64,000 bases of DNA from Dehalococcoidia bacterium (GTDB taxonomy: Bacteria > Chloroflexota > Dehalococcoidia > Lucifugimonadales > G965248475). The notes under the pieces are model-generated. The model made no database searches. It was not told the DNA's origin and worked only from the letters and a program-made list of their open reading frames with translations. Made by a program: the position numbers and the translations under genes. Positions 1 to 64,000 of the stretch are shown piece by piece. How positions within the stretch are numbered: position 1 is the stretch's first letter; every line of letters begins with the position of its first letter. The stretch is from contig OZ252106.1 in assembly GCA_965248475.1 (NCBI GenBank), positions 1,583,640 to 1,647,639 on the forward strand, in the 5' to 3' direction.

Positions 1-293
1 TCACGGCCACCGCTACACGCATGACCCGTGGTTTCAAACCAACCACAAAATACTTTACGAATCTGCTTACGAATTTCGGTAGCTGGCACCTATAGTGATG
101 ACGATGCACGCTGCTTCATATCCAGTATAGCGATTCATTTTCCTGGCCCCCTCAACCTTAGAATGCAGAGGAAAGCGAAATGTTAATAATATGTATAGAC
201 CATATATGTTAGGTGGACTGACATGGTGTTGGGACGGTGTGATTTACGTGTGAATTTGCAGCTGCCGGCAAGCCGACGCCTTCTACATCCGTC

Positions 294-982
294 CTATGCC
301 GCTGCATCGTAGCGGTAGCCCACCCCGCGTACGGTGGCCACAAGTTTCGGGTCCTGAGGATCGTCCTCAATCTTGCGCCGGAGACGGCTCATATGCCATT
401 TCACATACTCACAACCCTGATACTCTGAGCCCCACACCTGGTCTACTATCTCCCGTTGCGTCACTACCTGCCCTGCACGCTCCACCAGGCACGCAAGGAT
501 GTCGTACTCCAGCACCGTCAGGGAGACCTCTTCTCCATTCACCTTCACACAGTGTTGCGCGAAATCAATGGTGACGATGCCGTCGGCGTATACTGCTCCG
601 GTCTCGGCGTAACCACGCTCCGAGCGGCGCAGTATTGCCCCAACGCGGGCCAAGAGTTCCATTCGACCTACCGGCTTGACCATGTAGTCATCGGCACCCA
701 GACTCAAAGCCTGAACCTTGTCCCTCTCCCAATCCTCGTCGCTCAGCAGAATGACAGGTACGGGGGAGCGTTCTCGGATGAGTGCCAGCAGATCAAACAT
801 TTCCCGCTGCTGCGCCGGCAGGTCCAGAATGACGAAGCCAGGCTGGTTTATGGCCAGTTCCCACAGCCCATGTAGTGGGTCTAACGCTTCGATCACCCCA
901 TACCCCGCATCCTCCAGCCAGTCTCGAAGCTTTTTCCCAAAGGCGGGTTCATCTACCGAGTCAGTACCTGCAACTGTTCCAT
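294..982 (-). CDS. OmpR/PhoB-family response regulator (receiver + winged helix), 5' end disrupted
   Basis: Track ORF 294..896 has a receiver core (GFVILDL phospho-Asp context, DYMVKP Lys) and a wHTH C-terminus (TVRGVGYRY). SD GGAGG + ATG 982 lies in another frame (MEQLQVLTR*). The RR frame upstream reads ..TDSVDEPAFGKKL with no start codon, so a 1-nt indel near 960 is inferred. Confidence 0.8.
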
Positions 983-1200
983 GACTGCCTCCACGAGGTG
1001 CAAGGGTTGCCCCTCAGTTCAATCGCTTACACCTGACAAGATGCGGCATAGCGGCCATAGCGAATATCGCTCGAATGTTTGATTTCGGGGTGAGAAGGGT
1101 TTAGAAGGGCCTACCCTTCGGGCTAATCCATTCGGGTTAGCCTTGCCACTCTTCATCCCCCTCTGTTAACGTAGCCGCAGATTCAGTATTGCCTTGAGAG

Positions 1201-1932
1201 GTGTGGGTGAAAGCGTCCCTCTTCGTCAGTTGCCTTGTTGACCAGTTCTACCCAGAGATAGGGGAGAGCGTTGTCAAAGTGCTCAGGCATCTGAACGTTG
1301 ACGTGGACTTCCCCTCCGGCCAGACCTGCTGCGGCCAACCGGCCTACAACTCGGGCTTCGTGAGTCGGGCCGCGCCACTGGCACGCCGCGTTCTGGACCT
1401 TTTCTCCGACAGCGAGTACGTTGTCGTACCCTCGGGCTCCTGCGGCGCCATGCTCAAGGTGTTCACCCCGGAACTGTTTCGCGACGACCCCGAGATGGAA
1501 GCGCGGGCCCGCTCCCTGGCCGAACGCACCTACGAGTTCTCTCAGTTTATTGTCAATGTCCTGGGCGTCACCGACGTAGGCGCCAGCTTCCAGGGCAAGG
1601 TCACCTACCACGCATCGTGCCACCTGCTACGCGAGCTGGGCGGCGCCACGGAGAGCCTGGACCTGATCCGGGCCATCCGCGGCGTTGAGTTTGTGGAGAT
1701 GGACGGTGCGACCGCCTGCTGCGGCTTCGGCGGCACATTCGCCGTCAAGTACCCTGAGATATCTGGGGCCATACTAGAGCCCAAGTTACGGAGCATTGAG
1801 GCTACCGATGCCGATATCCTGGTGGCCGCCGACGCCGGGTGCCTGATGCACGTGGCGGGCGCAATGAGCCGTCGGGGAATGAAGACACGGCCAATGCACC
1901 TTGCCCAGCTCCTGACTCAGGAGGCATCTTGA
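1201..1932 (+). CDS. lutA: Lactate utilisation protein LutA (CCG-domain Fe-S oxidoreductase, YkgE-like)
   Basis: Two CCG cysteine motifs (GQTCCGQP, ATACCGFGG). N-terminus KASLFVSCLVDQFYP. Followed by lutB and lutC. Start is GTG 1201 or 1207, after GAGAGG. Confidence 0.85.
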   Translation: MWVKASLFVSCLVDQFYPEIGESVVKVLRHLNVDVDFPSGQTCCGQPAYNSGFVSRAAPLARRVLDLFSDSEYVVVPSGSCGAMLKVFTPELFRDDPEMEARARSLAERTYEFSQFIVNVLGVTDVGASFQGKVTYHASCHLLRELGGATESLDLIRAIRGVEFVEMDGATACCGFGGTFAVKYPEISGAILEPKLRSIEATDADILVAADAGCLMHVAGAMSRRGMKTRPMHLAQLLTQEAS

Positions 1933-1951
1933 TAGTGGGCATTGCTCAAGT

Positions 1952-2133
1952 GTCGACCTGTCGGGACACCCATATTTTCTGTTGTGGCTTGGGTGGCAAG
2001 CACTTGCAAGCAGTCAGCAGAGAACGTGGGTGGGTGGGACAAAGGCGTCTGCCACCAAATGCACTACCCGCTCATGTCCTTCGACAGGTCCGAGTAGGAC
2101 TCGCGACTCTTGTCGGAGCTCAGGATGAACGGG
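1952..2133. repeat. Intergenic palindromic repeat element, copy A (between lutA and lutB)
   Basis: Shares the modules GTCGGGACACCC, CACCCATATTTTCTGTTGTGGCTTRGG..GCAAGC, GAACGTGGGT and GTGGGTGGGTGGGA with 43187..43276 and 57140..57390. Confidence 0.8.
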
Positions 2134-2184
2134 CAGAGGTAGCGGGCGGGTGGACAGAACACACTAGACGCAGGTAGCACAACA

Positions 2185-3636
2185 ATGCAGATCAGGACAC
2201 AGGAGTTCACCAAAGCATCGTCTCGGGCGCTGGCCAACGAACAGCTTCAGCATTCGCTGAACGGTGTCGTCGAGGGGTTCGATCGCGCCCTGCAGGACGC
2301 CGTCCGAGAGCTGACACCCGAAACGTGGGATGGCTATCGGGACCGCGCCCGTGAGGTCAAGCGCCACACCATAGAGAACCTGGACTACTACCTGGGCCTA
2401 CTCGCAGACCGTGTCCAGGACAGAGGCGGTACCGTTCATTTCGCGCAGGACGCCAGTGACGCCGTGGATGTGGTCCTGGACCTGGCGCGTGCCAGGGGTG
2501 TGAAGCTGGTGACCAAGGGCAAGAGCATGGTTTCAGAGGAGATGGGCCTGGACAGTGCCCTGGAGGCTGACGGCATAGAGGCGGTGGAGACGGACCTAGG
2601 CGAATACATCATCCAGCTTGCGGAGGAGACACCCTTCCACCTCATAGCCCCGGCTATGCACAAGACCAAGGAGCAGGTCGCGGAGCTGTTCAGGGAAAAG
2701 CTAGGCGCCAGGCGACTGAGGAGCATACGTGACATGACAGTCGCGGCGCGGCGCGCCCTGCGAGGCAAGTTCCTACAGGCTGACATGGGCATCACAGGGG
2801 TCAACTTCGCAGTCGCGGAGACGGGGACAGTCGTGATCGTCGCCAACGAGGGCAACGGACGCATGTGCACCTCACTGCCCAGGATACACGTGGCCATCAT
2901 GGGGATGGAGCGCGTTGTCCCGGCGCTGGAGGACATGGCGGTGATGCTGCGACTCCTTCCCAGGGCAGCTACAGGACAGGAGATCACGAGCTACGTGACA
3001 ATGGTCTCCGGCCCGCGCCGCGCCCAGGACGAGGACGGCCCGGACGAGTTCCACCTTGTGATCCTGGACAACGGACGCAACAGGCTACTCGCGGACCCGG
3101 ACCTGCGTGAGGCGCTTTACTGCATCCGGTGCGGCGCCTGCCTCAACGCCTGCCCGGTGTATCAGAAGGTGGGCGGCCACGCCTACGGGTGGGTCTACCA
3201 AGGGCCCATCGGTGCTGTGGTGACACCGGTCATGGTCGGTCTGCCCAAGGCCAAGGACCTGCCATTCGCCTCCACGCTGTGCGGCGCCTGCAGGGAGGTA
3301 TGCCCTGTAAGGATCGATATTCCTCGCATGCTGCTCAAGCTACGCACCCAGGCCAGCGAGGGCGACCGGTCACAGCGCAAGGTATCGCTTCGCGAGCGGG
3401 TAGGCATAGGAATTTGGAGCCGTATCGTATCGTCGGAGCGCTCACTGACCCTGGCCCGGGGTGCCGCCGCCTTCATTCAACGCCCCTTCTCCAGGCGAGG
3501 CCGATTGCGCCGCATTCCACTGCCGCCGTTCTCGCGCTGGACCCGCAACAGGGACTTCCCTGCCCTGGCCCGCCGCTCCTTTCATAGGCTTTGGACCAAA
3601 GAGTTGCGAGGCACAGATACCACCGATGCCCCGTGA
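2185..3636 (+). CDS. lutB: Lactate utilisation protein LutB (LUD domain + 2x[4Fe-4S], YkgF-like)
   Basis: Two ferredoxin-type motifs (CIRCGACLNACP, CGACREVCP) follow an LUD domain (GITGVNFAVAETGT). Confidence 0.9.
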   Translation: MQIRTQEFTKASSRALANEQLQHSLNGVVEGFDRALQDAVRELTPETWDGYRDRAREVKRHTIENLDYYLGLLADRVQDRGGTVHFAQDASDAVDVVLDLARARGVKLVTKGKSMVSEEMGLDSALEADGIEAVETDLGEYIIQLAEETPFHLIAPAMHKTKEQVAELFREKLGARRLRSIRDMTVAARRALRGKFLQADMGITGVNFAVAETGTVVIVANEGNGRMCTSLPRIHVAIMGMERVVPALEDMAVMLRLLPRAATGQEITSYVTMVSGPRRAQDEDGPDEFHLVILDNGRNRLLADPDLREALYCIRCGACLNACPVYQKVGGHAYGWVYQGPIGAVVTPVMVGLPKAKDLPFASTLCGACREVCPVRIDIPRMLLKLRTQASEGDRSQRKVSLRERVGIGIWSRIVSSERSLTLARGAAAFIQRPFSRRGRLRRIPLPPFSRWTRNRDFPALARRSFHRLWTKELRGTDTTDAP

Positions 3637-3669
3637 GGTTGCTTTGCACAACACGCATAAGATAAGAGC

Positions 3670-4416
3670 ATGACGGGCACATCTCGCGAAGACTTTCTGG
3701 ACAACCTGCGCCAGGCCCTAGGCCGTAGCGGCCCCAGTACCATGCCGGAGTACGCACCGCTGAAGATCCGTAGGAACGACCAGCGGCAAAAGGTGGTCAC
3801 CATAGAGGCAAGGGTCCAGGCCCGCCGCGCTGAACTGCTCGACCGCCTGAGCAGCGAGGCATCAGACCGCGGGTGGCAGGTGTATCGCGCGCCATCCAGC
3901 GAGGAGGCGGTGGCATACATGGTCGCCCTGGCCTCCAGAAAGCGCGCCGGCCTCATCGTTCGCTCAACCCATGAGGTGTTTCAGAATGTGCCTCTGGACG
4001 ACGCCCTGCGCAATCACGGTGGACGCGTCACAGTGATAGCGAGGGACCGCAGGACATCCCGCGAGCAGTTGCGGCCTGAGATGGGCCGCGCCGATATGGG
4101 CATTACCGGGGTGGACTACGCCATCGCCGAGACGGGCACGTGTGTCCTGGTCCCGCGCAAGGGTGTCAGCCGGCTTGTTTCCCTGCTGCCCACTATCCAC
4201 GTAGCCCTAGTGGAGCCCCACCAGGTGTACGAGACGCTGGACGACCTGTTTGCCCTGCGCCGCCTGGCCTTCCTGTTGGGCAGGGGCGACATGGGCAGCT
4301 ACTTGAGCCTCATCAGCGGCCCCAGCCGTACCGCTGACATCGAGCAGACCATAGTGACGGGCGTCCACGGCCCCTTGGAGGCGCACATGGTGATACTGGA
4401 TTCGCCGGAGCAATAG
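3670..4416 (+). CDS. lutC: Lactate utilisation protein LutC (LUD domain, YkgG-like)
   Basis: LUD-domain signature GITGVDYAIAETGTCVLV. Third gene of the lutABC order. Confidence 0.85.
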   Translation: MTGTSREDFLDNLRQALGRSGPSTMPEYAPLKIRRNDQRQKVVTIEARVQARRAELLDRLSSEASDRGWQVYRAPSSEEAVAYMVALASRKRAGLIVRSTHEVFQNVPLDDALRNHGGRVTVIARDRRTSREQLRPEMGRADMGITGVDYAIAETGTCVLVPRKGVSRLVSLLPTIHVALVEPHQVYETLDDLFALRRLAFLLGRGDMGSYLSLISGPSRTADIEQTIVTGVHGPLEAHMVILDSPEQ

Positions 4417-4446
4417 CCAGCGGCACTAGACGGATCCAGGTATCGC

Positions 4447-5643
4447 ATGACAAACGCAGAGATATCACTACGTGAAGCACGCCAGATTGTTCTGGCCGCG
4501 CAAGGATTTGGAAACCGGCCGCCAACCGGACAGCCGGACGCACTCGCGCTGGGAGAAACCGCAAACTATTTGGGCGCGATTCAGATTGACTCGGTCAATG
4601 TGGTAGTCCGTGCCCATTACATGCCTCTGTTTTCGAGGCTAGGGCCATACCCAATGGAATCGCTGAATGACCTTGCCTACAAGCAGCGATCACTATTCGA
4701 GTACTGGGGTCACGAGGCGTCTCTAATACCTGTTTCGCTCTACCCGCTGTTCAAGCATCGGATGAACGAGGCCGAGCCCGGAAGCAGGGTGCGGGACCTT
4801 CTGAAATCGGAACCGCTATACGTGGAATCGGTTCTCAGAGAGATCCAGGAGGCTGGTCCACTCATCGTATCCGAGCTGAGCGACCCCGGCCAAAGAACCG
4901 GGCCCTGGTGGGGCTATAACAAAGGAAAGATCGCCCTGGAATGGTTATTTGACACGGGGCGATTGGCAATAGCATACCGCAGGAATTTCGCCCGCGTGTA
5001 CGACTTGTCGGAGCGGGTGATACCTTCAGAACACCTGAATGCACCCATCCTGTCACCAGAGAAGGCCGTACGTGAGTTGCTACGGATCTCCGCCCAGGCC
5101 TTAGGCATCGGGACTGCCAGGGACATTGCCGACTACTATCGAATCCGACCACAACTGGTTAAGGAGCCATTGAGGGAGCTTGAAGAGGATGGTCACCTGG
5201 TACGAGTCTCGGTAGCAGGATGGAACGAACCAGCCTATATGCATTCCAGGGCGGCCGCAACCGACAAGATAAAAACAACGGCATTACTGTCCCCATTCGA
5301 TTCGCTGATCTGGAAGCGCGACCGCACGGAGCGATTGTTCGGGTTTAGATATCGCATTGAGATTTACGTACCTCAAGCAGCCCGTAAGTTTGGCTACTAT
5401 GTAATGCCCTTCTTGATGGGCGATCAACTGGTGGCCCGGGTAGACCTCAAGGCACACCGGCAGAAATCGACCCTAATGGTCAAGAGCGCCTATTTGGAGG
5501 AGGGCCAGGAACCCGGGGGGGTTGCTGGTGAAATGGCCCCACAGTTAAGCGCAATGTCGCAATGGCTGGGGTTGGACCAGGTCAGTGTTGGGAGGCGAGG
5601 GAATCTGAGTCGGGAACTAATCGCTGCCATGCGCCGCCAATAG
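4447..5643 (+). CDS. YcaQ/AlkZ-like winged-helix DNA glycosylase family protein (DUF1006)
   Basis: 398 aa. N-terminal LGAIQIDSVNVVVRAHYMPLFSR (Q-hydrophobic-D motif) and C-terminal YVPQAARKFGYYVMPFL resemble the YcaQ family. Confidence 0.7.
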   Translation: MTNAEISLREARQIVLAAQGFGNRPPTGQPDALALGETANYLGAIQIDSVNVVVRAHYMPLFSRLGPYPMESLNDLAYKQRSLFEYWGHEASLIPVSLYPLFKHRMNEAEPGSRVRDLLKSEPLYVESVLREIQEAGPLIVSELSDPGQRTGPWWGYNKGKIALEWLFDTGRLAIAYRRNFARVYDLSERVIPSEHLNAPILSPEKAVRELLRISAQALGIGTARDIADYYRIRPQLVKEPLRELEEDGHLVRVSVAGWNEPAYMHSRAAATDKIKTTALLSPFDSLIWKRDRTERLFGFRYRIEIYVPQAARKFGYYVMPFLMGDQLVARVDLKAHRQKSTLMVKSAYLEEGQEPGGVAGEMAPQLSAMSQWLGLDQVSVGRRGNLSRELIAAMRRQ

Positions 5644-5657
5644 ATACAGAGGCAGGC

Positions 5658-6926
5658 CTAAACCTCTCCTTCTAACAGGTTGAACACCATGCCTGTGGGC
5701 AGCTTGGGATGGAAGTAGGTGGACTTGGGAGGCAGCCGCTGGCCGGCAGACATGACCGCCTGGAAAAGGTCCATTGGGAATGACTTCAGGAAGAAGGCCA
5801 TCTGCTCACGACCTCCCACCACGCTCTCCCACGCCTCCACCGGATTATGGACGTAGGTGATGAGTTCACCCAGAGCGTCTCCCAGGACAGGTTCCAGCAC
5901 CTCCTGGTGGAGCACCCAGCCCTCGGAGTCCCGCAGACCACTCTCACCACCGGCGCTTTTAAGCATTAGCAGGTACGGACCTTCGCCATCGGGGCCCACT
6001 AGACCCAGCGACGTACCCCTGCCCTCACGAACCACCGCCTCCTCCAGCGCCTTTGCCGAGGTGGGCTGAGTTTCAAAGGTCTGTATCTGGAACACCTCCA
6101 ATAGCCTGTTGCGCACCGCCGTCAGCGTCGGCGGGTCCATATGCCCCAACGTGCGGTGATACGGCAGCACCAGCAGCCCTGGGTCATCGAAATCTATCAA
6201 TGTCACCATCGCAAAGTTGAATGCGTCCTGCTCCTGCCACGTCCCAGCCTTCTGCCGGGCCTGGTCCCGATAACGAATCGCCGTCTCATACCTGTGGTGG
6301 CCATCGGCGATGAACAGCGACGCATCCGCCAGTACCGACTGCACCGCGCCGCCTAGCTCGGATGCGTCGACCACCCACTGGGCCATTTCGTTACCTTCGC
6401 CGTCTTCAGCGACCGCATCGGGAGGCGTACTCATCACACGCTTCATGCCGCTCCTGATGAGACCATCCGAGTCCTGATAGGCGCACATCACAGGGCTCAG
6501 GTTGGCATGGCACGCCTCCATGAGCCGCAGCCGGTCCTCCTTAGGCCCCGAGGTGGTCTCCTCATGGGGCAGTACGATCCGGCGCTCGAACTCCTCCAGG
6601 CGGACCAGAGCAGTGAGCTCCCAGCGCTCCCATTGCTCATCAAGGTGGCGGAACCTGTGGCGTACCACGTAGTAGGAGGGGTGTCGATCCACCACGAGCA
6701 CACCATCCGCCCGCCACTTTGCCAGGTCCCGCGCGGCACCGGCGTACCGCTCCTCCGGGCCGCCCTCTGGCAACTCCAGGTGCACCGCGTTGTAAGGGCT
6801 GAGACCCGCCAGCGCCTGCCGTTCTGTAGTTGATATCACGTCATAAGGAGGACAGACCAGATCACCCAGGCAGGTAGCTTTATCAGCGGAGTATCGCAGA
6901 CCGCGAAACGGACGGACTTCGGCCAT
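5658..6926 (-). CDS. DUF1015 family protein
   Basis: N-terminus MAEVRPFRGLRYS...LVCPPYDVIS is the hallmark of DUF1015. 422 aa. Confidence 0.85.
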   Translation of the reverse strand: MAEVRPFRGLRYSADKATCLGDLVCPPYDVISTTERQALAGLSPYNAVHLELPEGGPEERYAGAARDLAKWRADGVLVVDRHPSYYVVRHRFRHLDEQWERWELTALVRLEEFERRIVLPHEETTSGPKEDRLRLMEACHANLSPVMCAYQDSDGLIRSGMKRVMSTPPDAVAEDGEGNEMAQWVVDASELGGAVQSVLADASLFIADGHHRYETAIRYRDQARQKAGTWQEQDAFNFAMVTLIDFDDPGLLVLPYHRTLGHMDPPTLTAVRNRLLEVFQIQTFETQPTSAKALEEAVVREGRGTSLGLVGPDGEGPYLLMLKSAGGESGLRDSEGWVLHQEVLEPVLGDALGELITYVHNPVEAWESVVGGREQMAFFLKSFPMDLFQAVMSAGQRLPPKSTYFHPKLPTGMVFNLLEGEV

Positions 6927-7143
6927 GAGGCCTCCTTAATCGTGCTATCTGGGATAGTATAGCGAGCCAGTCGACCCGTGGTCTACGAGGCAAAATAGAG
7001 GAGTGGGAGGATACCTGAAACGCGGAATGTCTGTGTTGGTAGTGAAAGGGAAGGATTAGCGCCCCTGAGCATTGACAGCAGTAAGAGGCAAGCCTAAGAT
7101 TGCGAAATCGATTTTTCCGAACAAATGGAGGCAAAGCAGGGAA

Positions 7144-7479
7144 ATGAAGAAGTACATCGTGATCTATCACGCAAACGAGGCAGCTGCTGAACTAATGCAA
7201 AACTCTAGCCCGGAAGAAATGCAAGAGGGCATGGAGCCATGGATGGCATGGGCGGCAAAATGTGGGCCCGCACTGGTAGATTTTGGTACCTCACTTGTGG
7301 GCGGTCAACAACTAAACAAGTCAGGAAGTTCGCCAAGCGATAAGGGCGTCATGGGATACTCGATACTGCAGGCTGAGAATATGGACGAAGCGAAAGCGCT
7401 CCTCGCGGGGCATCCACACAACGAATGGAACGCCGGCTGCTCTATAGAAGTTCACGAATCTATGCCGATGCCTTCGTAG
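7144..7479 (+). CDS. Small conserved hypothetical protein
   Basis: GGAGG-type SD before ATG 7144. MKKYIVIYHA...GMEPWMAWAAKCG...GHPH reads like a conserved ~110-aa family. The track start at 7072 is probably too far upstream. Confidence 0.55.
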   Translation: MKKYIVIYHANEAAAELMQNSSPEEMQEGMEPWMAWAAKCGPALVDFGTSLVGGQQLNKSGSSPSDKGVMGYSILQAENMDEAKALLAGHPHNEWNAGCSIEVHESMPMPS

Positions 7480-7612
7480 GTACTGCGGCCTGGAACGATT
7501 CCGCGCGACCGCCAAGCAGCCGCCTTACCTTATGGCATCGTGACTCTTAGTGAACCGCCTCTGGCGTGGTACTTGATGTCAAGGGATAATTACCAAGGCA
7601 TAAGATCTGTTT

Positions 7613-7906
7613 ATGACAAGAATAATCTCTTTCAAAGGTGAAGTAGAGAGGTTCCCGAGTCCCGGTGGTTGGTATTTCATTGCTGTGCCTAAGGACTATG
7701 TAGGACACTTGAAACAACAAAGAAAAGCATGGGGGATGTTTCCAATAACTGTATCCCTGAATGGCACCACGTGGAAAACGAAACTCATGATGAAGAAGGG
7801 CGGAGTCTTCTTTGTAGCTCTCAAAGCCGCTATTCGAGAGAAAGAGGAAATATCGTTGGGCGACAGAATCAAGATTTCTTTTAGGCTGGATCAATCCCAG
7901 GTATAG
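7613..7906 (+). CDS. DUF1905 domain protein
   Basis: 97 aa. PGGWYFIAVPKDY...ITVSLNGTTWKTKLMMKKGGVFFVALKAAIR matches the DUF1905 pattern. Confidence 0.7.
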   Translation: MTRIISFKGEVERFPSPGGWYFIAVPKDYVGHLKQQRKAWGMFPITVSLNGTTWKTKLMMKKGGVFFVALKAAIREKEEISLGDRIKISFRLDQSQV

Positions 7907-8283
7907 TGAAGAAATCTCTGGGCCGGCTTAGCTTGCTTAGATACTTGACGCGATATAGCAAATGGCGAAACACTTGCCAGGGGCATACGCGACCATCTGG
8001 GTAGCAGTAGCCTAGCTAGCATGGATATTCATAAATTAGCTGGCGCATTTCTGTCGTATTCTGGTAACGAAGCCCTTCCAATCCCTAGCCCATGAACTTT
8101 CCGAAAGTGCCCTACAGGTCAGTTCAATGTGCCGACAGCACCTAAGAGGTCTTATCAGCGGCCTAGAGGGACTGATTGGGGATGTGCTGGAGGATGTTGG
8201 GTGAAAGCGGGTATTTTGTGGAGTCCACCATCCAAAAGGGCACCAGGGAAGCCGACAATGATCCGACATGGAGCGATGAAGTG

Positions 8284-8619
8284 CTAAATATCAATGGATG
8301 AGTTGAAGCTCGGCCACCGGTCCGCCCATGCCTGGATGGACTCAAACACGGATCTGAGGTCCCGGCCTTTGGCTGTCAGTGTGTACACTACCAGCACTGG
8401 CCGCTGGTCGTGTACCCTCCTATCCACGATGTTTGCCCCTTCAAGTTCCTGAAGCCTCAGAGAGAGCAACCGGTCACTCAGGGCCGGCACGTATGCCGAG
8501 ATCTCGCTGAATCTGCGACGTCCATCCATCAGAGAAGCCAGGACGAGTCCCGTCCACTTCTTCCCCAACAAAACCATCGCGATCTCAAGACCGGGGGGAC
8601 ATGTTGCATTCGTGGCCAT
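8284..8619 (-). CDS. HxlR-family winged-helix transcriptional regulator
   Basis: CPPGLEIAMVLLGKKWTGLVLASLMDGRRRFSEI...VYTLTAKGRDL is the canonical HxlR layout. Confidence 0.9.
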   Translation of the reverse strand: MATNATCPPGLEIAMVLLGKKWTGLVLASLMDGRRRFSEISAYVPALSDRLLSLRLQELEGANIVDRRVHDQRPVLVVYTLTAKGRDLRSVFESIQAWADRWPSFNSSIDI

Positions 8620-8685
8620 TCTTACCTACCTGATGGTTCTTGGATCCAGGCGTATCCTAACAGAAAGTAAGGGACTTGCCCAGAG

Positions 8686-8720
8686 TTAGCAGATATGCTA
8701 ATCTTTAGTTAGTATAACTA
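8686..8720. promoter_or_regulatory. Two palindromes in the HxlR/HtrA divergent region (candidate operators)
   Basis: TTAGCAgataTGCTAA (8686..8701) and TAGTTAgtaTAACTA (8706..8720) lie between the divergent starts at 8619 and 8743. Confidence 0.35.
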
Positions 8721-8742
8721 TCCAGGTCATAGGCACAAGGTT

Positions 8743-9708
8743 TTGGTACGGATACATGAAGACATGCAGTTGCTAGATGCCTATTCGGAGCGGGTTATCC
8801 AGGTCGTGGAGCAGGTCAGTCCAGCCGTAGTGAGCATTAGCACCACGACCAACTCCCGTAGAGGCCGACGTAACGGAAGCGGGTCCGGCGTTGTCATCGC
8901 CCAGGACGGGTTCGTTCTCACGAACAGCCATGTTGTGCAGGGGGCCAGAGAGATTACTGTAACTTTGTACTCTGGAGAGCATATGCCGGCCACGCTGGTG
9001 GGTGAAGATCCCGATACCGACCTTGCCGTACTCAGAGTATCAGCCTCAGGACTTCCTGCCGCGCCCCTCGGCGATTCGAGTCAGCTGATGGCGGGTCAGG
9101 TAGTGATCGCCATAGGGAATCCGCTGGGCCTTCAGACGACAGTAACCGCGGGTGTCGTCAGTGCCATGGGCCGTTCCCTCAGGAGTCAGACGGGAAGGTT
9201 GATGGAGAACATCATCCAGACCGACGCCGCGTTGAATCCAGGGAACAGCGGGGGCCCGCTTGTTGATACCCACGGCCATGTTGTGGGCATCAATACCGCG
9301 ATCATTCAGTACGCACAAGGGATATGCTTCTCGATCCCAGCCAACACCGCTAAGTGGGTGGTCAGCTCGATCATCAAAGATGGAAGGGTACGCCGTGCCT
9401 ATGTAGGTCTCGCCGGGCAGCCTATACGACTCGCCAGCCATCTCGCCGACCGCCTGAAGCAGCCCACCGCCGTGTTGGTGGAGGAGATCTTTGAGTCCGG
9501 GCCAGCGGCCCTAGCGGGAATTCGTCCCGGCGATCTCATCGTCTCGGTGGGTGAGACGCCGATCCGTGATGTCGACAGCCTACACCGACTTCTCGCCGCC
9601 GAAGTAGTGGGTAATAGTCTGGCCATCGCCCTCTTTCGTGATGGTGAGCTCACCACTACAACGGTGATCCCAGTGGACTCCCCACCTCCCATGAGGAAAG
9701 GTAGATAG
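8743..9708 (+). CDS. HtrA/DegP-like S1C serine protease with C-terminal PDZ
   Basis: Catalytic triad contexts TNSHVV, DTDLAVLRV and GNSGGPLVD, followed by a PDZ (GIRPGDLIVSVGETPI). Start is TTG 8743 or ATG 8764. Confidence 0.9.
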   Translation: MVRIHEDMQLLDAYSERVIQVVEQVSPAVVSISTTTNSRRGRRNGSGSGVVIAQDGFVLTNSHVVQGAREITVTLYSGEHMPATLVGEDPDTDLAVLRVSASGLPAAPLGDSSQLMAGQVVIAIGNPLGLQTTVTAGVVSAMGRSLRSQTGRLMENIIQTDAALNPGNSGGPLVDTHGHVVGINTAIIQYAQGICFSIPANTAKWVVSSIIKDGRVRRAYVGLAGQPIRLASHLADRLKQPTAVLVEEIFESGPAALAGIRPGDLIVSVGETPIRDVDSLHRLLAAEVVGNSLAIALFRDGELTTTTVIPVDSPPPMRKGR

Positions 9709-9735
9709 CCGACCGCCCCCCTGTGCGGCGGTCGG
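9709..9735 (+). terminator. Hairpin directly after the htrA-like stop
   Basis: CCGACCGCC-(9 nt)-GGCGGTCGG, a 9-bp stem starting 1 nt after TAG. There is no T-tract, so terminator function is uncertain. Confidence 0.3.
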
Positions 9736-9965
9736 CGGGAGAACGGTGCGGCTAATGCCAGCTCGCTATGAGTTGTCGAACTCGGCCAAACCGGGGCCAG
9801 TTCGCTCTCGAAGCGTAGACGAACATCTGCACGCCACAGTTATCCCCTGGGGGCATAGACCGACCGTCGCGCTTGCTTCTAACCTATTCCCGCTCCCGGC
9901 AGGCTAGCGGGAGACCGGGCTGCTGGACAGATACCTCCATACTGCCAGCTCAGACCAGTGCCGTC

Positions 9966-10694
9966 TCACCACAGGCGGACGATATCGTCCGTGGCGAAAG
10001 GGAATCCTACCCTGATTCCTAGGCTGGCCGCATAAAGCTGGGGTGGCACGCTGATATCGGCTAGGTAAAGCTCGCCAACGTACGGGGTTGCGCCGGGTAG
10101 ATGGAGGCCGGTCTTGGGAAGAGCAAGGGTCATGGTGGCTGCGGCACGAATTGCTGGATTGTGAGCCTCTCCCGTAGAGGCGTCCAGACCACTTGGTATG
10201 TCCAGGGACAGGACGGGCCCTCCGTGATGGTTGGCAGCATGAATTAGCCGTGCGGTGGTGCCAGTGGGTGCTCCGCTAAGGCTGTATCCTATGAGCGCAT
10301 CTATGATCAGGCCTGCGTCCGGGAGGTCTACAGGCTCAGGCGTCACTGATATGGTCATGCGTTGAAGGATGTCCAGTTGCACTTTCGGCACGCCGTCGAA
10401 CCTTGAGAGCGGAGCAGCAGTGACCACCGTTGTGTCCGCGCCCCAGTTGGCGAGATGACGGGCGCACACCAGTCCTCCCCCTCCGTTGCCTCCTGTACCG
10501 GCCAGCACCAGGACGCTGCGGCCGAGAACACCGTCCAGGAAGTGGGACCAGGCCAAGCGAGCCAGGCTGTGGCCAGCGTTCTCCATCATCTGGACCAGTT
10601 GGATACCGTACTCATCCTCCATGACCCGGTCCACCTCACGCATCTGGTCCGAGGTAATGAACGGTACATCAGGTCTGCTCTCGTCTGAGGACAT
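9966..10694 (-). CDS. NAD(P)H-hydrate epimerase (YjeF N-terminal domain protein)
   Basis: VLVLAGTGGNGGGGLVCARHL and DALIGYSLSG motifs of the YjeF_N family. Confidence 0.85.
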   Translation of the reverse strand: MSSDESRPDVPFITSDQMREVDRVMEDEYGIQLVQMMENAGHSLARLAWSHFLDGVLGRSVLVLAGTGGNGGGGLVCARHLANWGADTTVVTAAPLSRFDGVPKVQLDILQRMTISVTPEPVDLPDAGLIIDALIGYSLSGAPTGTTARLIHAANHHGGPVLSLDIPSGLDASTGEAHNPAIRAAATMTLALPKTGLHLPGATPYVGELYLADISVPPQLYAASLGIRVGFPFATDDIVRLW

Positions 10695-10696
10695 TG

Positions 10697-12499
10697 CTAC
10701 GTCGGCTCCATGCCTATGTCGCAGTCCCTGGCGGCCAGGATGAGTCCGATGTGAGTAAAAGCCTGGGGGAAGTTACCCAGCGCCACACCGGTGTCGGTGT
10801 CAATCATTTCCGAGAACAGGCCCAGGTGGTTGGCGTAGCCAATGATCTCCCAGAAGAGTCGGCTGGCCTCGTCCATCTCCCCCATCCAGCTGATCACTTG
10901 GACCAGCCAGAAACCGCACAGAGTGAAGGCGCCCTCATTGCCGGTCAGGCCATCGTCCGTCTCATCCGTCAGGTAGCGTCTTAGCAGCGGCTCGGGGCCC
11001 AGCTCCTGCCGGATGCGCTGTACCGTGGAAACGACGCGAGGGTCGTCTATGGGCAGGAAGCCCATGAGGGGTATGAGCAGGTTGCTGGCGTCCATAGCGT
11101 CGGTATCGTAGTGCTGGACAAATGCCTGCTTGCGGTCGCTCCAGCCCAGTTGGAGCACCTCCTCCTTGATGGCGTGGGCAGTGCGTTTCCACCCCTCTCT
11201 CTCCGGCCCAGCGCGGCCGGTCGATTCGGCTAGGGCCACGGCGCGGTCCAGGGCGACCCAGCACGTGACCTTGGAGTAAACGAAGTGGTACGGGCCGCCA
11301 CGGACCTCCCAGATGCCGCTGTCGGGCTCGTGCCAGGTGGACTGGGCCAGGTTCGCCAGGGTGCGCAGCGGCTCCCACTGGTCATCGCTGATTGGCGTTC
11401 CGTTGCTGAAGAGCAGATGGGCGCTGGCCAGCACCTCGCCGTATATGTCGTGCTGGGACTGGCGATGCGCTCCGTTGCCGATGCGCACAGGCCTGGAGCC
11501 CAGGTAGCCCTCCAGGTGGACCAGCTCCTCTTCTTCCAGGTCATCTGCCCCATCCACGCGATACATGATCCCTATATCTTTGCCATAGGTGGCACACACG
11601 TGACCAAGCCACTGGAAGAAAAACATGGCCTCATCCCGGTGGCCCAGGCTCAGCAGGGCCTCAACTGTAAAGGCGGCGTCCCGCAGCCAGGTGTACCGGT
11701 AGTCCCAGTTACGCACGCCACCGATCTCTTCTGGCAGCGATGTGGTAGGGGCGGCGGCGATACCGCCTGTGGAGCGATGAGTAAGCAGATGCAGCGCCAG
11801 GTAGGACCGCGCCACCTGGGAGCGCCAGGGGCCCTCACAGTCCACCTCCTCACCCTTTATGCGCCAGTAATCAATGGTCCGTTCAAGCCGGTCTTGAGGC
11901 GATAGCCCGTCCTGCTCCATAGTTGTGGTGGCGTCGGTGTAGGAGAGGACGAACAGCGCCTCATCTCCTTCCCTCAAGGAGAACGTGCCACGGGCCTGGC
12001 CGCCAGCGGCGGCCAGGGGCACAGGGGAGTCCAGTGTCAGCCGGATGTCACCGTCCCTCCAGACAACCGTTCCCCCATCATGGGACAGCTGGGCTTCAGC
12101 GCGCGCATAGTCCGGTCTGGGTGCGTACATAACCCGGAGGTTGGCGCTGCCCTTCTCACACCGCACGCGCCGGATGATCTGATGCAGCTCTTCCAGCACG
12201 CCGTCCGGCCCCTGGTACAAGGGCATGCAGTCAGTGACTGTGGCGATGCCCTCCTCGGTCTCGAACCTGGTCTCCAGGACGTTCGTGTCGCCCAGGTAGC
12301 GCTGGGTACGGGTGTAGCGGCCGTCCGGGTTGATGGCGAAGCGTCCGCCCTTATCCGCGTCCAGAATGGCAGCGAACACGCTGGGCGAGTCAAAGCGGGG
12401 CGGACAAAACCAGTCGATGGAGCCGTCCATGCCCACCAGGGCTGCCGTGCGCCGGTTGCCGATGAGCCCGTAGTCGCCAATGGGTTTGTAGCGGCTCAC
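10697..12499 (-). CDS. Glycoside hydrolase family 15 protein (glucoamylase/trehalase-like)
   Basis: 600 aa. N-terminus YKPIGDYGLIGNRRTAALVGMDGSIDWFCPPRFDSPSVFAAILD is typical of bacterial GH15. Confidence 0.9.
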   Translation of the reverse strand: MSRYKPIGDYGLIGNRRTAALVGMDGSIDWFCPPRFDSPSVFAAILDADKGGRFAINPDGRYTRTQRYLGDTNVLETRFETEEGIATVTDCMPLYQGPDGVLEELHQIIRRVRCEKGSANLRVMYAPRPDYARAEAQLSHDGGTVVWRDGDIRLTLDSPVPLAAAGGQARGTFSLREGDEALFVLSYTDATTTMEQDGLSPQDRLERTIDYWRIKGEEVDCEGPWRSQVARSYLALHLLTHRSTGGIAAAPTTSLPEEIGGVRNWDYRYTWLRDAAFTVEALLSLGHRDEAMFFFQWLGHVCATYGKDIGIMYRVDGADDLEEEELVHLEGYLGSRPVRIGNGAHRQSQHDIYGEVLASAHLLFSNGTPISDDQWEPLRTLANLAQSTWHEPDSGIWEVRGGPYHFVYSKVTCWVALDRAVALAESTGRAGPEREGWKRTAHAIKEEVLQLGWSDRKQAFVQHYDTDAMDASNLLIPLMGFLPIDDPRVVSTVQRIRQELGPEPLLRRYLTDETDDGLTGNEGAFTLCGFWLVQVISWMGEMDEASRLFWEIIGYANHLGLFSEMIDTDTGVALGNFPQAFTHIGLILAARDCDIGMEPT

Positions 12500-13233
12500 G
12501 CCCTTACCCCGGTGATCTGGCTTGCCGCCGCGGTAGTGAGGAACCAGTGCGCCGCACCCGACGCAGGGCGTACCCGGCCAGCGGGAAGCGGCGATGAGCC
12601 GAAGGCCGGTGTGATGATGCGGCCTATTGCATCCGCCTTGGATCTGTCCGTGGCCAGGAAAACGACGACCCTGGCTGCGTTGATCAGCGGTAGGGTGAAT
12701 GTGACGCGATGGACCTGAAGGTGGGGCACCCAGTTGGCCATCACCAGTTGTTGCGCGTTTTCCAGGGCATCGGTGCCAGGGAACAGGGATGCGGTATGGC
12801 CGTCCTCTCCCACGCCCAGCAGCACCAAGTCAAATGCTGGCAGGTCTGTGTCGAACTGCCGGCGCATCAGCGATTCGTACTGCTCGGCGCCGGCGCCGGG
12901 GGGCATCTCGCCCCTGATGCGATGTACCTGGTCTTCCGGCACGGGCACGCTGTCCAGCAAAGCTTCCCTGGCCATTCGGTAGTTGCTGTCGGGATGGTCA
13001 GGTGGAACGCACCGCTCGTCACCCCAGAACAGGTGCCAGCAGTCCCACGGGGCGTTTTCTGCAAATGGAGACAATGCCAGGGTTTGGTACAGCAGACGTG
13101 GTGTGGAACCTCCAGCCAGGGCTATGGTGAAACGTCCCCGGACCTCCACGCACTCACTGGCCAGGTTGACGACCAGCTTTGCCGCTTCGCGCGCGGCCTC
13201 CTCCGGCGTGGGCAGGATATGGACATCAGGCAT
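12496..13233 (-). CDS. pgl: 6-phosphogluconolactonase
   Basis: IALAGGSTP and [15 protein letters not shown] motifs. SD GAGGGAG before ATG 13233. Overlaps the zwf stop by 8 nt and the GH15 start by 4 nt. Confidence 0.9.
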
Positions 13234-14698
13234 CTTCTCCCTCGTGCCCACCGCACACTCGCAGCCACTCCCGTCCGTCCTGCGCCAGGAGCGCATCGGC
13301 AGCGTCCGGGCCCCAGGAGCCTGTTTCGTAGGTCTCAACGGCGAGGGTACTCTCCCGCGCCTGAAGGAGAGGGTCAACGATGCGCCACGCCTCTTCGATA
13401 TGGTCGCTGCGTATGAAGAGAGAGGCATCGCCCGCCAGGGCATCCTGGAGCAGTCGCTCGTACGCCTCCGGGATCTCCTGATCCTGGAAGGCGGACTCAT
13501 AGTGGAAGGACAGATCGGCGGAGCGCATGGCCATGCCCTGGTCGGGGACCTTGGCCTGGAAGGTCAGATGAACACCTTCGTCAGGCTGGAGGCACAGGGA
13601 GAGAGCGTTGGGAGTCAGCTCCTGGCCCGGCTCCAGAGCGAACATCAAATGGGGCGGATGTTGGAACTGGATGATGATCTCCGAGGCCTTGTCAGCCATG
13701 GCCTTGCCTGTACGCAGGTAGAATGGCACATCCCGCCAACGCCAGTTGTCCACGTACAGGCGTGCCGCAGCGTACGTGGGCGTGGTGGAGGCGGGGGCGA
13801 CGCCGTTCCCGTCTAGGTAGCCGCGATACTGGCCGAGCACGGCGTTTCTGGCCGCCTCCTCTGGCGACCACCGCCGTATGGCCTCGAGCACGTCAACCTT
13901 GCGACTCCGCAGAGAGTCCGCGTCCATGGTGCTGGGCGGCTCCATGGCTACCAGGGTTAGCAGCTGGAGCAGGTGGTTCTGCACCATGTCCCGGACCACT
14001 CCCGACTGGTCGTAGTAATCGGCCCGTTCGCCCACCGTAACTTCCTCAGCCACCGTGATCTGGACGTTGTCCACGTAGTTGCGGTTCCACAGCGGCTCAA
14101 AGATGGCGTTGGCGAACCGGAAGACCAGAAGGTTCTGTACCGTCTCCTTGCCCAGGTAATGGTCAATCCTCAACACCTGGTCCTCCGTGAACACACGGTG
14201 GACGGCCCGGTTCAACGCCTGGGCGGACCTCAGGTCGCGGCCAAAGGGCTTCTCTATGACCACGCGGCGCCATCCCCCTTCTTCGTCTGACAGTCCCGAG
14301 GCGTCCAGGTTCCGGATGGCGGTCTCGTACAGATGTGGAGCAACGGACATATAGAACAGCCGGTTTGCCGGCAGCAGGCCGCCCTCCAGCTCCTCCAGCC
14401 GCTGTCGAAGCGAGGCCATCTGCTCGGGCTTGCTCAGGTCACCCCTGACGTAGTACAGGTCCCGGGCGAAAATATTCCACTCATCCTGGCGCGCGGCCAG
14501 CTCCCCGAACTCTCGCGCGCCATCCCACATTAGGTCGCGGAACTGGTCGTCGGAGTAGCCGGAGCGGGAGAATCCCACGATGCGCAGCCCTTCCGGCAGG
14601 CGATCTTTGCAGCGCAGGTGGAACAGGGCTGGCACCAGTTTGCGCTGGGCCAGGTCGCCTGTAGCGCCGAAGATGACGATGGTGGTGTTTTCTGCCAT
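13226..14698 (-). CDS. zwf: Glucose-6-phosphate dehydrogenase
   Basis: [17 protein letters not shown] motif and RIDHYLGKE active site. ATG 14698 overlaps the gnd stop (TAATG). The track ORF extends upstream spuriously. Confidence 0.93.
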
Positions 14699-15606
14699 TA
14701 CTCGGCGCTTCTTACGGCGTGGCCGCCGAACCTGTTGCGCATGGACGCCAGAAGCCTGGCCCCGAAGGGTCGGTCCTGACGGGAGCGGAACCTTGCCTGG
14801 AGGGACAGGGTAATCACAGGCGCGGGCACGCCCAGCTCCAACGACTCCTGTACCGTCCAACGGCCCTCGCCGGAGTCGTCCACGTAGGCCTGAACAGCGT
14901 TCAGGCCAGGGTCATCTTCCAGTGCATCGGCAGTCAGGTCCAGGAGCCAGGAGCGCACTACGCTACCGTGCTGCCAGATCCGGGATATCCGGCCCAGATC
15001 CAGGCCGAACTCCTCCTTGGCCTGCATCAGTTCGAACCCTTCCGCGTAGGCTTGCATCATCCCATATTCAATGCCGTTGTGTATCATTTTTACGAAGTGG
15101 CCTGCGCCGGCTGGGCCGACGTACCCGTACCCTTTGTCGGGTGCGGGAGCAAGCGTTTGAAAGATAGGTTCCAGTCGGCGGAAGGTCGCTTCGTCGCCGC
15201 CCACCATCAGGCTGTAGCCCTCCGTGAGACCCCAGATGCCGCCGCTGGTGCCGGCGTCCAGGAACAGTATATCTCGCTTCTTCAGCGCGGCGGCCCTTCG
15301 GACACCGTCTTTGTAGTAAGAGTTGCCGCCGTCTATGATTGCATCGCCCGGGACAAGGAGGTCAGCCAGGTCGTTGATGGTGCTTTCGGTAGCTTCACCG
15401 GCGGACACCATGACCCATATCGCTCGAGGCGTGGCAAGCTGCTCCACCACCCCTGCAAGGGAGGCAGCTCCCGACGCTCCCTGCTGTGCCGCCGCCTGTA
15501 CAGCCTCCGCGCGTGGGTCGTAGGCCACCACGCGGTGCCCTCCCTTGAGCAGCCGTTCCACCATGTTGCCACCCATGCGGCCCAGCCCGATCATCCCTAG
15601 CTCCAT
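14698..15606 (-). CDS. gnd: 6-phosphogluconate dehydrogenase, decarboxylating (short ~300-aa form)
   Basis: [16 protein letters not shown] Rossmann N-terminus plus the Gnd-like C-terminal domain. Sits in an operon with zwf and pgl. Confidence 0.9.
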
Positions 15607-15702
15607 ATGCGTACCTCCTGTGCAGATTGTCTAGCTGGGTGCTGACGGTGGCGCTTGCCCGCGCCTAAATGAACAGATTGTAGAGGCCAATGTTGGCGGC
15701 GG

Positions 15703-16506
15703 TTATTCTAGGTGCTGCTTCATCCCGGGAGTTCGCGCCGTCTCGGCACACGTTTCCGAGTGGGCTGTCAGATTGTGCTCATTGATGCGGCGCTTCACTG
15801 TCTTCAGAAGCTCTTCAGGTGTATGGACGATCCAGACATGATCCAGCACTTGGCTGGAGTGGAGGCTTGCCTGGGTAAAGGGCGTGGCGACGGCGATAAC
15901 GTTCATCCCGGCGGAGACGGCCGCCTGCACGCCATTGGGCGAGTCCTCAAGCACCAAGCATTCGACAGGGGTTACTCGCAGCGTGGCGGCCGCCAGTTCG
16001 TATATCTCCGGGGCCGGTTTGGGCTGCTCCACATCTTCACGAGTAAACAGTGCATCCAGAGACGCTTCCAGGTCCAGAGCGCGCAGGACGTGCATGACCT
16101 CTTTGCGATAGGACATGGTGGCGAGCGCGGTCCGACATGAGGTATCTCTGGCCATCCGAAGCAGCTGGATGGTATGAGGCCACTGGTTGTCCCGCAGCAC
16201 CTGGGGGTCGGCTACCATCTTATCGTAGATCTTCTTGCGCATGGTGCTGAGCACCTGTGCGGGTTCGGAAGCGCCGTATTCGACCATAAGAGGATGCAGG
16301 TCTTTCTCCAGCTTAAGGCTTTCCATGACGTGGCGTGAGGCGATGTCCCTGGAAGCACCGACTATTCCCCGGTACGCCTCTATGGCCCTGGGGTCCGGCC
16401 CCGGCAGGCCCAGAAGGTCCTGAGCAGCGATAGCGTACGATTCGGCCTTCAGTCTTTCAGACTGGACCAGCGTGCCGTCCAGGTCGAAGATGATGACCCT
16501 GATCAT
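15703..16506 (-). CDS. HAD-superfamily hydrolase (beta-phosphoglucomutase-like subfamily IA)
   Basis: Motif I FDLDGTLV, motif IV LEDSPNGVQAA. Confidence 0.85.
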   Translation of the reverse strand: MIRVIIFDLDGTLVQSERLKAESYAIAAQDLLGLPGPDPRAIEAYRGIVGASRDIASRHVMESLKLEKDLHPLMVEYGASEPAQVLSTMRKKIYDKMVADPQVLRDNQWPHTIQLLRMARDTSCRTALATMSYRKEVMHVLRALDLEASLDALFTREDVEQPKPAPEIYELAAATLRVTPVECLVLEDSPNGVQAAVSAGMNVIAVATPFTQASLHSSQVLDHVWIVHTPEELLKTVKRRINEHNLTAHSETCAETARTPGMKQHLE

Positions 16507-16531
16507 GGTAGGTTGCGTGCGTCCGTGGCTT

Positions 16532-16874
16532 TCAGGCCGCCGCTCCTTTAGTCTCGACCGCCTGAGAGCTCGCCAGCGCTCGCAGGCGCTCCAGGATCAT
16601 CGGCGTTGTAGGCCAGCCCCTTAGCCCCTCCTCCGTCTGGAACAGCCGACAGCTGAACCCATACTAGTCCGCGTCCTCGGGAAACAGGTCGTTGCCGGAG
16701 ACCCGGAGGGTCGGGGGGGCCTTGAAACCGCAGCTCGTCGGCATTGGCTTGGTCCTTCACCTCGATCAGGGAGACCTCCATGTCCAAGCCGTGGAGGGTA
16801 AGGGCCTGCCTCAGGTTCTCAAGGGCCTGGTGCCAGGACGGACATCCGTCAAAGTAGAGAAGTTCTAAAACCAT
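16532..16874 (-). pseudogene. Thioredoxin-fold small protein, disrupted (G7 frameshift + in-frame TAG)
   Basis: AGGAGG-6nt-ATG 16874. MVLELLYFDGCPSWHQALENL...ELRFQG, then the frame breaks at the G7 run 16713..16719. The shifted frame gives PPTLRVSGNDLFPEDAD-TAG(16666..16664)-YGFSCRLFQTEEGLRGWPT... Confidence 0.6.
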
Positions 16875-17005
16875 AATATTCCTCCTGTCAGCCAACTCCT
16901 GCGGCCAGCGCGCGCAAGCCCGATGCGTAGTCCTGTCCAAGCTGTATCCTGGCAACGCGACGGTCCAGTTGCTGCAAGACCCGGAGGTCGCCCAAGGCCT
17001 GGGCA

Positions 17006-18145
17006 TCAGCCAGGACGGACGTAGGCCAGAAGTTGTGCCTTTTTCTCCTGGATGTTGATCAGAAGCTTGTCGAAGGAGTCGGCGAATGCCTTGAGGCCGT
17101 CGCTCAGGAGGCCATCGGTGACATGCCGCATATCTATACCGGCTGCCTCTAGCGAGTCCAGGGTGGTCCGGGCCACTGTCGTGTCCCGCTCCAGGGTTGT
17201 GTTGGCTTGGCCGTGCTCCAGGAACGCGGTTAGTGTGTCCGGGGGCACGGTGTTGACCGTATCCGGCCCGATGAGAGACTCTAGGTAGAGTACATCGCTG
17301 TAGGCAGGGTTCTTGGTGCCTGTGCTGGCCCACAGCGGCCTCTGTACCCTGGCGCCCCCAGCCTTGAGGCCGGTGAACCGCTGGCTGTCGAAGGCATCCC
17401 TGAACGCCCGGTACGCAAGTTTGGCGTTGGAGATGGCCGCCTTGCCCATGAGAGACGCAGCCTCGTTCGAGCCCTGGCTCGCCTTCCCATCCAGCATGGC
17501 GTCCACGGCGGTATCCACCCGGCTGAGGAAGAAGGAGGCGACGGATGCCACTCCGGCGAGGTCACCGCCGCCACGGGCGAGGTCCTCCAGGCCAGCTATG
17601 TAGGCCTCCATCACCTGCTTGTGTGTGTCCAGGGAGAAGATGAGTGTGACGTTGACGTTGATCCCTTGGCCGATCAGGGCGTGCACGGCAGGGATGCCCT
17701 CGGCGGTGGCGGGCACTTTGATCATTACGTTGGGGCGGTCCAACGCAGCGTATAGACGCCTGGCCTCCGCGACGGTGCCTTCCGTATCGTGCGCAAGAGT
17801 TGGACCAACCTCCAGGCAGGCGTAGCCGTCGGCACCGCCGGTGCGGTCGTATATCGGTCGGAGAAGGTCGGAGGCCCAGCGAATGTCCTCCAAAACCAGC
17901 GCCTCGTAGGTCTCCTTTGCGGTCTCCGGTGTGCTCGGGCCATCCTGGACCAGGGACAGCAGGGCCTGGTCGTAGTCGGTGCTTCCGGCGATGGCCTTCT
18001 CGAAGATCGTGGGGTTGGATGTCAGGCCGGTAACACCCTGCTCTATGAGGCGCTTTAGCTCTCCGGAGGTCAGGAGACCGCGACTAACGCTGTCGTACCA
18101 GATGGACTGTCCCAGTCTCTGGGTCTGCTGGACGGGGTTGTTCAT
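17006..18145 (-). CDS. tal: Transaldolase (long actinobacterial-type)
   Basis: [11 protein letters not shown]...[13 protein letters not shown] motifs. 4-nt overlap with the tkt stop. Confidence 0.93.
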
Positions 18146-20160
18146 GCTACCTTCTCCTGTACTAGCTGCGCGGCCTGGTTGGCCATGTGGCGGGCGGTCA
18201 ACCCGAACTGCTGATAAAGGGTCTCATAGGGTGCCGAGGCACCGAAGTGGGAGATGCCCATGGCAACGCCGTCCAGGCCGACGTACCGTTCCCAGCCAAG
18301 AGGGGTAGCGGCCTCTATGGAGACCCTGGCCCTGAGATCAGGCGGTAGGACGGCAGTGCGGTAATCCAGGGGCTGAGCGTCGAACAACTCCCAGGAGGGC
18401 ATGGATACGACACGCGCGGCGATACCGCGGCCCTCAAGGGCCTTGCCCGCTTCAAGCGCCGTGTGAGTTTCTGAGCCGGTACCTATGAGGATGACATCCG
18501 GTGTGGAGGAGGCGTCCCATAGTATGTAGCCGCCTTTTTGGACACCGGTTGCGCTGGCGAGGGTAGACCGGTCCAGCACAGGCAGGTTCTGGCGGCTGAG
18601 CACCAGGGCTGCGGGGCCGGACCACCGTTCCAGGGCCACCTTCCACGCCTCTACTATCTCGGTGGCGTCGGCGGGACGGAGCACCACCAGGTTGGGGACT
18701 GACCTGAGACCCAGTAGTTGCTCTATCGGCTGATGAGTCGGGCCGTCCTCTCCCAGGCCGATGGAGTCATGGGTAAAGATGTACACCACCCGCTGCTCCG
18801 TGAGGGCCGCCAGTCGCATGGCAGGGCGCATGTAGTCGGAGAAGATGAGGAAGGTCGCGGTGTATGGGATGATCCCGCCGTGCAGAGCCATCCCGTTGGC
18901 TATGGCGCCCATAGCGTGCTCCCTGACGCCGAAATGCATGTTGTGACCGCAGTACTCCTCAAAGCCGTAGTGCCCGTGGTCCTTGAGGAGGGTCTTGGTA
19001 GAGGGCGCCAGGTCCGCCGAGCCGCCGGTGAAGGCGTGAATTCGTGATGCGATGGTATTCATGGCCAGTCCCGAGGCCTCTCTTGTAGCGATGGGCTTAT
19101 CGCCGTCGTTGAAGAGGCGATCCAGGTCGGTGGTCCAACCTTCGGGCAGATCACCGCGCAGGTCCTCCTCAAGCTGGGTCGCCTCGTCCGGATACGCCTG
19201 ACGATAGGCCTGCAGCACAACCTCCCACTCCTGTTGACGCTGCTTGCCCAGCTCCAGGGCCTGACGGAAATGGGCGAGGGCTTCATGCGGAACTGCGAAT
19301 GGCTCGGGGTATGGCCACTCCAGCTGCTCCTTAGTAAGGCGCACCTCCTCTTCGCCCAGGGCCTCGCCGTGGGCTGAGGCTGTGCCGGCCTTATTGGGGC
19401 TGCCGTAGCCGATGGGGGTCCGGCAGATGATGAGGCTGGGGCGGTCAGCGGCACTCTGGGCCATGCGTATGACAGAGTCCACCGAATCAGGGTCCATGCC
19501 GTCAATGGGGCCCACGACGTGCCAGCCGTAGGCCTGGAACCGCTGAGCTACGTTTTCTGCGAAGGCTATATCTGTATTGCCCTCGATGGAGATGTCGTCG
19601 TCGTCGTAGAGGTATATGAGCTTGCCCAATCGTAGGGTACCCGCCAGAGAGGCCGACTCGGCTGCTACCCCTTCCTGAATGTCACCGTCGGAGACGATAG
19701 CGTAGGTGTAGTGGCTGATTATCTCGTGGTCGGGGCGGTTGTAGTGGTCCGCCAGCCACCGCTCGGCGATTGCCATGCCCACGCCGTGGGCGAACCCCTG
19801 CCCCAGGGGCCCAGTTGTCATCTCCACGCCAGCTGTCAGGCGGTACTCAGGGTGGCCTGGCGTTTTGCTCTCCCACTGGCGGAGCCGCTTGAGTTCATCC
19901 AGCGGCAGGTCATAGCCGGTGAGATAAAGGATAGCATAGAGTAAGGTATAGGCATGACCGGGAGATAAAATGAACCTGTCTCTGTCCGGCCAGTGGGGGT
20001 CGCCAGGGTTGTGAGTGAGGAACCGATCCCAGAGGACGTAGGCCATGGCGGCAGCGCCCATGGGAGTGCCTGGGTGGCCTGAGCCGGCCTGCCGCACAGC
20101 ATCCACCGCCAAGAACCGAATTGTGTTGACACAGAGGCCTTCAATGTCAGTAGTGGTCAC
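18142..20160 (-). CDS. tkt: Transketolase
   Basis: 672 aa. GSGHPG, ThDP-binding region and [18 protein letters not shown] signature. SD GGAGG before GTG 20160. Confidence 0.95.
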
Positions 20161-20204
20161 GCATCCTCCAGCACTTCATCTACCGAGGTCATATATCTAT
20201 TGTA

Positions 20205-20236
20205 CCAGCCACCCCGACCTCGGTCGGGGTGGCTGG
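20205..20236 (-). terminator. Perfect 14-bp hairpin between the grx-like gene and tkt
   Basis: CCAGCCACCCCGAC-ctcg-GTCGGGGTGGCTGG. It lies downstream of the 20266 stop on the minus strand and has no T-tract. The core CCCGAC..GTCGGG recurs in the repeat family. Confidence 0.4.
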
Positions 20237-20265
20237 TGTCACCGCCGATAAAGATTCCGTGAAAT

Positions 20266-20526
20266 CTACGTACGCTGCAGGTAGGGCTCCAGCTTTCTGG
20301 CGAGTTCGGAATCGGCTGGTTCAACCAGGACGGAACCGTCCGGGAACAGGATGGTCGGTATGATCCCCATACCGCTGTTGACCTGTTTGACGTACTCCTG
20401 GGCCTCCCTGTCGTCGTCAACATCTATCCAACTGAACGGAATTTCATACCGCTCAAGGAGCCGCTTGGCTCGCACGCAGTCGTTACACCAGTCCCCTCCA
20501 TACACGAGGATGTTCTGACTATTCAT
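20266..20526 (-). CDS. Glutaredoxin/NrdH-like small redoxin
   Basis: 86 aa. ILVYGGDWCNDCVRAKRLL (CxxC) and the thioredoxin-fold motif IPTILFPDGS. Confidence 0.8.
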   Translation of the reverse strand: MNSQNILVYGGDWCNDCVRAKRLLERYEIPFSWIDVDDDREAQEYVKQVNSGMGIIPTILFPDGSVLVEPADSELARKLEPYLQRT

Positions 20527-21039
20527 TGGTATCAGCTCCTGTCTACACCCTTAGATGCCCGTGATGACATCGGGGTACATTTCATGGAAACGGAACATCT
20601 GGGTCAATAATATTTGCGCCCGTGAGCACTTCAGTTCCGAGGAAGTCAGGTATGCAATTGTTCTCCGGGGAGATGTCGTGGATCAACTGCGGGTTTCGGC
20701 CCGGATGATGCTGATGACGATAATGACTCCGCGACTGGAAAATGACGATCCGACTATCTCAGATGTCGAAGATTGCGTTGCTCTCCACGACAGCATCGTA
20801 TCACCCCCCCCTCCGTTGCGAATTTGCCAGAAGGCCAGGAACGGCAAATAGCAGTTTGCAATTGCATCTCGCTCGTTTCGTGGGCATCTAAACAGAGTGC
20901 GACGTGGTTTGGGCAACCGAGCACACCTTGACCGCTGTGTATTAGCGAAGCACAGCAATTCACCAGGCGGCACTGCTTTTAGACTATCGTCGGGAGCGTG
21001 TACCGGCCCGTCACCGCCGACATTCAGGAGGAGAAGAAA

Positions 21040-21555
21040 TTGAGCCAGCTGACAGAGTTCCGCACTCAGAAGGACAAATTCTTCGCGAACGACCACCACT
21101 CCCCCCTTCGACAGCAGCAGAGAGATACCTTCAAAGGTCTGGCCTACTTCGGAGAAGACTCACTACTGCACCTAGAGGTGCAGGTCGAGGAGTATTCAGA
21201 GAATCAGCTTGTGGAGATCGCCACCAGCACCGGTGACGTCCAGACTTACGAGCGATGGGGAAGGTTCACGTTCGAAGTCTAGGGAGAGGCGGCAGAGCTG
21301 ACGGTCTACAGAACTGGCCACAGCCTTTTCCTGCCCTTTGCCGATGCAACAAACGGCGCGGACACCTATGCGATGGGTCGCTACGTCGAACCCGAATCAA
21401 TAAGTGGGAACAAGATACTGGTGGACTTTAACCTGGCGTACAACCCTTACTGCGCCTATAACGAAGACTGGAGTTGCCCAATTCCGCCAGCCGAAAACCG
21501 TGTCAGTGTGCCAATTGGTGCTGGGGAGAAGGCCTTCGGGAGCTCCGCCCACTAG
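21040..21555 (+). pseudogene. DUF1684 protein interrupted by one in-frame TAG
   Basis: AGGAGGAG + TTG 21040. Track ORFs 20998..21282 and 21373..21555 share one frame. ..GRFTFEV-TAG(21280..21282)-GEAAELTVYRTGHSLFLPFADATNGADTY..VDFNLAYNPYCAYNEDWSCP is one continuous DUF1684 domain. Confidence 0.75.
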
Positions 21556-21796
21556 GCACCGACTCAGGACGCGGCGGGTTGGCCGACAGGCCGAAATCGA
21601 AGCCGTGGGTAACGCTGGCTGCGGTGCCTTGCCTGATGGCCAGGAGTGGCAATGCTGTGACTCAATCCATCGCGGCAGCGGGTCAGCAGAGAGACAAGGA
21701 GAAACAAGGGAGCCTTTGCACTGACTCTGGCACAGTGATGAACACGGCCTCAGAGAAATTCTCACAATAATTCAGATTGATCGTAGGAGCGTACTT

Positions 21797-22105
21797 CTAG
21801 CTGGCACCCTGCAACATGGGCGAGGACATCGGAGTCACTTCGATCTTCGCAACGAACTCGGCGGCTTCACTGGCTATGGCCTGCCAGGCGGGCGAGCTGG
21901 AAAAGGCTTCGTCCTTGGCTTTCGCGTCTTCAGCACTCTCATACGTGCGAATCCAGATGAACTCGGTACTGGCCTCGTTGATCCAGGGACCCAGGATCTG
22001 GTGACCAACCTGCTCAGCTACAGGCCGAGCCTTGCTGTTGAACCACTCGACCCAGGCGTCCATCTTGCCCCGATTGACAGTGTAAACTCTCAGTTGTGCG
22101 TACAT
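21797..22105 (-). CDS. NIPSNAP family protein
   Basis: 102 aa. MYAQLRVYTVNRGKMDAWVEWF...ILGPW...FIWIRTYES matches the NIPSNAP pattern. Confidence 0.75.
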   Translation of the reverse strand: MYAQLRVYTVNRGKMDAWVEWFNSKARPVAEQVGHQILGPWINEASTEFIWIRTYESAEDAKAKDEAFSSSPAWQAIASEAAEFVAKIEVTPMSSPMLQGAS

Positions 22106-22394
22106 GTTTCCCCTCCTTGAAGCAGTCGGCCTTTATTACGATAGCGAGTCTGGGTGGGTAGACACTGGGTCTGAAACTGATGATTGCCCGACAGGCACAG
22201 AGAGCGGGCCTGCTAAGCTTCGACGAGCCATGTAGTAGGGCGTTCTAGAACTATATGTCCCGTTCAAGGAACTGGAGTGCCGGTATCCATAGCTTGGGTA
22301 GTCGGCCATAACCCTCTCCCATACGGGGCATTGTAGCGTGAACTGAAGGCGAGTCAAACTGAACCTGCCAGAATGCCACGAATGGAAAGTAAAG

Positions 22395-22592
22395 CTAGGA
22401 CATCGTGAGATCGGATCTGACCGATTCATGGGACACGCCATGATACCTGGCGATTGTCCGTAGGCTCTGACCCTCTTCCCGGGCCCGTTTTATGGCGACG
22501 ATATGGGCTGGCCAGAGTCTCTTGTTGGAGGCGACGCGGACGGGGGGACGCCACAGAGGGATCAAATCAGCTACGAAATAGCCCTCTTGCAC
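22395..22592 (-). other. Short HTH ORF, possible remnant of a recombinase/transposase DNA-binding domain
   Basis: IVAIKRAREEGQSLRTIARYHGVSHESVRSDL resembles Hin/IS630-type HTH. No catalytic domain follows. The surrounding region has a lower GC content. Confidence 0.3.
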
Positions 22593-22731
22593 ATCGGAGT
22601 TGGAGTCCCAAGCAGGTCGCCATAGGCGTATTGACAGTTGGCCTAGGAATCTAGACTTCGGGAATTCCCGACTAGAGTTCCCAGGTAGTGCCTGAATTAT
22701 CCCGCATGCTTGAACCCGGAAGATTCCATTG

Positions 22732-25272
<2,541 letters not shown>

Positions 25273-25339
25273 CCCTTGCTTCTACGGGCACGCATGGGCG
25301 AGCCAGTCGAGCGTAACGGACCGGTTCAACAGAGTCCGG

Positions 25340-26149
25340 TCAGGGCGTCGCTTGATTACGGACCGCTTCAACCACTTGGCGTATGGCGTCCACCACGAGG
25401 TCTGGCCTATCGTCCTGAATCCCATGCCCGCTCCCCTCAGCTATCATGTGTGTGTCGTCCGGCGACAGAGCCGCCAGTTCTTTGTGCAGACCTACCAGTA
25501 GCTGATAGAGCTTCTCGTCCACATCGTTGGAGACACCAGGCCGATCGATATACAGAGCAGCCGAAATCACCACTAGGGGGAAGTCTCCCGGTGGCCCTAG
25601 TTCGACGTTGCCTTGAGCCTCCTCAAAACGGGAGATACGACCGCCACCAGCCTCCATGTACTGCTGCCATTCCTCTGGGGCAAGAGCCGCCTCAGCGCGG
25701 GCTGAGAAATCCTCGTGGCCGGGGTCAAGCAACACCATCCCGACCACATCCTCGGGGTACAAGTTGGCGAAGTGGGGGATCACACGTCCGCCGAAGGAAT
25801 GGCCCATGACCACATAGGGGCCTTCTATGCCCCCGGCGTCCAAAAGCGCATGCAGGTCGCGGACCATGGCATCGAAAGTATCATGGGCGGGTACTGAGCT
25901 ACTGTGGCCCTCGCCAGCCCGGTCGTAGGCGCATGCGCGGGTGAACTCGGCGATGTCAGGCTGGACGGGTCTCCAACTGGCAGAGTTGCCCATACCTCCA
26001 GCTTCCAGTACCACCGTTGGACTCCCCTCCCCCTCACAGGCGAGGTATAGCTCACGGCCATCGCCGACATCAATCAGATCTTCACTGCCACATCCCACCA
26101 GTACTACGACCAGCAGTATCGCAAGCAAGCCAGCGTGTGGCGATGTCAT
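25340..26149 (-). CDS. Alpha/beta hydrolase, probable lipoprotein
   Basis: Signal peptide + lipobox LVGC. Nucleophile elbow GHSFGG. C-terminal GSGHGIQ His motif. Confidence 0.85.
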   Translation of the reverse strand: MTSPHAGLLAILLVVVLVGCGSEDLIDVGDGRELYLACEGEGSPTVVLEAGGMGNSASWRPVQPDIAEFTRACAYDRAGEGHSSSVPAHDTFDAMVRDLHALLDAGGIEGPYVVMGHSFGGRVIPHFANLYPEDVVGMVLLDPGHEDFSARAEAALAPEEWQQYMEAGGGRISRFEEAQGNVELGPPGDFPLVVISAALYIDRPGVSNDVDEKLYQLLVGLHKELAALSPDDTHMIAEGSGHGIQDDRPDLVVDAIRQVVEAVRNQATP

Positions 26150-26165
26150 GGTTGCCTCACGCCAG

Positions 26166-26795
26166 TCATGCTGTCTGTGTCCTCCACACCTGAAAGGTCA
26201 GCACCAGACTAACCAGGAGTATCCAAGCCAGGACAACCACTATGCCAATCCAAGGCGCAATCAATGTTAGCGTTACCAGGAAACCTATCCAGCCAGTCCA
26301 GCGAGGCAGGGCGCCGTACCTCACAATCACCAGCGATGCGCCCAGGGTGAAGGCAGCCATAGGAGGTGCGAACACGAATGTGGAGTTCCAAAACCAGGTC
26401 ACGAATACCTTGGCAACCACTGCGTCCACATCAGCCGAGACAGAGGTGGTTGCCAGTTGCATGCTAATAGTTACCAGTAGCATGGCAATGGTCACCAGCC
26501 CACCCCCATAGGCGACGGAGGTCAGCCAGCCTCCTTCACCTTCGGCCTGCTGGAGGCGACGGCGGAAATAGGCCAGGAATCCGAAGAAGAACGCCAGGCC
26601 ACCGAGTCCAAGTATAGTGCCGAACTGTGTCTGGTCGCTCTGCTCTACGAAGACCTTCGCTATTTGGGCTGAAGGGTCGTACGGCTCAACATTTGCGCTG
26701 CCTGCCACACCCATGCCAACGGCCACAAGCACGGCAAAAAGTACCCCGCTGAGCGCCCCGACACTGTCCCAGATTCGGTCCTTCATATTGCTCAT
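26166..26795 (-). CDS. Integral membrane protein (DUF4386-like)
   Basis: Multi-TM profile. C-terminal GALPRWTGWIGFL resembles the P-[RK]-W-L-G-W motif also present in 32621..33325. Confidence 0.6.
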   Translation of the reverse strand: MSNMKDRIWDSVGALSGVLFAVLVAVGMGVAGSANVEPYDPSAQIAKVFVEQSDQTQFGTILGLGGLAFFFGFLAYFRRRLQQAEGEGGWLTSVAYGGGLVTIAMLLVTISMQLATTSVSADVDAVVAKVFVTWFWNSTFVFAPPMAAFTLGASLVIVRYGALPRWTGWIGFLVTLTLIAPWIGIVVVLAWILLVSLVLTFQVWRTQTA

Positions 26796-27002
26796 ATTGT
26801 TGCCTCCTGATTCTGCTGACCTATCTACTCGGTGCCTCTAACGGCCTGGAGGCCCAGAGGCTGGCCGGAGCCGGGTATCACTCCCCTGTAGACCCCGACG
26901 AAGACCTGACATGGTAAGTTTTTGTAGATCACAGATTATAGAGCAGGCCAGCCGTCCCGGGATTATTGAGTTGGGTCTACCTATGATGAGCCCCTCCTCG
27001 GC

Positions 27003-27650
27003 TTACCCCCCGGCCTGGATGCAGTGGGCGCGGCGGATGGCATAGAAGGAGATACCCGCGGCGAGTAGCTCGGGGATGACGAGCCAGTAGAGCATGATGG
27101 CCAATGCTACGCTCCCTGATGTCACCAGGATTGCGCCAAGCACAGGGGCCTTCCGCATGAACCAGAATCCACCCGCAATGGCAATCAGACTTAGTGGGAG
27201 TAAGGAATAAAAGACGTAGGTCCAGTCTGGCAGATATGCGAAGTCAGCCTGGCGCCGGTACTCAATCTCTGCTATGACGGTGCGAATAAGCAATGCTACC
27301 AGTAGCATCGTCGCCATGACTCCCGTAACGACGGTCATGGTCTTGTAGTCCCTTGTCTGTGTCATGGCGCCCTCCTCCGTGTCTACGTCTCGCGTACGGA
27401 TGTGGGCCAGCCGCCACATCAGGTCGTCCGGGAGACCCAGCAGCCAACGGAGCAACAGGTGCGTCGCCAGTGGAAGGCCATTCCATTGATTCGTCTCTGC
27501 TTCCTGCGCCTGCTCCCAGAGATCTGCGTCGATCTCCTCACGGCGGGAGTCGCGGAGGCCCGATGGAAGGCCCGCGGTGTACACGCGTACCCAGGCGCGC
27601 ACGAAGCTAACGGAGCGGGGCATGAGCCCGGTGGCACTATGTCTAAACAT
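27003..27650 (-). CDS. Membrane sensor-like protein, paralog B of 28402..29061
   Basis: The N-terminal ~75 aa (GLMPRSVSFVRAWVRVYTAGLPSGLRDSRREEIDADLWEQAQEAE...LLLRWLLGLPDDLMWRLAHIR) are near-identical to paralog A. Four divergent TM helices follow. Confidence 0.7.
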   Translation of the reverse strand: MFRHSATGLMPRSVSFVRAWVRVYTAGLPSGLRDSRREEIDADLWEQAQEAETNQWNGLPLATHLLLRWLLGLPDDLMWRLAHIRTRDVDTEEGAMTQTRDYKTMTVVTGVMATMLLVALLIRTVIAEIEYRRQADFAYLPDWTYVFYSLLPLSLIAIAGGFWFMRKAPVLGAILVTSGSVALAIMLYWLVIPELLAAGISFYAIRRAHCIQAGG

Positions 27651-28045
27651 CGTCCGGGTCTCCCGGATGCGTTCCCGCTCTAGTCTCGCTCACGTTAGTC
27701 TGTCCGTCTCCGTCCGAGTCAAGCGGCTCCACTTCTCTCAGCGCGTTACGAAGCAACGCTATCTTCTCCGCGTCACTATCAGGGTCTATCCCTGTGGGAC
27801 CTCGCCTCTAACCGCGATGCCGTAGGGGTTCAGTGAGCGACGGCCGCTATGGCAGACAGAACAGTCATCAAGCGGCGTATCCTAGGTCTCGTAAACATCG
27901 TTGAATGTCGTCATTGCTAGCGTCGAGTGACCATCGAAGATCCCACAACCTGCGGTAATCAGGGCCATAGCAACGGTCGCTAGGGCCAAGGCGATCATAT
28001 TGGCATGTCCGAGACCATGGACAGTAATGGTTGGGAGAGGTGTCA

Positions 28046-28405
28046 TCAAACTTGGGCCACCTTGCGCCTCCGTTTGACGACGCCCGCTACCGCAACAGGG
28101 ATGGCGATGGCTGGCACGATGCCGGTCCACCAAAAACAGGCTGCCACAGGCAGTGCACCTGCCGCTAGTAGAGCACCACCATTGCCCGACTGTGAGCGGG
28201 CAGAGCCCCAGGCGCCTGCTGACAACGCAGCTCCACCGATAAGCAAGACAACGGCAACTCCCAGTTCCATCCCTCGTCCGCCGACATCTACGGGTATGAA
28301 ACCTGCTAGATACAGGACGCTGCCGGCGAAACTGACAAGTGCCAAGAGGGTCGCCGCACCAAGAAAGACCACCAAAGTTACTCTCGATCCGTTCATCTGC
28401 ATCAT
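28046..28405 (-). CDS. Small 4-TM membrane protein
   Basis: The ATGA start/stop overlap with the upstream gene at 28402..28405 suggests translational coupling. Hydrophobic Gly/Ala-rich TM segments and a KRRRK tail. Confidence 0.6.
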   Translation of the reverse strand: MMQMNGSRVTLVVFLGAATLLALVSFAGSVLYLAGFIPVDVGGRGMELGVAVVLLIGGAALSAGAWGSARSQSGNGGALLAAGALPVAACFWWTGIVPAIAIPVAVAGVVKRRRKVAQV

Positions 28406-29061
28406 CCTGCTTCGCCCTCATCCGCGACAAAGAAATCTGTTGCTCCAACAGTCCGACGCTTGCTCGTCTTGTAGGCCTGGAAAAGTCCCAATAGCACCAT
28501 GAACCCGCCAATGATCGGAAGGATAACCGTCCATTGCCACGCGAAGCCGAACACGACCGCGCCCATCATCAGTGTGATGACGCCAGCCTGCGGCCTGCGA
28601 GCGAGTATGAGAGCGCCCCACATCACCGCGAGCCCGTCTACCAACAAAATCGCTGCGCCCAGGACTGGATCAGCCTCATTCATAGTCGGAGGGTGTCCCA
28701 GCACAGTGCCTGCGCTGCCGACAAGGCTGAGGAGGCCTATGATCACGGCCAGGCTGCGGAAAGCCCATCCTGCCGCTCGTGTTCTCACGCCCTCCTCCGT
28801 GTGTACGTCTCTGGCACGGATGTGTGCCAGCCGCCATATGAGGTCGTCAGGGAGACCCAGCAGCCAGCGGAGCAGCAGGTGCGTCGCCAGCGGAGGGCCA
28901 TCCCTTTGCACCGTCTCCGCTTCCTGCGATTGATCCCAGAAGTCGGCGTCGATTTCCTCGCGACGGGAGTCGCGAAGGCCTGACGGAAGACCGGCGGTAT
29001 AAAGGCGTACCCAAGCGCGCACGAAACCAACAGAGCGGGGCATGAGCCCAGTGCTACTCAT
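28402..29061 (-). CDS. Membrane sensor-like protein, paralog A (PadR-associated)
   Basis: ATG 29061 aligns with the start of paralog B. The same frame stays open upstream through PadR (see findings). The N-terminal cytoplasmic helical domain + 4 TM resembles the DUF1700-type partner of PadR regulators. Confidence 0.7.
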   Translation of the reverse strand: MSSTGLMPRSVGFVRAWVRLYTAGLPSGLRDSRREEIDADFWDQSQEAETVQRDGPPLATHLLLRWLLGLPDDLIWRLAHIRARDVHTEEGVRTRAAGWAFRSLAVIIGLLSLVGSAGTVLGHPPTMNEADPVLGAAILLVDGLAVMWGALILARRPQAGVITLMMGAVVFGFAWQWTVILPIIGGFMVLLGLFQAYKTSKRRTVGATDFFVADEGEAG

Positions 29062-29202
29062 GGGATGCCTCGCTCGGGTCGCAGAGTCGGCGTGGCGCGC
29101 GCGCTCAGTGTGGTGCTTGGCGAGTGCTGTTTCGCCGGCCATTGTCACCCGATAGAAGCGACGCCGGGGCCGGCCTTCATCAGCCGCGACCTGCGGGTCC
29201 TC

Positions 29203-29415
29203 TCAGTAGCTGTCTAGGAAGCCCACCTTCTCCAGTCGGGCCAGGGCCTTGTAAAGGGTGCCGTAGGCGGTGAGCAGCCGTGCATCGGCTCGGTCCCGCA
29301 TCTCCTTAGCGAGTAGGAAGCCGTGGGCGGCTTCGAGGCCTCTCTTCCGCAGGTCGAGGCCAGCCTCCATAATGGATGCTTCGAGTGGTACGAGAGCACC
29401 TGCTTTTCTCCGCAT
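29203..29415 (-). CDS. PadR-family transcriptional regulator, ends at a TGA on the conserved Trp position
   Basis: wHTH HGFLLAKEMRD...YGTLYKALARLEKVGFLDSY-TGA. The frame continues in-frame as EDPQVAADEGRPRRRFYRVTMAGETAL, the missing PadR C-terminal helix. Confidence 0.8.
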   Translation of the reverse strand: MRRKAGALVPLEASIMEAGLDLRKRGLEAAHGFLLAKEMRDRADARLLTAYGTLYKALARLEKVGFLDSY

Positions 29416-29421
29416 GGCGGA

Positions 29422-29451
29422 ATAATAGGAAGATATAGTCCCATTTGTCAA
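29422..29451 (-). promoter_or_regulatory. Sigma-70-type promoter giving a leaderless padR mRNA
   Basis: TTGACA (29451..29446), 18-nt spacer, TATTAT (29427..29422). ATG 29415 starts 6 nt after the -10 box and no SD is present. Confidence 0.55.
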
Positions 29452-29584
29452 GAGGGGCATCGCGTGACGGAATGCCGATCAAGGAAATGGGAGGCAGCAA
29501 ATGATGCATGGAACTTCCTGGCGCCCTCTTACGTCTTGTTAGTAAGACCAATCTCACATCACAGATTCTTACCGGGAGTTCACT

Positions 29585-29961
29585 ATGGCAATCGCAGCAA
29601 TGAAAAAGTGGCTGATACCGTTACTGACCATATCCGTTAGCCTGCTGGTGGGGGCCGCCTGTGGGGGGATGCAACAACCAGCCCTACGCCGACACCCCCG
29701 GTGACTCAAGAGTGGGAGCTGGAAAACATCCAGACGTTCGGCCCCACCGTTACGGTGTCGCTGCATATGTTTTCGGGAGTCGACGTGCAGGTGACGCTGG
29801 ACGGCAGGCAGGCCGATGAGGTCCGACCCGCCCTTCCAACAGTTGAGTACATTTTCAACGACGTGAGTGCGGGAAGGTATACGGTAGAGGTCCGGGACGT
29901 GGTCTGCTACAGCGAGACCGCCGAGGTGGCTGTGCCCACCTCGCCACCACTTTCGCCGTAG
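29585..29961 (+). pseudogene. Lipoprotein with Ig-like beta domain, frameshifted at a G6 run
   Basis: GGGAG + ATG 29585. MAIAAMKKWLIPLLTISVSLLVGAAC signal/lipobox. The frame breaks at G6 29663..29668. With 7 G it reads CGGDATTSPTPTPPVTQEWELEN..., joining track ORF 29701..29961. Confidence 0.65.
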
Positions 29962-30045
29962 CAGACGGCCCTTATCAGGAAGCTGGAAAACGAACCCGTA
30001 GCCAACCCACCCGCGTCCCTGACCCAGTACGGATACAAGGGCCAG

Positions 30046-30717
30046 GTGGTTTACTACGTACCGCCACGATGCTGCGACATATTCAGCGACCTGTACGACG
30101 ACAGCGGCAACATCATCGGCCACCCGGACGGCGGCATCACCGGCCAAGGCGACGGGCGTGTGCCGGACTTCATGGCGGAGCGAGAGGACGAAATCTTCGT
30201 GTGGAAGGACCTGAGGAGCAACGACCCAGCTTTGGTCCAGGTACCGGCCCCTATAGACAGTGTGGATATCCTGATATTGGAGAGCTTCCCGCCCCAGTAC
30301 AATGTAGTGCTAACCTCTGGCCTGCCCAACGGCTGCGCTTCATTTGCCGGTTACTACCTGAACCGTAACGACGACACCATACGTGTGGATATGTTCAACT
30401 GGAAACCGGCATCGCCTGACGTTGCGTGTACAGAGATATACGGGACAGTGGAGACCGTCATCGCATTGGGCAGCGACTTCGTCTCTGGCGAGAGTTACGC
30501 GGTGGTTGTCAACGACGTTACCAAAAGCTTTATTGCGCAGCAACAGGTGAAAGGAAACCTACGTGGGACAGGCAGTCGAAGTTACCATGGGGGGCACCAC
30601 CTACAGCGTTGCCGCAATACTAGTCGTAGCGGCCCTGTTGATCCTGGCCATAGCCGTGGCGGTAGGTGGTGTCATCGCTTACCGCAGGAAGAGGGAGGTC
30701 ACGATGGAAAAGAATGA
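30046..30717 (+). CDS. Cys-rich exported domain protein (DUF6970-like + ILESFP beta module); real 5' end lies upstream of 30046
   Basis: QYGYKGQVVYYVPPRCCDIFSDLYDDSGNIIGHPDGGITGQGDG matches my recollection of DUF6970. The conserved part starts at 29962, right after TAG and without a start codon. The 3' end is uncertain (junk-like tail after ..SFIAQQQ). Confidence 0.6.
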   Translation: MVYYVPPRCCDIFSDLYDDSGNIIGHPDGGITGQGDGRVPDFMAEREDEIFVWKDLRSNDPALVQVPAPIDSVDILILESFPPQYNVVLTSGLPNGCASFAGYYLNRNDDTIRVDMFNWKPASPDVACTEIYGTVETVIALGSDFVSGESYAVVVNDVTKSFIAQQQVKGNLRGTGSRSYHGGHHLQRCRNTSRSGPVDPGHSRGGRWCHRLPQEEGGHDGKE

Positions 30718-30907
30718 GCTAAGTCAAACATTCCTTGAATCAATGGCAAGACGAGTGGTCGCCTGGGGCTGCACCACCGTAGGGTTTCTCGGCCTGATCC
30801 TTGCTTTAAACGCAGGCTATAGCAATGAATATGTAAGTGCCGGAGCATGTCTGGCTGCATCTGCTTTGGCCTTCGGCGTGTACGCGTACGCCTTCCTGCG
30901 CAAGTAG
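30563..30907 (+). CDS. Membrane protein (3 TM), or the C-terminal anchor of the preceding protein
   Basis: AAGGAAA + GTG 30563. AAILVVAALLILAIAVAVGGVIAYRRKRE TM + stop-transfer. Joins the 30046 frame if the G6 run 30589..30594 has one base fewer. Confidence 0.55.
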   Translation: MGQAVEVTMGGTTYSVAAILVVAALLILAIAVAVGGVIAYRRKREVTMEKNELSQTFLESMARRVVAWGCTTVGFLGLILALNAGYSNEYVSAGACLAASALAFGVYAYAFLRK

Positions 30908-31001
30908 TACTTATGGAGGACGGCGGACTCGGCAGCTTTGCCGATGACGGGCGGGAATCAGACGCTTAGATTAGGAAGAAATATCGTCCTGGAGGTTTGA
31001 C

Positions 31002-31226
31002 ATGGATTGGGGCGCGATTATTCAACTGACGCTGGCAATCGGGGGCGGGGCGCTCATAGGGGGCGGCATCATCGCATATCGCAGCGGCCAGCGGGGTATG
31101 GCCCGGCCGGTTGCCGCCGCCGCCGTCGCAGCGGGAGCAGTCATGTTATTGGTGGTCGGGTTCACAGTCTCCGTATCCAGCAGCGGCGAGCCATCGAGCC
31201 CCGTTATCGAGTTATCGAATGAGTAG
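31002..31226 (+). CDS. Small 2-TM membrane protein
   Basis: GGAGG 7 nt before ATG 31002. Two Gly/Ala-rich hydrophobic helices. Confidence 0.55.
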   Translation: MDWGAIIQLTLAIGGGALIGGGIIAYRSGQRGMARPVAAAAVAAGAVMLLVVGFTVSVSSSGEPSSPVIELSNE

Positions 31227-31309
31227 AAACGTTGGCACAACTCGACCAGCAAGCGAACTGGTCTCACGAAATAGATATCCAGAATAGTTCCGTTGAAAAG
31301 GATAACGCA

Positions 31310-32203
31310 ATGAAAACCTGGTTGATACTACTAATGGGATTGACCCTGGCACTGGCCGCTGCCTGCGCGTCTGGCGAAGGCACCTCACCCACCCCGAACG
31401 CTGAACAGGTGATCGCAGGAACCCTTAAGGGAGCGGTGACTATAGGCCCGCTGTGCCCCATAGAGCCATGCAGTGAATCATCCGGCTACCCCTTCTCGGG
31501 CAGAGAACTTGTGCTTCAGCAGCCGGGTGGAGTGGTGCTCCAGGTCCCGCTGCAATCTGATGGCACCTTCGAGTTCGTCTTTCCCATAGGGACTTACACG
31601 GTACATATGTCGCCATGTGAGTACCTGGGCTGCCAGGCCGCCTTTCCTGTCTCCGTGGACATCATGGACGGAGAGACAACCACATTGAACATCGACATCG
31701 ACACAGGAATACGGTCTCCCGTGGGGCAGTCCGAGGCGTACGACCTGTACCAGGCCCTGCGTGCCACAGGGGTGTCCGTGAAGGTCGGCGGAGCCATCGG
31801 CCAGGTGTTCTTCAGCGTGCCGGGACAGGTACTGACAATAGACGGGACCGACGTCCAGGTGTTCGAGTACCCCGGGCCGGCCGAAGCTCAGAGCGATGCT
31901 GACCAGGTCGCGCCGGACGGGGGTTCTATTGGGCCGACCATGATCACGTGGGCTGCTACGCCCCACTTCTACAGGCTGGATAGCGTTATTGTGCTCTACG
32001 TCGGCGACGATGCGGCCGTATCTCTGCTATTGGAAGAGGCGCTGGGTGCACCATTCGCCGAGGGCGATCCGGCAATGACGAACGGGGCGCCGCCTGAAGA
32101 AGGTCAGGACGAAGAGACGTTCAGCAACCTTCTAACCCTGCTTGATGTGGAGCCGCTTCTGGCTTCTCCGGTGCGCCTTAGCAGCGAGATAATCGACTAC
32201 TAG
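31310..32203 (+). CDS. Lipoprotein with carboxypeptidase-regulatory-like beta-sandwich domain
   Basis: MKTWLILLMGLTLALAAAC signal peptide with Cys. TLKGAVTIGP...DGTFEFVFPIGTYTV resembles the CarboxypepD_reg fold. The track start at 31232 is too far upstream. Confidence 0.7.
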   Translation: MKTWLILLMGLTLALAAACASGEGTSPTPNAEQVIAGTLKGAVTIGPLCPIEPCSESSGYPFSGRELVLQQPGGVVLQVPLQSDGTFEFVFPIGTYTVHMSPCEYLGCQAAFPVSVDIMDGETTTLNIDIDTGIRSPVGQSEAYDLYQALRATGVSVKVGGAIGQVFFSVPGQVLTIDGTDVQVFEYPGPAEAQSDADQVAPDGGSIGPTMITWAATPHFYRLDSVIVLYVGDDAAVSLLLEEALGAPFAEGDPAMTNGAPPEEGQDEETFSNLLTLLDVEPLLASPVRLSSEIIDY

Positions 32204-32242
32204 AAGGGGGCCGAGGATGTAAACCCGGCCCAGGTCGTCAAC

Positions 32243-32562
32243 ATGGACAGCTGGTACGGCCTGGTCGTCGCTGCGACCGGCAGCGGGGCAGGCATGACGA
32301 TCGGAGTGATCGACTTCGTATCAGTGTCCGCAGCCCAGGAGCATTACGGGCTCGTGATGGAAGGGTTGGTGAACATGACCACGCCTATTGGAGACGCCTC
32401 TGCCGAGCTAGAGGTGAACGCCCAGGGCATTGGCAGCATGCTTGTATTCATATACGGGGCAAGGTTGTATCACTGCATACGGCACAGGCAGCGGAGGATG
32501 AGCCGCTGGTCTCCCTGAAGGGCCTGAAGGATTTGGCTGATCTCGTGATAAGCAGGCTGTAA
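32243..32562 (+). pseudogene. Hypothetical protein, frameshifted at a G4 run; in frame with the upstream gene across TAG
   Basis: After ..GSMLVFIYG the frame breaks at 32456..32459. With one extra G it reads GKVVSLHTAQAAEDEPLVSLKGLKDLADLVISRL-TAA (32560..32562). Confidence 0.5.
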
Positions 32563-32620
32563 GAGACGTTGGTCCCTTGCCCTCGACCCGCTCGACCGCA
32601 CCTCCTATATGAATAGCAGC

Positions 32621-33325
32621 CTACGCCTCAGCAGTGTCTGCAGCGGGCTCTCGTAGCCGCAGCATGATCACCCCCGTGGCCAACAGCAACAGCCCCCCAC
32701 CAATGAATCCGATGATGCTGAAGACCCGAAACGCATCCGAGGCCGGCTCCAACAGTCCCAGGAACCTCAGAAGGGCGACTCCCAGGCCCAGCCACCCCAA
32801 CCACTTGGGCAGCACCGACGTTCGAAGGATAGCGAGAGCGAAGAGTCCGCCGCCGATGCCTTGTAAAGGGTGGTCCGCTACGAACTCGGCTAGCACACCC
32901 ATTCCGAGAAGGGTGGTGGCCATCATCTCCAGGGCGGGCCGGATGGCTTCACCTGCCTCTGCATAGCCCGGCGCCAGTTCGTAGGCCACACCCAGTACGA
33001 CCAGGAGCTGGGCAATGATAAGGAGGGAGCTGGCGATGGTGGCCACCACTGCTATCCACAGCAGGGGTCCCGCCCGGCGCAATGCCTGATAGAGCCCCAA
33101 GGCGAAGCCCATCGCGAGCACAACGCCGAGGATCTTGAGCCATACCTCAGTCACGAGGCCGGTTCTATTGCGGTCCACATCCAGCAGCCACTGCCCGGGG
33201 TCATCGGGCACCCACCGATACCCAGGTAGGTCACCTGCGTCGTGGATGGCGGTGGCCACAATAAAGGCCACAGCAGCCAGGATGGCGCACACGCCCCCGA
33301 CTCTGATAAGGCTCATACTCCCCAT
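32621..33325 (-). CDS. DUF4386-like integral membrane protein
   Basis: GGAGGAGG before ATG 33325. Six or more TM segments. VLPKWLGWLGLGVALL motif. Confidence 0.7.
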   Translation of the reverse strand: MGSMSLIRVGGVCAILAAVAFIVATAIHDAGDLPGYRWVPDDPGQWLLDVDRNRTGLVTEVWLKILGVVLAMGFALGLYQALRRAGPLLWIAVVATIASSLLIIAQLLVVLGVAYELAPGYAEAGEAIRPALEMMATTLLGMGVLAEFVADHPLQGIGGGLFALAILRTSVLPKWLGWLGLGVALLRFLGLLEPASDAFRVFSIIGFIGGGLLLLATGVIMLRLREPAADTAEA

Positions 33326-33501
33326 GGCTACCTCCTCCACCTGTCGGGCATAATCGCCAATACCATGCGCGCCTGCTCCCTCGGCAGGGTGCGCTTGTTG
33401 CGAAATAATAGCACTGCCAGCAGGTGCGGCGAGGTAAGAGACGGCTCGAATCGACCAGGAGGGCCGTCGTTGGAACGCGTACATTGTCATAGAAGGTTGG
33501 C

Positions 33502-34242
33502 CTACCGTTCGCCTCCAATAAGGAACAACGAACCCGCAGCCAGGAGCACCGCGTCAATGATCAACGGGAACCTGGCGGCCGGCAGGCGAATCAGGATCTG
33601 TTTGCCCAGGTACGATCCAGCGAACATTACGGTGCCTATGGCGACTCCCACCAACCCGATCTGCAGGTCCATGAGGCTGAAGCTACCGTACACCCCCAAC
33701 TTAGTGACGTGCATCATCACAGTAGCCAGGGCTTCGGTCCCTATATACGCACCACTGACCAGCCCGTGGGCGAGGAAAAATGGCGCCATGAACGGCCCCA
33801 CTACACCAACCACGGCGGATATGGCACCAGAGATTATTCCCAGTGGGAGGAAGCCTTTCAGGCCGATCCTAGTATCGCTGCCCCATGGAGTATGCCGGTA
33901 GACGACCATGAGCAGCAGAAACAGCCCCAACAGACGGACCAGGGCACCAGTGGGAGCGGTGGCAAATATTATTCCACCCACCACTGCTGAAGGAACCGCT
34001 CCATACCCGAACCATTTGACTACGTTAAATGACAACTCAGTCCTGTTGAACCATACCCTGGACAGGTTGCCCATCAGCTGGGCGATGGTGAGAATTGGAA
34101 CGGCGTCACCTATCCCAAAGCGCCACACCAGGACAGGGAGCATCACAGCGGCGCCCCCAAATCCGGCGGCGGCGGCGAGAGTCGATGCGAACAGGGCAGC
34201 GGCGCCGATGGCGAGGGCTGCTAGGACATCTTCCAATAGCAT
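33502..34242 (-). CDS. TauE/SafE family sulfite/anion exporter
   Basis: 246 aa, 7-8 TM. AAGFGGAAVMLPVL and duplicated half-repeats typical of TauE/SafE. Confidence 0.88.
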   Translation of the reverse strand: MLLEDVLAALAIGAAALFASTLAAAAGFGGAAVMLPVLVWRFGIGDAVPILTIAQLMGNLSRVWFNRTELSFNVVKWFGYGAVPSAVVGGIIFATAPTGALVRLLGLFLLLMVVYRHTPWGSDTRIGLKGFLPLGIISGAISAVVGVVGPFMAPFFLAHGLVSGAYIGTEALATVMMHVTKLGVYGSFSLMDLQIGLVGVAIGTVMFAGSYLGKQILIRLPAARFPLIIDAVLLAAGSLFLIGGER

Positions 34243-34246
34243 CCTT

Positions 34247-34282
34247 TCAAATCAAACTCAGATCGGGTCAAATCAAACTCAG
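34247..34282. repeat. 15-nt direct repeat x2 immediately upstream of the tauE-like start
   Basis: TCAAATCAAACTCAG occurs at 34247..34261 and 34268..34282 (21-bp period). The proximal copy ends 5 nt from ATG 34242. Confidence 0.8.
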
Positions 34283-34519
34283 GCCCGGTTAGAATGCGTC
34301 ATTATAAGACCAATATCGGCGGACTTGCAGGAAGTGCAATCGATGGTGCAAGGCACGACGTTGTGGAGCAAGATAATATTTATTGACAGGGTAGGCAGGC
34401 TGTGCTACCTTGGCCGAGCTTCGCCAATGTGCGTCGCAAAGAGGGTTGCTTCCTGTGCTATGTAACTAGGAAGCGGTTGAGTTCCGGCGTTCTTCTGACA
34501 TTCTAGGGAGGGAAGCGGT

Positions 34520-35644
34520 ATGCAGACAACTAAGAACCCGCTGGAGACTGAGTTCACCAAGGATTTTGGTCTGGAGTACCCGATAGTCTCATTCGGCCAC
34601 TGCAGGGATGTGGTTATCGAGATAACAAATGCTGGCGGATTCGGCGTGTACGGCGTCGCCGGTATGACTCCCGACGAAATAGACCGGGAACTCACGTGGA
34701 TCGAAGAGAAGGTAGGGGGCAAGCCCTTTGGCGTTGACGTCATTGTGTCCGGCTCTATGCCTCAGACAGGTAACCGTGAGGACTTTGAACAGCAGATTCC
34801 CGACGAGCACTGGGCATGGATCCAGAAGCTCCGGGAGGAGTTCGGGATTCCCGACTTCCGCCACCCTGACGGTACGGTCATCAACGGCAGGCCCAGGGGA
34901 GAGCGGATTGCCACGCAGGAGAACACCAGGGCCCAGCTAGAGGTGCTCCTGGAGCACAGGGTCCCTCTGTTTGCCTGTGCGCAGGGAAACCCGGCATTCA
35001 TCATTCCTGAGATGCACAACAGAGGAGTCAAGGTCCTTGGCCTCATTGGCTTGGTGCGGCAGGCACGGCGTGAGCACGAGGCTGGGATTGACTACATCGT
35101 AGCGCACGGCCAGGATGGCGGGGGGCACTGCGGCCCCATAGGTACGTTCACTCTGACGCCCCAGGTGGTGAAGGCGTGCCCTGGTACCAAGGTCCTAGCC
35201 GCTGGCGGCGTCGGGTGCGGCAGGCAGGTGGCCGCCGCTCTGATGCTGGGCGCACAGGGAGTATGGACCGGTACGGCATGGCTGACCTCCAGGGAGCACG
35301 ACATAGCTCCCAAGGCGCAGGCCAAGATACTCGCGGCGCGCAGCGAAGACACGATACGCACCAACTGGGGCGATGGCGCCTTCAGGCGGCACGTGACGGG
35401 CCCGTTGGACCTGCGATGGAATGACCCTGATGCGCCACCCGTTCTGCCGCGTCCCATGCAATCCATGCTCACCCGCGAGCTGACGTTGCAGATCGCCGAC
35501 AATGATGTCGAGGAGGTTTACTACCCGACCGGAACCGGCCAAGGTGCGGGTCTACTGGATGAGGTGAAGCCGGCCCGGCAGATTATGGAAGAGTGGGCAA
35601 ACGAATGTCTGGAGGCCTTTGAAGAGCGTGGTATGCTCTCCTAG
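34520..35644 (+). CDS. Nitronate monooxygenase / FabK-like FMN oxidoreductase family protein
   Basis: TIM-barrel NMO motifs: YPIVSFGH, HGQDGGGHCG, LAAGGVGCGRQVAAALMLGAQGVWTGTAWL. SD GGGAGGGAAG. Confidence 0.85.
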   Translation: MQTTKNPLETEFTKDFGLEYPIVSFGHCRDVVIEITNAGGFGVYGVAGMTPDEIDRELTWIEEKVGGKPFGVDVIVSGSMPQTGNREDFEQQIPDEHWAWIQKLREEFGIPDFRHPDGTVINGRPRGERIATQENTRAQLEVLLEHRVPLFACAQGNPAFIIPEMHNRGVKVLGLIGLVRQARREHEAGIDYIVAHGQDGGGHCGPIGTFTLTPQVVKACPGTKVLAAGGVGCGRQVAAALMLGAQGVWTGTAWLTSREHDIAPKAQAKILAARSEDTIRTNWGDGAFRRHVTGPLDLRWNDPDAPPVLPRPMQSMLTRELTLQIADNDVEEVYYPTGTGQGAGLLDEVKPARQIMEEWANECLEAFEERGMLS

Positions 35645-35730
35645 GCTCGATGCCTACCGATAAGCGTCTAAGGCAGGCCTGTGCTAGCGGCACAGCCTGC
35701 CTTAGCTGTTTTCTACGAGGGGTATAGGGT

Positions 35731-36066
35731 ATGCAAGATCCAGCGACCGAAGACAAGTCTGAGCGCAAATACGGCATAGACGAGTCGATGAAGGGCCAAT
35801 ATGCTGAATGCGACGGTGGGGCGTCGCAGCCCACTATTTTGCCGAATGGCGAATGGGGCCTGATGCCAAGCAGGGAGACATTCAAGGGAGTGCTCACGGG
35901 ACTGTATTTCGATCAAGGCGATCCACCCTGGCGCTGGTACGAAATGGTGATCCTGCACGAACGCCCGGAGGGGTACATGGACGAAACCGTCTGGTGCGAG
36001 CCCGGTTTCTTGTTCCTTGTGGGCGACGAGGAAGCCGACGGGGCGTGGAAGAAGCGCATGCCGTAG
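35731..36066 (+). CDS. Hypothetical protein
   Basis: GAGGGG SD before ATG. 111 aa with protein-like composition. No family recognised. Confidence 0.45.
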   Translation: MQDPATEDKSERKYGIDESMKGQYAECDGGASQPTILPNGEWGLMPSRETFKGVLTGLYFDQGDPPWRWYEMVILHERPEGYMDETVWCEPGFLFLVGDEEADGAWKKRMP

Positions 36067-36141
36067 GCTTTTCCGCTCTGGTAGAGTGTATGCGACGCGC
36101 AGATCGGACATCCAAATCAGCGGTCAATAAATGGAGAAGCT

Positions 36142-36963
36142 ATGCTAAAGATAGCTGTTCTGGCGAAGGAAGTACCGGACTCATATATCGTGGATGCGTT
36201 TGCGTTCGCCGGGCGTCTCCAGTTGGACACCGACACGAAGACCATACGGACGGAAGGCATTGCTACCGGCATGAACGCCTATGACGAGCAGGCCGTGGAA
36301 GCGGCCATGCGGCTCCGTGACGTTCAGGTTGAGTGCACCATCCAGGTGCTGTCTGTAGGAGGCACTGCCCCGGAGCGGCTTTTCCAGCGGGCCTTCGCAT
36401 TGGGCGTCGACGAGTGCTACCACCTGGAGGACAGCGGTTTTGAGGGGGCGGACAGTGCAGGTTTCTCTCATATTCTAGCGGCGGCCATTACTCATCTGGG
36501 CGGCGCCGATCTGGTCCTGTGCGGCCGTCAGAGCAGCGACTTCGACCAGGGTGTCGTAGGTCCAACCGTGGCGGCTCTTCTGGATATGCCATGCGTATCC
36601 ATTGCCAGGGATATTCAGATGGTCTCCGCCGAAGTCGCACGTGTGATCCGTGTCACTCCGGAGGGTGACGAGACGGTGGACGTGGAGCTACCGGGAGTGG
36701 TGACCATCAGCAACGAATTGGGGCCACCGCGCTATCCCACGGCGATGGCTAACTTTGCCGCACGGCGAAAACAGGTGACTCCACTCTCTGCGGCGGATAT
36801 CGGCTTCGACATAGCACGAGTCGCTACGTCGGTGGAGCGGGTCCGCAGGTCGGACATCAATATCCCAGAGCAGCGCGGTACATGCGAGTTCCTGGAGGGA
36901 AGCGATGCAAGCGAGGTAGCTGCAAAGCTCGCACAGCTTCTCAGGGCAGACGGTGTCATCTAG
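36142..36963 (+). CDS. etfB: Electron transfer flavoprotein beta subunit
   Basis: MLKIAVLAKEVPD N-terminus and DLVLCGRQSSDFDQGVVGP motif. Followed by etfA. Confidence 0.9.
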   Translation: MLKIAVLAKEVPDSYIVDAFAFAGRLQLDTDTKTIRTEGIATGMNAYDEQAVEAAMRLRDVQVECTIQVLSVGGTAPERLFQRAFALGVDECYHLEDSGFEGADSAGFSHILAAAITHLGGADLVLCGRQSSDFDQGVVGPTVAALLDMPCVSIARDIQMVSAEVARVIRVTPEGDETVDVELPGVVTISNELGPPRYPTAMANFAARRKQVTPLSAADIGFDIARVATSVERVRRSDINIPEQRGTCEFLEGSDASEVAAKLAQLLRADGVI

Positions 36964-37067
36964 GATTAGAGGGCAGGCGGTCCGCACCTTTGCGGGTCAT
37001 TGGCGCTCTTAGGTAGCGGCAGTCCGGGAGTTGGAGAGGGTTAGCCCAAGACCCGAGAGGAGCAAGA

Positions 37068-38066
37068 ATGGTTAGCAGCAAGTCGATTCTTATAACCGCG
37101 CAGAACGAGGGCGGGCGCTTGGCGCCCGTTGTTTTTGACGCGGCATCCGTAGCCAGGAAGCTGGCAGAGGAAGCCGGCGGCTCAGTAGCAGCGGTACTGA
37201 CTGGCCCACCAGGAACGGAGACCCTGGCAGAGGAGCTATGGGCCGCTGGTGTGGCAGACGTATACGTTGCGGAGCACGCCAGCCTGACTGAGCCCCAACC
37301 TGAGCCACACGCCCTGGCAACGGCGGCGGCCATACAGCAGGCAGACCCATCCCTGGTGATCGTGGGACAGACCTTTTTGGGCAGGGACATGGCTCCATAT
37401 CTGGCTGCCAAGTTGGATGTCGGTATCTTGATGAACGCCACAGATATCCGCCACAACTCCTCCGGTGAAACGGAGGCTGTGTGCCCAATCTACGGAGGCG
37501 GCGTAACGGCCATTTACCAGGTATCGGAATCCCCTCCAACGGTGGTGGGTTTCCAGCCTGTGGTCAAGAGTGCGGAGGAACGTGTGAACCACGGCCCCGG
37601 CAGAGTGATATCGGTCGACGCAGGGCTAGGGGAGTTCAAAGATAGGGTAAAGGTGGTAGAAAGGGCTACTGCCAGCGGACCGCGACTGGACGAAGCCAAA
37701 GTCGTGGTATCCGGGGGCATGGGGATCGGAGACGCGGACAACTACAAGCACATAGTGGAGGTGGCGCAGGTGCTGGGCGGCCTGCCCGGCGCATCACGAG
37801 CCATTGTAGATCTAGGATGGGCCACCAAGGCACAGCAGGTGGGCCTCACGGGCACCAGGGTCTTCCCTGATCTCTACATGGCCGTAGGGATCTCAGGAGC
37901 CAGCCAGCACCTGGTAGGCATGTCCACCTCCAAGGTAATCGTGGCTGTGAATACAGATACCGGAGCTCCAATATTCACATACGCCCGCTATGGAGTCACA
38001 CTGAGCTGCCTGGAGTTTCTTCCGGCTTTCATAGAGGAATGCCGCAAGCTGAAGAGCGCATCCTGA
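37068..38066 (+). CDS. etfA: Electron transfer flavoprotein alpha subunit
   Basis: C-terminal FAD-binding region VVVSGGMGIG...YMAVGISGASQHLVGM...IVAVNTD. Confidence 0.9.
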   Translation: MVSSKSILITAQNEGGRLAPVVFDAASVARKLAEEAGGSVAAVLTGPPGTETLAEELWAAGVADVYVAEHASLTEPQPEPHALATAAAIQQADPSLVIVGQTFLGRDMAPYLAAKLDVGILMNATDIRHNSSGETEAVCPIYGGGVTAIYQVSESPPTVVGFQPVVKSAEERVNHGPGRVISVDAGLGEFKDRVKVVERATASGPRLDEAKVVVSGGMGIGDADNYKHIVEVAQVLGGLPGASRAIVDLGWATKAQQVGLTGTRVFPDLYMAVGISGASQHLVGMSTSKVIVAVNTDTGAPIFTYARYGVTLSCLEFLPAFIEECRKLKSAS

Positions 38067-38113
38067 GCTAGCGACACCAGGCATGCGACTCTCAGAGACG
38101 ACGAACTAACCAC

Positions 38114-38746
38114 TTGTTGATCGATCTCCACAACCACACCCGTCACCTTTCCATGGATAGCGGCCTGGATCTGAGCGCTTTGCTACCGACAGCCAAAGAG
38201 CGCGGCCTGGACGGTGTCTGCCTGACGGAACACAACGCCGTGTGGCAAAACGCAGAGCGATTGAAGGAGGCGGGGGAACTGTACGGGATAGCCGTATTCC
38301 GCGGCATGGAGGTCAACACGCAGTACGGCCACGTCCTGGTATTCGGGCTTGAGAGATTCCATAACTCCATGTTCAACTTCGAAGAGCTTTGCAAAGCGGT
38401 GGAGTCAGAAGGCGGAGTGCTGGTCCTGGCCCACCCTCAATGGAGAAGTATGGGTCGTCCGCCGACACCTGAAATTATCGCGGAACATTTCCACGGCATC
38501 GAGGTACTGAACGGGGAGATTTCCAGCGACGCAAGCAGCTACGTGGAAACCATGGCCGAACGGTACGGTAAGTTCGGCACCGGCGGCAGCGACTCGCACA
38601 GCGTGGAGGCGATTGGCAGGTGTGCCACCGTCTTTGAGAACGCAGTAACGACCGACGAGGAGATGGTGGCTGAGATGCGGGCGGGACGCGTCAGCGCCGT
38701 CCGCCTGGCCCCTCCCAACAGCGGTAACGAACGCGACAAGCGCTAG
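38114..38746 (+). CDS. PHP-domain metal-dependent phosphoesterase
   Basis: IDLHNHTRHLSMD, CLTEHN, LAHP and GGSDSH His/Asp motifs. TTG start. Confidence 0.85.
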   Translation: MLIDLHNHTRHLSMDSGLDLSALLPTAKERGLDGVCLTEHNAVWQNAERLKEAGELYGIAVFRGMEVNTQYGHVLVFGLERFHNSMFNFEELCKAVESEGGVLVLAHPQWRSMGRPPTPEIIAEHFHGIEVLNGEISSDASSYVETMAERYGKFGTGGSDSHSVEAIGRCATVFENAVTTDEEMVAEMRAGRVSAVRLAPPNSGNERDKR

Positions 38747-38816
38747 TACGCTGTTCGGCCGCCATTATCCCATTGACCGACTAGCCGCTGGCAGACTGGC
38801 CCGACGCGCTGATCAA

Positions 38817-40097
38817 TCAGCGCGCAACCACACCTGGTGCGAAGTCCAAGCCGATGTGCCCTGTTTCAACCAACTTTTCGTACTCGGCGTCGCTCACTCC
38901 CAGCACATCCTTGTAGATATATTCGTTGTCTTCCCCAAGCCGCACCGGGGGACGCCTGACGACCAGGGGAGCGTTCCTCAACTGGGCAATGGCCCCAGGA
39001 TACATGTAGGTGCCAGTATCTTCCTGAGGCTCCTCCACCAGGTATCCCCTAGCCGTCATGTGAGGATCTTGAAATACCGCAGCTTCATCCATCACAGGCC
39101 CCGCGGCTATACCTACCTTCTGCAGGAGGTGCATGACTTCATAATAGTCGTGTTGTTTGGTCCAGGACTCTACCAGCTTTTCCAGCTCATCCTCGTTCTT
39201 GCGTCGGCTCAACGGGTCCGCGAACCGCGAATCGTGTACCCAATCCTCTCCCACCACCTCACAGAACCCCTCCCACTGCTTATCGTCGAACACGCATATG
39301 CTGACCCAGTTGTCCTCGCCCAGGCAGCGGAAATTGCCTGATGGGACGGCGACCGGGTCTCTGTTGCCCAAGGTTCCCTGCACTCTACCGTTCATTGTGT
39401 AGTCCATGAACGGTTGGGGGTTATAGGTAATGAACTGCTCAAAAAGCGCCATGTCTATGAGCTGCCCTTTGCCTGTACGGTCGCGGTAGTTCAGGGCCGA
39501 AGCGATGGCGAAAACCGCTGCAATGCCCATCGCCGGGTCTGCCGCCGAGGCGCCGGGAAGCTCAGTCGGGTCCAGGTCCCGGTATCCACGCGTAGAAGCC
39601 TGGCCTCCAAGGGCATCTATGCCGTTGGCCTGGGCCCTGTAGTTGCGATAGGGCCCGTCATCGCCGTACCCTGAAATCTTGGCGTAGATGATATCGGGCT
39701 TCTCCTCCTTGAGCATCTCATAGCTGATGCCCAGGTGGTCCAGCGCACTGGGGACGTAGTTGGAGACGAAGACGTCACTTACCCTCACCAAACGCTTGAA
39801 AATCTCCATGCCTTCCGGCTTGGTTATATCTACCGTCATACCGTGTTTGTTGCGCGCCATGGAGTTGAATGTCGCATGCCTGTTCCAGGGCCGCTCCCCC
39901 GGATCGTCATTGGGGTAGCCTGGAGCGCCTTGACGTGGGTGGACGTACAGTCCACGGGTGAAGGGCGGGAAGTGTTGGATGGACTCCACCCTTATCACCT
40001 CTGCCCCATAGTCAGCCAGGAACATTTCTGAGTAGGGCCCGGCAAGAATCACCGTCATACCCAGCACTCGAATTCCCTCTAGCGGCAGTTGTCCCAT
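38817..40097 (-). CDS. Family III CoA-transferase (CaiB/BaiF-type)
   Basis: LEGIRVLGMTVILAGPYSEMFLADYGAEVIRVE N-terminal signature. 426 aa. Confidence 0.9.
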   Translation of the reverse strand: MGQLPLEGIRVLGMTVILAGPYSEMFLADYGAEVIRVESIQHFPPFTRGLYVHPRQGAPGYPNDDPGERPWNRHATFNSMARNKHGMTVDITKPEGMEIFKRLVRVSDVFVSNYVPSALDHLGISYEMLKEEKPDIIYAKISGYGDDGPYRNYRAQANGIDALGGQASTRGYRDLDPTELPGASAADPAMGIAAVFAIASALNYRDRTGKGQLIDMALFEQFITYNPQPFMDYTMNGRVQGTLGNRDPVAVPSGNFRCLGEDNWVSICVFDDKQWEGFCEVVGEDWVHDSRFADPLSRRKNEDELEKLVESWTKQHDYYEVMHLLQKVGIAAGPVMDEAAVFQDPHMTARGYLVEEPQEDTGTYMYPGAIAQLRNAPLVVRRPPVRLGEDNEYIYKDVLGVSDAEYEKLVETGHIGLDFAPGVVAR

Positions 40098-40127
40098 AGC
40101 GCACCTCCTGTGGGGGTAACGTAAAAC

Positions 40128-41345
40128 CTATATGATCCGGCTTTCCCTGAGCATGATCTGGTCCTCTTTGCCGTATCCCAACTCCGAATACACTTCAGCG
40201 TTGTGTTGCCCGAGCAGCGGCGCGGGACGCCGCATTACCCAGGGAGTCTCCTGCATGACAAAGGGCCGTCCAGGATACTTGACCTTCCCTGTCATTGGGT
40301 GGTCGACTTCAACGAAGAAATCCCTGAAACTAGCCTGGGGGTCTTCCAATACCTCGTCAATGTTGTTCATGGGGGCGCAAACGTTGCCGCTCGCTTGCCC
40401 CAGCTCAAAGACCTCCTGTTTGGTGTGGTCCATTAACCAGGAAAGAAAGTAAGCCTCGTACTCCTCCCGCACCTCGGGGTCACCCATAGTTTCCGGGTCG
40501 TAGAACTTGGGGTCAGTCAGCTCAGGGGGGTCCCCCATCATCCTCGTCTGCCTCTCCAGGCGGACGCCACCATAGAAATGCACATACCCATCGGCGCAGG
40601 GAAACATTCCAGAGCCGGTGCCGGCGGCCCCAATACCCATGGGGTTACCCCTGGGGGCGACTTTGCCGGAGTACTGATATTGGACCAGCGCCGACACCCT
40701 ACCATCCATAGTACCCATCTGCGTGTCCATGATGGATACGTCTACGTAGTCCCCCGTACCGTGGCGGCTCATCCCGTAATAGGCGACTGCGGTTGCCATA
40801 GCGGCAACCGCGCCGGCGTGGTAGAGGGATGGTGTCGCACCGTATTTCATGGGTTCTCTATCCGGGGCGCCCCTGTGATACATAGGCCCGCCCATACCAA
40901 ATGCCATAAGCTCAGTCATTTCGTACTCTTTGTACGGGCCGGTCTGGCCAAAGGGGGTTATAGATGTCATGACCAGCCTGGGGTTTACCTTCTCAAGGTC
41001 CTCGTATGCAAGGCCCAGGCCCTCCATGACGCCGGGGGTGAAACTTTCGACCACCACGTCTGCCTTCTTCACCAGGTCCAGGAAGATCTGCTTTCCCAGC
41101 CTGGTCGTGAGGTCGAGAGTAATGCCCCTCTTGTTGGTGTTAAGGTAGAGGAAGAGGCCACTTTTCTCCAGGTGAGGCTCATCATGGAAGAAGGGGCCCA
41201 TGTTCCTGGCGCCGTCGCCGGTTCCGGGGTGCTCGATCTTAAGGACGTCTGCGCCGTAGTCTGCCAAGCGCTTGGTGCACACTGGCCCGGCTATGTAGTC
41301 GGTCAGGTCTACCACATTCATACCCGACAGCGCTTGATCCACCAT
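40128..41345 (-). CDS. Family III CoA-transferase (CaiB/BaiF-type)
   Basis: LSGMNVVDLTDYIAGPVCTKRLADYGADVLKIEHP signature. SD AGGAGGGAG. Confidence 0.9.
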   Translation of the reverse strand: MVDQALSGMNVVDLTDYIAGPVCTKRLADYGADVLKIEHPGTGDGARNMGPFFHDEPHLEKSGLFLYLNTNKRGITLDLTTRLGKQIFLDLVKKADVVVESFTPGVMEGLGLAYEDLEKVNPRLVMTSITPFGQTGPYKEYEMTELMAFGMGGPMYHRGAPDREPMKYGATPSLYHAGAVAAMATAVAYYGMSRHGTGDYVDVSIMDTQMGTMDGRVSALVQYQYSGKVAPRGNPMGIGAAGTGSGMFPCADGYVHFYGGVRLERQTRMMGDPPELTDPKFYDPETMGDPEVREEYEAYFLSWLMDHTKQEVFELGQASGNVCAPMNNIDEVLEDPQASFRDFFVEVDHPMTGKVKYPGRPFVMQETPWVMRRPAPLLGQHNAEVYSELGYGKEDQIMLRESRII

Positions 41346-41733
41346 GGCTCGATCTCCCTCCTGGTCAAGGGCCTAGGTCAAGGGCTAATTCAATCTCCAG
41401 CCCCTGTTCCCTCCTCTGACTGCCAGAGTATACCCCAATGTTGATATGTCCACCAGTTGTTTTCCCCTGGCTGATCTACGTCGTCTTATTGGCGCCCTCC
41501 AAGTTCAAACAGGCAGCTTGGATCCAACCTGTCTCCAGCCTGTGCCCTCCTTGATATGCCACATGTACCACCTAATATGCATTCCTCCACGGAGAAGCCA
41601 TTATTGGCCGATGGCAATTATCCTGCCTGATCGCTAACATACCGTTTCGGAGCACCCAAGCGAATCTGTCATACTGTGACCTGCTAACCTGCCTGGGCCA
41701 TAAGCATGGAACTGTGAATTTTCAGGGAGTACG

Positions 41734-42582
41734 GTGATGAGCCTGGCCAAGGAACGACTCAAAGAGCGAATCCGCAAGGAATGGAATGCTCCCGCGTTAG
41801 TAGCCGCCTATCGCAAGTGGGACAAGGAAGAGTCATCTTGGGGTAGAGAGGCGACAGAGGTCATTGTCCAGCGCACCAATTTACAGCCGGGCATGAAGGT
41901 GCTAGACCTGGCGAGCGGTCATGGAGAACCTTCCTTGGCGCTTGCCCAGGCAGTGGGTCCGGAGGGCCACGTGACGGCCACCGATCCAGCGGCCGGACTG
42001 CTGACCATCGCCAAAGCGAAGGCGAATCGCATGAGATTGCGAAACATGACCTTCCAGCGCGCTGACGGTCACGAGCTACCCTTCCCCGACTGCACCTTCG
42101 ACCGCGTCACCTGCAAGTGGGGTGTCATGTATTTCGCAGACTACCCGCAGGCGTTGCAAGAAAGCCTTCGGGTCCTCAAGCCCGGCGGGCGTGCCACCTT
42201 CCTGGCATGGGGAAGAACTCAAAAACAGGTGCAACCACCACCTTCCGAGCCGGTGATATCCTCACCTTTCACATTTTCCGAGCCTGGCTCCCTGACTGCC
42301 GTTCTCAGCGAAGCAGGTTTCACAGGCGTTGAAGAGGAGCAGATGAACATCTCGCTCGTCTTCCCCGGCACGCCGAAAAGGTGCTGGGAATGGTTTGTTG
42401 ACATGTCGGCACCGTTTGACCACGTTGATGCCGTCAATAAAGGGAGTGTCCATATAGAAGATGTAGAGCAGGAACAGCGCAAGCGTGCCCTCGGTCAGGT
42501 GCTCGTTGGTTTCGAGAAAAGCTACGATGGGAAACAGGTGACGCTGCCGGGGGTGATCGTGGTGGCGTCCGGCAACCGATAG
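41734..42582 (+). CDS. Class I SAM-dependent methyltransferase
   Basis: Motif I VLDLASGHGEPS and post-I/II DRVTCKWGVMYF, LKPGGRATF. Confidence 0.85.
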   Translation: MMSLAKERLKERIRKEWNAPALVAAYRKWDKEESSWGREATEVIVQRTNLQPGMKVLDLASGHGEPSLALAQAVGPEGHVTATDPAAGLLTIAKAKANRMRLRNMTFQRADGHELPFPDCTFDRVTCKWGVMYFADYPQALQESLRVLKPGGRATFLAWGRTQKQVQPPPSEPVISSPFTFSEPGSLTAVLSEAGFTGVEEEQMNISLVFPGTPKRCWEWFVDMSAPFDHVDAVNKGSVHIEDVEQEQRKRALGQVLVGFEKSYDGKQVTLPGVIVVASGNR

Positions 42583-42630
42583 TTTGAGCCGGAATCTTGC
42601 GGAGTTCCTGAGAGAGGTCTTATCCAACCA

Positions 42631-43185
42631 ATGATCGTTGTCATGGGCCTGGGTAATCCGGGCCGTCCCTACGCGCGGAGCCGCCACAACGTGGGGTTCC
42701 AGTGCATTGACCAGCTGTCCCGACACTACGGCATACCGCTGCAGGAGCGACGGCGCCACGCTGTATTGGGCCAGGGCGCAATCTCTGGCGTAGAGGTTGT
42801 CCTGGTGCGACCGCGCACATACATGAACCGCAGTGGCGTAGCCGCAGGATACCTGCGAGACAGATACCACATCACGCCGGAGTCGCTTCTGGTGGTGTAT
42901 GACGACACGGACCTTCCAGTCGGGAAGGTCCGTATACGGGCCCAGGGCAGTTCCGCCGGCCACCGGGGCATCGAGTCGATCATCGCCGAGTTGGGGACGC
43001 GAGACTTTCCGCGAATACGTATCGGCGTCGGCCACCCGGAAGACACCGATATCATCCCGCACGTGCTAGGCCCATTCAACGCCCAGGACGCGGCTGCGGT
43101 GGCAGAGGCGATAGGCCGGGTCACAGAAGCAGTGGGACACATTGCAGAGCATGGTCTGGACGCTGCTATGAACAGGTACAACTGA
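42631..43185 (+). CDS. pth: Peptidyl-tRNA hydrolase
   Basis: VMGLGNPGRPYARSRHNVGF and GHRGIESI motifs. Confidence 0.95.
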   Translation: MIVVMGLGNPGRPYARSRHNVGFQCIDQLSRHYGIPLQERRRHAVLGQGAISGVEVVLVRPRTYMNRSGVAAGYLRDRYHITPESLLVVYDDTDLPVGKVRIRAQGSSAGHRGIESIIAELGTRDFPRIRIGVGHPEDTDIIPHVLGPFNAQDAAAVAEAIGRVTEAVGHIAEHGLDAAMNRYN

Positions 43186-43186
43186 T

Positions 43187-43276
43187 GGCAGGGCATGCCC
43201 TGCACCCATATTTTCTGTTGTGGCTTAGGATGCAAGCGTTTACCAACAGTAGTGAACGTGGGTATCGGGAACCCAC
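43187..43276. repeat. Intergenic palindromic repeat element, copy B
   Basis: GGCAGGGCATGCCCTGCACCCATATTTTCTGTTGTGGCTTAGGATGCAAGC..GAACGTGGGT. About 85% identical to 1966..2047. The palindrome is shared with 57163..57179. Confidence 0.8.
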
Positions 43277-43284
43277 GCAACGCC

Positions 43285-45171
43285 ATGATTAACCCGCCAC
43301 TGTTTCTTCTAACGCTGGCGCTGATCCTTACCGGGGCGTGCACCGTGCCGGTGGAACCCACGTCCACTCTTTCATCCACACCTATGGCACCCACGCCTAC
43401 GGCTACGGTTATCGCAACGCCAACGGCCACAGCCACGCCCACACCCGTGCGAGAGTCCACGCCCCCGGACCGGGATCTGTACGCTCTAACTCAGCGACTG
43501 GTGCTCAAGTCAATGGAGCCCATACCCCGTGTGGTGAACCCCCAGCCCACCAGATACCAACAGGGCAGGAATGATAAATTCAGCGTCCTGGATATAGGGA
43601 CCAACCAGGTCTACCCGGTCAGTGCGACACTCCACCTGGTCACCGATCATGCCTACTGGTACGTGGACGACAATGTCGCCTTCTCTCTGCAAGAACTGGA
43701 AGATTCAGCCAGAGTGTATGAGGAGCGAATACGCCCGCGGATCATCCAGGTCTTCGGCGAAGAGCTGGTCCCGGGCGTTGACAACGATGCCCACCTGACC
43801 ATCCTACACACACCACTGCGCGGTCTCGCCGGCTACTTCTCATCCGCCGACGAGTACCCGACCCAGGTGCACCCATTCAGCAACCAGCGAGAGATCATCT
43901 ACATAGATACCTCCTCCCTGGAGCTGTACACCCGCAACTATCTGGGCACCCTGGCCCACGAATTCACACACGCCGTCCATTTCAGAGCAGACCGCACAGA
44001 GGACACCTGGGTCAACGAAGGTCTGGCTGAAATGGGCAAGGAGGTAGCTGGATACAGGTCGTCTTTCCGCGATTCTTACCTATCCACTCCCCACGCCTCC
44101 CTGATCCTCTGGCCGAACCACCCAACATCCAGCATACCCAACTACGGAGGCGCCAGCCTGTTCATGGAATACCTAGCCCAGCAGTACGGCCTGGACAGCC
44201 TGCGCCTGCTCATGGAGCAGGATGCCGACAGCATCCAGGGTGTGCAGGACTACCTGAACACCGCGGGGGCAGAGCGAGACTTTGGTCAGGTGTTCGCCGA
44301 TTGGATGGTGGCCAACTACCTGGACGACCCTGACGACGCAACCTACGGCTACGCCAATGACAACGTCCAGGTGCACGAGGCCTATCTGATACGGGAACCT
44401 ATCAGCCTGGAAGAGCAGGTGGAGCAGTACGGTGTCAGGTACTACAATGTGAACCTGGATGCGGCCCAGGCCACCGTGCGCTTCAAGGGCCAGACTCAAA
44501 CTGCCCTGCTGCCCGAAAACCCGCCCGGTGGCGGACCGTGTTGGTGGGGCAACCGCGGCGACTCTATCGACTCCACACTGACCAGTCAGATTGACCTGTC
44601 ACGGCAGGAGTCCGCCACACTCACATACTCCCTCTGGTACGACCTGGAGGACGGTTGGGACTTCGCCTACGTGGAGGTGTCCACCGATGGCGGCACCACC
44701 TGGGACATCCTGGAGACCGACAACTCAGCGCCCAGGGACCCCCTGGGAAACGCCTTCGGCCCCGGATACACGGGGAGAATCGAATGGACAGAAGAGGCGG
44801 TGGACCTGTCCCAATACGCGGGGCTGCATGTCCTGCTACGGTTTGAGTACGTCACCGACGACACGGTCAATGGCGCCGGCATCTGCCTGAGCAACATCGC
44901 CGTCAACAGTACCGAACTGCCTGACGCAGGCTGGGATGCGCTGGGCTTCATCCAAACCGACAACAGCGTTTCCCAGGGCTACGTGGTACGTGTAATAGAG
45001 ATAGGCACTGAGACGGTTGTCAGAGACATCCCCCTGGACGACGATCAATACGCTACATTCACTATTGAGGAGCTGGGCATCAGCGTTGATCGGGCGGTGA
45101 TAGTCGTCTCAGCCATCGCCGAACATACGGCCGCCCCTGCGCTGTTCAATCTAGAGGTGACCGTACCCTAG
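43285..45171 (+). CDS. Secreted zinc metallopeptidase (gluzincin, HEXXH...NEGLAE)
   Basis: ATG 43285 gives a signal peptide MINPPLFLLTLALILTGAC and a PT-rich linker. LAHEFTHAVHF + WVNEGLAE match the M1-like gluzincin spacing. Track start 43195 lies inside the repeat. Confidence 0.75.
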   Translation: MINPPLFLLTLALILTGACTVPVEPTSTLSSTPMAPTPTATVIATPTATATPTPVRESTPPDRDLYALTQRLVLKSMEPIPRVVNPQPTRYQQGRNDKFSVLDIGTNQVYPVSATLHLVTDHAYWYVDDNVAFSLQELEDSARVYEERIRPRIIQVFGEELVPGVDNDAHLTILHTPLRGLAGYFSSADEYPTQVHPFSNQREIIYIDTSSLELYTRNYLGTLAHEFTHAVHFRADRTEDTWVNEGLAEMGKEVAGYRSSFRDSYLSTPHASLILWPNHPTSSIPNYGGASLFMEYLAQQYGLDSLRLLMEQDADSIQGVQDYLNTAGAERDFGQVFADWMVANYLDDPDDATYGYANDNVQVHEAYLIREPISLEEQVEQYGVRYYNVNLDAAQATVRFKGQTQTALLPENPPGGGPCWWGNRGDSIDSTLTSQIDLSRQESATLTYSLWYDLEDGWDFAYVEVSTDGGTTWDILETDNSAPRDPLGNAFGPGYTGRIEWTEEAVDLSQYAGLHVLLRFEYVTDDTVNGAGICLSNIAVNSTELPDAGWDALGFIQTDNSVSQGYVVRVIEIGTETVVRDIPLDDDQYATFTIEELGISVDRAVIVVSAIAEHTAAPALFNLEVTVP

Positions 45172-45281
45172 GTTGCGGGCGCTGCTATTTACAGCTATCC
45201 ACCGTCCCGCTATAGTTCCTCTGGCACACAACTTAGATAGGCCCGAGTTTCCCCCGGCTGGGGTTCCACCGGAGAGTCCCA

Positions 45282-46388
45282 ATGGCACAGTTTGAAATCG
45301 TTGTCCTCCCTGGCGATGGCATAGGCCCCGAGGTTGTTGACGAGGGGCTCCGTGTCCTGGAAGCGGTCAGCCAGCGGTACGGCCACACATTCAACCTCAC
45401 CCAGGACCTGGTGGGCGGCGCCGCCATAGATGCCTACGGCATCGCTCTTCGACCCGAAGCCGCCGAACTGTGCCGCAACGCCCATGCCGTTTTATGGGGT
45501 GCCGTGGGCGGCCCCAAGTGGGACGACCCTCAAGCGCCTGTACGACCGGAGGACGGGCTGCTGGCCATACGCAAGAGCCTGGGCCTGTACGCCAACCTCA
45601 GGCCGGTCAAGGTGTACCCCTTCCTCATGGACGCCGGCCCCATAAAGCCTGAAGTCCTTGAGGGAGTGGACCTGCTGGTGCTGCGGGAGCTCACCGGCGG
45701 CCTCTACTTCGGCCTGCCCAAGAAGCGGTGGACCACCCAGCGCGGGCGACGAGGTGTGGACACAATGCGCTATACCGAGCGGGAGATCGAACGCATCCTG
45801 CGCGTGGGGTTCGAACTGGCCCGGAGCCGACGGAAGCGGCTGACCTCTGTTGACAAGGCCAACGTCCTGGAGACCTCCCGGCTGTGGCGACAGATCGCCC
45901 TGGAGCTGACTGAGGAGTACCGCGACGTCACCGTCGATCACCTCCTTGTGGACAACTGCGCCATGCAGCTCATCCTGAACCCCAGCCGCTTCGACGTTAT
46001 CGTCACCGAGAATACATTCGGCGACATCCTGACCGACGAGGCGTCCGTCCTGGCCGGCTCCATGGGCATGCTGCCCTCCGCCAGCCTGGCCGGCGTACCC
46101 TCCCACGACGGTCGCCGCCGGGCCCGAGGCATGTATGAGCCAATTCACGGGACCGCGCCCGACATCGCCGGCCAGAGCAAAGCCAACCCAATAGCCATGG
46201 TACTGAGCGTGGCCCTCATGCTGCGCTACTCCCTGGGACTGCCAGGAGAGGCGGACGCAGTGGACAAGGCTGTGGACACGGTTCTCCAGCGCGGCCTGCG
46301 CACCCCTGACCTGACCACACCGGGTGAGAGTGCCGTCACCACCAACCAGATGGGCCGAGCGCTAGCCGACGCCGTAGCCGCGGCCTAG
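45282..46388 (+). CDS. leuB: 3-isopropylmalate dehydrogenase
   Basis: VLPGDGIGPEV and NTFGDILTDEAS signature motifs. 368 aa. Confidence 0.93.
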   Translation: MAQFEIVVLPGDGIGPEVVDEGLRVLEAVSQRYGHTFNLTQDLVGGAAIDAYGIALRPEAAELCRNAHAVLWGAVGGPKWDDPQAPVRPEDGLLAIRKSLGLYANLRPVKVYPFLMDAGPIKPEVLEGVDLLVLRELTGGLYFGLPKKRWTTQRGRRGVDTMRYTEREIERILRVGFELARSRRKRLTSVDKANVLETSRLWRQIALELTEEYRDVTVDHLLVDNCAMQLILNPSRFDVIVTENTFGDILTDEASVLAGSMGMLPSASLAGVPSHDGRRRARGMYEPIHGTAPDIAGQSKANPIAMVLSVALMLRYSLGLPGEADAVDKAVDTVLQRGLRTPDLTTPGESAVTTNQMGRALADAVAAA

Positions 46389-46505
46389 CGCAAAGAAAAG
46401 CGCCTCGATTCCCATCGGAGCGCTTTAGTGCGAGGGCTGGGCGAGGTCTGACTGGGCACCGCCCAGACCCTTTCTTTCCCTTAGTGGTGTGGTGGGCCGC
46501 CCTGC

Positions 46506-47545
46506 CTATGTGGTCAAACCCCGACCCGGCAGTCCGGCATCCTTGAGCAAGGCTCCACGCTCCCGGCCTATCTTCCTGAGCTCCTTTGCGGCATCCCTCG
46601 ACATCTCACGCAGCTCCGAAGCAGGCCGTCCGCTCTCCAGCCACTCCCTCAACTCGTCCGCATCAAACCTGGGCAGGGACTCAGGAGAGATAGCGATGGT
46701 CGGAGGTGCGACCTGGCTCGGCACGGCGGGCAGAGGCCGGGGCCGGTTCTGATTGGGTCGCTTGAAATAGTCTCGCGGCCAGGCCAGCACCAGGTCAACA
46801 TGACCGTCCTTTTCCACCACGAGCACCGGGGTGTCCTCTCTGAGCCCGGACAGGTCTATCCTGTGCCCGCCGACGATCACCCTGGTCTCATCGTCCGTTT
46901 GAAACTCGACCATCGTGTCATCCTTGCGCACTATGATGAGGCTCACATCGGTAGCCGTCTGCACCCTGCCAGCGGTCAGATCGATAGTAATGACCTGGCC
47001 ATCTCCACCCAGAAGTTCGAATTCCGCGTGCAGCAGGTTCCCGGGCAGGTTATTCCCGATGATACGCCGCAGGTAGTTGGGCAACGGGTCCCGCTGGCGT
47101 TGCAGGGAATCGTTCGGCTGGGGACGAGGCCGTTCAGCCAGCGTGGCCTCCACAACCAACTCATCCCCGTCGCGCAGTATGGTCAAGGTCACGACGGTTC
47201 CAGGAGGCAGTTCCCGGATCGTCTGCAACCCTGCCTTGCGGTCTCCATCGGCTCGCCGTCTATAGCCGCCAGAACGTCACCCTGCTGGAGGTCTGCCTCA
47301 TCAGCGGGGCTGTCATCCTGCACACCCGCGATGACTACGCCGGACGTGTACTCGATCTCCAGGCGCTCGGCGATATTCTCGTTCAGGTTCACGACTCTTA
47401 CGCCCAGCCAACCGTGTTCGGTCTGAGCCTCTTCTTGTTGGACGGCGGGGGCTGAAGGAGCGGCGCTCCCTCCGGCGGCGGCCACCCCGACCAGGGAGAC
47501 CAGGCCCAGGACTCCAATCAGTAGGACTGCAACAAATCGTTTCAT
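46506..47545 (-). pseudogene. Secreted PDZ-domain protein, frameshifted inside the PDZ
   Basis: Signal peptide MKRFVAVLLIGVLGLVSLVGVAAA. The PDZ GWLGVRVV..SGVVIAGV..DLQQGDVLAAIDGEPMETA breaks at 47229..47231 and resumes as LQTIRELPPGTVVTLTILRDG in track ORF 46506..47228. Confidence 0.7.
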
Positions 47546-47717
47546 AGTTTCACTCCTCGGTTAAGTCTTGCACCAGAGATAACGGGAGAGGAGTGAAAGG
47601 TGTCAGGTGTAGGTTGCGCTTGTGGAGGTTACGTCAGGTCGGGTGTAGGACGCATGGCGGGCCTTGATGTCGTGCTCCGAAGAAATATGGGTGTCCCAAC
47701 GAGTCGGGATCCGAGGC

Positions 47718-48137
47718 CTAAACCACGCGCAGCTCTTCCTCAATGACCACACCATCCGTGATGCTATACGCACGCACGTCCGGATTATCGTGGTCCTCCA
47801 GCGACACCAGGATGTAGTACGTACCGGGCCACATCGACTTGCCGTCGGGCCAGGTGGCCATGCGCACGTCAGTGTCAGACGGATAGGCCGGCGAGTGAGT
47901 GTGCGAGTGGTATATGACCAGCAGCTCCCAGCCGCTGCCGTCCCTCTCACGTTCGCCCGCCAGAAGCTCCAGGGGGTCCATGTTGTATCGGTAGGGACTG
48001 TGCGCTGTATTAGTCATGCGATACAGCTTGGTCGCGATGCCGTTGCTCCCAGCCAACATGCCACAGCATTCGTTGGGGTCGTCCTCCAGGGCATGGGCTA
48101 CCATCTGATCTACGTACGATCTATCCATCTCTAGCAT
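47718..48137 (-). CDS. JAMM/MPN+ (Mov34) metalloprotease, Mec-like
   Basis: NECCGML Glu motif and HSHTHSPAYPSDTD (HxHx7Sx2D). Confidence 0.88.
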   Translation of the reverse strand: MLEMDRSYVDQMVAHALEDDPNECCGMLAGSNGIATKLYRMTNTAHSPYRYNMDPLELLAGERERDGSGWELLVIYHSHTHSPAYPSDTDVRMATWPDGKSMWPGTYYILVSLEDHDNPDVRAYSITDGVVIEEELRVV

Positions 48138-48146
48138 TGCGTGCCT

Positions 48147-48842
48147 CTACAGATATCGAAGCCTCAAGAGGGCGTCCGGTGTTTTCGCCACCATATCAGC
48201 CTTGAAATCGACCTGTCCATTCACTTGAGCAGGGAGGCCCCATGTGGCGTGGCAACTCCAACATCCCGCAGCACGAGCTGCGCTCATGTCGGCAGAACTG
48301 TCTCCCACCACCACCGTTTCACCGGGGCGTGCTTCAAGGCGACTCATAGCCAGATTGATCCCTTCGGGATGTGGCTTATAGTTGGTAACATCCTCAAAAC
48401 CAACGATTACAGGGAACAGGTCCAGTAGGCCCAACTCGGCCATCTCAGCCGTTACTCCCGCGCGACGCCCATCAATCTCTGTATCTCGATCCTTCTGAGT
48501 CACCACTCCCAGCTTGATGCCACGCGAGGCAAGCTCTTGGAGCAACTGCTGGATGCCAGGATAGACCGTAAGCGAGCCGGGCTCCTTGGTCCAGTAGGCG
48601 TCTCTGTAGCGCTCCATCAACCCTTGCCCTACGCCTGTCTCTGTTTCCACCTGTGCTAACGCTGTCTCCATCTGGCCGCCGTTCAGATTGTGGAAGAAGT
48701 CAACCGGAGAGAGATGAGATATCCCGGCACCGGAGAAGGTCTGACCCAGGGCAGCAACACGAGCGCGTAGGGAGTCCACCAGCGTATCATCGAAGTCGAA
48801 AAGCACAGTGGTCAGAGGAGCGGGAAGATGCGACAGGTCCAT
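48147..48842 (-). CDS. HAD-IA phosphatase (phosphoglycolate phosphatase-like)
   Basis: FDFDDTLVDS motif I, VVTQK motif II, VVGDSSADMSAA motif IV. Confidence 0.85.
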   Translation of the reverse strand: MDLSHLPAPLTTVLFDFDDTLVDSLRARVAALGQTFSGAGISHLSPVDFFHNLNGGQMETALAQVETETGVGQGLMERYRDAYWTKEPGSLTVYPGIQQLLQELASRGIKLGVVTQKDRDTEIDGRRAGVTAEMAELGLLDLFPVIVGFEDVTNYKPHPEGINLAMSRLEARPGETVVVGDSSADMSAARAAGCWSCHATWGLPAQVNGQVDFKADMVAKTPDALLRLRYL

Positions 48843-48875
48843 CGGGTAATTATAAGGTCAGTCCGTATCTGGAGG

Positions 48876-49922
48876 CTAGCCCGTCACATGCACTGCGCCG
48901 GCTTCACCATCCGCAACCTCGCCAATCACCGCAGTTACCTGAACACCGTGGCCAGCCAGCTCTTTGAGCAGCTCCTCCAGCCTACCACTGGGGACGGACA
49001 TGAGCAGCCCTCCGGAGGTCTGGGCATCGCTCAATATGATTTTCATCTCATGCGTTACGGACTCATCCCAGGTCACCAGTGGGCCCAGAGAGGCCAGGTT
49101 GCTGAGTGTTCCGCCGGGAGCTATCCCCTGCTTCGCCAGGTCCATTACGCCACGCAGCAGGGGGACGTTGGGCCAGGAAATATGTGCCGCCACGCCGCCC
49201 GCCATCATCATCGCCTTCAGGTGGCCCATAAGCCCAAAACCTGTTACGTCTGTGCAAGCATTCACCCCCACGTGTGTCATGGCGGCGGACGCACCCTTAT
49301 TAAGCGTCTCCATAATCGCTATCGCTTCCGCCAGCGCATCCGCATCCACCACACCGTCCTTCCCAGCGGTGGTGATAATACCCGTGCCTATGGGTTTGGT
49401 CAGCACCAGGATATCCCCCGGCCGTGCGCCGGCATTGGTAACCTGATCTCCCGGCCGGATCAGCCCGGTCACCGCCAGGCCGTACTTGGGCTCAGCGTCA
49501 TCTATCGTGTGACCTCCAACGATGAGCAGGCCCGCTTCGGCGGCCTTGTCGTACCCACCCTTCAGAATGGTCACCAGGATCTCTTTTGGAAGGTCCACTG
49601 GGAACGCCGTAATGTTCATCCCCAGCAACGGCGTGCCGCCCATGGCGTAAACATCGCTCACGGCATTTGCCACGGCGATGGTACCAAAATGGTACGGGTC
49701 GTCCACTATGGGCGGGAAGAAATCCACCGTCTGGATCAGGGCAAGGTCCGGGCTTAGGCGATACACCGCAGCATCATCACCTGTCTCCGTCCCCACCAGC
49801 AGGTCAGGGTCGGATACCCGTGGTAGTTGGCGCAAGACCTGCGCCAAGTCCTCAGGACTGAACTTTGAGGCTCAGCCGGCGCAGCTGGCGAGCGCGGTAA
49901 GCCTGACGGCGTCCTGCTGCAT
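48876..49922 (-). CDS. selD: Selenide, water dikinase (selenophosphate synthetase), Sec-containing
   Basis: ATG 49922 after GGAAGGGAG. MQQDAVRLTALASCAG-U(TGA 49874..49872)-ASKFSPEDLAQVL aligns with the E. coli GAGCGCKISPKVL loop. LVGTETGDDAAVY and DFFPPIVDDPY motifs. SECIS hairpin downstream. Confidence 0.9.
49827..49847 (-). promoter_or_regulatory. Bacterial SECIS hairpin for selD UGA
   Basis: UUGGCGCA-GGUCU-UGCGCCAA, a perfect 8-bp stem starting 24 nt after the UGA. The apical GCAGGUCU resembles the E. coli fdhF SECIS apex. Confidence 0.8.
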
Positions 49923-50082
49923 AGCTCCCTTCCGTACGTTAGATTCGGGCAGCCTTGCGGCGCCCAATGAGGATAAGTAAGTGTAGCACTGATAGACATC
50001 GCCACGTACCGACGTTCCTACGTGAGGCGGTGTCGTGCCCTAGCCTAACAGACCATCCGAACCCGCGCCTGAGTGAGAAACC

Positions 50083-51011
50083 TCACTGAGTGAGGTTGGG
50101 GTATCTCTCACCCGTATCAGGCAACACCGTGACAACCACCTTGCCCTCACCCAGGCGCTGCGCAACCTGGAGTGCCGCCACTACGTTGGCTCCCGAAGAG
50201 ATACCAACCAGCAGGCCTATCTCGCGGCTCAACCGTAGGGTGGTGTCTATGGCTTCCTGAGTGGTGACGGTAACCACCTCGTCAACGATGTCTCGATCCA
50301 GAATGGACGGCACGAAGTCGGCACCGATACCGACTATGCCGTGGTCTCCCGCGCTGCCTCCATTGAGCAGCGGTGACGTGTCAGGCTCCACAGCTACCAC
50401 CAGCACCGAGTCGTTGGCGGCCTTCGGCGCCCGTCCCACGCCCGTCAGCGTCCCGCCTGTGCCGACACCGGCCACAAAGGCGTCAACCCGGCCTTGAGTC
50501 GCATCCAGTATCTCCCTGCCGTGCCCTCCTGGTGGGCTTTAGCATTGGCGGGATTGTTGAACTGATCCAACATCAGCAGACCATTATTGGAATCCAGCAT
50601 CCGTCTTGCCGCCAGGTTTGATCCATCCACACCCATGTCTGCAGGTGTCAGGTGGACCGTGGCCCCGAACCGGGCGACCAACCGCCGCCGCTCCAGGGGT
50701 ACGCCCTCCGGCATCACAATGGAGACCTGGTAGCCCTTGGCGGCACCCACTACAGCCAGGGCAACGCCCATGTTGCCTCCCGTCGATTCGATTAGGCCCA
50801 TGCCGGGCTTGAGCACGCCCCGTGCCTCAGCGTCCTCCACCATTGCCAGGGCCGCGCGGTCCTTCACGCTTCCACCGGGGTTCAGGTTCTCCAACTTGGC
50901 CAGGAGCTGCGCCGACCCAGGCGGTTCCAGGGCACGCAGCCGCACCAGGGGTGTGTTCCCTATGAGAGCAAGAATGCTATCGCTTAGAGCGTTGTCCAAG
51001 GTGCTCGCCAA
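50083..51011 (-). pseudogene. PLP-dependent cysteine synthase family protein (CysK/CysM-like), frameshifted
   Basis: GNTPLVRL, PGGSVKDRAA (PLP Lys). ..NPANAKAHQEGTA breaks at 50514..50516. The shifted frame gives (G)EILDATQGRVDAFVAGVGTGGTLTGVGR, joining track ORF 50083..50475. SD GGGAGG + TTG 51011. Confidence 0.8.
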
Positions 51012-51214
51012 TGTCGCCTCCCGTGAAGGGCCATTCTGTCATGCGGCCATAGGCTGCGGTCAAGAGGCAGGAGGGAAGACGAGGTTCGATTGTCTCCCCT
51101 TGAAACCGACTGTTCTATTTAGAGAATGCGGTGTCCCGGATTTGCGATTGGCGCGATCCGTTGATTGTATGCGAGAGAGCACAACTACCTCGCACCATAG
51201 CTATACAGTAGCCA

Positions 51215-51243
51215 TTGACACAACATGGCTAGAATCATACTAT
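51215..51243 (+). promoter_or_regulatory. Sigma-70-type promoter of the TA operon
   Basis: TTGACA (51215..51220), 17-nt spacer, TACTAT (51238..51243). Overlapping TACTATGG/TACTATAG repeats could be the RHH operator. Confidence 0.5.
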
Positions 51244-51269
51244 GGTAGTACTATAGTATGGAGTATGGT

Positions 51270-51542
51270 ATGACTAAGACGGCCAAGATAGCGATAAGCC
51301 TTCCTAATGACCTCCTTCAGGACATCGAGAGGGAGTGTAAGGCTAGCGGGGAAACCCGGAGCGAGTTGTTCCGTCGGGCGGTGCGAGCTCACCTGCGCCG
51401 TGAGCGCCAGCGAGAGCTGGAGGAGCAGTACATACGCGGGTATACAGAGATGCCTGAGACAGAAGAGGAGGTGGGGTGGATCCACGCCGCCGGACTAGCC
51501 GCCCTTGCACAAGTACCCTGGGATGAAGGACGGGATGAATGA
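51270..51542 (+). CDS. RHH (CopG-like) antitoxin
   Basis: KIAISLPNDLLQDIERECKASGETRSELFRRAV ribbon-helix-helix. 4-nt ATGA overlap with the toxin gene. Confidence 0.85.
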   Translation: MTKTAKIAISLPNDLLQDIERECKASGETRSELFRRAVRAHLRRERQRELEEQYIRGYTEMPETEEEVGWIHAAGLAALAQVPWDEGRDE

Positions 51543-51856
51543 AGCGCGGTGAGGTCTGGTGGGCTAACATGCAGGCGCCGTGGGGACGGCGACCTGTAGT
51601 GCTGTTGTCTCGTGACTCCGCGTACGAGATCCGGGAATCGGTGACTGTGGCCCCTATCACGACAACGATACGCCGAATCTCCGTAGAGGTCCCCCTAGGG
51701 CCAGAGGACGGTATGCCCCGCTCTTGCGTTGCAAATCTTGACAACATCTCCACTGTTGGCAAGAACATCATCCAGGAACCAATCACTGTACTAAGTCTGC
51801 AGAAGCTTCAAGCCGTTGAGGCGGCGATACACTTTGCTTTGGGGATGGAGGAGTAG
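51539..51856 (+). CDS. mazF: MazF/PemK-family endoribonuclease toxin
   Basis: MKRGEVWWANM...RRPVVLLSRD...VTVAPITTT...CVANLDNISTV matches the PemK/MazF fold pattern. Confidence 0.9.
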   Translation: MKRGEVWWANMQAPWGRRPVVLLSRDSAYEIRESVTVAPITTTIRRISVEVPLGPEDGMPRSCVANLDNISTVGKNIIQEPITVLSLQKLQAVEAAIHFALGMEE

Positions 51857-51902
51857 GTGTGGAGAAGGGGATAAGCGTCCGCATGCCAGGCTGCTATCTA
51901 GT

Positions 51903-52577
51903 CTACTGTGTGCGCACATGCTCCCGAGTCGACGAGTCGGCTGGCGAGTATATGAGGGTACCGCTCCAGAGAAGCCGGTAGTAATACTGGTGCACATCGC
52001 CACCGGTTAGCAGGGTCGCCTGGAAGGTGCATGGCCCGACAGCCAAAGCGTCGACTCCCACCGACACGGGAAATCCGCAGAGCTTCTCGGGAACATCCGA
52101 GCCAATGGCTACGTCCCTCATGATCTCAACCTGCAACTCTCCCGTGATAGGGACAGTGGCGGAGATTGTAATCACCGCCTGCACAAACGATCCCACTAAA
52201 ACGGTGATCTGCTGGCCCGAAACTCCTTCGGAAGAAAGCTGGATTGTATGGAGGATAATCTCAACGCTTGGTGTAGACGTTGTGACCGGTATCGGTATGG
52301 CCTTCGGCGTTGCAGTGGGCGTGACGGTGGGTGTGGGAGTTGGCGAGGGTGTAGGGGTTGGCGTGGGCGTGGCAGTAGCGGTGGGTATGGGAGTTGGCGA
52401 GGGTGTGGGGGTTGGCGAGGGCGTAGCAGTGGCGGTTGGAACGGGCTGGGCGGCTAACTGAGTCGCGACCACAGCGGCTACGGTGGCTGCAAAGTCCGGC
52501 TCCGGGGAGCGCGCAGGCACAGCACAAGCAGCCAAGAGGACTGCTGTTCCAATGACTAGAAAGGTCGCTGACCGCAA
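51903..52577 (-). CDS. Lipoprotein with Pro/Thr-rich linker and C-terminal beta domain
   Basis: GGGAGG-6nt-TTG 52577. Signal peptide + lipobox RSATFLVIGTAVLLAAC. Long (T/S)P linker. Confidence 0.7.
   Translation of the reverse strand: MRSATFLVIGTAVLLAACAVPARSPEPDFAATVAAVVATQLAAQPVPTATATPSPTPTPSPTPIPTATATPTPTPTPSPTPTPTVTPTATPKAIPIPVTTSTPSVEIILHTIQLSSEGVSGQQITVLVGSFVQAVITISATVPITGELQVEIMRDVAIGSDVPEKLCGFPVSVGVDALAVGPCTFQATLLTGGDVHQYYYRLLWSGTLIYSPADSSTREHVRTQ
52305..52445. repeat. Imperfect tandem repeats encoding the PT-rich linker
   Basis: GGTGTGGG(A/G)GTTGGCGAGGG units on the plus strand. They translate on the minus strand to PTATATPSPTPTPSPTPIPTATATPTPTPTPSPTPTPT. Confidence 0.8.
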
Positions 52578-52727
52578 TATGAACCTCCCTGAGTCACATT
52601 CTATCCCACCGGCACGTATCCTGCGTCCGACCTCAGGGCACCTCACCCCTTTCACCCTGGCCTAACCCAACTCCGTATGCGACAATATCAAGCCCAATCG
52701 TAGCAACAAACGCCAAAGGGAAAGAAA

Positions 52728-54782
52728 ATGGCGAACCGGCTCAGCAAAGAGACCAGCCCCTACCTCCTACAGCACGCCAACAACCCCGTTGACTGGTACC
52801 CCTGGGGCCAAGAGGCATTCGACCGGGCACGCGCCGAGGACAAGCCCGTTCTCCTGAGCGTCGGCTACGCCGCATGCCACTGGTGCCACGTCATGGAACG
52901 AGAGTCGTTCGAGAACGAGGCAACCGCCAAACTCATGAACGACAACTTTATCGCCATAAAGGTGGACCGGGAGGAGCGCCCGGACGTGGACTCCATCTAC
53001 ATGCAGGCGGTACAGACCCAGACAGGGCGCGGCGGCTGGCCCATGACCGTATTCATGACACCGGAAGGCAGGCCATTCTTCTGCGGCACCTACTTCCCGC
53101 CCCAGGACATGCACAACATGCCCGGCTTCCCCAGTGTGCTGGAGGCCATCGCAAAGATCTATCGCGAACAGCGCGACGAGACGATAGTTTCTGCGGACCA
53201 GCTCACCGAAGAGCTGCGTGGCAGCGCGATCACGTCGCCGGAAACCGAGCCGATAACGCTGCAGGTACTGGTGCGCGCCTACCAGAGCCTGGCTCCAGAG
53301 TACGACAGCGAGCACGGCGGCTTCGGCACCGCACCCAAATTCCCACAGCCGATGGTGTTGGAGTTCCTACTGCGGTACCACGCCCGCGCCGCCGACGCCC
53401 AGGCTCTGGCTATGACCGAATTCACACTGGACAAGATGGCACGCGGCGGCATGTACGACCAGCTCGGCGGGGGGTTCCATCGCTACTCCACCGACCCATT
53501 CTGGCTTGTCCCACACTTCGAAAAGATGCTATACGACAACGCACTGCTCAGCCGTGTCTACCTTCACGCCTACCAGGCAACCGGCAACCCAGAGCATAGT
53601 CGCATCGTCGAAGAGACGCTGGACTACGTGCTCCGCGAGATGACCAGCCCGGAAGGCGGCTTCTACTCCACACAGGACGCGGACAGCGAGGGCGAGGAGG
53701 GCAAATTCTTCCTCTGGACGCCCCAGGAGATTGAGGAGGTGGTAGGCGAACGCGAAGCCGCCCCTTTCAACCTCTACTACGACGTCACGGCCGAGGGCAA
53801 CTTTGAGGGACGCACCATACTCCGCATCATCGAAGACCGAGACGATGTGGCAGAGAGCCTGGACGTCACAGGGACTGAGCTGGCAGAGATCGTCAAGGAG
53901 ACAGCCCAGAATCTGCTCGCCCACCGTCAGACCCGGGTGGCGCCAGCCAGGGACGAAAAGGTGCTCACGGCCTGGAACGGCATGATGCTCCGCACCTTTG
54001 CCGAGTCTGCCGCCACGCTGCACCGCGCCGACTACCTGGATGCGGCGGTGCGAAACGCCTCCTTCCTTCTGGACACCATGCGACCCGCTAATGGCCGTCT
54101 TCTGCGGACATACAAGGACGGCGAGGCGAAGCTGAATGCATACCTGGAGGACTACGCCCATCTTGCCGACGGCCTGCTGGCCCTGCACGAGGCCACCCTG
54201 GACATACGCTGGCTCCAGGAGGCCACTACGCTGGCCGACGCTATGCTGGAGCTGTTCTGGGACGAGGACGAGCAGGGTTTCTACGATACTGGACTCGACC
54301 ACGAGGAGCTGATCCTGCGGCCCAGGGACCTGTGGGACAACGCAACGCCCAGTGGCAGCTCCGTTGCCACGGATGTATTGCTAAGGCTGTCCATACTGAC
54401 AGGCAACCAGGAGTACAACCGCCGCGCCGCCGCAGTACTTCGCTCCATGAAGGTTGTCCTGCCCCGTGCGCCCGCGGGCTTCAGCCACTGGCTCTGCGCC
54501 CTGGACTTCCACCTGTCCACGCCCAGTGAGATCGCCATTGTCGGGCCGAGAGACGACGACGCCACCCAGGCGCTGCTGGACGAGGTGTACAGCCGCTACC
54601 TGCCAAACAAAGTCCTCACTGGCTTCGATCCCGCCCAGCCAGACGGCGCATACGAGCTGCCCCTGCTGGAAGACAAGTACATGGTGAATGACATGCCTAC
54701 CGCCTTCGTGTGCCAGAACTACGCCTGCCAGCTACCCGCCACGGAGCCACAGGCGCTGGCGGAGCAGCTTACCGAGGGGTAG
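52728..54782 (+). CDS. Thioredoxin-domain protein YyaL (DUF255 + (alpha/alpha)6 barrel)
   Basis: [18 protein letters not shown]...[14 protein letters not shown]-terminal DUF255 signature. 684 aa. Confidence 0.92.
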
Positions 54783-55034
54783 CGACCACAGTACTCTTTC
54801 ATCGCCCATCGCCTGTGATTGCGTTTGGGAGCTATCTCCGGGCGCAAGCCTATGTTGGCACACGTACCATTGCCGACTTAATATCCGTCGTAGGGGTATG
54901 ATTCAAATGTCGTTTATGATCAGCCAATGGCAAGCACCTGGCGATGTTGGAGGCCGCATGACTGGCGAAGCGTCCAGGCTCCAACCACGTAGACTGCCAC
55001 TAAGGCCAAGCAGCTCGGGGCTTGAAATAGCACT

Positions 55035-55352
55035 ATGAGCGGAATAACTGCGGGCTGGATACTGCTGGCCATTGGCGGGTCCATCGGTCTTCTAAACTTC
55101 CATCTCTCATTCACCCGATATCTCTACCACCGTCTTCGGCGACGTCGAGAGGAATACCATTTCATATCCAGGTTTCCGTTAATCGGCTCACTTCTTTGCC
55201 TGCTCTCGATCCCGTTTTTCCCCACACCATCCGTTCCACAGCTCATTGCAATAATCGCTGCGCTCGTCGATACCGCCGGGATACACTGGCTATTTGGTGC
55301 ATTTTTGTGGGATCTGTGGGACCGGCTACGTGGGACCGATTCAACCAACTAA
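55035..55352 (+). CDS. Small membrane protein encoded within the insertion after yyaL
   Basis: 105 aa, 3 hydrophobic helices. Lies between the two copies of the yyaL 3' end. Confidence 0.5.
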   Translation: MSGITAGWILLAIGGSIGLLNFHLSFTRYLYHRLRRRREEYHFISRFPLIGSLLCLLSIPFFPTPSVPQLIAIIAALVDTAGIHWLFGAFLWDLWDRLRGTDSTN

Positions 55353-55375
55353 TAGGCAACGCTGCTGGAGGACAG

Positions 55376-55480
55376 GTACATGGTGGATGACAGGCCCGCC
55401 GCCTTCGTGTGCCAGAACTACGCCTGCCAGATGCCCGCCACGGAGCCACAGGCGCTGGCGGAACACTTACCGAGGGGTAA
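55376..55480 (+). pseudogene. Displaced duplicate of the yyaL 3' end
   Basis: About 90% identical to 54677..54782. Encodes [29 protein letters not shown], then a 1-nt deletion shifts the last codons. Confidence 0.85.
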
Positions 55481-55548
55481 CAGCTATGGATGCCGGAATT
55501 ATACTCAATTGGATACTGAATAGGCCGGACTCCCGCGCCTGAGCCAGC

Positions 55549-56787
55549 CTATCGCGCCGGGCCAGCCCTAAGATGAGCGGCCCACCGGGTCAGCCAGTAG
55601 GCAGCTAGCCCCGCGCCTGCGCCGACGGCCATGTTGCCGAACGGCATGAGCACCACCAAACCCACCAGGCCCACCACCGCCAGATGTGGCAGGGAGCTCA
55701 CCTTCAGCCCTAACAGCAGGTGCTGCGCGCCCACGTATATGAGCAGCGCGCCGAGCACGGCGTAGGGCATCAGGCTGCGTACATCCAGGGCAGACAGGCC
55801 GAATAGAAGGGCAACCAGTATGAGCACCAAGCCGATCACGGTGGTCGCAACGGGTGTTCTGGCGCCTGTACGGTAGTGCGCGGTCAAGCCGCCGGAGCCG
55901 TGGCACATGGGCAGACCACCTACCAGACCGGCCCACAGGTTACCTGCGGCGATGCTGAGGCTGGTACGGACGGGTGTAACACGTGCAGAATCCGGCCCAA
56001 AGTATGTACGGGCGGTGTCCACAGTGGCGACAACGGAGTTGGTAAGTGTGAGCGGTAGCTGTGGGATAACCAGCATCACCAGGGCGGTTTCAAAGTCGGC
56101 CAGAGGCGGCCAGGCCAAAGACATGGGCACCGGGCCAAAGGTGAGGTGCGCCTCGCCATCACCGAGCAGCAGGCCGACCAGCACACCCCCCACAGCCACA
56201 ACAGCCGCGCCGGGAAGCCAGGGCCGCCACAGGAATAGCAGCAGGAGCACCAGGCTGCCGATGCCCACCAACAGGCCCACCGACACATCCAGCCCGCCTA
56301 TGTCCAGGTACCGCTGACCCTCACCGCCGATAAGGAAGGGTTTAGACAGGACCATTTTCACGGCGCTGCGTATCAGCACAAGCCCCAGGGCGAATTGGAC
56401 GCCCCGCACCACAGGCAGAGATATGACGCGTGTCAGGTACTCCACACCCCGAGTGGCGGCCAGCAGGAACATGGCCAGGCTCATCAGAAGTGCACCGGCT
56501 GCGATAACCGAAGGAGTCACCGCCTGGGCAATCGCGATGGCCGAGAATGCCTTGAGGGGCTGCACGGGCATGGGCAGACGGAAGTACCAACCGGCGGCGA
56601 TGTAGGCTATGCCCACTCCCAGAAGCGTGGATGTGGGGTTGATGCCGTTCACCGCGATGAGCGCAGCCTCCAGAGGTATGAGCACCCCCAGGTCGGCGAA
56701 GGCACCGCTGACCTCGCTACGGGTCAACGCATAGGGGCCAATGCGCACACGAACGGTTCCATGCATACTAGGATTGTCGCATGGCAC
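55549..56787 (-). CDS. Inorganic anion transporter (sulfate/molybdate transporter-like)
   Basis: About 12 TM. EVSGAFADLGVLIPL near the N-terminus resembles the MOT1/SulP-related family. The start may be ATG 56766. Confidence 0.65.
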   Translation of the reverse strand: MPCDNPSMHGTVRVRIGPYALTRSEVSGAFADLGVLIPLEAALIAVNGINPTSTLLGVGIAYIAAGWYFRLPMPVQPLKAFSAIAIAQAVTPSVIAAGALLMSLAMFLLAATRGVEYLTRVISLPVVRGVQFALGLVLIRSAVKMVLSKPFLIGGEGQRYLDIGGLDVSVGLLVGIGSLVLLLLFLWRPWLPGAAVVAVGGVLVGLLLGDGEAHLTFGPVPMSLAWPPLADFETALVMLVIPQLPLTLTNSVVATVDTARTYFGPDSARVTPVRTSLSIAAGNLWAGLVGGLPMCHGSGGLTAHYRTGARTPVATTVIGLVLILVALLFGLSALDVRSLMPYAVLGALLIYVGAQHLLLGLKVSSLPHLAVVGLVGLVVLMPFGNMAVGAGAGLAAYWLTRWAAHLRAGPAR

Positions 56788-56894
56788 GGGCGGGCGAGGC
56801 TACCGCCACAGGGACACGGGTACAGGACTGTGACAAATCCTGCCCAACGGTCTATTATTGTGCAATTCGCGATATCAGACCAAGGCAGGTGAGT

Positions 56895-57128
56895 ATGGTT
56901 ACCTTTACAAAGCCCATCGTATACACCATCAGAGGGTGCGACGCGTGCGTAAAGCTCACTGACAAGTGGGACGCCGAGGGTGTTGAGTACGAAGAGCGAC
57001 GCGCCGACTTGAGCCAGGAGATGATGGACGAGGCGAGAGGGTACGGAGACGTGGTCCCCATAATCCGGTACCCAGACGGAAGGGTTGAAGAGGGTTTCGA
57101 AGGCGGTATCGGCTGCTTCATAGGGTAG
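56895..57128 (+). CDS. Glutaredoxin-like small redoxin
   Basis: ATG 56895 after AAGGCAGGTGAG. IVYTIRGCDACVKL (CxxC) and VPIIRYPDG thioredoxin-fold motif. The track start at 56781 is too far upstream. Confidence 0.75.
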   Translation: MVTFTKPIVYTIRGCDACVKLTDKWDAEGVEYEERRADLSQEMMDEARGYGDVVPIIRYPDGRVEEGFEGGIGCFIG

Positions 57129-57139
57129 TATTGGGCCGC

Positions 57140-57390
57140 TTGCTTCCCACCCACCCACCCTCGGCAGGGCGTGCCCTGCACCCAAGATTCTCTACCGCTG
57201 GTGAGGACTTGCCCCTAAGCCACAACGGGAAGTCCTGGTCTGGGCGATGCCCAGGGGAGGACACCTCCTCCGACTTTGTCCCGACACATCGGGATGAGCG
57301 AAGTGCCGACTCGGTCGAGCACTCGCGATGGAATCGGAGCCTCATCGGACCTTTTAGACCCCTGGTCCCGACCAGTCGGGACACCCTCCT
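57140..57390. repeat. Intergenic palindromic repeat element, copy C (largest)
   Basis: Contains TCCCACCCACCCAC, GGCAGGGCGTGCCCTGCACCCA, CCTAAGCCACAAC, TCCCGAcacaTCGGGA and GTCCCGACcaGTCGGGACACCC. These modules are shared, and partly inverted, relative to copies A and B. Confidence 0.8.
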
Positions 57391-57458
57391 GTAGTTGGGA
57401 CAATTTTGTCAAAAGCCGAGGATATCTAGTCTCAGTGCCAAGCCGGCTCAGCAGCCAC

Positions 57459-58550
57459 CTACCTCTCTATCTGCACCCACCCGTCGCTGCCCGAAGAGTC
57501 GCGGACCGCATCCAGCACCTGCTGGCAACGGAAGCCATCGTAGAAGTTGGGCCCCGGCGAAGTCCCGGACTCCACGCCTTGGATGAAGCGTCTTAGCAGT
57601 AGACGAAAAGCCATGAGCCGACCGTCCCGCTCATCGTCAAAGGGACGGAAACGTTCCGGCATAGGCAACTCCCGCACCTCAGGGCCGTTATCGAAGTTTG
57701 CCCCCAGCACCGTGCCGTCCGGCGGTGGATTCATCCCCGGTTGAGGCGTTATCAGAGTACCACTAGAGCCGTAGACCTCTATGCGTGCGCCGGGACCGAA
57801 CGGTGCCGCTGTGCTACCTGACATAGAGGCCCAGGCACCACTCTCAAATCGCAACATGAACCCGAACGCATCATCGGTGTCCGAGCTAGCGGCCTGCCCA
57901 CTTTCGGGGTCCAGCCGGTCCGTGTCGTGGGTAAAAACACCACCCTTAACGGCGGTGACCTCTCCGCACCAGTACCTCAGGCCGTCTATGTAGTGGGAGC
58001 CCAGGGCACCCAGGAACCCTCCACCCTCAGAGGCCCGGCTGCCCCAGGCCATAGGACGCGGGCCACGAGCCTGAGTGGGGCCCGCAAACAGAGTGGTATG
58101 CACGAAGCGAAGGTCGCCCACATACCCCTGCTCCAGCAACTCCTTAACGTAAGCCCGCGCTGGCGCGAACCGGAACTCGTGGGAAACCATTGCGGTGAGT
58201 CCGGTAGCCTCGGCCTTCTGCCACATCTCCCTGGCCTGACCCTGATCCATGGCAAACGGCTTCTCGCAGATCACGTGCTTCCCCGCACCCATCGCCGCAA
58301 TCGCCATCTCATGGTGCAACGCGGGCGGTGTCACGATGCTCACGGCGTCTATATCGGCCTCTTGCAGCATCTTGCGATAGTCGGTATAGGCCGCTGGAAT
58401 GTTGAAGTCGGCAGCTGCCTTATCGACGCGCTCCTGGCGACGGGCGCACACAGCAGTGACATCCACGCCCTCAGACTGAAAGCCCGGTATCTGCACCACG
58501 GTGCCGAATCCGACACCGATTACGCCTATGCGCAGTGGGGTTGTGGTCAT
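57459..58550 (-). CDS. Gfo/Idh/MocA-family NAD(P)-dependent oxidoreductase
   Basis: LRIGVIGVGFGT Rossmann N-terminus, EKPFA motif. 363 aa. Confidence 0.88.
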   Translation of the reverse strand: MTTTPLRIGVIGVGFGTVVQIPGFQSEGVDVTAVCARRQERVDKAAADFNIPAAYTDYRKMLQEADIDAVSIVTPPALHHEMAIAAMGAGKHVICEKPFAMDQGQAREMWQKAEATGLTAMVSHEFRFAPARAYVKELLEQGYVGDLRFVHTTLFAGPTQARGPRPMAWGSRASEGGGFLGALGSHYIDGLRYWCGEVTAVKGGVFTHDTDRLDPESGQAASSDTDDAFGFMLRFESGAWASMSGSTAAPFGPGARIEVYGSSGTLITPQPGMNPPPDGTVLGANFDNGPEVRELPMPERFRPFDDERDGRLMAFRLLLRRFIQGVESGTSPGPNFYDGFRCQQVLDAVRDSSGSDGWVQIER

Positions 58551-58567
58551 GATCTGCTCCTAACGAA

Positions 58568-59185
58568 CTACAGCTTGCCTTCCCAGTGGGAAATATCGTT
58601 CCACCGCTCCAGCACGGCCCTGTCCTGAGACACCCGCAGGATAGAGATACTGGCGTTATCCAAATAAAACCTGGAACGGAGCGACATTGGGACGCCCAGC
58701 ATGCTCACCGCAAGCGTGAGAAATGCGCCGCCGTGACCAACCAACGCGATGGTCTGGTCTCCAGGGTAGGTCTCCCGCAGCATTCCTGTCAGACCTAACT
58801 GCCTTGCCAGTACGTCAATCAGGCTCTCTCCGTCCGGCGGACTGAACTGTTCGGTTCCCTGCCTCCACCGAGCATACTCCTCAGGGTACTCATCTCGAAT
58901 CTCTTGACGGGTCATGCCCTCCCACCGGCCATAGCTCCTCTCCCGCAGGTCGCTGGTCGGATGTACCTGGATGCCTCGCCCCGTAGCGATCATTTCGGCG
59001 GTATCTCTGGCCCTGGGCAGGTCGCTGCAATGTATGGCATCCAGCTCAGTGTCTTTTAGTCGCTCGGCCAGCAACTGCGCCTGGAGCAGACCTGTTTCGC
59101 TTAGGCCCGTTGGCGTGTGCCCCTGCATCCGGCCTTCAGAGTTCCATTCCGTCTCGCCGTGGCGCACCAGCAGCCATAGAGCCAT
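58568..59185 (-). CDS. Histidine phosphatase family protein (possible alpha-ribazole phosphatase CobC)
   Basis: LVRHGETEWN RHG motif and VGHGG. The CobC suggestion rests only on its position after the B12-riboswitch operon. Confidence 0.75.
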   Translation of the reverse strand: MALWLLVRHGETEWNSEGRMQGHTPTGLSETGLLQAQLLAERLKDTELDAIHCSDLPRARDTAEMIATGRGIQVHPTSDLRERSYGRWEGMTRQEIRDEYPEEYARWRQGTEQFSPPDGESLIDVLARQLGLTGMLRETYPGDQTIALVGHGGAFLTLAVSMLGVPMSLRSRFYLDNASISILRVSQDRAVLERWNDISHWEGKL

Positions 59186-59262
59186 TTCAACCTACCTCTC
59201 AGGACGGGAGGATATCACGGATACGGACACTCTGGCACGACAGGGACGAGCGGCTAGCGCTG

Positions 59263-59727
59263 TTACGGCGTCGCGGGCGGCGGGTTACCGTCCTCGCTAT
59301 ACGATGCGTAGTACCACCCCAGGACATGACCGTCCTTCAAGGAGTAGAGGTCTGCTCCCACAGGCAAAGGCTCCCACTTCTCCTGCGACTCGCTCCAAAC
59401 CCAGACCAGCCAGTAGTTGGGGTCCTGGCCCTCGACACCGAATATGCCCTCCACAAAGTGGCTCCGGAAGGCGGCATAGTAGGTGGCCTGGATATCCCCC
59501 TCAGTCACCAACTCCGTAAACTCATAGGCATCCATGCCCTTGGTCACCTCAACGTCCCGGAACCACTGAGGGTCCTGGCCCTCCTGCTGAATCAGCATAC
59601 TGACCTGTATGGTCTCCGTCTGTACGGCGGGCTCGTCTACGGTACACGCACTCAGGACCGAAAGGGCCACCAGAATGACCAGCGCGCCGGGGAGCAGGAA
59701 GAGCTTGACACTTCTATTGGGAATCAT
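59263..59727 (-). CDS. DUF4430 lipoprotein (transcobalamin-like corrinoid-binding domain)
   Basis: Signal + lipobox LSAC. ..DPNYWLVWVWSESQEKWEPLPVGADLYSLKDGHVLGWYY resembles DUF4430. Confidence 0.7.
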   Translation of the reverse strand: MIPNRSVKLFLLPGALVILVALSVLSACTVDEPAVQTETIQVSMLIQQEGQDPQWFRDVEVTKGMDAYEFTELVTEGDIQATYYAAFRSHFVEGIFGVEGQDPNYWLVWVWSESQEKWEPLPVGADLYSLKDGHVLGWYYASYSEDGNPPPATP

Positions 59728-59746
59728 CGTTATCTACTCTCTCTAT

Positions 59747-60388
59747 CTATCTTCCTATCTTCATCTGGGCCGCTCCCCTGATCAGCAACGGAGCAAAGGC
59801 GCCAAAGAAGAGGAGGTTGCTTGAGACGTGGGCCGCCGTAAAGAAGAGTGCGCCGGGGTTGAAAAGGGCAACCGCCAGCCACCTGCTGTAGTCGGCGGAC
59901 CCGGCCATCTGCGCCCAGACAAAGCCTGTATAGGCGTTGGTAATGCCGTCGTAGACCAGGGTGCACAGCACAGCGACGGCCCCAATGCCGACATTCCTCC
60001 AACCCGGCGCAACACGCAGGTCGGACGGATCAACGAACATTCGCAGAACGGCTCCTGCACCGGCGTACACTATCTCAGCCGTCATCACGGTCACAAGCAG
60101 CGGGCCGGTAGTGGGACCCCAGGGGTTAAGCGTCCCATATGCAACCCAGGCCAGAACGGCCACAGCAGCGCCCCGACGGAAGCCCAGAGTGTAGCCGGCC
60201 ACGAAGACCAGAAGGTCGAACAGCTTGACGTTGGGGAAGCCGGTCAACGCGTAGCTGGTGGCAAGGATAGCGGCCACGAACGCCAGAATAGTCCCGGCGT
60301 CCACCAGCACTCGTGGCGGGTAAAGATAGCGACGCGGCCTAGCGACCGTGGTAAGCGCCTGCTGAGTCCAAATGATTGGGTCTGTCAA
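59747..60388 (-). CDS. ECF-transporter S-component-like membrane protein (candidate corrinoid transporter)
   Basis: GGAGGTG-6nt-TTG 60388. Six TM. First gene after the cobalamin riboswitch. Confidence 0.7.
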   Translation of the reverse strand: MTDPIIWTQQALTTVARPRRYLYPPRVLVDAGTILAFVAAILATSYALTGFPNVKLFDLLVFVAGYTLGFRRGAAVAVLAWVAYGTLNPWGPTTGPLLVTVMTAEIVYAGAGAVLRMFVDPSDLRVAPGWRNVGIGAVAVLCTLVYDGITNAYTGFVWAQMAGSADYSRWLAVALFNPGALFFTAAHVSSNLLFFGAFAPLLIRGAAQMKIGR

Positions 60389-60452
60389 ATCACACCTCCG
60401 TCAACAATAAGTCCGACAATACCGATCCTGGCAAGCCCCTTGCGAAAGGCAA

Positions 60453-60723
60453 CAAAAAACCCGGCTCTACTCAGGCCGGGTATTCACCAGTAATCGGCAG
60501 CTCGTGGGGCGTTGACGAAAAGCTACCGGGGCGTCCTCTGTATGGCGCAGAGTAGAACTCACGCTACCCAGGTAGGTCTCCTGACTCACGGATCGTCACC
60601 CGCCGACGCCTTCCCATCCCGACAGCCAGGACAGTGGCATGATGCCAACAGGCTCCCCGTTTACAGTGGCGCAACCGTGGCGGACTCACACCGCCTTCCC
60701 TTTTCAGCCGGTACAGCACCTGG
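60453..60723 (-). promoter_or_regulatory. Cobalamin (B12) riboswitch with intrinsic terminator
   Basis: P1 CCCAGGU..ACCUGGG. Core AAAAGGGAAGGCGGUGUGAGUCCGCCACGGUUGCGCCACUGUAAACGGGGAG. GCCACUG..GGGAAGGCG. B12 box GAGUCAGGAGACCUACC. Terminator CCCGGC-9nt-GCCGGGUUUUUU at 60479..60453. Confidence 0.9.
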
Positions 60724-60765
60724 GAGCTTCCAATATTCGATTGTTAAGGAATCTCGGATCGGGGC

Positions 60766-60795
60766 CACTATATGCGAGCCAGGCGAGGCGTGTCA
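60766..60795 (-). promoter_or_regulatory. Sigma-70-type promoter upstream of the riboswitch
   Basis: TTGACA (60795..60790), 18-nt spacer, TATAGT (60771..60766). Confidence 0.6.
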
Positions 60796-60813
60796 ACCGC
60801 GGACCTGCCGCTT

Positions 60814-61271
60814 TCACAACCCCTTTGTCTGACGCCACTCGATAACATGCAGGGTATGCTCCGGGTACTGGCCGTAGGTATCGAGCCTCAGGCGACGCCG
60901 AAAGCGAGTCTCGGTGACGAAATGGTGCGCCGGTACCGTGGCGAGGAAGGTCACCAGCCGTGCGTGTGTCTCAGAGGACCGACTTTGAACATCTGCCAGC
61001 GACATCTCCCAGTAACGGTGCCACCGGCCTTCGTTGAAGGCGTCGATCCCGCCGTAGGTGACGTACCGGACCGTACGTCTGGCCTGCATGATGACGGGTA
61101 GGCTGCAAGCGCCTCCTCCTCCCACGTGGCGACATGGCCCAGCAGGTCTTTGACGGACCAGTCGCCAACCACGCCAGGCTCTTGAAGGGCCGTCGCAGAC
61201 AGGCCGCGGGAGGCCAGACCAAAGGCCTGCCATCCGGTGTCAATGGGTCTCAGAAGCTGGTCTAGGTCCAT
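60814..61271 (-). pseudogene. DinB/ClbS-like four-helix-bundle protein, frameshifted
   Basis: GDWSVKDLLGHVATWEEEALAA (track ORF 60951..61271) continues as LPVIMQARR...IDAFNEGRW...YPEHTLHVIEWRQ (track ORF 60814..61233) after a 1-nt shift near 61101. Confidence 0.7.
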
Positions 61272-61306
61272 GATGCGCCGCTATCGTGAATTAGGTACGT
61301 TTAAGC

Positions 61307-61375
61307 TGCCCGGCCTGGGTTCGAACCAGGGACTTCAGCTTCAAAGGCTGACGTGCTACCGCTACACTACCGGGC
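61307..61375 (-). tRNA. tRNA-Gln (anticodon UUG)
   Basis: Hand-folded cloverleaf: acceptor GCCCGGU/GCCGGGC, anticodon stem UCAGC/GCUGA with loop CUUUGAA, T-arm CCUGG-UUCGAAC-CCAGG. CCA is not encoded. TATAAT at 61402..61397 lies upstream. Confidence 0.85.
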
Positions 61376-61523
61376 AACGCATATCCAACCAGAGTCATTA
61401 TAGCTGATTGCTATGGGTGAGCCATCTGCAGCCCTCAGCGGTTGCTAACGGCGGGCGCATGAGCTACATTGTCGCTTGACCCCAAAACTGATACCACACC
61501 CCATATGGACAGAGGAGGCTCCG

Positions 61524-62390
61524 ATGCAGATTGAACTGGTACAGGCAACCACAGCGGACGAGATTGTTCTGGACGGCGCGTTCCTACCACCCCCTTTGGA
61601 GATTCCGGCCAGCCAGCCCATAGACTCGTTGCTACTGGTCCACGGGTCCGGCGGCAGCTTCTACCGGGGCAACACCCTTAGCCGTGCTGCCAGGCTGCGT
61701 GACGCCGGCTTCGCGGTGGGTGTGATAAACACCAGGGGCCATGACGTCGTTGCTACTCAGAACCAGGAGCAGTTCATGGGCAACGCCTTCGAGATCCTGG
61801 ACGACTGCCGGTATGACCTGGACGCTGCCATAGCCCTTATGGCGGAGCGTGGATACTCGCGCATCGGCCTCGTAGGGCTCAGTCTAGGCTCCCCCAAGAT
61901 CGTTTACTACCAGGCCCAGACCCAGGACCCACGGGTGGCCGGCCTGGTCACCTTCGGACCTGTGCGCCTGTCACACTCCTACTTCCTGGCAAGTGAGGAT
62001 GGTGAGGAGCACAAGCGCATCTATGAACGAGCCAAGGAGTTGGTGGAGTCCGGCCAGCCGGATACGCTGATGCCCGTGGACTTCCCCAACGCTCATGCCA
62101 TGTTCACAGCGGCGGTGTACCTGGACCGTCACTGCACGGAGCGGTATAACATGATTCCGTTGATGGACAAGATCAACCGCCCTCTCCTGATTCTGGCCGG
62201 AACACTGGAACTCGCCACCCGGCACCTGGACTGCGCTCAGGACATGTTCGACACCGCCAATGGCAGTCCCGACGTCGAGCTGAAGCTGGTGGAGGATGCG
62301 ACCCACATGTTCCCGGAGATGGACGACGAGTTCCTGAACCCGGTGATCCAGTGGGCACGCAACCTGAGATCCGTGCAGACTCCCGCCTAG
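61524..62390 (+). CDS. Alpha/beta hydrolase
   Basis: GAGGAGG before ATG 61524. LLVHGSGGSF oxyanion region and GLSLGS nucleophile elbow. Confidence 0.8.
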   Translation: MQIELVQATTADEIVLDGAFLPPPLEIPASQPIDSLLLVHGSGGSFYRGNTLSRAARLRDAGFAVGVINTRGHDVVATQNQEQFMGNAFEILDDCRYDLDAAIALMAERGYSRIGLVGLSLGSPKIVYYQAQTQDPRVAGLVTFGPVRLSHSYFLASEDGEEHKRIYERAKELVESGQPDTLMPVDFPNAHAMFTAAVYLDRHCTERYNMIPLMDKINRPLLILAGTLELATRHLDCAQDMFDTANGSPDVELKLVEDATHMFPEMDDEFLNPVIQWARNLRSVQTPA

Positions 62391-62401
62391 GGGAGGCAGG
62401 G

Positions 62402-62884
62402 TTGAGCTGGCTTCGCCCTCTGGATGTAACAGTCACCTTTGAGGACCGCACCTACAAGCTGGGCGAGTCCATACAGGTGGCGGTGGAGTTGAGCGCTCGG
62501 GATAGTGTCGAAGTGAGGGCAGGCAGCATAAGCCTGATATGCGACGAGCGGTGGGTGGACCTGTGGACCGTTCAGGTGTCCGCCCACAGGTGGGGCCGGG
62601 TATCCGATTCCGGGATATCAAGAGGACTGCCACAGGCTTCGATAACAAAGCGCGGGTCCAAGGTGAACCATGACCACTACTACCCCAGCAGCGCCCAGCT
62701 CCTGGGTAACGAGCGGCTCAGCCCGGATACGCCGTACCGATACGACGCCAGGTTGGACATACCAGTGAAGGGTCCGCCCCACGCGTATGATGCCACAGTC
62801 ACATGGCAGCTGGTAGCCACATTTGACGTCGCCCGCGCCAGGGACGTTACGGAAAGTCGCACCATCACGGTGGCACTGATCTAA
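62402..62884 (+). CDS. Hypothetical protein (beta-rich)
   Basis: GGGAGG-5nt-TTG 62402, just after the upstream stop. 160 aa. No family recognised with confidence. Confidence 0.5.
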   Translation: MSWLRPLDVTVTFEDRTYKLGESIQVAVELSARDSVEVRAGSISLICDERWVDLWTVQVSAHRWGRVSDSGISRGLPQASITKRGSKVNHDHYYPSSAQLLGNERLSPDTPYRYDARLDIPVKGPPHAYDATVTWQLVATFDVARARDVTESRTITVALI

Positions 62885-62914
62885 CGCTCCAGGTATCCAG
62901 TAAAGGAGATCGCT

Positions 62915-63451
62915 CTGGAAAAACAGAACAGGGTCCAGTGGGTCTACTCCTCAGCCAGCAACCGGGAGCTTCAGCAGCGATACGACGAGTGGGCGTCCAC
63001 CTACGACACCGACCTGGAGAACGACTTCGGTTACGTAGGGCCGTGGGTGGCCCCAGACCTATTTGCCAGGCATGTTGCCACAGACGCATCTGTGCTGGAC
63101 GCCGGAGCCGGTACTGGACTGGTCGGCAAGCTGCTGGCGGAGAAAGGCTATGGGCAGATCGATGCAATGGACCTGTCGGAAGGGATGCTGGAGGAGGCGC
63201 GCAAGACCGGGGCGTACAAGGCGTTCCACCAGATGGTGATGGGCGAGCGCCTGGACTTTCCAGACGGTGCCTATGACGCTGTTGTCGCCATAGGCGTCCT
63301 TACCATCGGCCACGCGCCTGCAAGCTCCCTTGACGAACTGGTGCGTGTGACCAGGCCGGGCGGGCAGGTCCTGTTCTCCATGCGCCCTGACATCTACGAA
63401 AGCGACGGCTTCAAGGACAAGCAGTCGCAGCTGCAGTCCGACGGCGCATGA
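62915..63451 (+). CDS. Class I SAM-dependent methyltransferase; CTG start; frame continues past TGA to 63541
   Basis: AAGGAG-6nt-CTG 62915. No ATG/GTG/TTG occurs before the conserved YDEWASTYDTDL..GYVGP N-terminus. Motif I VLDAGAGTGLVG. After TGA 63449..63451 the frame reads QFVEVTDPFRPLPKGEPEAYSQIYVFRQT-TAA. Confidence 0.8.
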   Translation: MEKQNRVQWVYSSASNRELQQRYDEWASTYDTDLENDFGYVGPWVAPDLFARHVATDASVLDAGAGTGLVGKLLAEKGYGQIDAMDLSEGMLEEARKTGAYKAFHQMVMGERLDFPDGAYDAVVAIGVLTIGHAPASSLDELVRVTRPGGQVLFSMRPDIYESDGFKDKQSQLQSDGA

Positions 63452-63592
63452 CAGTTCGTAGAGGTTACCGACCCGTTCAGGCCTCTGCCCAAGGGTGAGC
63501 CAGAGGCCTATTCCCAGATCTATGTTTTCCGGCAGACATAAGCCGCCAGACCCGGGCAAGCGCATTCATTACTGCATGCCAGAGGTGACACC

Positions 63593-64000
63593 ATGCCATC
63601 CATGACCCAGCAGGAGCTTGAAGAGTACCTTCGCAGGCCCCTGGTAGTGGCATTCACGACTATCAGGCCGAACGGATCGCCCCAGGTCACCCCCATCTGG
63701 TACGAGTACAACGACGGGAAGTTCTACTGTTGGGTTGGCTCCAACACTGTCAAGGCACGCAACGTCCTGCGCAATCCCCGCGTAGCCCTGTGCATCGCCA
63801 CTCACGACCACCCTTACAGCTACGTGATCGCGGAGGGGGTTTGCGAGATTTCGCACGATGGCGTAGCCGAACGTGCCCGCAGCATCAGCATACGTTACTA
63901 TGGCGAGGAGCGTGGGGCACGCTTCCCTAGTGAGACCTACCAGGAAGGCGAAGTGGTACTGCTGGTGGTTACGCCTACGCGCATGCTTACTGAGAACGCC
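63593..64000 (+). CDS. PPOX-class (pyridoxamine 5'-phosphate oxidase-like, possibly F420-dependent) protein, 3' partial
   Basis: AGAGGTGA before ATG 63593. RRPLVVAFTTIRPNGSPQVTPIWYEYNDGKFYCWVGSNTVKARNVLRNPRVALCI fits the PPOX split-barrel pattern. The ORF is open to the window end. Confidence 0.7.
   Translation, partial: MPSMTQQELEEYLRRPLVVAFTTIRPNGSPQVTPIWYEYNDGKFYCWVGSNTVKARNVLRNPRVALCIATHDHPYSYVIAEGVCEISHDGVAERARSISIRYYGEERGARFPSETYQEGEVVLLVVTPTRMLTENA

Follow-up and report, generated by a model that had tools for sequence, protein, structure and literature searches.

About ten of the roughly 65 genes in the window analyzed here (a single stretch of 64,000 nucleotides) are damaged by premature stops, one-base frameshifts, or truncation, and the best explanation, which we hold to be probable, is that they are true pseudogenes of recent origin in a lineage undergoing gene loss. 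The window derives from the 2.4-Mb chromosome of an uncultured, marine member of the Dehalococcoidia (SAR202-like) with a GC content of ~60%. Its lesions comprise six in-frame stops, six 1-nt frameshifts, one lost stop codon, and one probable lost start codon, and four genes (encoding a thioredoxin-like protein, two lipoproteins, and a methyltransferase) carry two to three of them each. On either side of all six stops and all six frameshifts, intact homologs align as one continuous protein. The conserved genes of the window (~45 kb, including ligA, tkt, tal, zwf, leuB, ETF, and selD) showed no lesions. The phenomenon is ordinary, but its local density is unusually high. The damaged genes are presumably non-functional.

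The original prediction had placed five in-frame stops, and possibly a sixth, inside conserved genes, and all six are present: TAG at 21280, 29959, and 32201 and TGA at 63449 on the forward strand, and TAG at 16664-16666 and TGA at 29203-29205 on the reverse strand. The claim that the conserved domain continues in the downstream frame also held, as each stop is bridged by homologs or domain models. The first affected gene encodes a small thioredoxin-like protein (16532..16874, reverse strand) and combines the TAG at 16664-16666 with a +1 frameshift in a C7 run (16713-19, within 16711-16721). Bridging of this stop requires correction of the frameshift, which lies 50 nt upstream. The corrected reconstruction of 113 amino acids is 76% identical to a 113-residue homolog over residues 2-113 and retrieves 412 proteins at E<=1e-10, while a Pfam search of the gene returned no family. 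Homologs of about 100-113 residues span the stop, the closest of them carry Glu in its column, and the ancestral codon was probably GAG (G>T). In the DUF1684 gene (20998..21555, forward strand) the TAG at 21280-21282 corresponds to residue 100 and is crossed by the Pfam DUF1684 match (E 1.9e-43, residues 49-183). The homologs of known structure, 2lnu and 2lok, align through it as well, and the column is variable (Asp or Gly). A PadR-like regulator reading frame that runs on into a membrane-protein reading frame (28402..29460, reverse strand) is interrupted by the TGA at 29203-29205. Here, the Pfam PadR match (residues 44-114) crosses the stop at residue 86, whose column holds Tyr, Tyr, or Trp in PadR proteins from the PDB.

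A lipoprotein gene with DUF6970/ORF11_beta similarity (29585..30717, forward strand) carries three lesions. The first is a frameshift in a G6 run (29660-29671), which leaves the signal peptide in another frame. The second is a change of TGG to TAG (29959-29961) at a Trp that is invariant in all eight bridging homologs (313-319 residues), as had been suspected. The third is the loss of the stop codon (TAA>CAA, 30541-30543), by which the reading frame is prolonged to 30717; the same eight homologs all terminate at ...AQ, and one relative (L081) has TAA opposite the window's CAA. In the second lipoprotein gene (31310..32562, forward strand) the stop that had been listed only as possible is in frame and replaces a Lys (AAG>TAG, 32201-32203). 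The column is Lys in five bridging homologs, full-length ones of 417-421 residues among them, and the DNA of a sister species reads TAC AAG AAG at this site. Further downstream, one nucleotide is deleted after a G run (32453-32464) and the C-terminus carries on in another frame; the sister-species DNA reads GGGGG or GGGGA opposite the window's GGGG, and is in frame at 32459. Pfam searches of this gene and of the 27.7-28.1-kb region returned no family. The last stop (TGG>TGA, 63449-63451) lies in a METTL27-like class I methyltransferase gene (62915..63541, forward strand), where the column is Trp in all ten homologs (208-220 residues, covering 97-98% of the read-through product). The position of its start codon, where homologs have Met, is occupied by CTG (62915-62917), located 6 nt after AAGGAG, which points to a probable start loss (A>C). 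Both TGAs fall on Trp columns, as claimed, with Trp or Tyr in the PadR column.

The damage extends beyond the in-frame stops to the frameshifts, the lost stop and start codons, a truncated flavin reductase gene, and a duplicated fragment, all of which were absent from the original prediction. Three further genes are broken by frameshift only. A gene for a secreted PDZ-domain protein (46506..47545, reverse strand) contains a 1-nt frameshift at 47223-47233, where a tblastn search with the intact 371-residue ortholog of a relative (L003) gave two matches in different frames that meet at this site. A cysK-like cysteine synthase gene of the PALP family (50083..51011, reverse strand) lacks one nucleotide, with GG for the expected GGG at 50512-50525, and the intact ortholog of another relative (L005) again matched in two frames. 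The halves of a DinB-like gene (60814..61271, reverse strand) lie in different frames owing to a 1-nt frameshift in a C run (61090-61100), and once this is corrected, the Pfam DinB_2 model crosses the junction with 28.1 bits (cutoff 24.8). The flavin reductase remnant (22732..23060, reverse strand) abuts the upstream region of ligA and is 5'-truncated; its Pfam Flavin_Reduct match (E 1.9e-22) covers only profile positions 32-128 of 153, with stops directly upstream. A second remnant (55356..55523, forward strand) is a duplicated C-terminal fragment of the neighboring YyaL/DsbH-like gene, with positions 55362-55479 being 92% identical to 54663-54781. In a sister species, four other genes are found where this fragment sits.

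The comparison with sister species, whose contigs are separate, independent assemblies and, at 83-88% nucleotide identity, the closest sequences found, revealed matching losses. Among the broken genes with a known sister state, a set that leaves out the thioredoxin-like, DUF1684, and methyltransferase genes, six of six are deleted or broken in the sister species, versus 7 of 38 intact genes (Fisher test, p ~2e-4); 31 genes are intact in both. A 6.8-kb segment holding the PadR and DUF6970 genes and most of the second lipoprotein gene is missing from the sister species, the PDZ gene is mostly deleted, and the DinB region (60800-61305) has no counterpart there. The cysK gene of one sister (L085) keeps its reading frame where the window's copy is shifted, and is broken at other positions by a different frameshift and a stop. 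The lesions themselves are derived rather than conserved: the sister retains AAG at 32201, and the closest homologs have Trp, Trp, and Glu at 29959, 63449, and 16664, respectively, while non-conservation at 21280 and 29203 is deduced from distant homologs only. At all tested frameshift sites, database homologs and the orthologs in relatives (L003, L005, L124/L125) are single-frame. Between the window and the sister species, cysK has a dN/dS of 0.13-0.20 and the lipoprotein remnant one of 0.25, versus 0.04-0.17 for most intact genes, which is consistent with recent inactivation. In a uniform homology screen, 11 candidate lesions were found in 982 kb of homology-covered DNA from 80 related loci versus three in 18 kb of the window, although two of the three window hits were testable only via loci that had been retrieved for their homologs of these very genes; the cysK frameshift was flagged by 11 relatives. 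In a contig scan based on LigA, relatives showed at most 71% identity and little synteny near the broken genes, and a scan of metagenome contigs with the DUF6970 gene revealed none closer than 57% and no same-species contigs.

Taken together, the frameshifts, the lost stop and start codons, the genes with multiple lesions, the non-conserved stops, and the finding that sister species have deleted these genes or broken them independently favor recent pseudogenization, which had been one of three candidate explanations from the outset. The G-to-A bias proposed alongside it applies to three stops (TGG to TGA or TAG) and does not extend to AAG>TAG at 32201, the probable GAG>TAG at 16664, the stop loss, or the start loss. 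In total, the eight substitution lesions comprise three G>A, one each of A>T, G>T, T>C, and A>C, and one of unassigned type. Three of the four TAGs lie in CTAG, and a methylation-motif or Dcm-type hotspot was considered for them but rejected, because one C>T mechanism would not account for the ancestral codons TGG, AAG, and probably GAG.

The main alternative to genuine pseudogenes, which we regard as unlikely, is that the real genes are intact and that consensus errors in a long-read assembly account for the lesions in part or in full, chiefly for the 1-nt indels in homopolymers. Each of the six frameshifts falls in a G/C run of 2-7 bases, where long-read consensus errors also fall. Two versions of the thioredoxin-like reading frame are recorded for a contig equal in length (2,400,261 bp) to that of the window, and their C7 runs differ in length by a single C, so that homopolymer lengths in the assembly may be unstable. 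Furthermore, the nearest comparison sequences belong to other species. Some of the homopolymer frameshifts could therefore be assembly errors. However, such errors should scale with sequence length, and yet none is seen in the conserved genes, whereas the broken genes are those that are deleted or independently broken in the separate assemblies of the sisters. Eight of the lesions are substitutions of mixed types, and because few random substitutions create stops, explaining all six nonsense changes as errors would require a per-base rate that we estimate to be far too high for a polished assembly. Several lesions also share the same short genes, although a simulation of such clustering was only marginal (P ~0.06). 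When intact genes were tested for excess substitutions at their invariant columns, the power was too low to separate error from no error. Overall, consensus error fits the pattern poorly, and the lesions probably belong to the organism's DNA and not merely to its assembly.

Far less probable still, and in our view barely plausible, is a recoding explanation, according to which translation continues through the stops (tRNA-Trp decoding UGA, a suppressor or pyrrolysine-type system decoding UAG, or context-dependent read-through) and full-length protein is still made. UGA is the leakiest stop codon and can be decoded in error by tRNA-Trp. Two TGAs and one TAG lie on Trp columns (Trp or Tyr at 29203), and the Sec-UGA of selD implies that UGA recoding machinery is present in the genome. 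This Sec codon (49872-49874) occupies the catalytic Cys/Sec column of the alignment ('SCAG*ASKFSP') and is, as predicted, distinct from the other in-frame stops, the only two further in-frame TGAs being those on the Trp columns. Against recoding, it must be considered that most genes in the window and in the 80 related loci end in TAG or TGA. In the window, a crude set of 61 reading frames ends in 36 TAG, 21 TGA, and 4 TAA, and 16 homology-supported gene ends divide into 10 TAG and 6 TGA, bearing out the observation that both codons still terminate genes. The replaced residues are inconsistent (Trp, Trp, Trp or Tyr, Lys, Glu, and a variable position), and relatives share none of the six stops. 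The window encodes a single tRNA, tRNA-Gln(UUG), and contains no pyl genes; the proposed search for suppressor tRNAs with UCA or CUA anticodons, run on the window and ~1.6 Mb of fetched loci, yielded only tRNA-Sec. No significantly stable RNA structure was detected 3' of the six stops (z -1.84 to +1.65), and the folds downstream of the two TGAs were no more stable than shuffled sequences (z +0.34 and -0.56). Moreover, four of the six stop-bearing genes also have frameshifts or lost start or stop codons, and recoding is insufficient because read-through cannot mend frameshifts in the same genes. The suggestion of context-dependent read-through or suppression is not supported.

The same observations set the window apart from the known systems that it superficially resembles. 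Like genetic codes 4 and 25, in which UGA encodes Trp or Gly, it has two in-frame TGAs on Trp columns; unlike in those codes, genes here regularly end in TGA (21 of the 61 crude ends and 6 of the 16 supported by homology), Trp is otherwise encoded by TGG, the GC content is high, and the affected genes bear other lesions. The four in-frame TAGs inside conserved genes recall amber suppression or pyrrolysine decoding, but TAG is the top terminator in genome and clade, the replaced columns are mixed, and neither the window nor the ~1.6 Mb of loci yielded a CUA tRNA. Although selenocysteine insertion also places an in-frame UGA in a conserved gene, the two TGAs align with Trp (or Tyr) rather than Cys or Sec, without a stable downstream hairpin. 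Programmed ribosomal frameshifting is not indicated either, as the sites are not conserved among the orthologs tested.

The window has more in common with reductive genome evolution. In bacteria that became restricted to hosts only recently, Mycobacterium leprae and Sodalis among them, pseudogenes arise through point nonsense mutations and homopolymer frameshifts. The window similarly shows stops and 1-nt indels that are bridged by homologs, several lesions per gene, a confinement of the damage to dispensable genes, deletion as the next stage in relatives, and IS elements near the loci in relatives. Unlike the long-dead pseudogenes of M. leprae, its damaged genes have low dN/dS (0.13-0.25), suggesting very recent decay, and in comparison with the host-restricted cases, the density reported here comes from one 64-kb stretch of an uncultured marine bacterium. 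A literature search on SAR202 pseudogenes and on TAG usage in Chloroflexi found nothing relevant.

If the lesions arose by pseudogenization, selection on an accessory gene set would have been relaxed first. This set would include the small thioredoxin-like protein, DUF1684, the flavin reductase, the PadR regulator, two lipoproteins, the PDZ protein, a cysK copy, the DinB-like protein, and the methyltransferase. Spontaneous mutations would then no longer have been purged, among them single-base substitutions creating stops (half of them TGG>TGA or TGG>TAG), a lost stop codon, a lost start codon, and 1-nt slippage in G/C runs. The wrecked genes would later be removed by deletion, and the sister species may represent that later stage. 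It is tentatively proposed, as a possibility somewhat short of an even chance, that an uncultured marine SAR202-type lineage has been caught in the middle of genome reduction, with ~15% of local genes freshly inactivated and matching deletions already present in sister species. In a weaker form of this proposal, both TGG>TGA alleles may have been kept because near-cognate read-through by tRNA-Trp leaves partial function.

If the lesions are real and their density holds genome-wide, this Dehalococcoidia lineage is in active gene loss and would offer a natural time series of that process in free-living or loosely associated marine bacteria. Point-inactivated genes in the window and deletions in sister species form paired snapshots that could serve studies of the tempo and mutational spectrum of marine genome reduction. 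For annotation, it should be expected that gene callers will split or truncate ~10 genes in the window, and metabolic reconstruction should count the damaged genes, for example cysK, as lost. In-frame stops on Trp columns should also not be taken as evidence for a variant genetic code. Finally, TAG is indeed unusually common as a terminator, as originally noted. The whole clade shares this preference, with more genes ending in TAG than in either other stop codon (45% of 919 gene ends in relatives); it has no connection with the broken genes and is an oddity in its own right that may deserve separate study.

All six in-frame stop codons of the original prediction lie at the coordinates claimed, and each splits a gene that is continuous in its homologs. 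The TAG at 16664 (-) interrupts a small thioredoxin-like protein, which is bridged by homologs of ~100-113 aa once a frameshift 50 nt upstream is corrected; the closest homologs carry Glu at this column. The TAG at 21280 (+) falls at residue 100 of a DUF1684 protein, where the Pfam match (49-183) runs across the stop, two PDB homologs align through it, and the column is variable (Asp or Gly). Similarly, the TGA at 29203 (-) is located at residue 86 of a PadR protein, inside the Pfam match (44-114), and the TAG at 29959 (+) in a DUF6970 lipoprotein that is bridged by eight homologs of 313-319 aa. The TAG at 32201 (+) disrupts a second lipoprotein, which lies outside any Pfam family; it is bridged by homologs with Lys at this column, some of them full-length (417-421 aa), and sister-species DNA keeps AAG. 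Finally, the TGA at 63449 (+) splits a METTL27-like methyltransferase bridged by ten homologs of 208-220 aa. The proposal that stops occupy Trp columns was borne out, since Trp is found at 29959 (invariant) and 63449, and the PDB homologs show Tyr, Tyr, and Trp at 29203.

The damage in the window is larger than first described, affecting ~10 of ~65 genes, four of which hold two or three lesions. Six 1-nt frameshifts, absent from the original prediction, are all located in G or C runs: in the thioredoxin-like gene (C7 run, 16711-16721), the DUF6970 gene (G6 run, 29660-29671), where the signal peptide is out of frame with the remainder of the protein, the second lipoprotein gene (32453-32464; GGGG in the window versus GGGGG or GGGGA in the sister species), a PDZ protein gene (47223-47233), cysK (50512-50525), and a DinB-like gene (61090-61100). 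Other lesions include a stop-loss (TAA>CAA, 30541-30543), a CTG 6 nt past AAGGAG at the methyltransferase start position, where homologs have Met, a 5'-truncated flavin reductase gene (22.73-23.06 kb), and a duplicated C-terminal fragment of YyaL.

With high probability, the pattern is best explained by ordinary pseudogenisation of recent date in a lineage that sheds accessory genes. Genes would first be inactivated by point mutation or by slippage in homopolymers and would then be deleted, a stage that is visible in the sister species. Contigs of this species were reached via cluster look-ups in independently assembled data (JGI samples 3300003702 and 3300060026; ENA k119/k141 contigs). They share 83-88% nucleotide identity with the window and largely keep its synteny. 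Here, cysK is also dead but carries a different frameshift and an in-frame stop (GIS*GAN), most of the PDZ gene is deleted, and the DinB region is missing. A 6.8-kb deletion (window 25235-32024) has removed PadR and the DUF6970 gene along with two thirds of the lipoprotein gene, joining LigA to the lipoprotein 3' remnant so that one 848-aa ORF is called (5156-7702 in both sister-species loci L124 and L125). All six broken window genes with a known sister state are lost or broken there, versus 7 of 38 intact genes (Fisher p ~2e-4), the other 31 being intact in both. Between window and sister species, cysK has a dN/dS of 0.13-0.20 and the lipoprotein remnant one of 0.25, versus 0.04-0.17 for most intact genes, which points to recent decay. 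Two more distant relatives carry transposase genes of the IS3 and IS256 families beside or within the DUF6970-lipoprotein pair (L081:8548-9764 and 11290-12186; L082:10743-11845), so this locus is unstable across the clade. Gene decay of this kind is already well known, and the present case is of some interest only for its local density (~15% of genes) and for the paired snapshots in the sister species.

A separate deletion of ~2.8 kb in the sister species (L122:12985-14075) has cost G6PD its C-terminal part and a GH15 gene its N-terminal part; the window copies of both genes are intact. Between the YyaL-like and MOT1-family transporter genes, the sister species has four genes (peptidase M55, enoyl-CoA hydratase, DAO oxidoreductase, and a 68-aa ORF); in the window (54783-55548), a small membrane ORF and a second copy of the YyaL C-terminus (92% identity) are all that this interval contains.

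Assembly error is an unlikely source of part of the frameshifts. The homopolymer position of all six indels would fit it, and the thioredoxin-like ORF may point the same way, being on record in two versions (P0404 and P0405), with a C7 or C8 run, from a contig of the same length (2,400,261 bp). Both versions carry the TAG at 16664, and the pair could stem from another copy in the genome, a revised assembly, or a circular overlap left untrimmed. Against such errors, the eight lesions by substitution vary in type (three G>A, A>T, probably G>T, T>C, A>C, and one without an assigned type), ~45 kb of conserved genes show no lesion, and lesions co-occur in short genes (only marginal in a simulation of per-gene clustering, P ~0.06). 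Moreover, the broken genes match those lost or broken in the sister species: relatives have independently discarded the same genes, which random assembly errors would have no reason to hit. A substitution test at invariant columns of intact genes (error versus none) had low power. In a uniform tblastn screen, where internal stops or frame changes were counted when at least two other loci supported them, 11 candidates were found in 982 kb of homology-covered DNA from 80 related loci versus 3 in 18 kb of the window, two of the latter being testable only via deliberately fetched homologs. Without these two, only the cysK frameshift and the separately shown PDZ frameshift carry the comparison.

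Recoding or suppression, by which the stops would be read through, is highly improbable. Some of the genes with stops are also frameshifted, and read-through would not rescue these. TAG and TGA were correctly proposed to be ordinary terminators here, ending 36 and 21 of 61 crude ORFs, respectively (TAA, 4). As TAG outnumbers the other terminators both in the window and in the clade (411 TAG, 327 TGA, and 181 TAA at 919 homology-supported ends in 80 loci), it is not generally reassigned. The residues at the replaced columns differ among the six stops, and no significant excess of stable RNA over shuffled sequence was found downstream of them (z -1.84 to +1.65). The only tRNA in the window is tRNA-Gln(UUG), and the suggested search for UCA or CUA anticodons across it and ~1.6 Mb of fetched loci returned only a tRNA-Sec. 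One relative has a tRNA-Sec(UCA) in its syntenic locus (L005:580-677). Unlike the other TGAs, the selD UGA (49872-49874, -) occupies the catalytic Cys/Sec column (MQQDAVRLTALASCAG*ASKFSP). The TAG preference of the clade is unusual, as bacteria normally use TAG least of the three stops, and has no connection with the broken genes.

Several smaller features were observed nearby. The stretch 27690-28050 (-) is possibly a further decayed gene: a signal of lipoprotein type (MALITAGCG), a CSVCH motif, and DSDGDG-type repeats are spread over two frames with several in-frame stops, and there is no match in Pfam. The PadR ORF (28402-29460, -) has no stop codon ahead of a downstream membrane-protein ORF in the same frame, a fusion that is either natural or another stop-loss. 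A partial paralogue of this membrane protein lies 1.4 kb off (27003-27650, -; 27368-27633 and 28788-29053 are 85% identical). A small ORF (22136-22441, -) may be a mobile-element remnant, as a helix-turn-helix of transposase type forms its end (Pfam HTH_38, E 2.7e-5, under the family cutoff); it lies where ligA meets the 6.9-23 kb block that is specific to the window.

The window has a GC content of ~60% and encodes, among others, pentose-phosphate enzymes, LigA, ETF, two family-III CoA transferases, LeuB, and a Sec-containing SelD. The closest LigA relatives are from uncultured Dehalococcoidia/SAR202 MAGs (identity ≤71%). Proteins of the window have exact matches on one contig of 2,400,261 bp, present in both NCBI and ENA. 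A cobalamin riboswitch (Rfam RF00174, 114 bits; 60554-60737, -) is located upstream of a membrane protein gene (59747-60388) and a small adjacent protein (59263-59727), which probably form a B12 uptake operon.

Follow-up and report, generated by a model that had tools for sequence, protein, structure and literature searches.

The stretch of DNA analysed here, referred to as the window, spans 64 kb and carries on its minus strand a gene for a PadR regulator that is interrupted by an in-frame TGA, followed by a gene for a membrane protein, a gene for a small hydrophobic protein and, further downstream, a paralog of the membrane-protein gene. The features of the locus are as follows.

29422..29451, minus strand: sigma-70-type promoter, with TTGACA at 29451..29446, an 18-nt spacer and TATTAT at 29427..29422 (11 of 12 matches in the promoter scan)
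29428..29441, minus strand: element GGACTATATCTTCC in the promoter spacer, a quasi-palindrome centred on ATAT
29206..29415, minus strand: PadR codons 1-70, starting at ATG 29415, opening with MRRKAG...LARLEKVGFLDSY, encoding wHTH helices and ending in ..LEKVGFLDSY
29203..29205, minus strand: in-frame TGA at the codon of Trp71, which is TGG in all relatives
29095..29202, minus strand: PadR codons 72-107, still intact, EDPQVAADEGRPRRRFYRVTMAGETALAKHHTERAR, comprising wing strand 2 and the C-terminal helix
29095..29104, minus strand: (GC)5 run, lacking 2 nt relative to L001-L004 and L050 (DNA alignments A2 and A4)
29058..29102, minus strand: ancestral PadR tail ARATPTLRPERGIP and its stop, in the other frame; the TGA at 29060..29058 overlaps the membrane-gene ATG at 29061..29059
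28402..29061, minus strand: membrane protein P0001, 219 aa, with a HAAS-like three-helix N-terminus, GLP at 69-71 and four predicted TM helices
28046..28405, minus strand: hydrophobic protein, 119 aa, its ATG overlapping the preceding stop (ATGATG)
27003..27650, minus strand: paralogous HAAS-like membrane protein P0004, 215 aa

The end of the -10 hexamer lies 6 nt ahead of the ATG at 29415, which implies a leaderless mRNA, and the majority of about 40 related loci share this promoter layout. The spacer element GGACTATATCTTCC is conserved across Dehalococcoidia and Acidimicrobiia loci, and a second clade carries the perfect palindrome GCAGATATCTGC at the same position. We regard the element as a putative PadR operator, through which the regulator might repress its own transcription. 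The combination of a leaderless promoter and an operator-like spacer element is conserved across three phyla. Farther along, a GAGG lies 6 nt upstream of the ATG of P0001, and the 119-aa hydrophobic protein, for which no Pfam family was matched, belongs to the same operon because its ATG overlaps the preceding stop. P0004 is the closest full-length match to the gene that accompanies PadR in relatives; a tblastn search for a second PadR, or a relic of one, upstream of this paralogous gene found only the single PadR in the window.

As the preliminary description had stated, the PadR reading frame runs from ATG 29415 into the TGA at 29205..29203 and continues in frame with EDPQVAADEGRPRRRFYRVTMAGETAL, the next stop being the TGA at 28404..28402, so that the whole frame comprises 338 codons. 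That this TGA falls on an invariant tryptophan is borne out by the homologs. Trp71 is W in all 12 aligned homologs and aligns with the tryptophan of LmrR in ..ISSYWGDES.., and the codon is TGG, never TGA, in each of 46 related DNA loci. These loci are L001-L004, L006, L050, 12 genome contigs and 28 metagenome contigs, the contigs (n = 40) having been found with an IUPAC DNA pattern that admits either TGG or TGA. At 92% and 91% identity, the closest relatives show F-W at positions 70-71 and a canonical tail, and codons 1-70 of the window PadR share 88-92% identity with the unbroken proteins of L001 and L050; a scan of genome contigs with the read-through protein gave no confirmed relative. Judged against the related loci, the TGA is a single G-to-A difference private to this sequence, the one-base step from TGG that had been proposed. 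The window PadR also carries an F70Y change, 4 nt from the TGA.

The proposed continuation of the PadR domain beyond the stop was likewise confirmed by comparison with Pfam PF03551. With the stop replaced by W, the protein scored 44.1 bits (aa 29-99, profile positions 9-74 of 75), compared with 26.5 bits for the 70-aa product, which falls under the 27-bit gathering cut-off. The motif RPRRRFYRVT is intact downstream of the TGA, while the codon of the PadR wing tryptophan itself reads TGA. A protein terminated at this codon would lack both the wing and the C-terminal helix of PadR. An identity as TIGR03433 padR_acidobact was rejected, with 44.9 bits against an NCBIfam cut-off of 101.8.

In all close relatives, PadR is a stand-alone protein of 119 aa that ends 46-50 codons past the tryptophan, with a TGA that shares bases with the start codon of the membrane gene (ATGA or GTGA); the two genes are read in different frames. 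PadR was found directly upstream of this gene in L001-L005 and in almost every one of 40 further loci, the two genes overlapping by 4 nt, and its stop is TGA in all but one of 40 orthologous genes. Among the best 120 of 1438 homologs, lengths are mostly 118-121 aa. P0002 of L006, considered as a natural fusion in a close relative, was dropped, as it has +2 and +1 homopolymer indels of its own at 3x coverage.

In the window, PadR lies in the frame of the membrane gene solely because 2 nt are missing from the GC repeat at 29104..29095, and it is through this deletion that the normal PadR stop is lost and an apparent PadR-membrane fusion frame arises. The deletion is situated about 100 nt (33 codons) downstream of the TGA and shifts the frame at about codon 104. 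Codons 72-107 show one or two residue differences from each of L001 and L050, and the ancestral tail ..ATPTLRPERGIP with its stop remains legible in the other frame, ATGA included (in L002 and L004 the tail reads ..RATPSLRPERGIP, followed by the stop). When both lesions were mended in silico, a 119-aa protein resulted that matched PF03551 over positions 9-75 of 75 with 47.2 bits. By these alignments, the continuous fusion frame is no evolved feature but presumably an accident of the second lesion. The PadR-sensor fusion of the preliminary description stands insofar as the frame, as written, enters the membrane gene; that it is a meaningful design is not supported, since relatives have a separate 119-aa PadR.

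We hold with moderate confidence that the repressor gene of an ordinary two-gene module, PadR plus a HAAS-type membrane protein, is represented here by a recent loss-of-function allele, both of whose lesions are known from the consensus sequence alone. Ribosomes would stop at the UGA and release a 70-aa fragment, which would be unable to bind the operator because it lacks the wing and the C-terminal helix. The operon would then be derepressed and transcribed constitutively, and the membrane protein would still be translated from its own ATG at 29061 via the upstream GAGG. Provided that the allele is genuine, a membrane operon under PadR/HAAS control is predicted to be expressed constitutively in a Dehalococcoidia-like organism.

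Several observations argue for a real allele. Two lesions are found in one gene of 360 nt, which a dead gene fits better than two independent errors, and the G-to-A change agrees with the GC-to-AT bias of the private changes of this lineage. Broken copies of the module also occur in relatives: in L050 the HAAS gene is frameshifted and adjoins an IS, and in L006 PadR contains indels. Other observations argue against it. On the terminal branch of the window, PadR has accumulated 9 synonymous and 3 non-synonymous changes, the stop counted among the latter, so that it was under purifying selection until very recently, and a second real lesion would have had little time to arise. The test for relaxed selection on the private substitutions of this branch revealed no non-synonymous excess; by this test the lesions are recent, whether they arose by mutation or by error. 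The F70Y change, being so near the TGA, could indicate a local miscall and counts against a real allele.

It is quite possible, instead, that the 119-aa PadR of the organism is in truth intact, with TGG and the normal ATGA overlap, and that the TGA, F70Y and the loss of 2 nt were miscalled in a metagenome assembled from long reads or at low coverage. Single-base homopolymer indels that split genes are a signature of long-read assembly errors (PMC9262707, PMC12007338), and the window likewise contains several split genes that can be repaired by one base. At least three other genes in the 64 kb carry disruptive 1-nt indels in short homopolymers; in each of three a single-base mend restores or extends the domain match: PALP then covers 3-295 of 295 (244 bits), PDZ_2 covers 2-79 of 80, and Flavin_Reduct is extended from 33-128 to 15-128 of 153. 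The PALP and PDZ indels sit in ORFs that are otherwise intact. Because these three genes are frameshifted, a consensus error is a serious alternative and TGG in the reads becomes more plausible. Furthermore, PadR is otherwise undecayed (its terminal branch carries 9 synonymous and 2 ordinary non-synonymous changes), the promoter, the operator-like element and the downstream genes are all intact, the PadR lesions are bunched within about 110 nt, and related contigs come from long-read-style metagenome assemblies of low stated coverage (ctg..._5.87x, contig_4). The lesions in PadR differ in kind, however, from the published errors and from the 1-nt homopolymer indels of the other three genes: the stop is a G-to-A substitution, and the deletion removes 2 nt from a dinucleotide repeat. 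Moreover, at about one indel per 16-20 kb, a second error in the same 360-nt gene would be expected with a chance of about 2%, barring local clustering of errors, and ten large neighbouring genes match their domains at full length.

Suppression of the stop, which the preliminary description had considered, fares far worse, and we deem it very unlikely that the UGA is subject to leaky or programmed read-through, in which a near-cognate tRNA-Trp would restore tryptophan and yield a low level of a membrane-tethered PadR-HAAS fusion beside the separately initiated membrane protein. The open frame of 338 codons is compatible with such an event, the insertion of tryptophan would recreate the invariant residue, and distant relatives do encode PadR, HAAS and membrane parts in a single polypeptide (P0009, P0022). 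In E. coli, tRNA-Trp(CCA) is documented to decode UGA at a background level, which 4-bp anticodon-stem variants of this tRNA raise (PMC13092985). A UGA at a Trp codon is the one nonsense change for which natural near-cognate misreading would bring back the wild-type residue. If read-through occurred, the product would contain ..LDSYWEDPQ.. and ..ERARHADSATRARHPMSS.. and would represent a fresh, leaky gene-fusion intermediate with the architecture of P0009 and P0022. Yet the stop lacks conservation, TGA being present in this sequence and in none of the 46 related loci; a private loss of 2 nt created the fusion frame, with the ancestral stop persisting in the other frame; and the resulting 13-residue linker is frameshifted sequence without a homolog. 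No stimulatory structure was detected 3' of the stop, where the RNA fold has an MFE of -33.8 kcal/mol, shuffled sequences averaging -34.5 (z = 0.20), and TGG-bearing relatives have nearly the same sequence. TGA is, in addition, an efficient and common terminator in the window that ends many intact genes. The sole tRNA in the 64 kb is tRNA-Gln.

A genome-wide reassignment of UGA to Trp or Gly, or selenocysteine at the PadR UGA, has in its favour only that the codon is UGA at a Trp position and is effectively refuted, as TGA ends 50 of the 105 window ORFs of at least 150 aa, LigA, transketolase, transaldolase and G6PD stop at TGA with complete domains, 39 of 40 orthologous PadR genes terminate in it, homologs all have Trp and none Cys or Sec at position 71, the downstream fold is unremarkable, and no Rfam family reaches its gathering score near the stop. 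At Rfam gathering thresholds, the whole window yielded a cobalamin riboswitch and the tRNA only, and no SECIS. The UGA-reassigned codes (tables 4 and 25) were discarded, since intact genes use UGA as terminator.

The PadR gene of this locus is either simply broken or misread in sequencing; it does not represent programmed read-through joining two proteins. As a discovery it is of little importance: the regulator is a very common one, with over 1400 close homologs, and the copy seen here is disrupted. It does call for caution, in that an open two-gene frame with a stop on a conserved tryptophan mimics recoding, and it was the orthologs that revealed two private lesions. For studies of HAAS-PadR signalling, the leaderless promoter with its spacer element and the rare natural PadR-HAAS fusions may be mildly useful.

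Those natural fusions, single-chain PadR-HAAS-membrane proteins of distant relatives, are P0009 (411 aa, two assemblies) and P0022 (294 aa, one assembly). They have the same domain order as a read-through product would have and demonstrate that tethering PadR to the membrane is workable. However, they are only 41-43% identical, contain no internal stop and are rare, numbering two or three in a set of over 1400 homologs, and the fusion frame of the window, unlike theirs, stems from a private 2-nt deletion.

Among solved PadR structures, LmrR (PDB 3F8B), a short one-domain protein, aligns with the repaired PadR over residues 20-107, wing tryptophan included, and other solved PadR proteins also align over these residues. 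With its 119 aa, the repaired protein has the usual size of short-subfamily PadR proteins; compared with this type, the window gene as written is interrupted at codon 71 and frameshifted.

The arrangement as a whole resembles the HAAS-PadR dyad, in which an HTH-associated alpha-helical signalling domain of three consecutive helices, with GxP in the third, stands beside a PadR-like wHTH (PMC11237479). Pfam and NCBIfam scans of P0001 and P0004 gave no match to HAAS (PF22564), DUF1700, DUF1048 or a permease prefix, PF22564 reached 15.6 bits (E = 0.021) on the equivalent region of the homolog P0022, below the 27-bit cut-off, and a Foldseek search of the membrane-protein model against the PDB produced no match below E = 0.6. 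The putative assignment to the dyads is therefore based on architecture and motif. The window PadR likewise lies immediately upstream of a membrane protein to which it is translationally coupled, and this protein shares the three-helix N-terminal domain: the AlphaFold2 model of P0001 predicts helices at 9-21, 27-51 and 58-85 (pLDDT 71-87 over residues 11-80), with GLP 69-71 in the third, G69 being invariant and P71 present in most of 18 homologs. The C-terminal modules vary from the 4 TM helices to an ADOP FtsX/MacB permease in Acidobacteriota relatives, which fits the themes described for these dyads (PMC11237479).

The PadR frame opens at ATG 29415 on the minus strand (MRRKAG...), reaches ...LARLEKVGFLDSY and is then interrupted by TGA 29205..29203, beyond which it reads EDPQVAADEGRPRRRFYRVTMAGETAL... 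and meets its next stop only at 28404..28402, 338 codons in total. With Trp substituted at the stop, the Pfam profile PF03551 matches across it (44.1 bits, profile positions 9-74 of 75); cut off at the stop, the 70-aa product reaches 26.5 bits with this profile, slightly below the 27-bit gathering score. The preliminary description of a TGA within PadR, followed by a frame open to 28402, is therefore accurate, and the profile comparison it proposed shows the match continuing past the stop. The stop was also correctly placed on a conserved Trp: W71 is invariant in an alignment of 12 PadR-containing homologs, aligns with the LmrR Trp in ..ISSYWGDES.. and with further PadR proteins of known structure, and is encoded by TGG in related DNA.

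A protein search with the read-through product matched the adjoining membrane protein (P0001, 219 aa, 28402..29061, minus strand, with ATG 29061 as its start), its paralog P0004 in the same window (27003..27650, minus strand), and many homologs. Because interrupted genes cannot appear in protein databases, two DNA collections were scanned with the pattern TGR GAR GAY CCN CAR NNN GCN GCN GAY GAR G, which accepts TGG and TGA alike. TGG was found in 12 of 12 genome contigs (Dehalococcoidia, SAR202 Chloroflexi, Acidimicrobiia and Acidobacteriota MAGs) and in 28 of 28 metagenome contigs, and DNA alignment gave TGG in all five orthologous loci against TGA in the window. In loci L001-L005, PadR has 119 aa, ends in ...LRPERGIP and a TGA that overlaps the ATG or GTG of the membrane gene, and is followed in a different frame by that gene (210-212 aa); the comparison of related loci called for earlier thus finds PadR separate from its partner. 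Throughout the scanned loci PadR ends 44-50 codons past the Trp, almost always at xATGA or xGTGA, and the next gene encodes an N-terminal W-x-x-L-Y-T-x-G-L-P ... G-x-P-x-D-x-x-W-R domain common to all.

Compared with L001-L004 and L050, the locus of the closest relative, the window is also 2 nt short in a GC run (GAGC--GCGCGCGCC against GAGCGTGCGCGCGCC):

29104..29095, minus strand: (GC)5 run, from the alignment with L001-L004 and L050

Downstream of this deletion the ancestral frame is still perfectly readable (ARATPTLRPERGIP and a stop, TGA 29060..29058, overlapping ATG 29061..29059), with a counterpart of the tail in L002 and L004 (..RATPSLRPERGIP and a stop). Repair of both lesions yields a 119-aa protein that matches the PadR profile at 9-75 of 75 (47.2 bits). 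A protein search with it gave 1438 homologs at E ≤ 1e-20, and of the best 120 most have 118-121 aa; the two closest, P0029 (92%) and P0030 (91%), carry ...DSFWEDPQ... and the canonical tail. The continuous frame through PadR and the membrane gene is a by-product of this private deletion, so that the earlier interpretation stands for the position of the stop and its truncating effect, but not for the significance of the fusion frame.

True single-chain proteins joining PadR, a HAAS (HTH-associated alpha-helical signalling) domain and a membrane part do exist, but they are rare and only distantly related. Two independent assemblies (L008 and L009, 3001..4236) carry an identical P0009 (411 aa), and P0022 (294 aa; L007, 3001..3885) adjoins a pentose-phosphate cluster; these proteins point to an occasional fusion of what are normally, in this family, two overlapping genes. 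P0002 from L006 was rejected as a close natural fusion: at 3x coverage, it shows a +2 insertion within a G run and a +1 insertion within a C run of its own. The flanking set of the L007 gene (6PGD, G6PD, OpcA, GH15) is similar to an intact cluster of the window at 10697..20160 (minus strand), with transketolase, transaldolase, HAD hydrolase, 6-phosphogluconate dehydrogenase, G6PD, 6-phosphogluconolactonase and a GH15 glycoside hydrolase.

The PadR gene of the window belongs to a known kind of system and is either broken in an ordinary way or altered by an assembly artefact. We give about an even chance to a loss-of-function allele that is real and recent: its stop is due to a substitution and its deletion spans 2 nt, which differs from the other three lesions in the window, and two independent errors within a 360-nt gene are improbable unless errors cluster. 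The G-to-A change moreover agrees with a GC-to-AT bias among the private changes of the lineage, and relatives too have broken module copies, as in L050, where a frameshifted HAAS gene precedes an IS3-type transposase. An assembly artefact has a somewhat lower than even chance. At least three other genes of the window are divided by 1-nt indels in short homopolymers. Correcting one base recovers or lengthens the domain match of each:

50083..51011, minus strand: PLP-dependent enzyme (PALP/cysteine-synthase-like), split into 50445..51011 and 50083..50475, GGG run near 50516
46506..47545, minus strand: PDZ protein, split into 47189..47545 and 46506..47228, CC near 47240
22732..23215, minus strand: flavin reductase, ORF 22732..23052, C7 run 23042..23048

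One G added near 50516 gives PALP 3-295 of 295 (244 bits), one C added near 47240 gives PDZ_2 2-79 of 80, and one C removed from the C7 run extends the flavin reductase match from 33-128 to 15-128 of 153, with both ends still truncated. Splits of this kind are a recognised mark of the errors that fragment genes in long-read assemblies (PMC9262707, PMC12007338). These three genes suggest either errors in the assembly consensus or an unusual burst of newly formed pseudogenes. An artefact would also fit the terminal PadR branch, which, polarised with L050 and three outgroups, holds 9 synonymous versus 3 non-synonymous changes (R24K, F70Y and the stop) and therefore points to selection on PadR up to the very recent past; F70Y is 4 nt away from the stop. 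The flavin reductase fragment belongs, with a NIPSNAP protein, to a run of small ORFs (88-138 aa; 20157..23052, minus strand) whose third-position GC is 0.51-0.62 against 0.7-0.8 elsewhere, a region that may be acquired or decaying.

Functional UGA read-through of PadR is very improbable. Bacterial tRNA-Trp decodes UGA as a near-cognate codon (PMC13092985) and would give back the native residue, but the stop is not conserved, lacks a stimulatory element and precedes an accidental fusion frame; the 96 nt around and after it are predicted to fold no more stably than shuffled versions (z = 0.20). An Rfam scan of the window at gathering thresholds returned only a cobalamin riboswitch (60554..60737, minus strand, 114 bits, overlapping a spurious ORF call at 60512..60832) and, near it, the window's one tRNA, tRNA-Gln(UUG) (61305..61376, minus strand). 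TGA is not a sense codon in the window: it ends 50 of the 105 stop-to-stop ORFs of at least 150 aa, including NAD-dependent DNA ligase, transketolase, transaldolase and glucose-6-phosphate dehydrogenase genes with Pfam domains covered end to end, and code reassignment or selenocysteine at the PadR UGA has a negligible chance.

Termination at the UGA would leave a 70-aa fragment lacking the wing and the C-terminal helix, which, judging from solved PadR structures, should not bind DNA, and the operon would then be derepressed. A GAGG is retained 6 nt before the membrane gene ATG; this gene could initiate alone, with the normal termination-reinitiation coupling lost. Upstream of PadR, TTGACA-18 nt-TATTAT (score 11/12) ends 6 nt before ATG 29415, which implies a leaderless transcript. 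Its spacer holds an element that is kept across about 40 loci of three phyla: it reads GGACTATATCTTCC in the window and forms a perfect palindrome, GCAGATATCTGC, in a second clade. PadR may repress itself by binding this putative operator. The layout (window 29415..29451, minus strand, and L010-L049) is common to Dehalococcoidia, Acidimicrobiia and Acidobacteriota: TTGACA, a spacer with GGAC(T/G)ATATCTTCC or GCAGATATCTGC, TATTnT, and ATG 6-7 nt on. In over-extended gene calls this promoter conservation appears as a spurious 'ISSY' peptide.

P0001 is close to relatives' partner genes over its N-terminal 90 aa only; P0004, which lies 1.4 kb downstream and has no PadR of its own, matches them at full length, including the C-terminal ..FYAIRRAxxIQAGG, and the locus seems rearranged or duplicated. 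A 54-aa ORF (27882..28046, minus strand; MTPLPTITVHGLGHANMIALALATVAMALITAGCG...) begins 1 nt within the stop codon of the 119-aa membrane protein and, with its signal-peptide-like stretch and lipobox-like ITAGC, may encode a small lipoprotein of the same operon. In L050 (6495..8215), the HAAS-type gene has a frameshift near codon 57 and is called as 99 aa; with the IS3-family transposase pair (HTH_Tnp_1, rve) behind it, it forms a further disrupted module copy.

The N-terminal domain of the partner is strongly conserved (invariant W17, Y21, T22, G24, L25, R30, R33, R34, E36, D40, W42, R65, L67, G69, D73, W76 and R77). AlphaFold2 models it as three helices (9-21, 27-51, 58-85; the third bears GLP 69-71), with four transmembrane helices after them (pLDDT 68 on average, 71-87 over the domain); Foldseek against the PDB with this model returned no match. 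The Pfam HAAS model did not match the window protein and reached only 15.6 bits, in the homolog P0022. In Acidobacteriota relatives (L021 and L032) the gene downstream of PadR carries the same HAAS-like N-terminal domain, about 90 aa, on an ADOP duplicated FtsX/MacB permease (TIGR03434 residues 94-892; MacB_PCD, FtsX). This fusion connects the 4-TM proteins of Chloroflexi with the PadR-ADOP pairs of acidobacteria. The HAAS domain is said to be always accompanied by a PadR-like wHTH and to be joined to a variety of membrane modules, FtsX/MacB permeases among them (PMC11237479), a description that fits the three-helix, GLP-bearing domain of the window partner. By architecture and motif, the module works like, and probably is, a HAAS-PadR dyad.

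Follow-up and report, generated by a model that had tools for sequence, protein, structure and literature searches.

A broken DUF6970/PF27154 lipoprotein gene in a Dehalococcoidia genome is probably an ordinary pseudogene

Segment 29585-30543 of a 64,000-nucleotide stretch of a Dehalococcoidia genome (GCA_965248475.1; the whole stretch is called the window) is, on our reading of the sequence, probably a genuine disabled copy of a lipoprotein gene in a decaying locus. Three independent lesions appear to disable it: a 1-nt deletion, a TGG to TAG change and a TAA to CAA change (Table 1). The locus is probably an ordinary pseudogene and not a recoded giant protein. A first-pass annotation had proposed a single broken large protein; its signal-peptide, Ig-like and DUF6970 pieces do belong together, whereas its transmembrane (TM) piece does not.

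Table 1. Features of the lipoprotein locus and other affected genes, in window coordinates
Feature	Position	Strand	Details
DUF1684 gene, in-frame TAG 21280-21282	20983-21552	+	Domain match 2-139 of 139 spans the stop
Divergent PadR regulator, in-frame TGA 29203-29205 in PadR domain	29203-29460	-	ATG 29460; ..LDSY*EDPQVAADEGRPRRRFYRVT
Start codon and lipoprotein-type signal peptide MAIAAMKKWLIPLLTISVSLLVGAAC	29585-29662	+	Cys codon 29660-29662
Lesion 1: 1-nt deletion (G7>G6), likeliest site the G6 run	29663-29668	+	Directly after lipobox Cys
Thr/Pro linker and N-terminal beta-sandwich (Ig-like) module	29669-29958	+	Shifted frame
Lesion 2: TGG>TAG (Trp126)	29959-29961	+	CCGTGGCAG in L001/L002, CCGTAGCAG in window
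DUF6970 (~29980-30210) and C-terminal PF27154 (ORF11_beta) beta-sandwich	29962-30540	+	Ends ..KSFIAQ
Lesion 3: TAA>CAA, true stop lost	30541-30543	+	DNA alignment
Read-through tail, non-homologous	30544-30717	+	Overlaps next ORF out of frame; TGA 30715-30717
5' part of downstream ORF: PLDc_N-type membrane-protein gene remnant	30563-30690	+	GTG start, AAGGA ribosome-binding site, one TM helix
Small 2-TM gene MEKNELSQTFLESMARR..	30704-30907	+	ATG 30704, own GGGAGG ribosome-binding site, in frame with remnant
Second lipoprotein gene, broken	31310-32562	+	TAG 32201-32203; 1-nt deletion at G4 run 32456-32459
Secreted PDZ-domain protein, frameshift ~47223-47233 (CAGGGTTGCAG)	46509-47560	-	PDZ profile truncated at 46-61 of ~80
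selD (selenophosphate synthetase), in-frame TGA 49872-49874	48876-49940	-	..SCAG-U-ASKFSPEDL
cysK (cysteine synthase-like PALP), 1-nt deletion at short G run ~50509-50519	50086-51038	-	Pfam

Results

The lipoprotein gene and its orthologs

The frame of ATG 29585 passes through the first G6 run and meets a stop at 29702-29704. In the frame of GTG 29701, the DNA from 29662 onward gives ..WGDATTSPTPTPPVTQEW.. and closes with ..PTSPPLSP-TAG; past this TAG the same frame continues as QTALIRKLENEPVANPP.., in which the first ATG, GTG or TTG is the GTG at 30046. A homolog search with a 440-aa conceptual repair of these pieces returned 146 matches, with Chloroflexota/Dehalococcoidia metagenomes among the best, and nearly all of them carry precomputed PF22311 and PF27154 annotation. 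The best matches (P0001-P0005 and others) are 310-330 aa long and cover 71-72% of the 440-aa concept; at the very top of the list the lengths are 316-319 aa. In about 40 Chloroflexota/Dehalococcoidia orthologs, none more than 78% identical, the signal peptide, beta-sandwich, DUF6970 and PF27154 modules form one ORF, and the window pieces match these single-ORF orthologs with E 1e-164, well beyond chance. Among 63 loci compared by tblastn, L001-L009 give single-frame, full-length matches. Since the orthologs run uninterrupted from signal peptide to PF27154, the first two window pieces constitute one gene of about 319 codons.

The signal-peptide Cys is invariant across 40 aligned orthologs, whose N-termini share a MKKWLIPLL..AAC segment with the window. 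The window ORF is split by a frameshift and the TAG although the Cys and signal peptide are kept. The linker and beta-sandwich part is 77-78% identical to P0001 and P0002; in Pfam it gives a weak CarboxypepD_reg match alone (E 0.05). DUF6970 (PF22311) is recovered with E 3.1e-29 and 101 bits against a cut-off of 27, over profile positions 2-78 of 78. The match occupies residues 7-83 after the TAG, so the domain begins about 21 codons upstream of GTG 30046, the first possible start. The Pfam profile search gave no match to PF27154; this part of the window aligns residue for residue with PF27154-annotated orthologs.

P0001/P0002 ('hypothetical protein IIB33_01720 [Chloroflexi bacterium]') resemble the window copy in domain order, in 77-78% amino acid identity, in the invariant Cys, Trp and RCCD residues and in having the same small membrane-protein genes downstream. 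These relatives are intact single ORFs, whereas the window copy has a frameshift, a nonsense codon and a lost stop; by alignment it appears to be a family member by descent and not an intact one.

These comparisons bear out several first-pass proposals. The signal peptide joins the Ig-like part only with one base gained at the first G run, as the single-ORF orthologs indicate; the TAG does break the gene, where it replaces an invariant Trp; and the DUF6970 domain has no start codon of its own and extends upstream of 30046. The long ORF expected in orthologs exists as a single ORF of 316-330 aa, without the TM continuation. The proposed 440-aa protein is found in no relative, no match covers more than 72% of it, and the product would be 319 aa.

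Three lesions

The lesions were polarised by aligning the DNA with that of relatives L001 and L002; nucleotide identity is about 78%, and the window and the two relatives are all about equally far apart. The frame switch of lesion 1 is confined between the Cys codon and ~29674, where the T/P-rich linker reads in the other frame; the G6 run fills most of this interval. After the Cys, the window linker is a net 7 nt shorter than in L001 and L002, equal to two codons and 1 nt. Both relatives lack the G run, having TGTGGAGTA and TGTTGGGTG at that site. With G7 in place of G6 the window would read ..AACGGDATTSPTPTPPVTQEW.., equal in length to ortholog P0012. Lesion 1 most likely sits in or beside a lineage-specific G6 run.

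At lesion 2 the relatives read CCG TGG CAG and the window CCG TAG CAG; Trp126 is invariant in two ortholog alignments (n=30 and n=40). At lesion 3, CAG TAA CAGGTGA in L001 and L002 corresponds to CAG CAA CAGGTGA in the window, and 10 of 10 aligned orthologs terminate at the position of the window CAA. All close orthologs finish at ..F(V/I)AQ and the window alignment reaches their last residue; no ortholog extends into the tail beyond, either in the homolog search or in the alignment. The tail is therefore junk-like because the stop codon was lost, and not through the frameshift at the second G6 run (30589-30594) that the first-pass annotation had suggested.

The downstream ORF

That second G6 run is not a lesion, as window ATGGGGGGCACC aligns gap-free to L002 ACGGGGAATACC. 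In L002 a called gene (6980-7408, 142 aa, PF13396, PLDc_N) has its ATG at the position of window GTG 30563, with an AAGGA(G) ribosome-binding site ahead of the start in both, and window 30563-30690 aligns to its first ~130 nt. Because this is a separate gene in L002 and the second G run shows no gap, the third piece is not part of the lipoprotein gene; ORF 30563-30907 is distinct from it. The proposed fusion to a TM anchor through the second G run was consequently rejected, given that the close orthologs stop at ..AQ and that in the DNA alignment the TM ORF pairs with a separate gene.

ORF 30563-30907 is itself a chimera derived by deletion, in which the 5' remnant of the PLDc_N gene runs in frame into a small 2-TM gene. 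By blastn, window 30501-30690 matches L002 6918-7107 and window 30688-30850 matches L002 7419-7581, the latter (the small 2-TM gene) with 78% nucleotide identity; 311 nt of L002 are skipped, with the junction at ~30688-30691. In L001 a small gene with the same N-terminus, METNQINQPFLEAMAR, comes after the lipoprotein gene.

We note that in L001 transposase genes (4548-5764 and 7290-8186) flank the intact lipoprotein gene and one of them truncates the small 2-TM gene. The small 2-TM gene of L002 (7419-7700) is without an ATG and looks frameshifted. From these comparisons the lipoprotein locus appears to be unstable in several lineages.

Neighbouring broken genes

The divergent PadR ORF covers, by itself, positions 9-49 of the 75-position profile; read through its TGA, it covers 9-74 of 75 (E 2.6e-11). 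We assume that PadR sequences have a conserved Trp at the stop position, which would make the lesion TGG>TGA. Beyond this TGA the PadR frame stays open to 28402, into a downstream HAAS-like membrane-protein ORF, so that the gene may have had its own stop lost or displaced as well; another frame contains an ATGA overlap. Downstream of PadR lie tandem paralogous HAAS-like membrane proteins (27006-27689 and 28405-~29060, both on the minus strand) that share ..TGLMPRSV(S/G)FVRAWVR(V/L)YTAGLPSGLRDSRREEIDAD...

The second lipoprotein gene, when read through, is 60% identical over 391 aa to a single 419-aa ORF, L001:8483-9742. The DNA alignment pairs the window TAG with AAG in L001 and opens a 1-nt gap at the G run; the restored tail reads ..GGKVVSLHTAQAAEDEPLVSLKGLKDLADLVISRL*.

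The rest of the window

Lesions outside the locus were found by reading stop-to-stop ORFs and then verified with Pfam, a census that is partly by eye and may be incomplete; a codon-usage frame plot alone was too noisy for finding lesions. DUF1684, PDZ-domain and cysK genes proved to be affected. Of the two cysK ORFs, one covers positions 3-147 of the PALP profile and the other 147-295; cysK is normally a housekeeping gene. The in-frame TGA of selD lies at the selenocysteine position and is probably a genuine Sec codon. After it comes a short sequence able to form a small hairpin (CCTCA..TGAGG). In the ten longest genes (5604 codons, 16.8 kb), which are intact, the Pfam matches are full-length. 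About one in ten window genes is disabled, a hint that the genome of the organism is eroding.

Two further fragments were noticed by eye. Short ORF 55356-55520 (+) looks, by eye only, like a gene-fragment remnant that repeats ~40 residues from the C-terminus of the DUF255/thioredoxin-domain gene at 52728-54782 (..FVCQNYACQ(M/L)..). A flavin-reductase-like fragment near ligA, ~22850-23080 (-) (..GFAINVYGSDQRELAG..GDSVVFVAEI..), is without its N-terminal part and is probably a truncated remnant.

Stop usage among 66 likely ORF ends of the window is unusual (TAG 37, TGA 24, TAA 5). A cobalamin riboswitch (60554-60737, minus strand, 114 bits) lies upstream of a minus-strand operon, near tRNA-Gln(UUG) at 61305-61376 (-), the only tRNA in the window.

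Discussion

Pseudogene or assembly error

The ancestral product would have been an exported lipoprotein of about 319 aa, with a signal peptide and Cys, a Thr/Pro linker, a beta-sandwich, DUF6970 and a PF27154 beta-sandwich. If the lesions are true mutations, translation initiated at ATG 29585 would terminate after 39 codons, and the in-frame starts downstream, being without an export signal, would yield no functional product. The locus would then no longer be under selection, as is also suggested by the broken PadR regulator and the broken lipoprotein gene that follows. The decay appears fairly recent, because the remaining coding sequence still looks constrained. Ordinary bacterial pseudogenes of the frameshift/internal-stop class flagged by annotation pipelines likewise carry multiple independent lesions, have functionally linked neighbours that are disabled too and may adjoin a deletion remnant. 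Nothing essential sets the window copy apart from them; its inter-lesion sequence is well conserved.

We give clearly less, though still appreciable, probability to the gene being intact, with some or all of the lesions being assembly or consensus errors of a long-read metagenome-assembled genome (MAG). The errors would be homopolymer under-calls and substitutions, perhaps in a low-coverage or strain-mixed stretch. Each of the four frameshifts in the window is a deletion of one base at a G or C run (G7>G6, G5>G4 and, twice, G4>G3, with T3>T2 as an alternative for one of these last two), and such deletions, which split ORFs, are the classic long-read consensus error. cysK is also frameshifted, split exactly at PALP profile position 147. 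According to NCBI/ENA the window lies on a single 2.4-Mb contig. The relatives come from long-read metagenome assemblies (MAGs or metaMDBG contigs), some at 2x-6x coverage, and their contig names are in the style of metaMDBG, which has been used for HiFi-based metagenome assembly (PMC12586988). The coding sequence between the lesions looks fully constrained, all polarised substitutions are transitions, and a stop loss is a priori rare under any random process, its target being ~3 nt.

The substitution-type lesions and their strong clustering are unlike homopolymer artefacts. By calculation ~3% of random substitutions create a stop, so the four in-frame stops and one stop loss seen in 64 kb would need at least ~100 random substitutions (~2 per kb), against four indels observed. 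This ratio is the reverse of the indel-dominated long-read error profile; consensus assemblies are far more accurate than ~2 errors per kb, and what errors they contain are mainly indels. Of the nine disabling lesions counted in the window, six cluster in 3.4 kb (binomial P~1.5e-6, on a census made partly by eye), while the 16.8 kb of long genes carry none. The frame is kept over 840-1150 nt between lesions, which excludes sequence of raw-read quality. The neighbouring 311-bp deletion remnant and the two gene remnants noticed by eye cannot be explained as base-calling errors.

Two measures fit recent inactivation or none: the window lineage has an N/S of 36/33, where relatives have 23/27 and 41/31, and it departs from 1 of 63 highly conserved columns, as is usual in the family. 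The inactivation may accordingly be described as recent or partly artefactual. A mixture of true stop mutations with some artefactual homopolymer indels is possible. Local hypermutation was considered and rejected, as the 106 substitutions private to the window compare with 95 and 97 in two relatives and show no skew in their spectrum.

Bypass, recoding and separate genes

It is very improbable that the lesions are real but bypassed, so that the full-length lipoprotein would be made in a subpopulation by slippage on the G tract (phase variation, or frameshifting during transcription or translation) together with low-level read-through or recoding of the TAG. Neisseria, Campylobacter and Haemophilus have phase-variable surface lipoprotein genes with poly-G contingency tracts, and in such genes the tract often directly follows the lipobox Cys. 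The window resembles them in its frame-setting G run immediately after the signal peptide; the remainder of the lipoprotein ORF is well preserved, and selD probably provides a stop recoded elsewhere in this genome. The window run differs from contingency tracts in being short, at 6 nt, and missing in orthologs, and the TAG and the stop loss are irreversible lesions. The TAG replaces an invariant Trp and is not in a Pyl or read-through context, the true stop of the gene is lost too, and neighbouring genes carry the same kinds of lesion. Reassignment or suppression of TAG was rejected, since TAG is the dominant terminator (37 of 66 ORF ends) and the 64-kb window contains no suppressor tRNA, its sole tRNA being tRNA-Gln(UUG). 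Were bypass nevertheless to occur, this gene and its broken lipoprotein and PadR neighbours would together make up an envelope module that is switched on and off stochastically in an uncultured lineage of Dehalococcoidia.

Least credible of all is the picture that a gene caller gives, of three small and independently functional genes (29701-29961, 30046-30717 and 30563-30907): the 86-aa and 114-aa products are present as called proteins in a public collection, but this reading is refuted by the DNA alignment, by DUF6970 homology starting 21 codons upstream of GTG 30046 and by the single 316-330-aa ORF in every relative, and the 86-aa ORF has no signal peptide and the tail of 30046-30717 no homolog.

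Fold and role of the intact family

The DUF6970/PF27154 family is already known, uncharacterised and widespread in Chloroflexota; a literature search found no mention of DUF6970. An AlphaFold model of ortholog P0001, built with an alignment of 30 orthologs (pLDDT 79), has three modules: a 7-stranded beta-sandwich (44-117), an alpha+beta DUF6970 module (125-208) and a further beta-sandwich (217-317). When this model was compared with the PDB by Foldseek, only generic tandem Ig-like proteins were found (TM ~0.2), giving no functional lead. The fold, in which a lipid anchor carries three extracytoplasmic modules of all-beta or alpha+beta type, suggests that the intact family consists of lipid-anchored extracytoplasmic or surface proteins with a binding or structural role. 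Genes of the intact family adjoin small membrane proteins and a PadR-type regulator.

Conclusions

For annotation, the small lipoprotein ORFs are best recorded as one DUF6970/PF27154 pseudogene, and not as three genes or a 440-aa fusion. The value of this is mainly one of quality control, and the locus offers a compact example on which to practise the distinction between true pseudogenes and long-read artefacts in MAGs. Should the lesions be real, this Dehalococcoidia lineage is losing an envelope-lipoprotein locus linked to PadR.

Follow-up and report, generated by a model that had tools for sequence, protein, structure and literature searches.

The window analysed here (the whole stretch of DNA, 64 kb) contains a strain-specific insert of 0.76 kb between two converging conserved genes, yyaL and mot1 (Table 1). 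The YyaL protein is 100% identical to its cluster representative (P0013), and the gene has a dN/dS of about 0.1 against its relatives. The MOT1-type protein shares 88-90% amino acid identity with its counterparts in three related loci (L081-L083).

Table 1. Features at the yyaL-mot1 junction, in window coordinates.
Feature	Position	Strand	Remarks
yyaL, DUF255 / thioredoxin-domain protein, 684 aa, intact	52728..54782	+	PF03190, E = 3.6e-78
Repeat copy A: last 39 codons of yyaL and TAG stop, functional gene end	54663..54785	+	
Non-coding leader of the insert, 249 nt, G+C ~0.55	54786..55034	+	sigma-70-like site at 54855-54884
Small membrane-protein gene, 105 aa, three hydrophobic helices	55035..55352	+	uncharacterised stand-alone family
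Repeat copy A': displaced yyaL 3' end, pseudogene fragment, TAA stop retained	55362..55482	+	
Spacer between A' and the MOT1-gene stop codon, window-specific	55483..55548	.	homology with relatives back only at 55543
MFS_MOT1-type (molybdate/sulfate permease-like) transporter gene, right conserved flank	55549..56787	-	PF16983, E = 1.8e-42

The 3' end of yyaL is present twice. A repeat search returned a direct repeat of 54663-54766 and 55362-55465 with 91% identity, and a MAFFT alignment lengthens it past the stop codon to the limits given in Table 1, with 109 of 121 positions matching, identical runs of 32 and 29 nt, and a single 1-nt deletion in the second copy. In a self-BLAST of the whole window, where two other repeats were found, the match has E = 1.9e-41 and is thus well above chance. 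The repeat is confirmed, and it is slightly longer than in the preliminary description, which paired 54677..54782 with 55376..55480 at about 90% identity and with a 1-nt deletion. Its right edge is the yyaL stop codon, TAG in the first copy (A) and TAA in the second (A'), while the left edge of A' lies 10 nt past the stop codon of the small ORF. The DNA between the copies, 574 bp, holds a promoter-like leader and the 105-aa ORF; that this DNA differs in composition, as had been proposed, is borne out by a G+C of 0.52-0.555 against 0.60-0.67 in the flanks, and the ORF with its three hydrophobic helices is present as described.

The upstream copy had been taken for a replacement end, and A does complete a working yyaL, the downstream copy being a frameshifted relic. 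Five lineage-specific changes are seen in A: three are synonymous, one is the TAA to TAG change in the stop codon, and the last is non-synonymous and puts a Met at position 11 of the 39 tail residues, which 0 of 108 homologues have. A stays under purifying selection. At the five sites changed in A, A' holds the relatives' common state; its own changes are K5R, T13A and L24M, plus the frameshift caused by the deletion, which is located after codon 34. Each of the three leads to a residue that 9 or more of the 108 working homologues have, whereas a random non-synonymous change would arrive at a residue with 6 or more occurrences among them in only 15.7% of cases (p ~0.004, post hoc). Being tolerated by working homologues, these replacements fit evolution inside another lineage's working yyaL before displacement. 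The A' branch carries roughly 3 non-synonymous and 1-2 synonymous changes, all of these counts being very small.

Distances among the two copies and the L081 allele are star-like (A-A' 109/121, A-L081 112/121, A'-L081 111/121). A and A' thus have 12 differences, about what separates yyaL alleles of different lineages, and either copy differs from the L081 allele at 9-10 positions. With the copies as divergent from each other as from L081, this is not a fresh integration scar.

The leader and the small membrane-protein gene

The leader contains a promoter-like site, TTGGCA-18-TAATAT, identified by consensus match only. By BLASTN, TBLASTX and Smith-Waterman comparison it has no similarity to any of the 116 fetched loci (L001-L116) or to the rest of the window, and it matches no Rfam family. 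The same three methods, applied to the same 116 loci and the window, found no similarity between the spacer downstream of A' and the relatives' intergenic DNA.

Twelve homologues of the small protein, at 64-82% identity, share the invariant motifs LNFHLSF, HRLRRR and DTxGxHW, and a profile search returned 439 cluster representatives at E<=1e-3 (clusters counted at 50% identity), the homologues being stand-alone proteins of about 100 aa. Together with a dN/dS of 0.30-0.50, this number of homologue clusters indicates that the ORF is a genuine gene. The protein has no match in Pfam, NCBIfam, PHROG or PADLOC, none of the approximately 439 clusters matches Pfam, and no relative was found among phage, plasmid or viral collections. 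Its AlphaFold model is all-helical with a pLDDT of 70.6, and a PDB fold search with this model gave no match better than E = 3. The family is widespread and wholly uncharacterised. For annotation purposes, the ORF should be called as a gene and A' entered as a yyaL pseudogene fragment.

A search for other copies of the insert found no second copy in the window; other genomes do have loci related to it, but these share the ORF alone, with conservation running from its ATG to its stop codon only. The homologues elsewhere have no common flanking ends and no flanking repeats, and when neighbouring genes were clustered over 29 loci no widely conserved partner emerged, the best being common to 4 loci. 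Close homologues of the gene lie in transposase-dense variable regions. A small cytochrome c gene is a neighbour of the small gene in other genomes.

The yyaL-mot1 site in related lineages

Homology with the relatives ends 5 nt beyond the stop codon of yyaL, at 54787, and restarts at 55543, 6 nt before the mot1 stop codon. The insertion beside yyaL is lineage-specific, as first suggested, since lineages whose yyaL is 86-90% identical at the DNA level have neither the insert nor the duplicate. Instead they carry 2.4-3.3 kb of unrelated genes between yyaL and mot1, namely ECH-DAO-68aa with or without Peptidase_M55, and one further lineage has cytochrome c together with M55-ECH-DAO. Depending on the lineage, then, the site holds the small gene or a small cytochrome c. 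The empty site that a comparison with relatives was meant to reveal was found in one locus, L092 (72% amino acid identity), where yyaL and mot1 are directly convergent and overlap by 4 nt, but not in a close relative.

None of the compared relatives carrying other cargo or an empty site has the yyaL-end duplicate, nor does it occur within 6 kb in any of 71 other yyaL loci (0/71). In JGI metagenome contigs, a two-block scan for the yyaL end and mot1 spaced by about 200 nt found neither an empty-type nor a window-type site, and a scan of genome contigs returned only relatives at <=60% identity with no conserved synteny. The protein collection contains a single contig of the window's lineage.

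The yyaL end differs between L081 and L082 at 12 positions in 121 nt, as against 95.6% identity over the whole gene. Such divergence is unusual but would be expected beside a recombination hot spot. Sliding identity along yyaL and mot1 gave no clear import tract or breakpoint. On the question of whether the window lineage previously had the M55-ECH-DAO genes, the yyaL tree is divided, with 50% versus 45% bootstrap.

Origin of the insert

The reading we favour, with a probability of about one half, is homology-driven additive recombination between diverged yyaL alleles, by a single crossover or a one-sided illegitimate join. The yyaL-mot1 interval would be a recombination hot spot whose content differs among lineages of this uncultured bacterium, in all probability a Dehalococcoidia-like one within the Chloroflexota. 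Through an additive event, one chromosome would have come to hold the last 39 codons of yyaL in two allelic versions. A and A' would then have come to flank the segment with the leader and the orphan small membrane-protein gene, A completing yyaL and A' being displaced and later gaining its frameshift. Sequence homology, rather than a dedicated integrase, would have been the driver. A direct duplication of the homologous anchor, 0.1-1 kb long and flanking heterologous DNA, as looked for in single-crossover and homology-facilitated illegitimate recombination (HFIR) products, is present here at 121 nt.

Two routes can be envisaged. In the first, a single (Campbell-type) crossover would have taken place between the yyaL end of the chromosome and a small circle of DNA derived from a related lineage whose small gene was located directly downstream of yyaL. 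In the second, homologous exchange would have been one-sided, with its anchor in a flanking gene, and an illegitimate join would have closed the far end; the M55-ECH-DAO block known from sister lineages might, for example, have given way to a fragment of an "empty" yyaL-mot1 allele, of which A' and the spacer remain. Both routes fit, given the divided bootstrap support for the history of that block. We infer the route, and which copy came in, from the present arrangement. Recombination between A and A' is predicted to pop the insert out as a 699-bp circle.

Some observations count against recombination between alleles. No donor allele and no intermediate allele was found among the loci compared, the flanks lack a clear import tract, and the ratio of changes in A' would also fit neutral decay after duplication in place. 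On balance we take the insert for an ordinary recombination scar at a variable spot of the genome, and there is no sign of a new mobile element.

The mechanism first proposed was site-specific integration, with the two copies as attL and attR. This is not supported: there is no recombinase at the locus or in the window ORFs scanned or read, no tRNA near the insert, no set of conserved ends, no duplicate in the 71 other yyaL loci, and no repeat around the cargo of sister lineages; moreover, a single crossover or a one-sided illegitimate join would give the same anatomy without a recombinase. The accompanying statement that no integrase is present holds up: the locus itself, the 27 window ORFs scanned against Pfam and the remaining window ORF translations listed revealed no integrase, transposase or reverse transcriptase. 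The decayed islet that was proposed along with this mechanism, and that we consider unlikely, would be a tyrosine or serine recombinase element that entered the yyaL 3' end, supplied A, and later lost its integrase and most of its cargo. Of such an element, attL and attR would persist around the rest of the cargo, much as in a cis-mobilisable element that has no integrase. Several features would suit such a decayed islet: the direct repeat includes the 3' end of the target gene and stops exactly at its stop codon, the upstream copy is intact and the downstream one displaced, the insert has a lower G+C, L092 has an unoccupied site, and close homologues of the small gene lie in transposase-dense variable regions. 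There is also precedent in the Dehalococcoides islands at ssrA, which leave 20-bp repeats of the ssrA 3' end (PMC3146451). Against this, the ORFs of the 64-kb window that were scanned or read include no recombinase in or beside the insert, and the 105-aa ORF is the insert's only gene. There is likewise no recurrent att site among the 71 yyaL loci and no conserved end elsewhere, the insert being single-copy in the window and its homologues conserved over the ORF only, without flanking repeats, and sister lineages carry other cargo at the same spot with no repeat. Only 574 bp of the element would be left, and a literature search found no pairing of yyaL with "integration site".

Other classes of mobile DNA were considered and rejected. 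The insert has no terminal inverted repeats, its sole inverted repeat being internal (54918-54936 with 55063-55081), and with no transposase among the ORFs scanned and a duplication of 121 nt it does not fit an IS element, a MITE or a transposon. Nor does it fit an integron gene cassette, as no integrase was found among those ORFs and there is no attC-like hairpin, the single-stranded DNA fold of 55340-55550 being not unusually stable (z = +0.47 versus shuffles).

Tandem or slipped duplication of the yyaL end in place, for example during break repair at the insertion of the small gene, with A' decaying neutrally afterwards, seems improbable to us. It would account for the one derived base that A and A' share (GAT/AAT, with T in place of the C of L081 and L082), for the frameshift and the roughly 3 non-synonymous to 1-2 synonymous changes of A', which are compatible with neutrality, and for the lack of a donor. 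However, A' is no nearer to A than to the L081 allele, and a copy evolving neutrally since the split should show about 24 changes (per-lineage dS about 0.2), compared with the roughly 6 seen. All three replacements in A' being residues used by working homologues also speaks against neutral decay, and a simple tandem copy would double the intervening DNA, which is single-copy.

There is a very small chance that the 0.7-kb unit, made up of the yyaL-end copy, the leader and the small gene, moves between related genomes as a minimal cassette without an integrase. If it were, the unit would supply a replacement end for a conserved gene while being mobilised in trans or by host recombination, and would offer single orphan membrane-protein genes a route into the 3' ends of core genes.

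Very improbable, too, is an assembly artefact, in which a chimeric or mis-joined metagenome assembly put a second strain's yyaL end downstream. The source is apparently a metagenome-assembled contig of 2.4 Mb, a frameshift that could be an assembly indel interrupts a PALP (cysteine-synthase-like) gene close by, and the two-block scan of JGI metagenome contigs found no independent contig with the same arrangement. Yet the 574 bp between the copies is unique and contains an intact conserved ORF, there is no common overlap able to mis-join the insert to A', and the copies differ by 10 substitutions, unlike error noise. Finally, a diversity-generating retroelement, with the yyaL end as variable repeat and a template repeat downstream, would resemble this locus in its repeat of about 120 nt at about 90% identity with one copy at a gene 3' end, but is refuted by mismatches spread over all bases (only 5/10 at adenines in A and 3/10 in A'). 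The A' states, which match the relatives' ordinary alleles, and the lack of a reverse transcriptase in the insert or among the window ORFs scanned or read also speak against it.

Comparison with known systems

We regard the locus as a record of how an uncultured lineage of Chloroflexota gains small flexible genes, or exchanges them, at a junction of its core genome. Current ideas on mobile elements are unchanged by it; what sets it apart is the retained gene-end relic, which preserves a recombination event of a kind rarely visible.

In the E. coli lacZ system, circular molecules that contained a fragment of a gene end integrated by single crossover and duplicated 109-950 bp of that gene end, such Campbell-type integrants being a by-product in homology-facilitated illegitimate recombination experiments (PMC3240628). 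In S. pneumoniae, transformation reportedly gives rise to merodiploids (PMC3784515). Like the Campbell-type integrants, the present locus has its inserted DNA flanked by direct repeats of a short, homologous stretch of gene end, whose 121 bp fall within the size range of those experiments; it too requires no dedicated recombinase, and its repeat could recombine the insert out. It is unlike them in that the event occurred in nature, is apparently old and involved alleles about 9% apart, and in that the stop codon marks the exact end of the repeat, as the DNA past the stop is lineage-specific.

Dehalococcoides ssrA islands have the DsiB serine recombinase and a direct repeat of the gene 3' end (PMC3146451). 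As in these islands and in integrative mobilisable elements, strain-specific cargo of lower G+C lies here between direct copies of the 3' end of a conserved gene, and the gene remains intact. Unlike them, the locus has no integration module, and where they have a short conserved core its repeat extends over 121 nt with 91% identity; the yyaL site is not reused in the 71 other loci, and the cargo is a single gene of 318 bp.

Our locus also makes a case for population genomics, where flexible genomic islets between core genes are exchanged by homologous recombination in their flanks. As in such islets, one core-gene pair brackets an empty state, a small membrane protein, cytochrome c, or M55-ECH-DAO. 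Flexible islets are usually without a duplicated flank, whereas here the relic of one flank records the event.

The duplicated end of yyaL

A repeat search of the window paired 54663-54766 with 55362-55465 at 91%, and self-BLAST of the 64 kb gave this match E = 1.9e-41, with two other repeats only. Aligned in full, the functional yyaL 3' end (copy A) and the displaced second copy (A') match at 109/121 positions and reach the stop codon, with one 1-nt deletion in A'. The repeat reported in the preliminary description is therefore real and slightly longer than noted there, and the compositional contrast of the intervening DNA also holds (G+C 0.52-0.555 between the copies, 0.60-0.67 outside). A duplicated yyaL 3' end within 6 kb was found at 0 of 71 other yyaL loci.

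Features of the locus and of loci in other genomes (L-numbers); plain positions refer to the window
Feature	Position or locus	Remark
yyaL, DUF255/YyaL, 684 aa	52728-54782	PF03190, E = 3.6e-78
Copy A	54663-54785	last 39 codons of yyaL and TAG stop
Small ORF, 105 aa	55035-55352	
Copy A'	55362-55482	starts 10 nt past the 105-aa ORF stop; resembles A as far as its own TAA
mot1, MFS_MOT1-type transporter gene	55549-56787	strand opposite to yyaL
Cargo ECH-DAO-68aa	L082, L083, L091	replaces window segment
Cargo Peptidase_M55-ECH-DAO-68aa	L081, L090	replaces window segment
Cargo M55-ECH-DAO-85aa	L118	replaces window segment
Cargo 140-aa cytochrome c gene, then M55-ECH-DAO	L117	replaces window segment
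Cytochrome c gene, for comparison	L087:5321-5770 (-)	
Cytochrome c gene, for comparison	L088:477-1025 (-)	

Elsewhere in the window, a second direct repeat (27368-27633 and 28788-29053, 266 nt, 85%) sits in the 5' parts of minus-strand genes 27003-27650 and 28402-29148, neither with a Pfam match, which are probably tandem paralogues. Two overlapping ORFs at 50083-50475 and 50445-51011 (-), each corresponding to one half of PF00291, make up a broken PALP (cysteine-synthase-like) gene: either a pseudogene with a frameshift or an indel error of the assembly.

The interval between yyaL and mot1 in relatives

In species-representative genomes the best matches are Dehalococcoidia MAGs with only 60% identity, and synteny with the window is not conserved there. 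The 90% cluster in a large protein collection, where the window's own lineage is a single contig, contains ten YyaL sequences, and contigs were compared for seven members. Homology with the relatives ends at 54787, 5 nt past the yyaL stop, and restarts at 55543, 6 nt before the mot1 stop, so that 54788-55542 is specific to the window. The cargo-bearing relatives compared (L081-L083, L090, L091, L117 and L118) hold other genes in its place, and none has a second yyaL end. In L092, a 72% identical relative, yyaL and mot1 are directly convergent with a 4-nt overlap; the empty site that had been suggested for comparison thus exists. This arrangement, with cargo that differs by relative, indicates that the interval is a lineage-variable hot spot with an "empty" form. 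A metagenome scan for a yyaL-end block about 200 nt from a mot1 block gave no match. In the yyaL tree, window-first and L117-first branching are nearly tied (bootstrap 50% against 45%).

The last 121 nt of yyaL in the sister lineages L081 (2199-2319) and L082 (2376-2496) differ at 12 positions, the whole genes being 95.6% identical. This high divergence suggests allele exchange beside the variable segment and is as expected beside a recombination hot spot.

In L117 a 140-aa lipoprotein-type cytochrome c gene (1931-2353, +) lies directly 3' of yyaL, ahead of Peptidase_M55. Its product is 37% identical, over the full length, to the cytochrome c adjoining homologues of the small ORF in L086-L088; two hot-spot cargo genes of different lineages are thus neighbours in other genomes.

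Relatives show homology only from about 52561 onwards, which makes the upstream flank of yyaL lineage-specific too. Just upstream, 51258-51856 (+) and 51903-52655 (-) hold an RHH antitoxin and PemK/MazF toxin pair and a 250-aa Thr/Pro-rich protein, in which a 12/18-nt periodic repeat (52294-52431, seven overlapping 54-nt copies) encodes a TPTPSP-type low-complexity linker. On the other side, the intergenic DNA at 57163-57450, between a glutaredoxin-like ORF and a GFO/IDH/MocA gene, exceeds its counterpart in relatives by about 180 nt. It may represent a further small insertion or indel, and an 18-nt inverted repeat lies inside it (57277-57294 paired to 57366-57383).

The small membrane-protein gene

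Sequence conservation marks the 105-aa ORF as a genuine gene, with 12 homologues at 64-82% identity sharing invariant motifs and a dN/dS of 0.30-0.50. With a cut-off of E<=1e-3, a profile search reached 439 cluster representatives, most of them stand-alone proteins about 100 aa long, and 24 further distant copies occur in soil, wetland and marine metagenomes. The three membrane segments described earlier are present as three hydrophobic helices on sequence inspection, and His, Asp and Cys residues are conserved. The protein matched nothing in Pfam, NCBIfam, PHROG or PADLOC, nor in a fold search against the PDB, and no relatives were found in phages, plasmids or viral contigs. Its closest homologues are sited in transposase-dense regions of other genomes, where DNA conservation runs from ATG to stop; around them we found neither flanking direct repeats nor a widely common neighbour gene. 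The 249-nt leader and the post-A' spacer have no similarity match and no Rfam family, and a sigma-70-like site is matched at 54855-54884. Within the small ORF, at 55312-55329, a 9-nt tandem duplication (TGTGGGATC / TGTGGGACC), present in no homologue, gives LWD-LWD.

Origin of the displaced copy

We polarised the A/A' differences against L081 and L082. Five changes are specific to A: three are synonymous, one turns TAA into TAG, and one is a replacement by a Met that 0 of 108 homologues have. Those of A' are K5R, T13A, L24M and the frameshift, and a single derived base is common to both. Distances are star-like (A-A' 12, A-L081 9, A'-L081 10 differences). With dS between window and L081 at about 0.40, some 24 changes would be expected in a sequence neutral since their split, against about 6 seen in A'. 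The three A' replacement residues all recur among functional homologues, each in 9 or more of the 108; of the non-synonymous changes that are possible, just 15.7% would give a residue present in 6 or more, hence p ~0.004 (post hoc, n = 3). The few changes and the tolerated residues suggest that A' mostly evolved as part of a functional yyaL in a different lineage and that its displacement is fairly recent. The non-synonymous to synonymous ratio of A' fits neutral decay as well, however, and the counts are too small to decide.

The observed anatomy, A and A' around an inserted segment (X), is the product of any additive recombination inside a gene end. We put the probability of a homology-driven event at about one half, for two routes jointly. 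A single crossover could have brought a small circle of DNA (A+X) into the chromosome, the donor being a lineage with X just past yyaL. Alternatively, a one-sided homologous exchange could have been completed by an illegitimate join at the other end, for example if a mot1-anchored fragment of an empty allele replaced an M55-ECH-DAO block that the window's ancestor may have carried, leaving A' and the spacer. L117 offers a precedent for a small gene between yyaL and M55.

The preliminary description had proposed attL/attR integration; an insertion leaving a duplicated gene end stands, and the integrase mechanism is not supported. Hallmarks of a mobile element were not found. None of the window ORFs examined, those of the locus included, encodes an integrase (as already noted), a transposase or a reverse transcriptase. 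There is no tRNA nearby (the sole window tRNA is at 61305), no terminal inverted repeat and no attC-like hairpin (fold z = +0.47). Further copies of the insert are absent from the 64-kb window, and a literature search gave no paper linking yyaL with "integration site". The mismatches, which are not confined to adenines of either copy, exclude a diversity-generating retroelement. Site-specific integration with later loss of the recombinase, leaving a decayed integrase-borne islet, also fits the anatomy but is unlikely. Duplication of the yyaL end in place, then decay, is less probable again. An assembly artefact is very improbable.

By any route, A and A' are still recombination substrates, and their recombination would delete the insert. 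In Dehalococcoides, integrase-borne islands have a conserved integration module, and the ssrA repeats left behind are 20 bp long (PMC3146451); the window locus has nothing comparable. In E. coli experiments, single-crossover events of the first kind gave gene-end duplications of 109-950 bp without a dedicated recombinase (PMC3240628). Genome scars of this kind are known; the present one lies at a flexible islet that carries an uncharacterised yet widespread small membrane-protein gene.

Follow-up and report, generated by a model that had tools for sequence, protein, structure and literature searches.

Introduction

Decoding of UGA as tryptophan is described in genomes that use genetic code table 4 and as read-through, either near-cognate or by a tRNA-Trp with a 4-bp anticodon stem (PMC13092985). 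A tRNA-Trp with such a stem or a suppressor tRNA could boost UGA decoding, and suppressor tRNAs are present in 0.3% of standard-code genomes (PMC13092985). Misreading of UGA by tRNA-Trp is documented in Escherichia coli and Bacillus subtilis, and a C following the stop codon (+4C) raises read-through in yeast (PMC5289835). Initiation at CUG reached about 1–2% of initiation at AUG in a first reporter assay in E. coli, and the near-cognate group gave 0.02–3% in a NanoLuc assay (10.1101/063800). An excess of internal stops and frameshifts in public genomes is often an assembly artefact (Cooley and Wright, 2024; PMC11017572).

METTL27 (WBSCR27)-like methyltransferases are common in metagenome-assembled genomes (MAGs) of Dehalococcoidia and other Chloroflexota. 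Here we analyse a gene of this family that carries CTG at its start position and an in-frame TGA at a tryptophan position. It lies in a 64-kb stretch of DNA, referred to throughout as the window, from a 2,400,261-bp public contig (NCBI/ENA). The contig is presumably a long-read assembly, judging from its size and its uncultured Chloroflexota lineage. Sequence error or recent damage is a better explanation of the CTG and the TGA than an unusual genetic code.

Methyltransferase locus

The locus has the following features:

62903–62908, + strand: Shine–Dalgarno-like AAGGAG, followed by a 6-nt spacer and the start position
62915–62917, + strand: CTG at the methyltransferase start position; TTG in the closest relatives, a T-to-C transition
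62915–63448, + strand: methyltransferase coding sequence, codons 1–178, including the SAM-binding LDAGAGTG; matched by Pfam and by structure
63449–63451, + strand: in-frame TGA on the invariant Trp-179 column, next base C; TGG in relatives, a G-to-A transition
63452–63541, + strand: 29 sense codons past the TGA and then TAA (63539–63541); homologous to the C-terminal end of intact proteins of the family
63479–63509, + strand: perfect 9-bp hairpin with a 13-nt loop, within coding sequence, starting 27 nt past the TGA

The original prediction, made from the sequence alone, had placed the ribosome-binding motif, spacer, CTG, TGA and TAA at these positions, and every coordinate holds. There is no uninterrupted ORF with a canonical start, given CTG at 62915 and TGA at 63449. 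The first in-frame ATG, GTG or TTG is GTG 63047, which lies 3' of the conserved N-terminus and well within the conserved domain. Homolog N-termini (M-E-x-Q-N-R-V-Q-W) align exactly to L-E-K-Q-N-R-V-Q-W of the window at the CTG, and in relatives AGGAG stands at equal spacing before the TTG start. The predicted placement of the conserved N-terminus upstream of any canonical start is thereby borne out; on this alignment, translation must begin at the CTG position for that N-terminus to be made.

Two Pfam profiles match the read-through product, Methyltransf_11 (PF08241; E = 1.1e-16, 61.6 bits against a cut-off of 21.2) and Methyltransf_25 (PF13649; E = 3.9e-16, 60 bits against a cut-off of 27). 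Its closest solved structure is human METTL27 (7qcb, E = 8.6e-24). Trp-179 aligns to the Trp of G-V-W-E-C-L in that structure, in agreement with the G-x-W motif that the original prediction gave for METTL27-like proteins. The SAM motif I, LDAGAGTG (xDxGxGxG; GxGxG), is invariant in 25 aligned sequences. Among NCBIfam profiles, none reached an equivalog match to the read-through product. By its profile and structure matches, the gene is an otherwise ordinary METTL27-like class I SAM-dependent methyltransferase, as the family assignment in the original prediction had it.

The codons beyond the TGA supply most of the two final beta-strands of the protein. In the AF2 model of P0001, a homolog 83% identical to the window protein (pLDDT 87), residues 179–184 and 200–207 form strands, and the first of these begins at the residue encoded by TGA in the window. 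These C-terminal strands of the Rossmann sheet are encoded in the window only 3' of the TGA.

Homologs and related loci

When 5.8 billion proteins were searched with the read-through product, 3,459 matched. The best matches are 208–220 residues long and cover 99–100% of the query; the few that are named come from Chloroflexota or Dehalococcoidia MAGs. The TGA column is W in 24 of 24 aligned homolog proteins, and the 29 C-terminal residues align with homologs without gaps. Homologs thus cover the read-through protein in full, with Trp at the column and a homologous extension of 29 codons; they neither end at the TGA position nor lack similarity past it. Among 73 related loci, 72 reach the Trp column, and all 72 have TGG there; none has TGA. 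The proposal that the TGA occupies a Trp position is well founded at both levels.

The start codon is TTG in the closest relatives (L001–L005; five loci, two distinct sequences) and ATG in most others. These closest relatives are 82–83% identical to the window methyltransferase in protein sequence. In every relative the gene is in its normal form: an ORF of 208 codons that starts with TTG or ATG and has TGG as codon 179. Gene order is shared as well: the window and the closest relatives have a hydrolase, a 160-aa ORF, the methyltransferase and a PNPOx-like gene in common. Compared with these sequences, the CTG and the TGA are lineage-private single-base transitions.

Elsewhere, L001 carries, at 879–3162 between the DsbH-like and MOT1 transporter genes, an enoyl-CoA hydratase gene, a DAO oxidoreductase gene and an ORF of 68 aa. 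The syntenic segment of the window, 54782–55549, is only about 770 bp long, and those genes are absent or degraded.

The window copy has evolved like an intact gene. Mean identity to 21 outgroup proteins is 0.618, compared with 0.616–0.651 in three intact relatives, and for the 29 C-terminal residues it is 0.49, compared with 0.37–0.58. The window copy has 39 unique nucleotide substitutions, 12 of them at codon positions 1 and 2, and the relatives have 50 and 45. No accelerated evolution or relaxed constraint was seen relative to the intact relatives. An old pseudogene is ruled out, as divergence and constraint match those of intact relatives. Because the two changes are private to the window and the gene shows no decay, they are either very recent or not real.

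No copy of the methyltransferase locus closer than 64% was present in the genome collection. A degenerate 49-nt pattern, searched in metagenome contigs, found only L074 (12,153 bp), a contig equal in length to L002 and presumably the same P0002-type relative.

Meaning of TGA in the window

TGA is an ordinary stop codon here. The pth coding sequence ends AAMNRYN-TGA, and the next gene encodes an unrelated secreted protein. In the G6PD and transaldolase genes, TGA comes a few residues past the end of the Pfam domain; transketolase and LigA also stop at TGA. A crude self-trained gene call gave 51 predicted ORF stops, comprising 28 TAG, 19 TGA and 4 TAA.

A genome-wide, table 4-like reassignment of UGA to Trp has in its favour the two TGAs that fall in frame on Trp columns in these 64 kb, but in this GC-rich member of the Chloroflexota such a code deserves hardly any credence. 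TGA terminates the five genes above and others. Read-through of G6PD would cross five further TGAs into neighbouring genes, and when the whole window is read with table 4, unrelated genes are fused and many TGAs are crossed. The window has 252 in-frame TGG codons compared with two TGAs at Trp columns. It holds no tRNA-Trp(UCA); its only tRNA is a tRNA-Gln.

Several other features of the window were recorded. TAG is the commonest stop among the predicted ORFs, at a GC content of about 60%. The tRNA-Gln(TTG) is at 61305–61376. A cobalamin riboswitch (60554–60737, - strand, 114 bits) lies upstream of a minus-strand operon that contains, among others, a pair of small ORFs and, at 58568–59191, a His_Phos_1 (CobC-like) gene. 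An intact pentose-phosphate cluster occupies 10697–20175 (- strand) and encodes transketolase, transaldolase, a HAD hydrolase, a 6PGDH-like protein, G6PD and 6-phosphogluconolactonase; a GH15 glucoamylase/trehalase-like gene comes after it.

Hairpin downstream of the TGA

The hairpin arms are AGGCCTCTG (63479–63487) and CAGAGGCCT (63501–63509), and the element spans the codons for R-P-L-P-K-G-E-P-E-A. The original prediction had described a strong, perfect 9-bp hairpin 27 nt past the TGA. The hairpin is there, perfect and at that distance, but its strength is no more than chance: the 72-nt segment that begins with the TGA has a folding energy of -19.1 kcal/mol, compared with -18.1 ± 2.8 kcal/mol for shuffled sequences (z = -0.37). 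About 10 distinct perfect 9-bp hairpins with loops of at most 20 nt occur in the window. Counted as overlapping registers there are 22, compared with 5.7 ± 3.1 in Markov simulations. Folds after the PadR TGA (see below) and after both in-frame TAGs are unexceptional.

Pairing of the stem is not maintained in relatives. At the nine stem positions in 71 homologous loci, the mode is four of nine paired, compared with about 3.4 by chance. Eight of nine pairs are reached only within the closest clade; in L001 the hairpin is missing. The hairpin is incidental, being neither exceptional nor conserved. The stem results from codon choices for the conserved peptide R/Q-P-L-P-K-G-E-P-E-A. A conserved read-through hairpin was considered and ruled out by the shuffles, the number of similar hairpins and the pair conservation in 71 loci. 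There is likewise no sign of programmed read-through among relatives, since none of the 72 has a stop at the column and the hairpin is absent from L001 and most loci.

An in-frame TGA with a stable hairpin downstream could also be read as selenocysteine with a bacterial SECIS element, and NCBIfam includes selenoprotein families with a methyltransferase domain. Bacterial SECIS elements directly follow the UGA. Here the hairpin starts 27 nt further on, and its pairs are not kept in the 71 loci. The column is Trp (TGG) in all 72 loci, never Cys or Sec, and the NCBIfam selenoprotein methyltransferase families score 27–43 bits against cut-offs of 380–575. None of selA, selB, selC and selD was found within the 64-kb window. 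With the Trp column and scores so far under the cut-offs, the selenocysteine reading was rejected, and we give it next to no chance of being right. Programmed UGA-to-Trp decoding and selenocysteine are not supported, and selenocysteine and a genome-wide table 4 are both effectively excluded.

Other lesions in the window

We searched the window for in-frame stops flanked by coding signal and followed these with homology checks. An automatic scan for frame switches at homopolymers of at least 6 nt gave nothing at strict settings, and the frameshifts were found by homology. At least 10 ORF-breaking lesions are present in seven of about 60 genes, the methyltransferase included, and about 11% of the genes in the window are broken. 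Six lesions are of substitution type and four are 1-bp indels, two of which are in G/C runs (G6 and C7). Those outside the methyltransferase are:

21280–21282, + strand: in-frame TAG in a DUF1684 gene (20998–21555); column D/G/N/S/H in homologs, not Trp
23042–23048, - strand: seven-C run (G on the + strand) in a flavin-reductase-domain gene; two frames, restored by six C
29203–29205, - strand: TGA at an invariant Trp of a PadR-family regulator; W in 10 of 10 homologs, and Pfam PadR spans the site
29663–29668, + strand: six-G run at the lipobox of a DUF6970 lipoprotein gene (29585–30542); 1-bp indel
29959–29961, + strand: TAG at an invariant Trp of the DUF6970 lipoprotein gene; W in 11 of 11 homologs, TGG in relatives
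30540–30542, + strand: lost stop of the DUF6970 lipoprotein gene, CAA for TAA (T to C); TAA in relatives
47230–47245 (near 47236–47240), - strand: 1-bp frameshift in a secreted PDZ-domain protein gene (46506–47560); gene split
50445–50538, - strand: frameshift in a cysteine-synthase-like PALP gene (50083–51038); GGG, where GGGG would restore the frame

The PadR site is the second TGA on a Trp codon that had been proposed for the window, and it proves genuine as a sequence feature. The gene extends on the minus strand from about 28402 to 29415 or 29460 and has a long membrane C-terminal region fused to it. Database protein P0121, a public gene call of 219 aa on the 2,400,261-bp contig, matches the part past the TGA at 100% identity and begins only after that codon. 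The public record thus contains the TGA, which its annotators, too, took for a stop.

Three of the lesions fall in the DUF6970 lipoprotein gene. Its signal peptide and mature protein are in different frames, joined by the indel in the G run; the reconstructed 319-aa protein has 98–99% coverage against 319-aa homologs. At the Trp site, L075 and L076 read CCG TGG CAG where the window reads CCG TAG CAG. The lost stop adds about 58 codons, which have no counterpart in homologs. The poly-G tract, directly at the lipobox Cys, could in principle be a phase-variation switch. In L075, the relative that carries P0149, IS3-family and Transposase_mut genes (4548–5764 and 7290–8186) flank the lipoprotein gene; the contig name indicates about 2x coverage.

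In the PALP gene, the Pfam profile is divided between two ORFs, with positions 3–147 in one and 147–295 in the next. As in the PDZ gene, the frameshift is of 1 bp and lies in a short run. The flavin-reductase gene (22732–23150, - strand) adjoins or overlaps the ligA start region at its upstream end. At 32201–32203 (+ strand), a TAG separates ORF 31223–32203, which is lipoprotein-like and has no Pfam match, from a coding-looking ORF in the same frame (32204–32518); this could be a further in-frame stop, or the two could be adjacent genes.

The lesions have several properties in common. All five polarisable substitutions are transitions (two T to C, three G to A). Of the nine lesions counted before the PDZ frameshift, eight have a neighbour within 1.8 kb (P ~0.008 under uniform placement). 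Three of the four premature stops are on Trp codons, compared with an expected 17–40%, depending on transition bias. The large housekeeping genes show no break anywhere in their Pfam domains. On inspection of the substitution sites, no convincing common sequence motif of the kind that would hint at methylation-linked base-calling error was seen.

No codon reassignment can account for a set that takes in TAG stops both at Trp and at a D/G column, the loss of one start and one stop codon, and four frameshifts, in a window where TGA terminates genes normally. The pair of TGAs, with the recoding that it implied, turns out to be one part of a wider set of lesions that includes the TAGs, the lost stop and the four 1-bp indels. 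The implied recoding or hairpin-assisted read-through at the methyltransferase is likewise unsupported, given the absence of TGA from 72 loci, the TTG start in relatives, the ordinary TGA stops and the unconserved hairpin.

Origin of the lesions

If the TGA alleles are real, they might be decoded as Trp at a useful rate, so that methyltransferase and PadR of full length and wild-type sequence are still made. The route would be misreading of UGA by the wild-type tRNA-Trp(CCA), perhaps aided by the weak UGA-C context, or decoding by a variant tRNA-Trp or a suppressor whose gene lies outside the window. Both TGAs fall exactly on invariant Trp columns, where tRNA-Trp would restore the native residue, the 29 codons past the methyltransferase TGA are fully conserved, and there is precedent for UGA misreading, the +4C effect (PMC5289835) and suppressor tRNAs (PMC13092985). 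We nevertheless consider this reading decidedly unlikely. No relative of 72 has the TGA, the methyltransferase also lacks a canonical start, many genes use TGA as an ordinary stop, and Trp decoding cannot rescue the TAG at Trp, the TAG at the D/G column, the lost stop or the four frameshifts. The base after the PadR TGA is G, not C; the hairpin is unconserved and unexceptional; and tRNA-Gln is the only tRNA within the window. Nothing in the 64 kb positively supports leaky Trp decoding. The more specific version, in which both TGA alleles are real and are usefully decoded beside RF2 by a UGA-reading tRNA-Trp (either a UCA suppressor or one whose anticodon stem has 4 bp), is very improbable. If it were true, reassignment of UGA to Trp would be at an early stage, with the codon still ambiguous, in a free-living lineage of high GC content, and genuine UGA-to-Trp decoding, improbable as it is, would bear on how codon reassignment starts in GC-rich genomes.

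The changes may instead be real and recent. The methyltransferase would then be a young pseudogene, or an allele that is almost silent, and would count among several dispensable genes of the strain struck by transitions and short-run indels. Such mutations are typical of lineages that are poor in mismatch repair or under relaxed selection. The lesions are clustered, three in the lipoprotein gene and two in the methyltransferase, as expected for a gene that is already dead; all five polarisable substitutions are transitions; and all large housekeeping genes are intact. In the model, the TGA-truncated product of 178 residues would lack strands 179–184 and 200–207, and CUG is a weak start in E. 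coli (10.1101/063800). If the alleles arose by recent mutation, the methyltransferase is essentially off, and genes in the window were inactivated in an unusually dense burst. Against this, no neutral decay accompanies the lesions, as the substitution count and codon-position ratio match those of intact relatives; no lesion is shared by any relative; and about 11% broken genes, a cysteine-synthase-like gene among them, is high for a 2.4-Mb genome of a free-living type of Chloroflexota. Recent inactivation is the second most likely explanation, though we do not expect it to be the correct one.

With moderate confidence, we infer that the lesions are residual consensus errors in the assembly rather than real alleles, and that the organism itself probably has an intact gene and no recoding. 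The normal METTL27-like gene, as found in the relatives, is disrupted in the window copy by a pair of transitions, TTG to CTG at the start and TGG to TGA at codon 179. Both belong to a window-wide set of at least 10 single-base lesions in seven genes. The lesions, their absence from relatives, the ordinary use of TGA as a stop and the lack of a conserved RNA element are observed; that the lesions were left as consensus errors in a presumably long-read 2.4-Mb assembly is the interpretation. Consensus error is favoured because of the 1-bp indels in G/C runs, the transition-only substitutions, the lack of decay and the published record of such artefacts (PMC11017572). In the methyltransferase and lipoprotein alignments, intact orthologs in relatives differ by a single base at the lesion.

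Our confidence goes no higher because there are more substitutions than indels, the lesions are concentrated in a few genes outside the housekeeping set and three of the four stops are on Trp codons; these properties also fit real recent inactivation. Six substitution lesions to four indels is not a typical profile for a long-read consensus. Were substitution errors random, the six that break ORFs would imply about 170 hidden in 57 kb; no such excess was seen in two genes, where the relatives, about 14% different in DNA columns, are too far away to exclude one. The clustering (P about 0.01) is also compatible with continued decay of dead genes. On the error reading, the methyltransferase, PadR, DUF6970, DUF1684, flavin reductase, cysteine-synthase-like and PDZ genes are mis-called as fragments. 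An apparent assignment of TGA to Trp in a single window can arise from a mere G-to-A change in TGG.

Comparison with known systems

As in the known UGA-to-Trp systems (table 4, or read-through that is near-cognate or due to a tRNA-Trp with a 4-bp anticodon stem; PMC13092985), UGA is found here on Trp columns, and misreading would restore the native residue. Unlike in those systems, its use is not systematic, TGA is the normal stop, the TGA is not conserved, and other stops and frameshifts occur alongside. The locus resembles bacterial selenoprotein genes with SECIS elements in having an in-frame TGA and then a hairpin. It differs from them in having Trp, not Cys or Sec, at the column and a hairpin that is 27 nt away and unconserved.

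The spurious or young pseudogenes of PMC11017572 share more with the window: internal single-base stops and 1-bp indels, some of them homopolymeric, in well-conserved genes, with several such genes in one region of a very long metagenome-type contig. Here, in contrast to those cases, substitutions outnumber indels and the lesions are clustered. With METTL27-like methyltransferases, the gene shares its Pfam domains, the SAM motif, a length of about 208 aa if intact, the Trp-179 column and synteny with relatives. It departs from them in having CTG for TTG or ATG and TGA for TGG.
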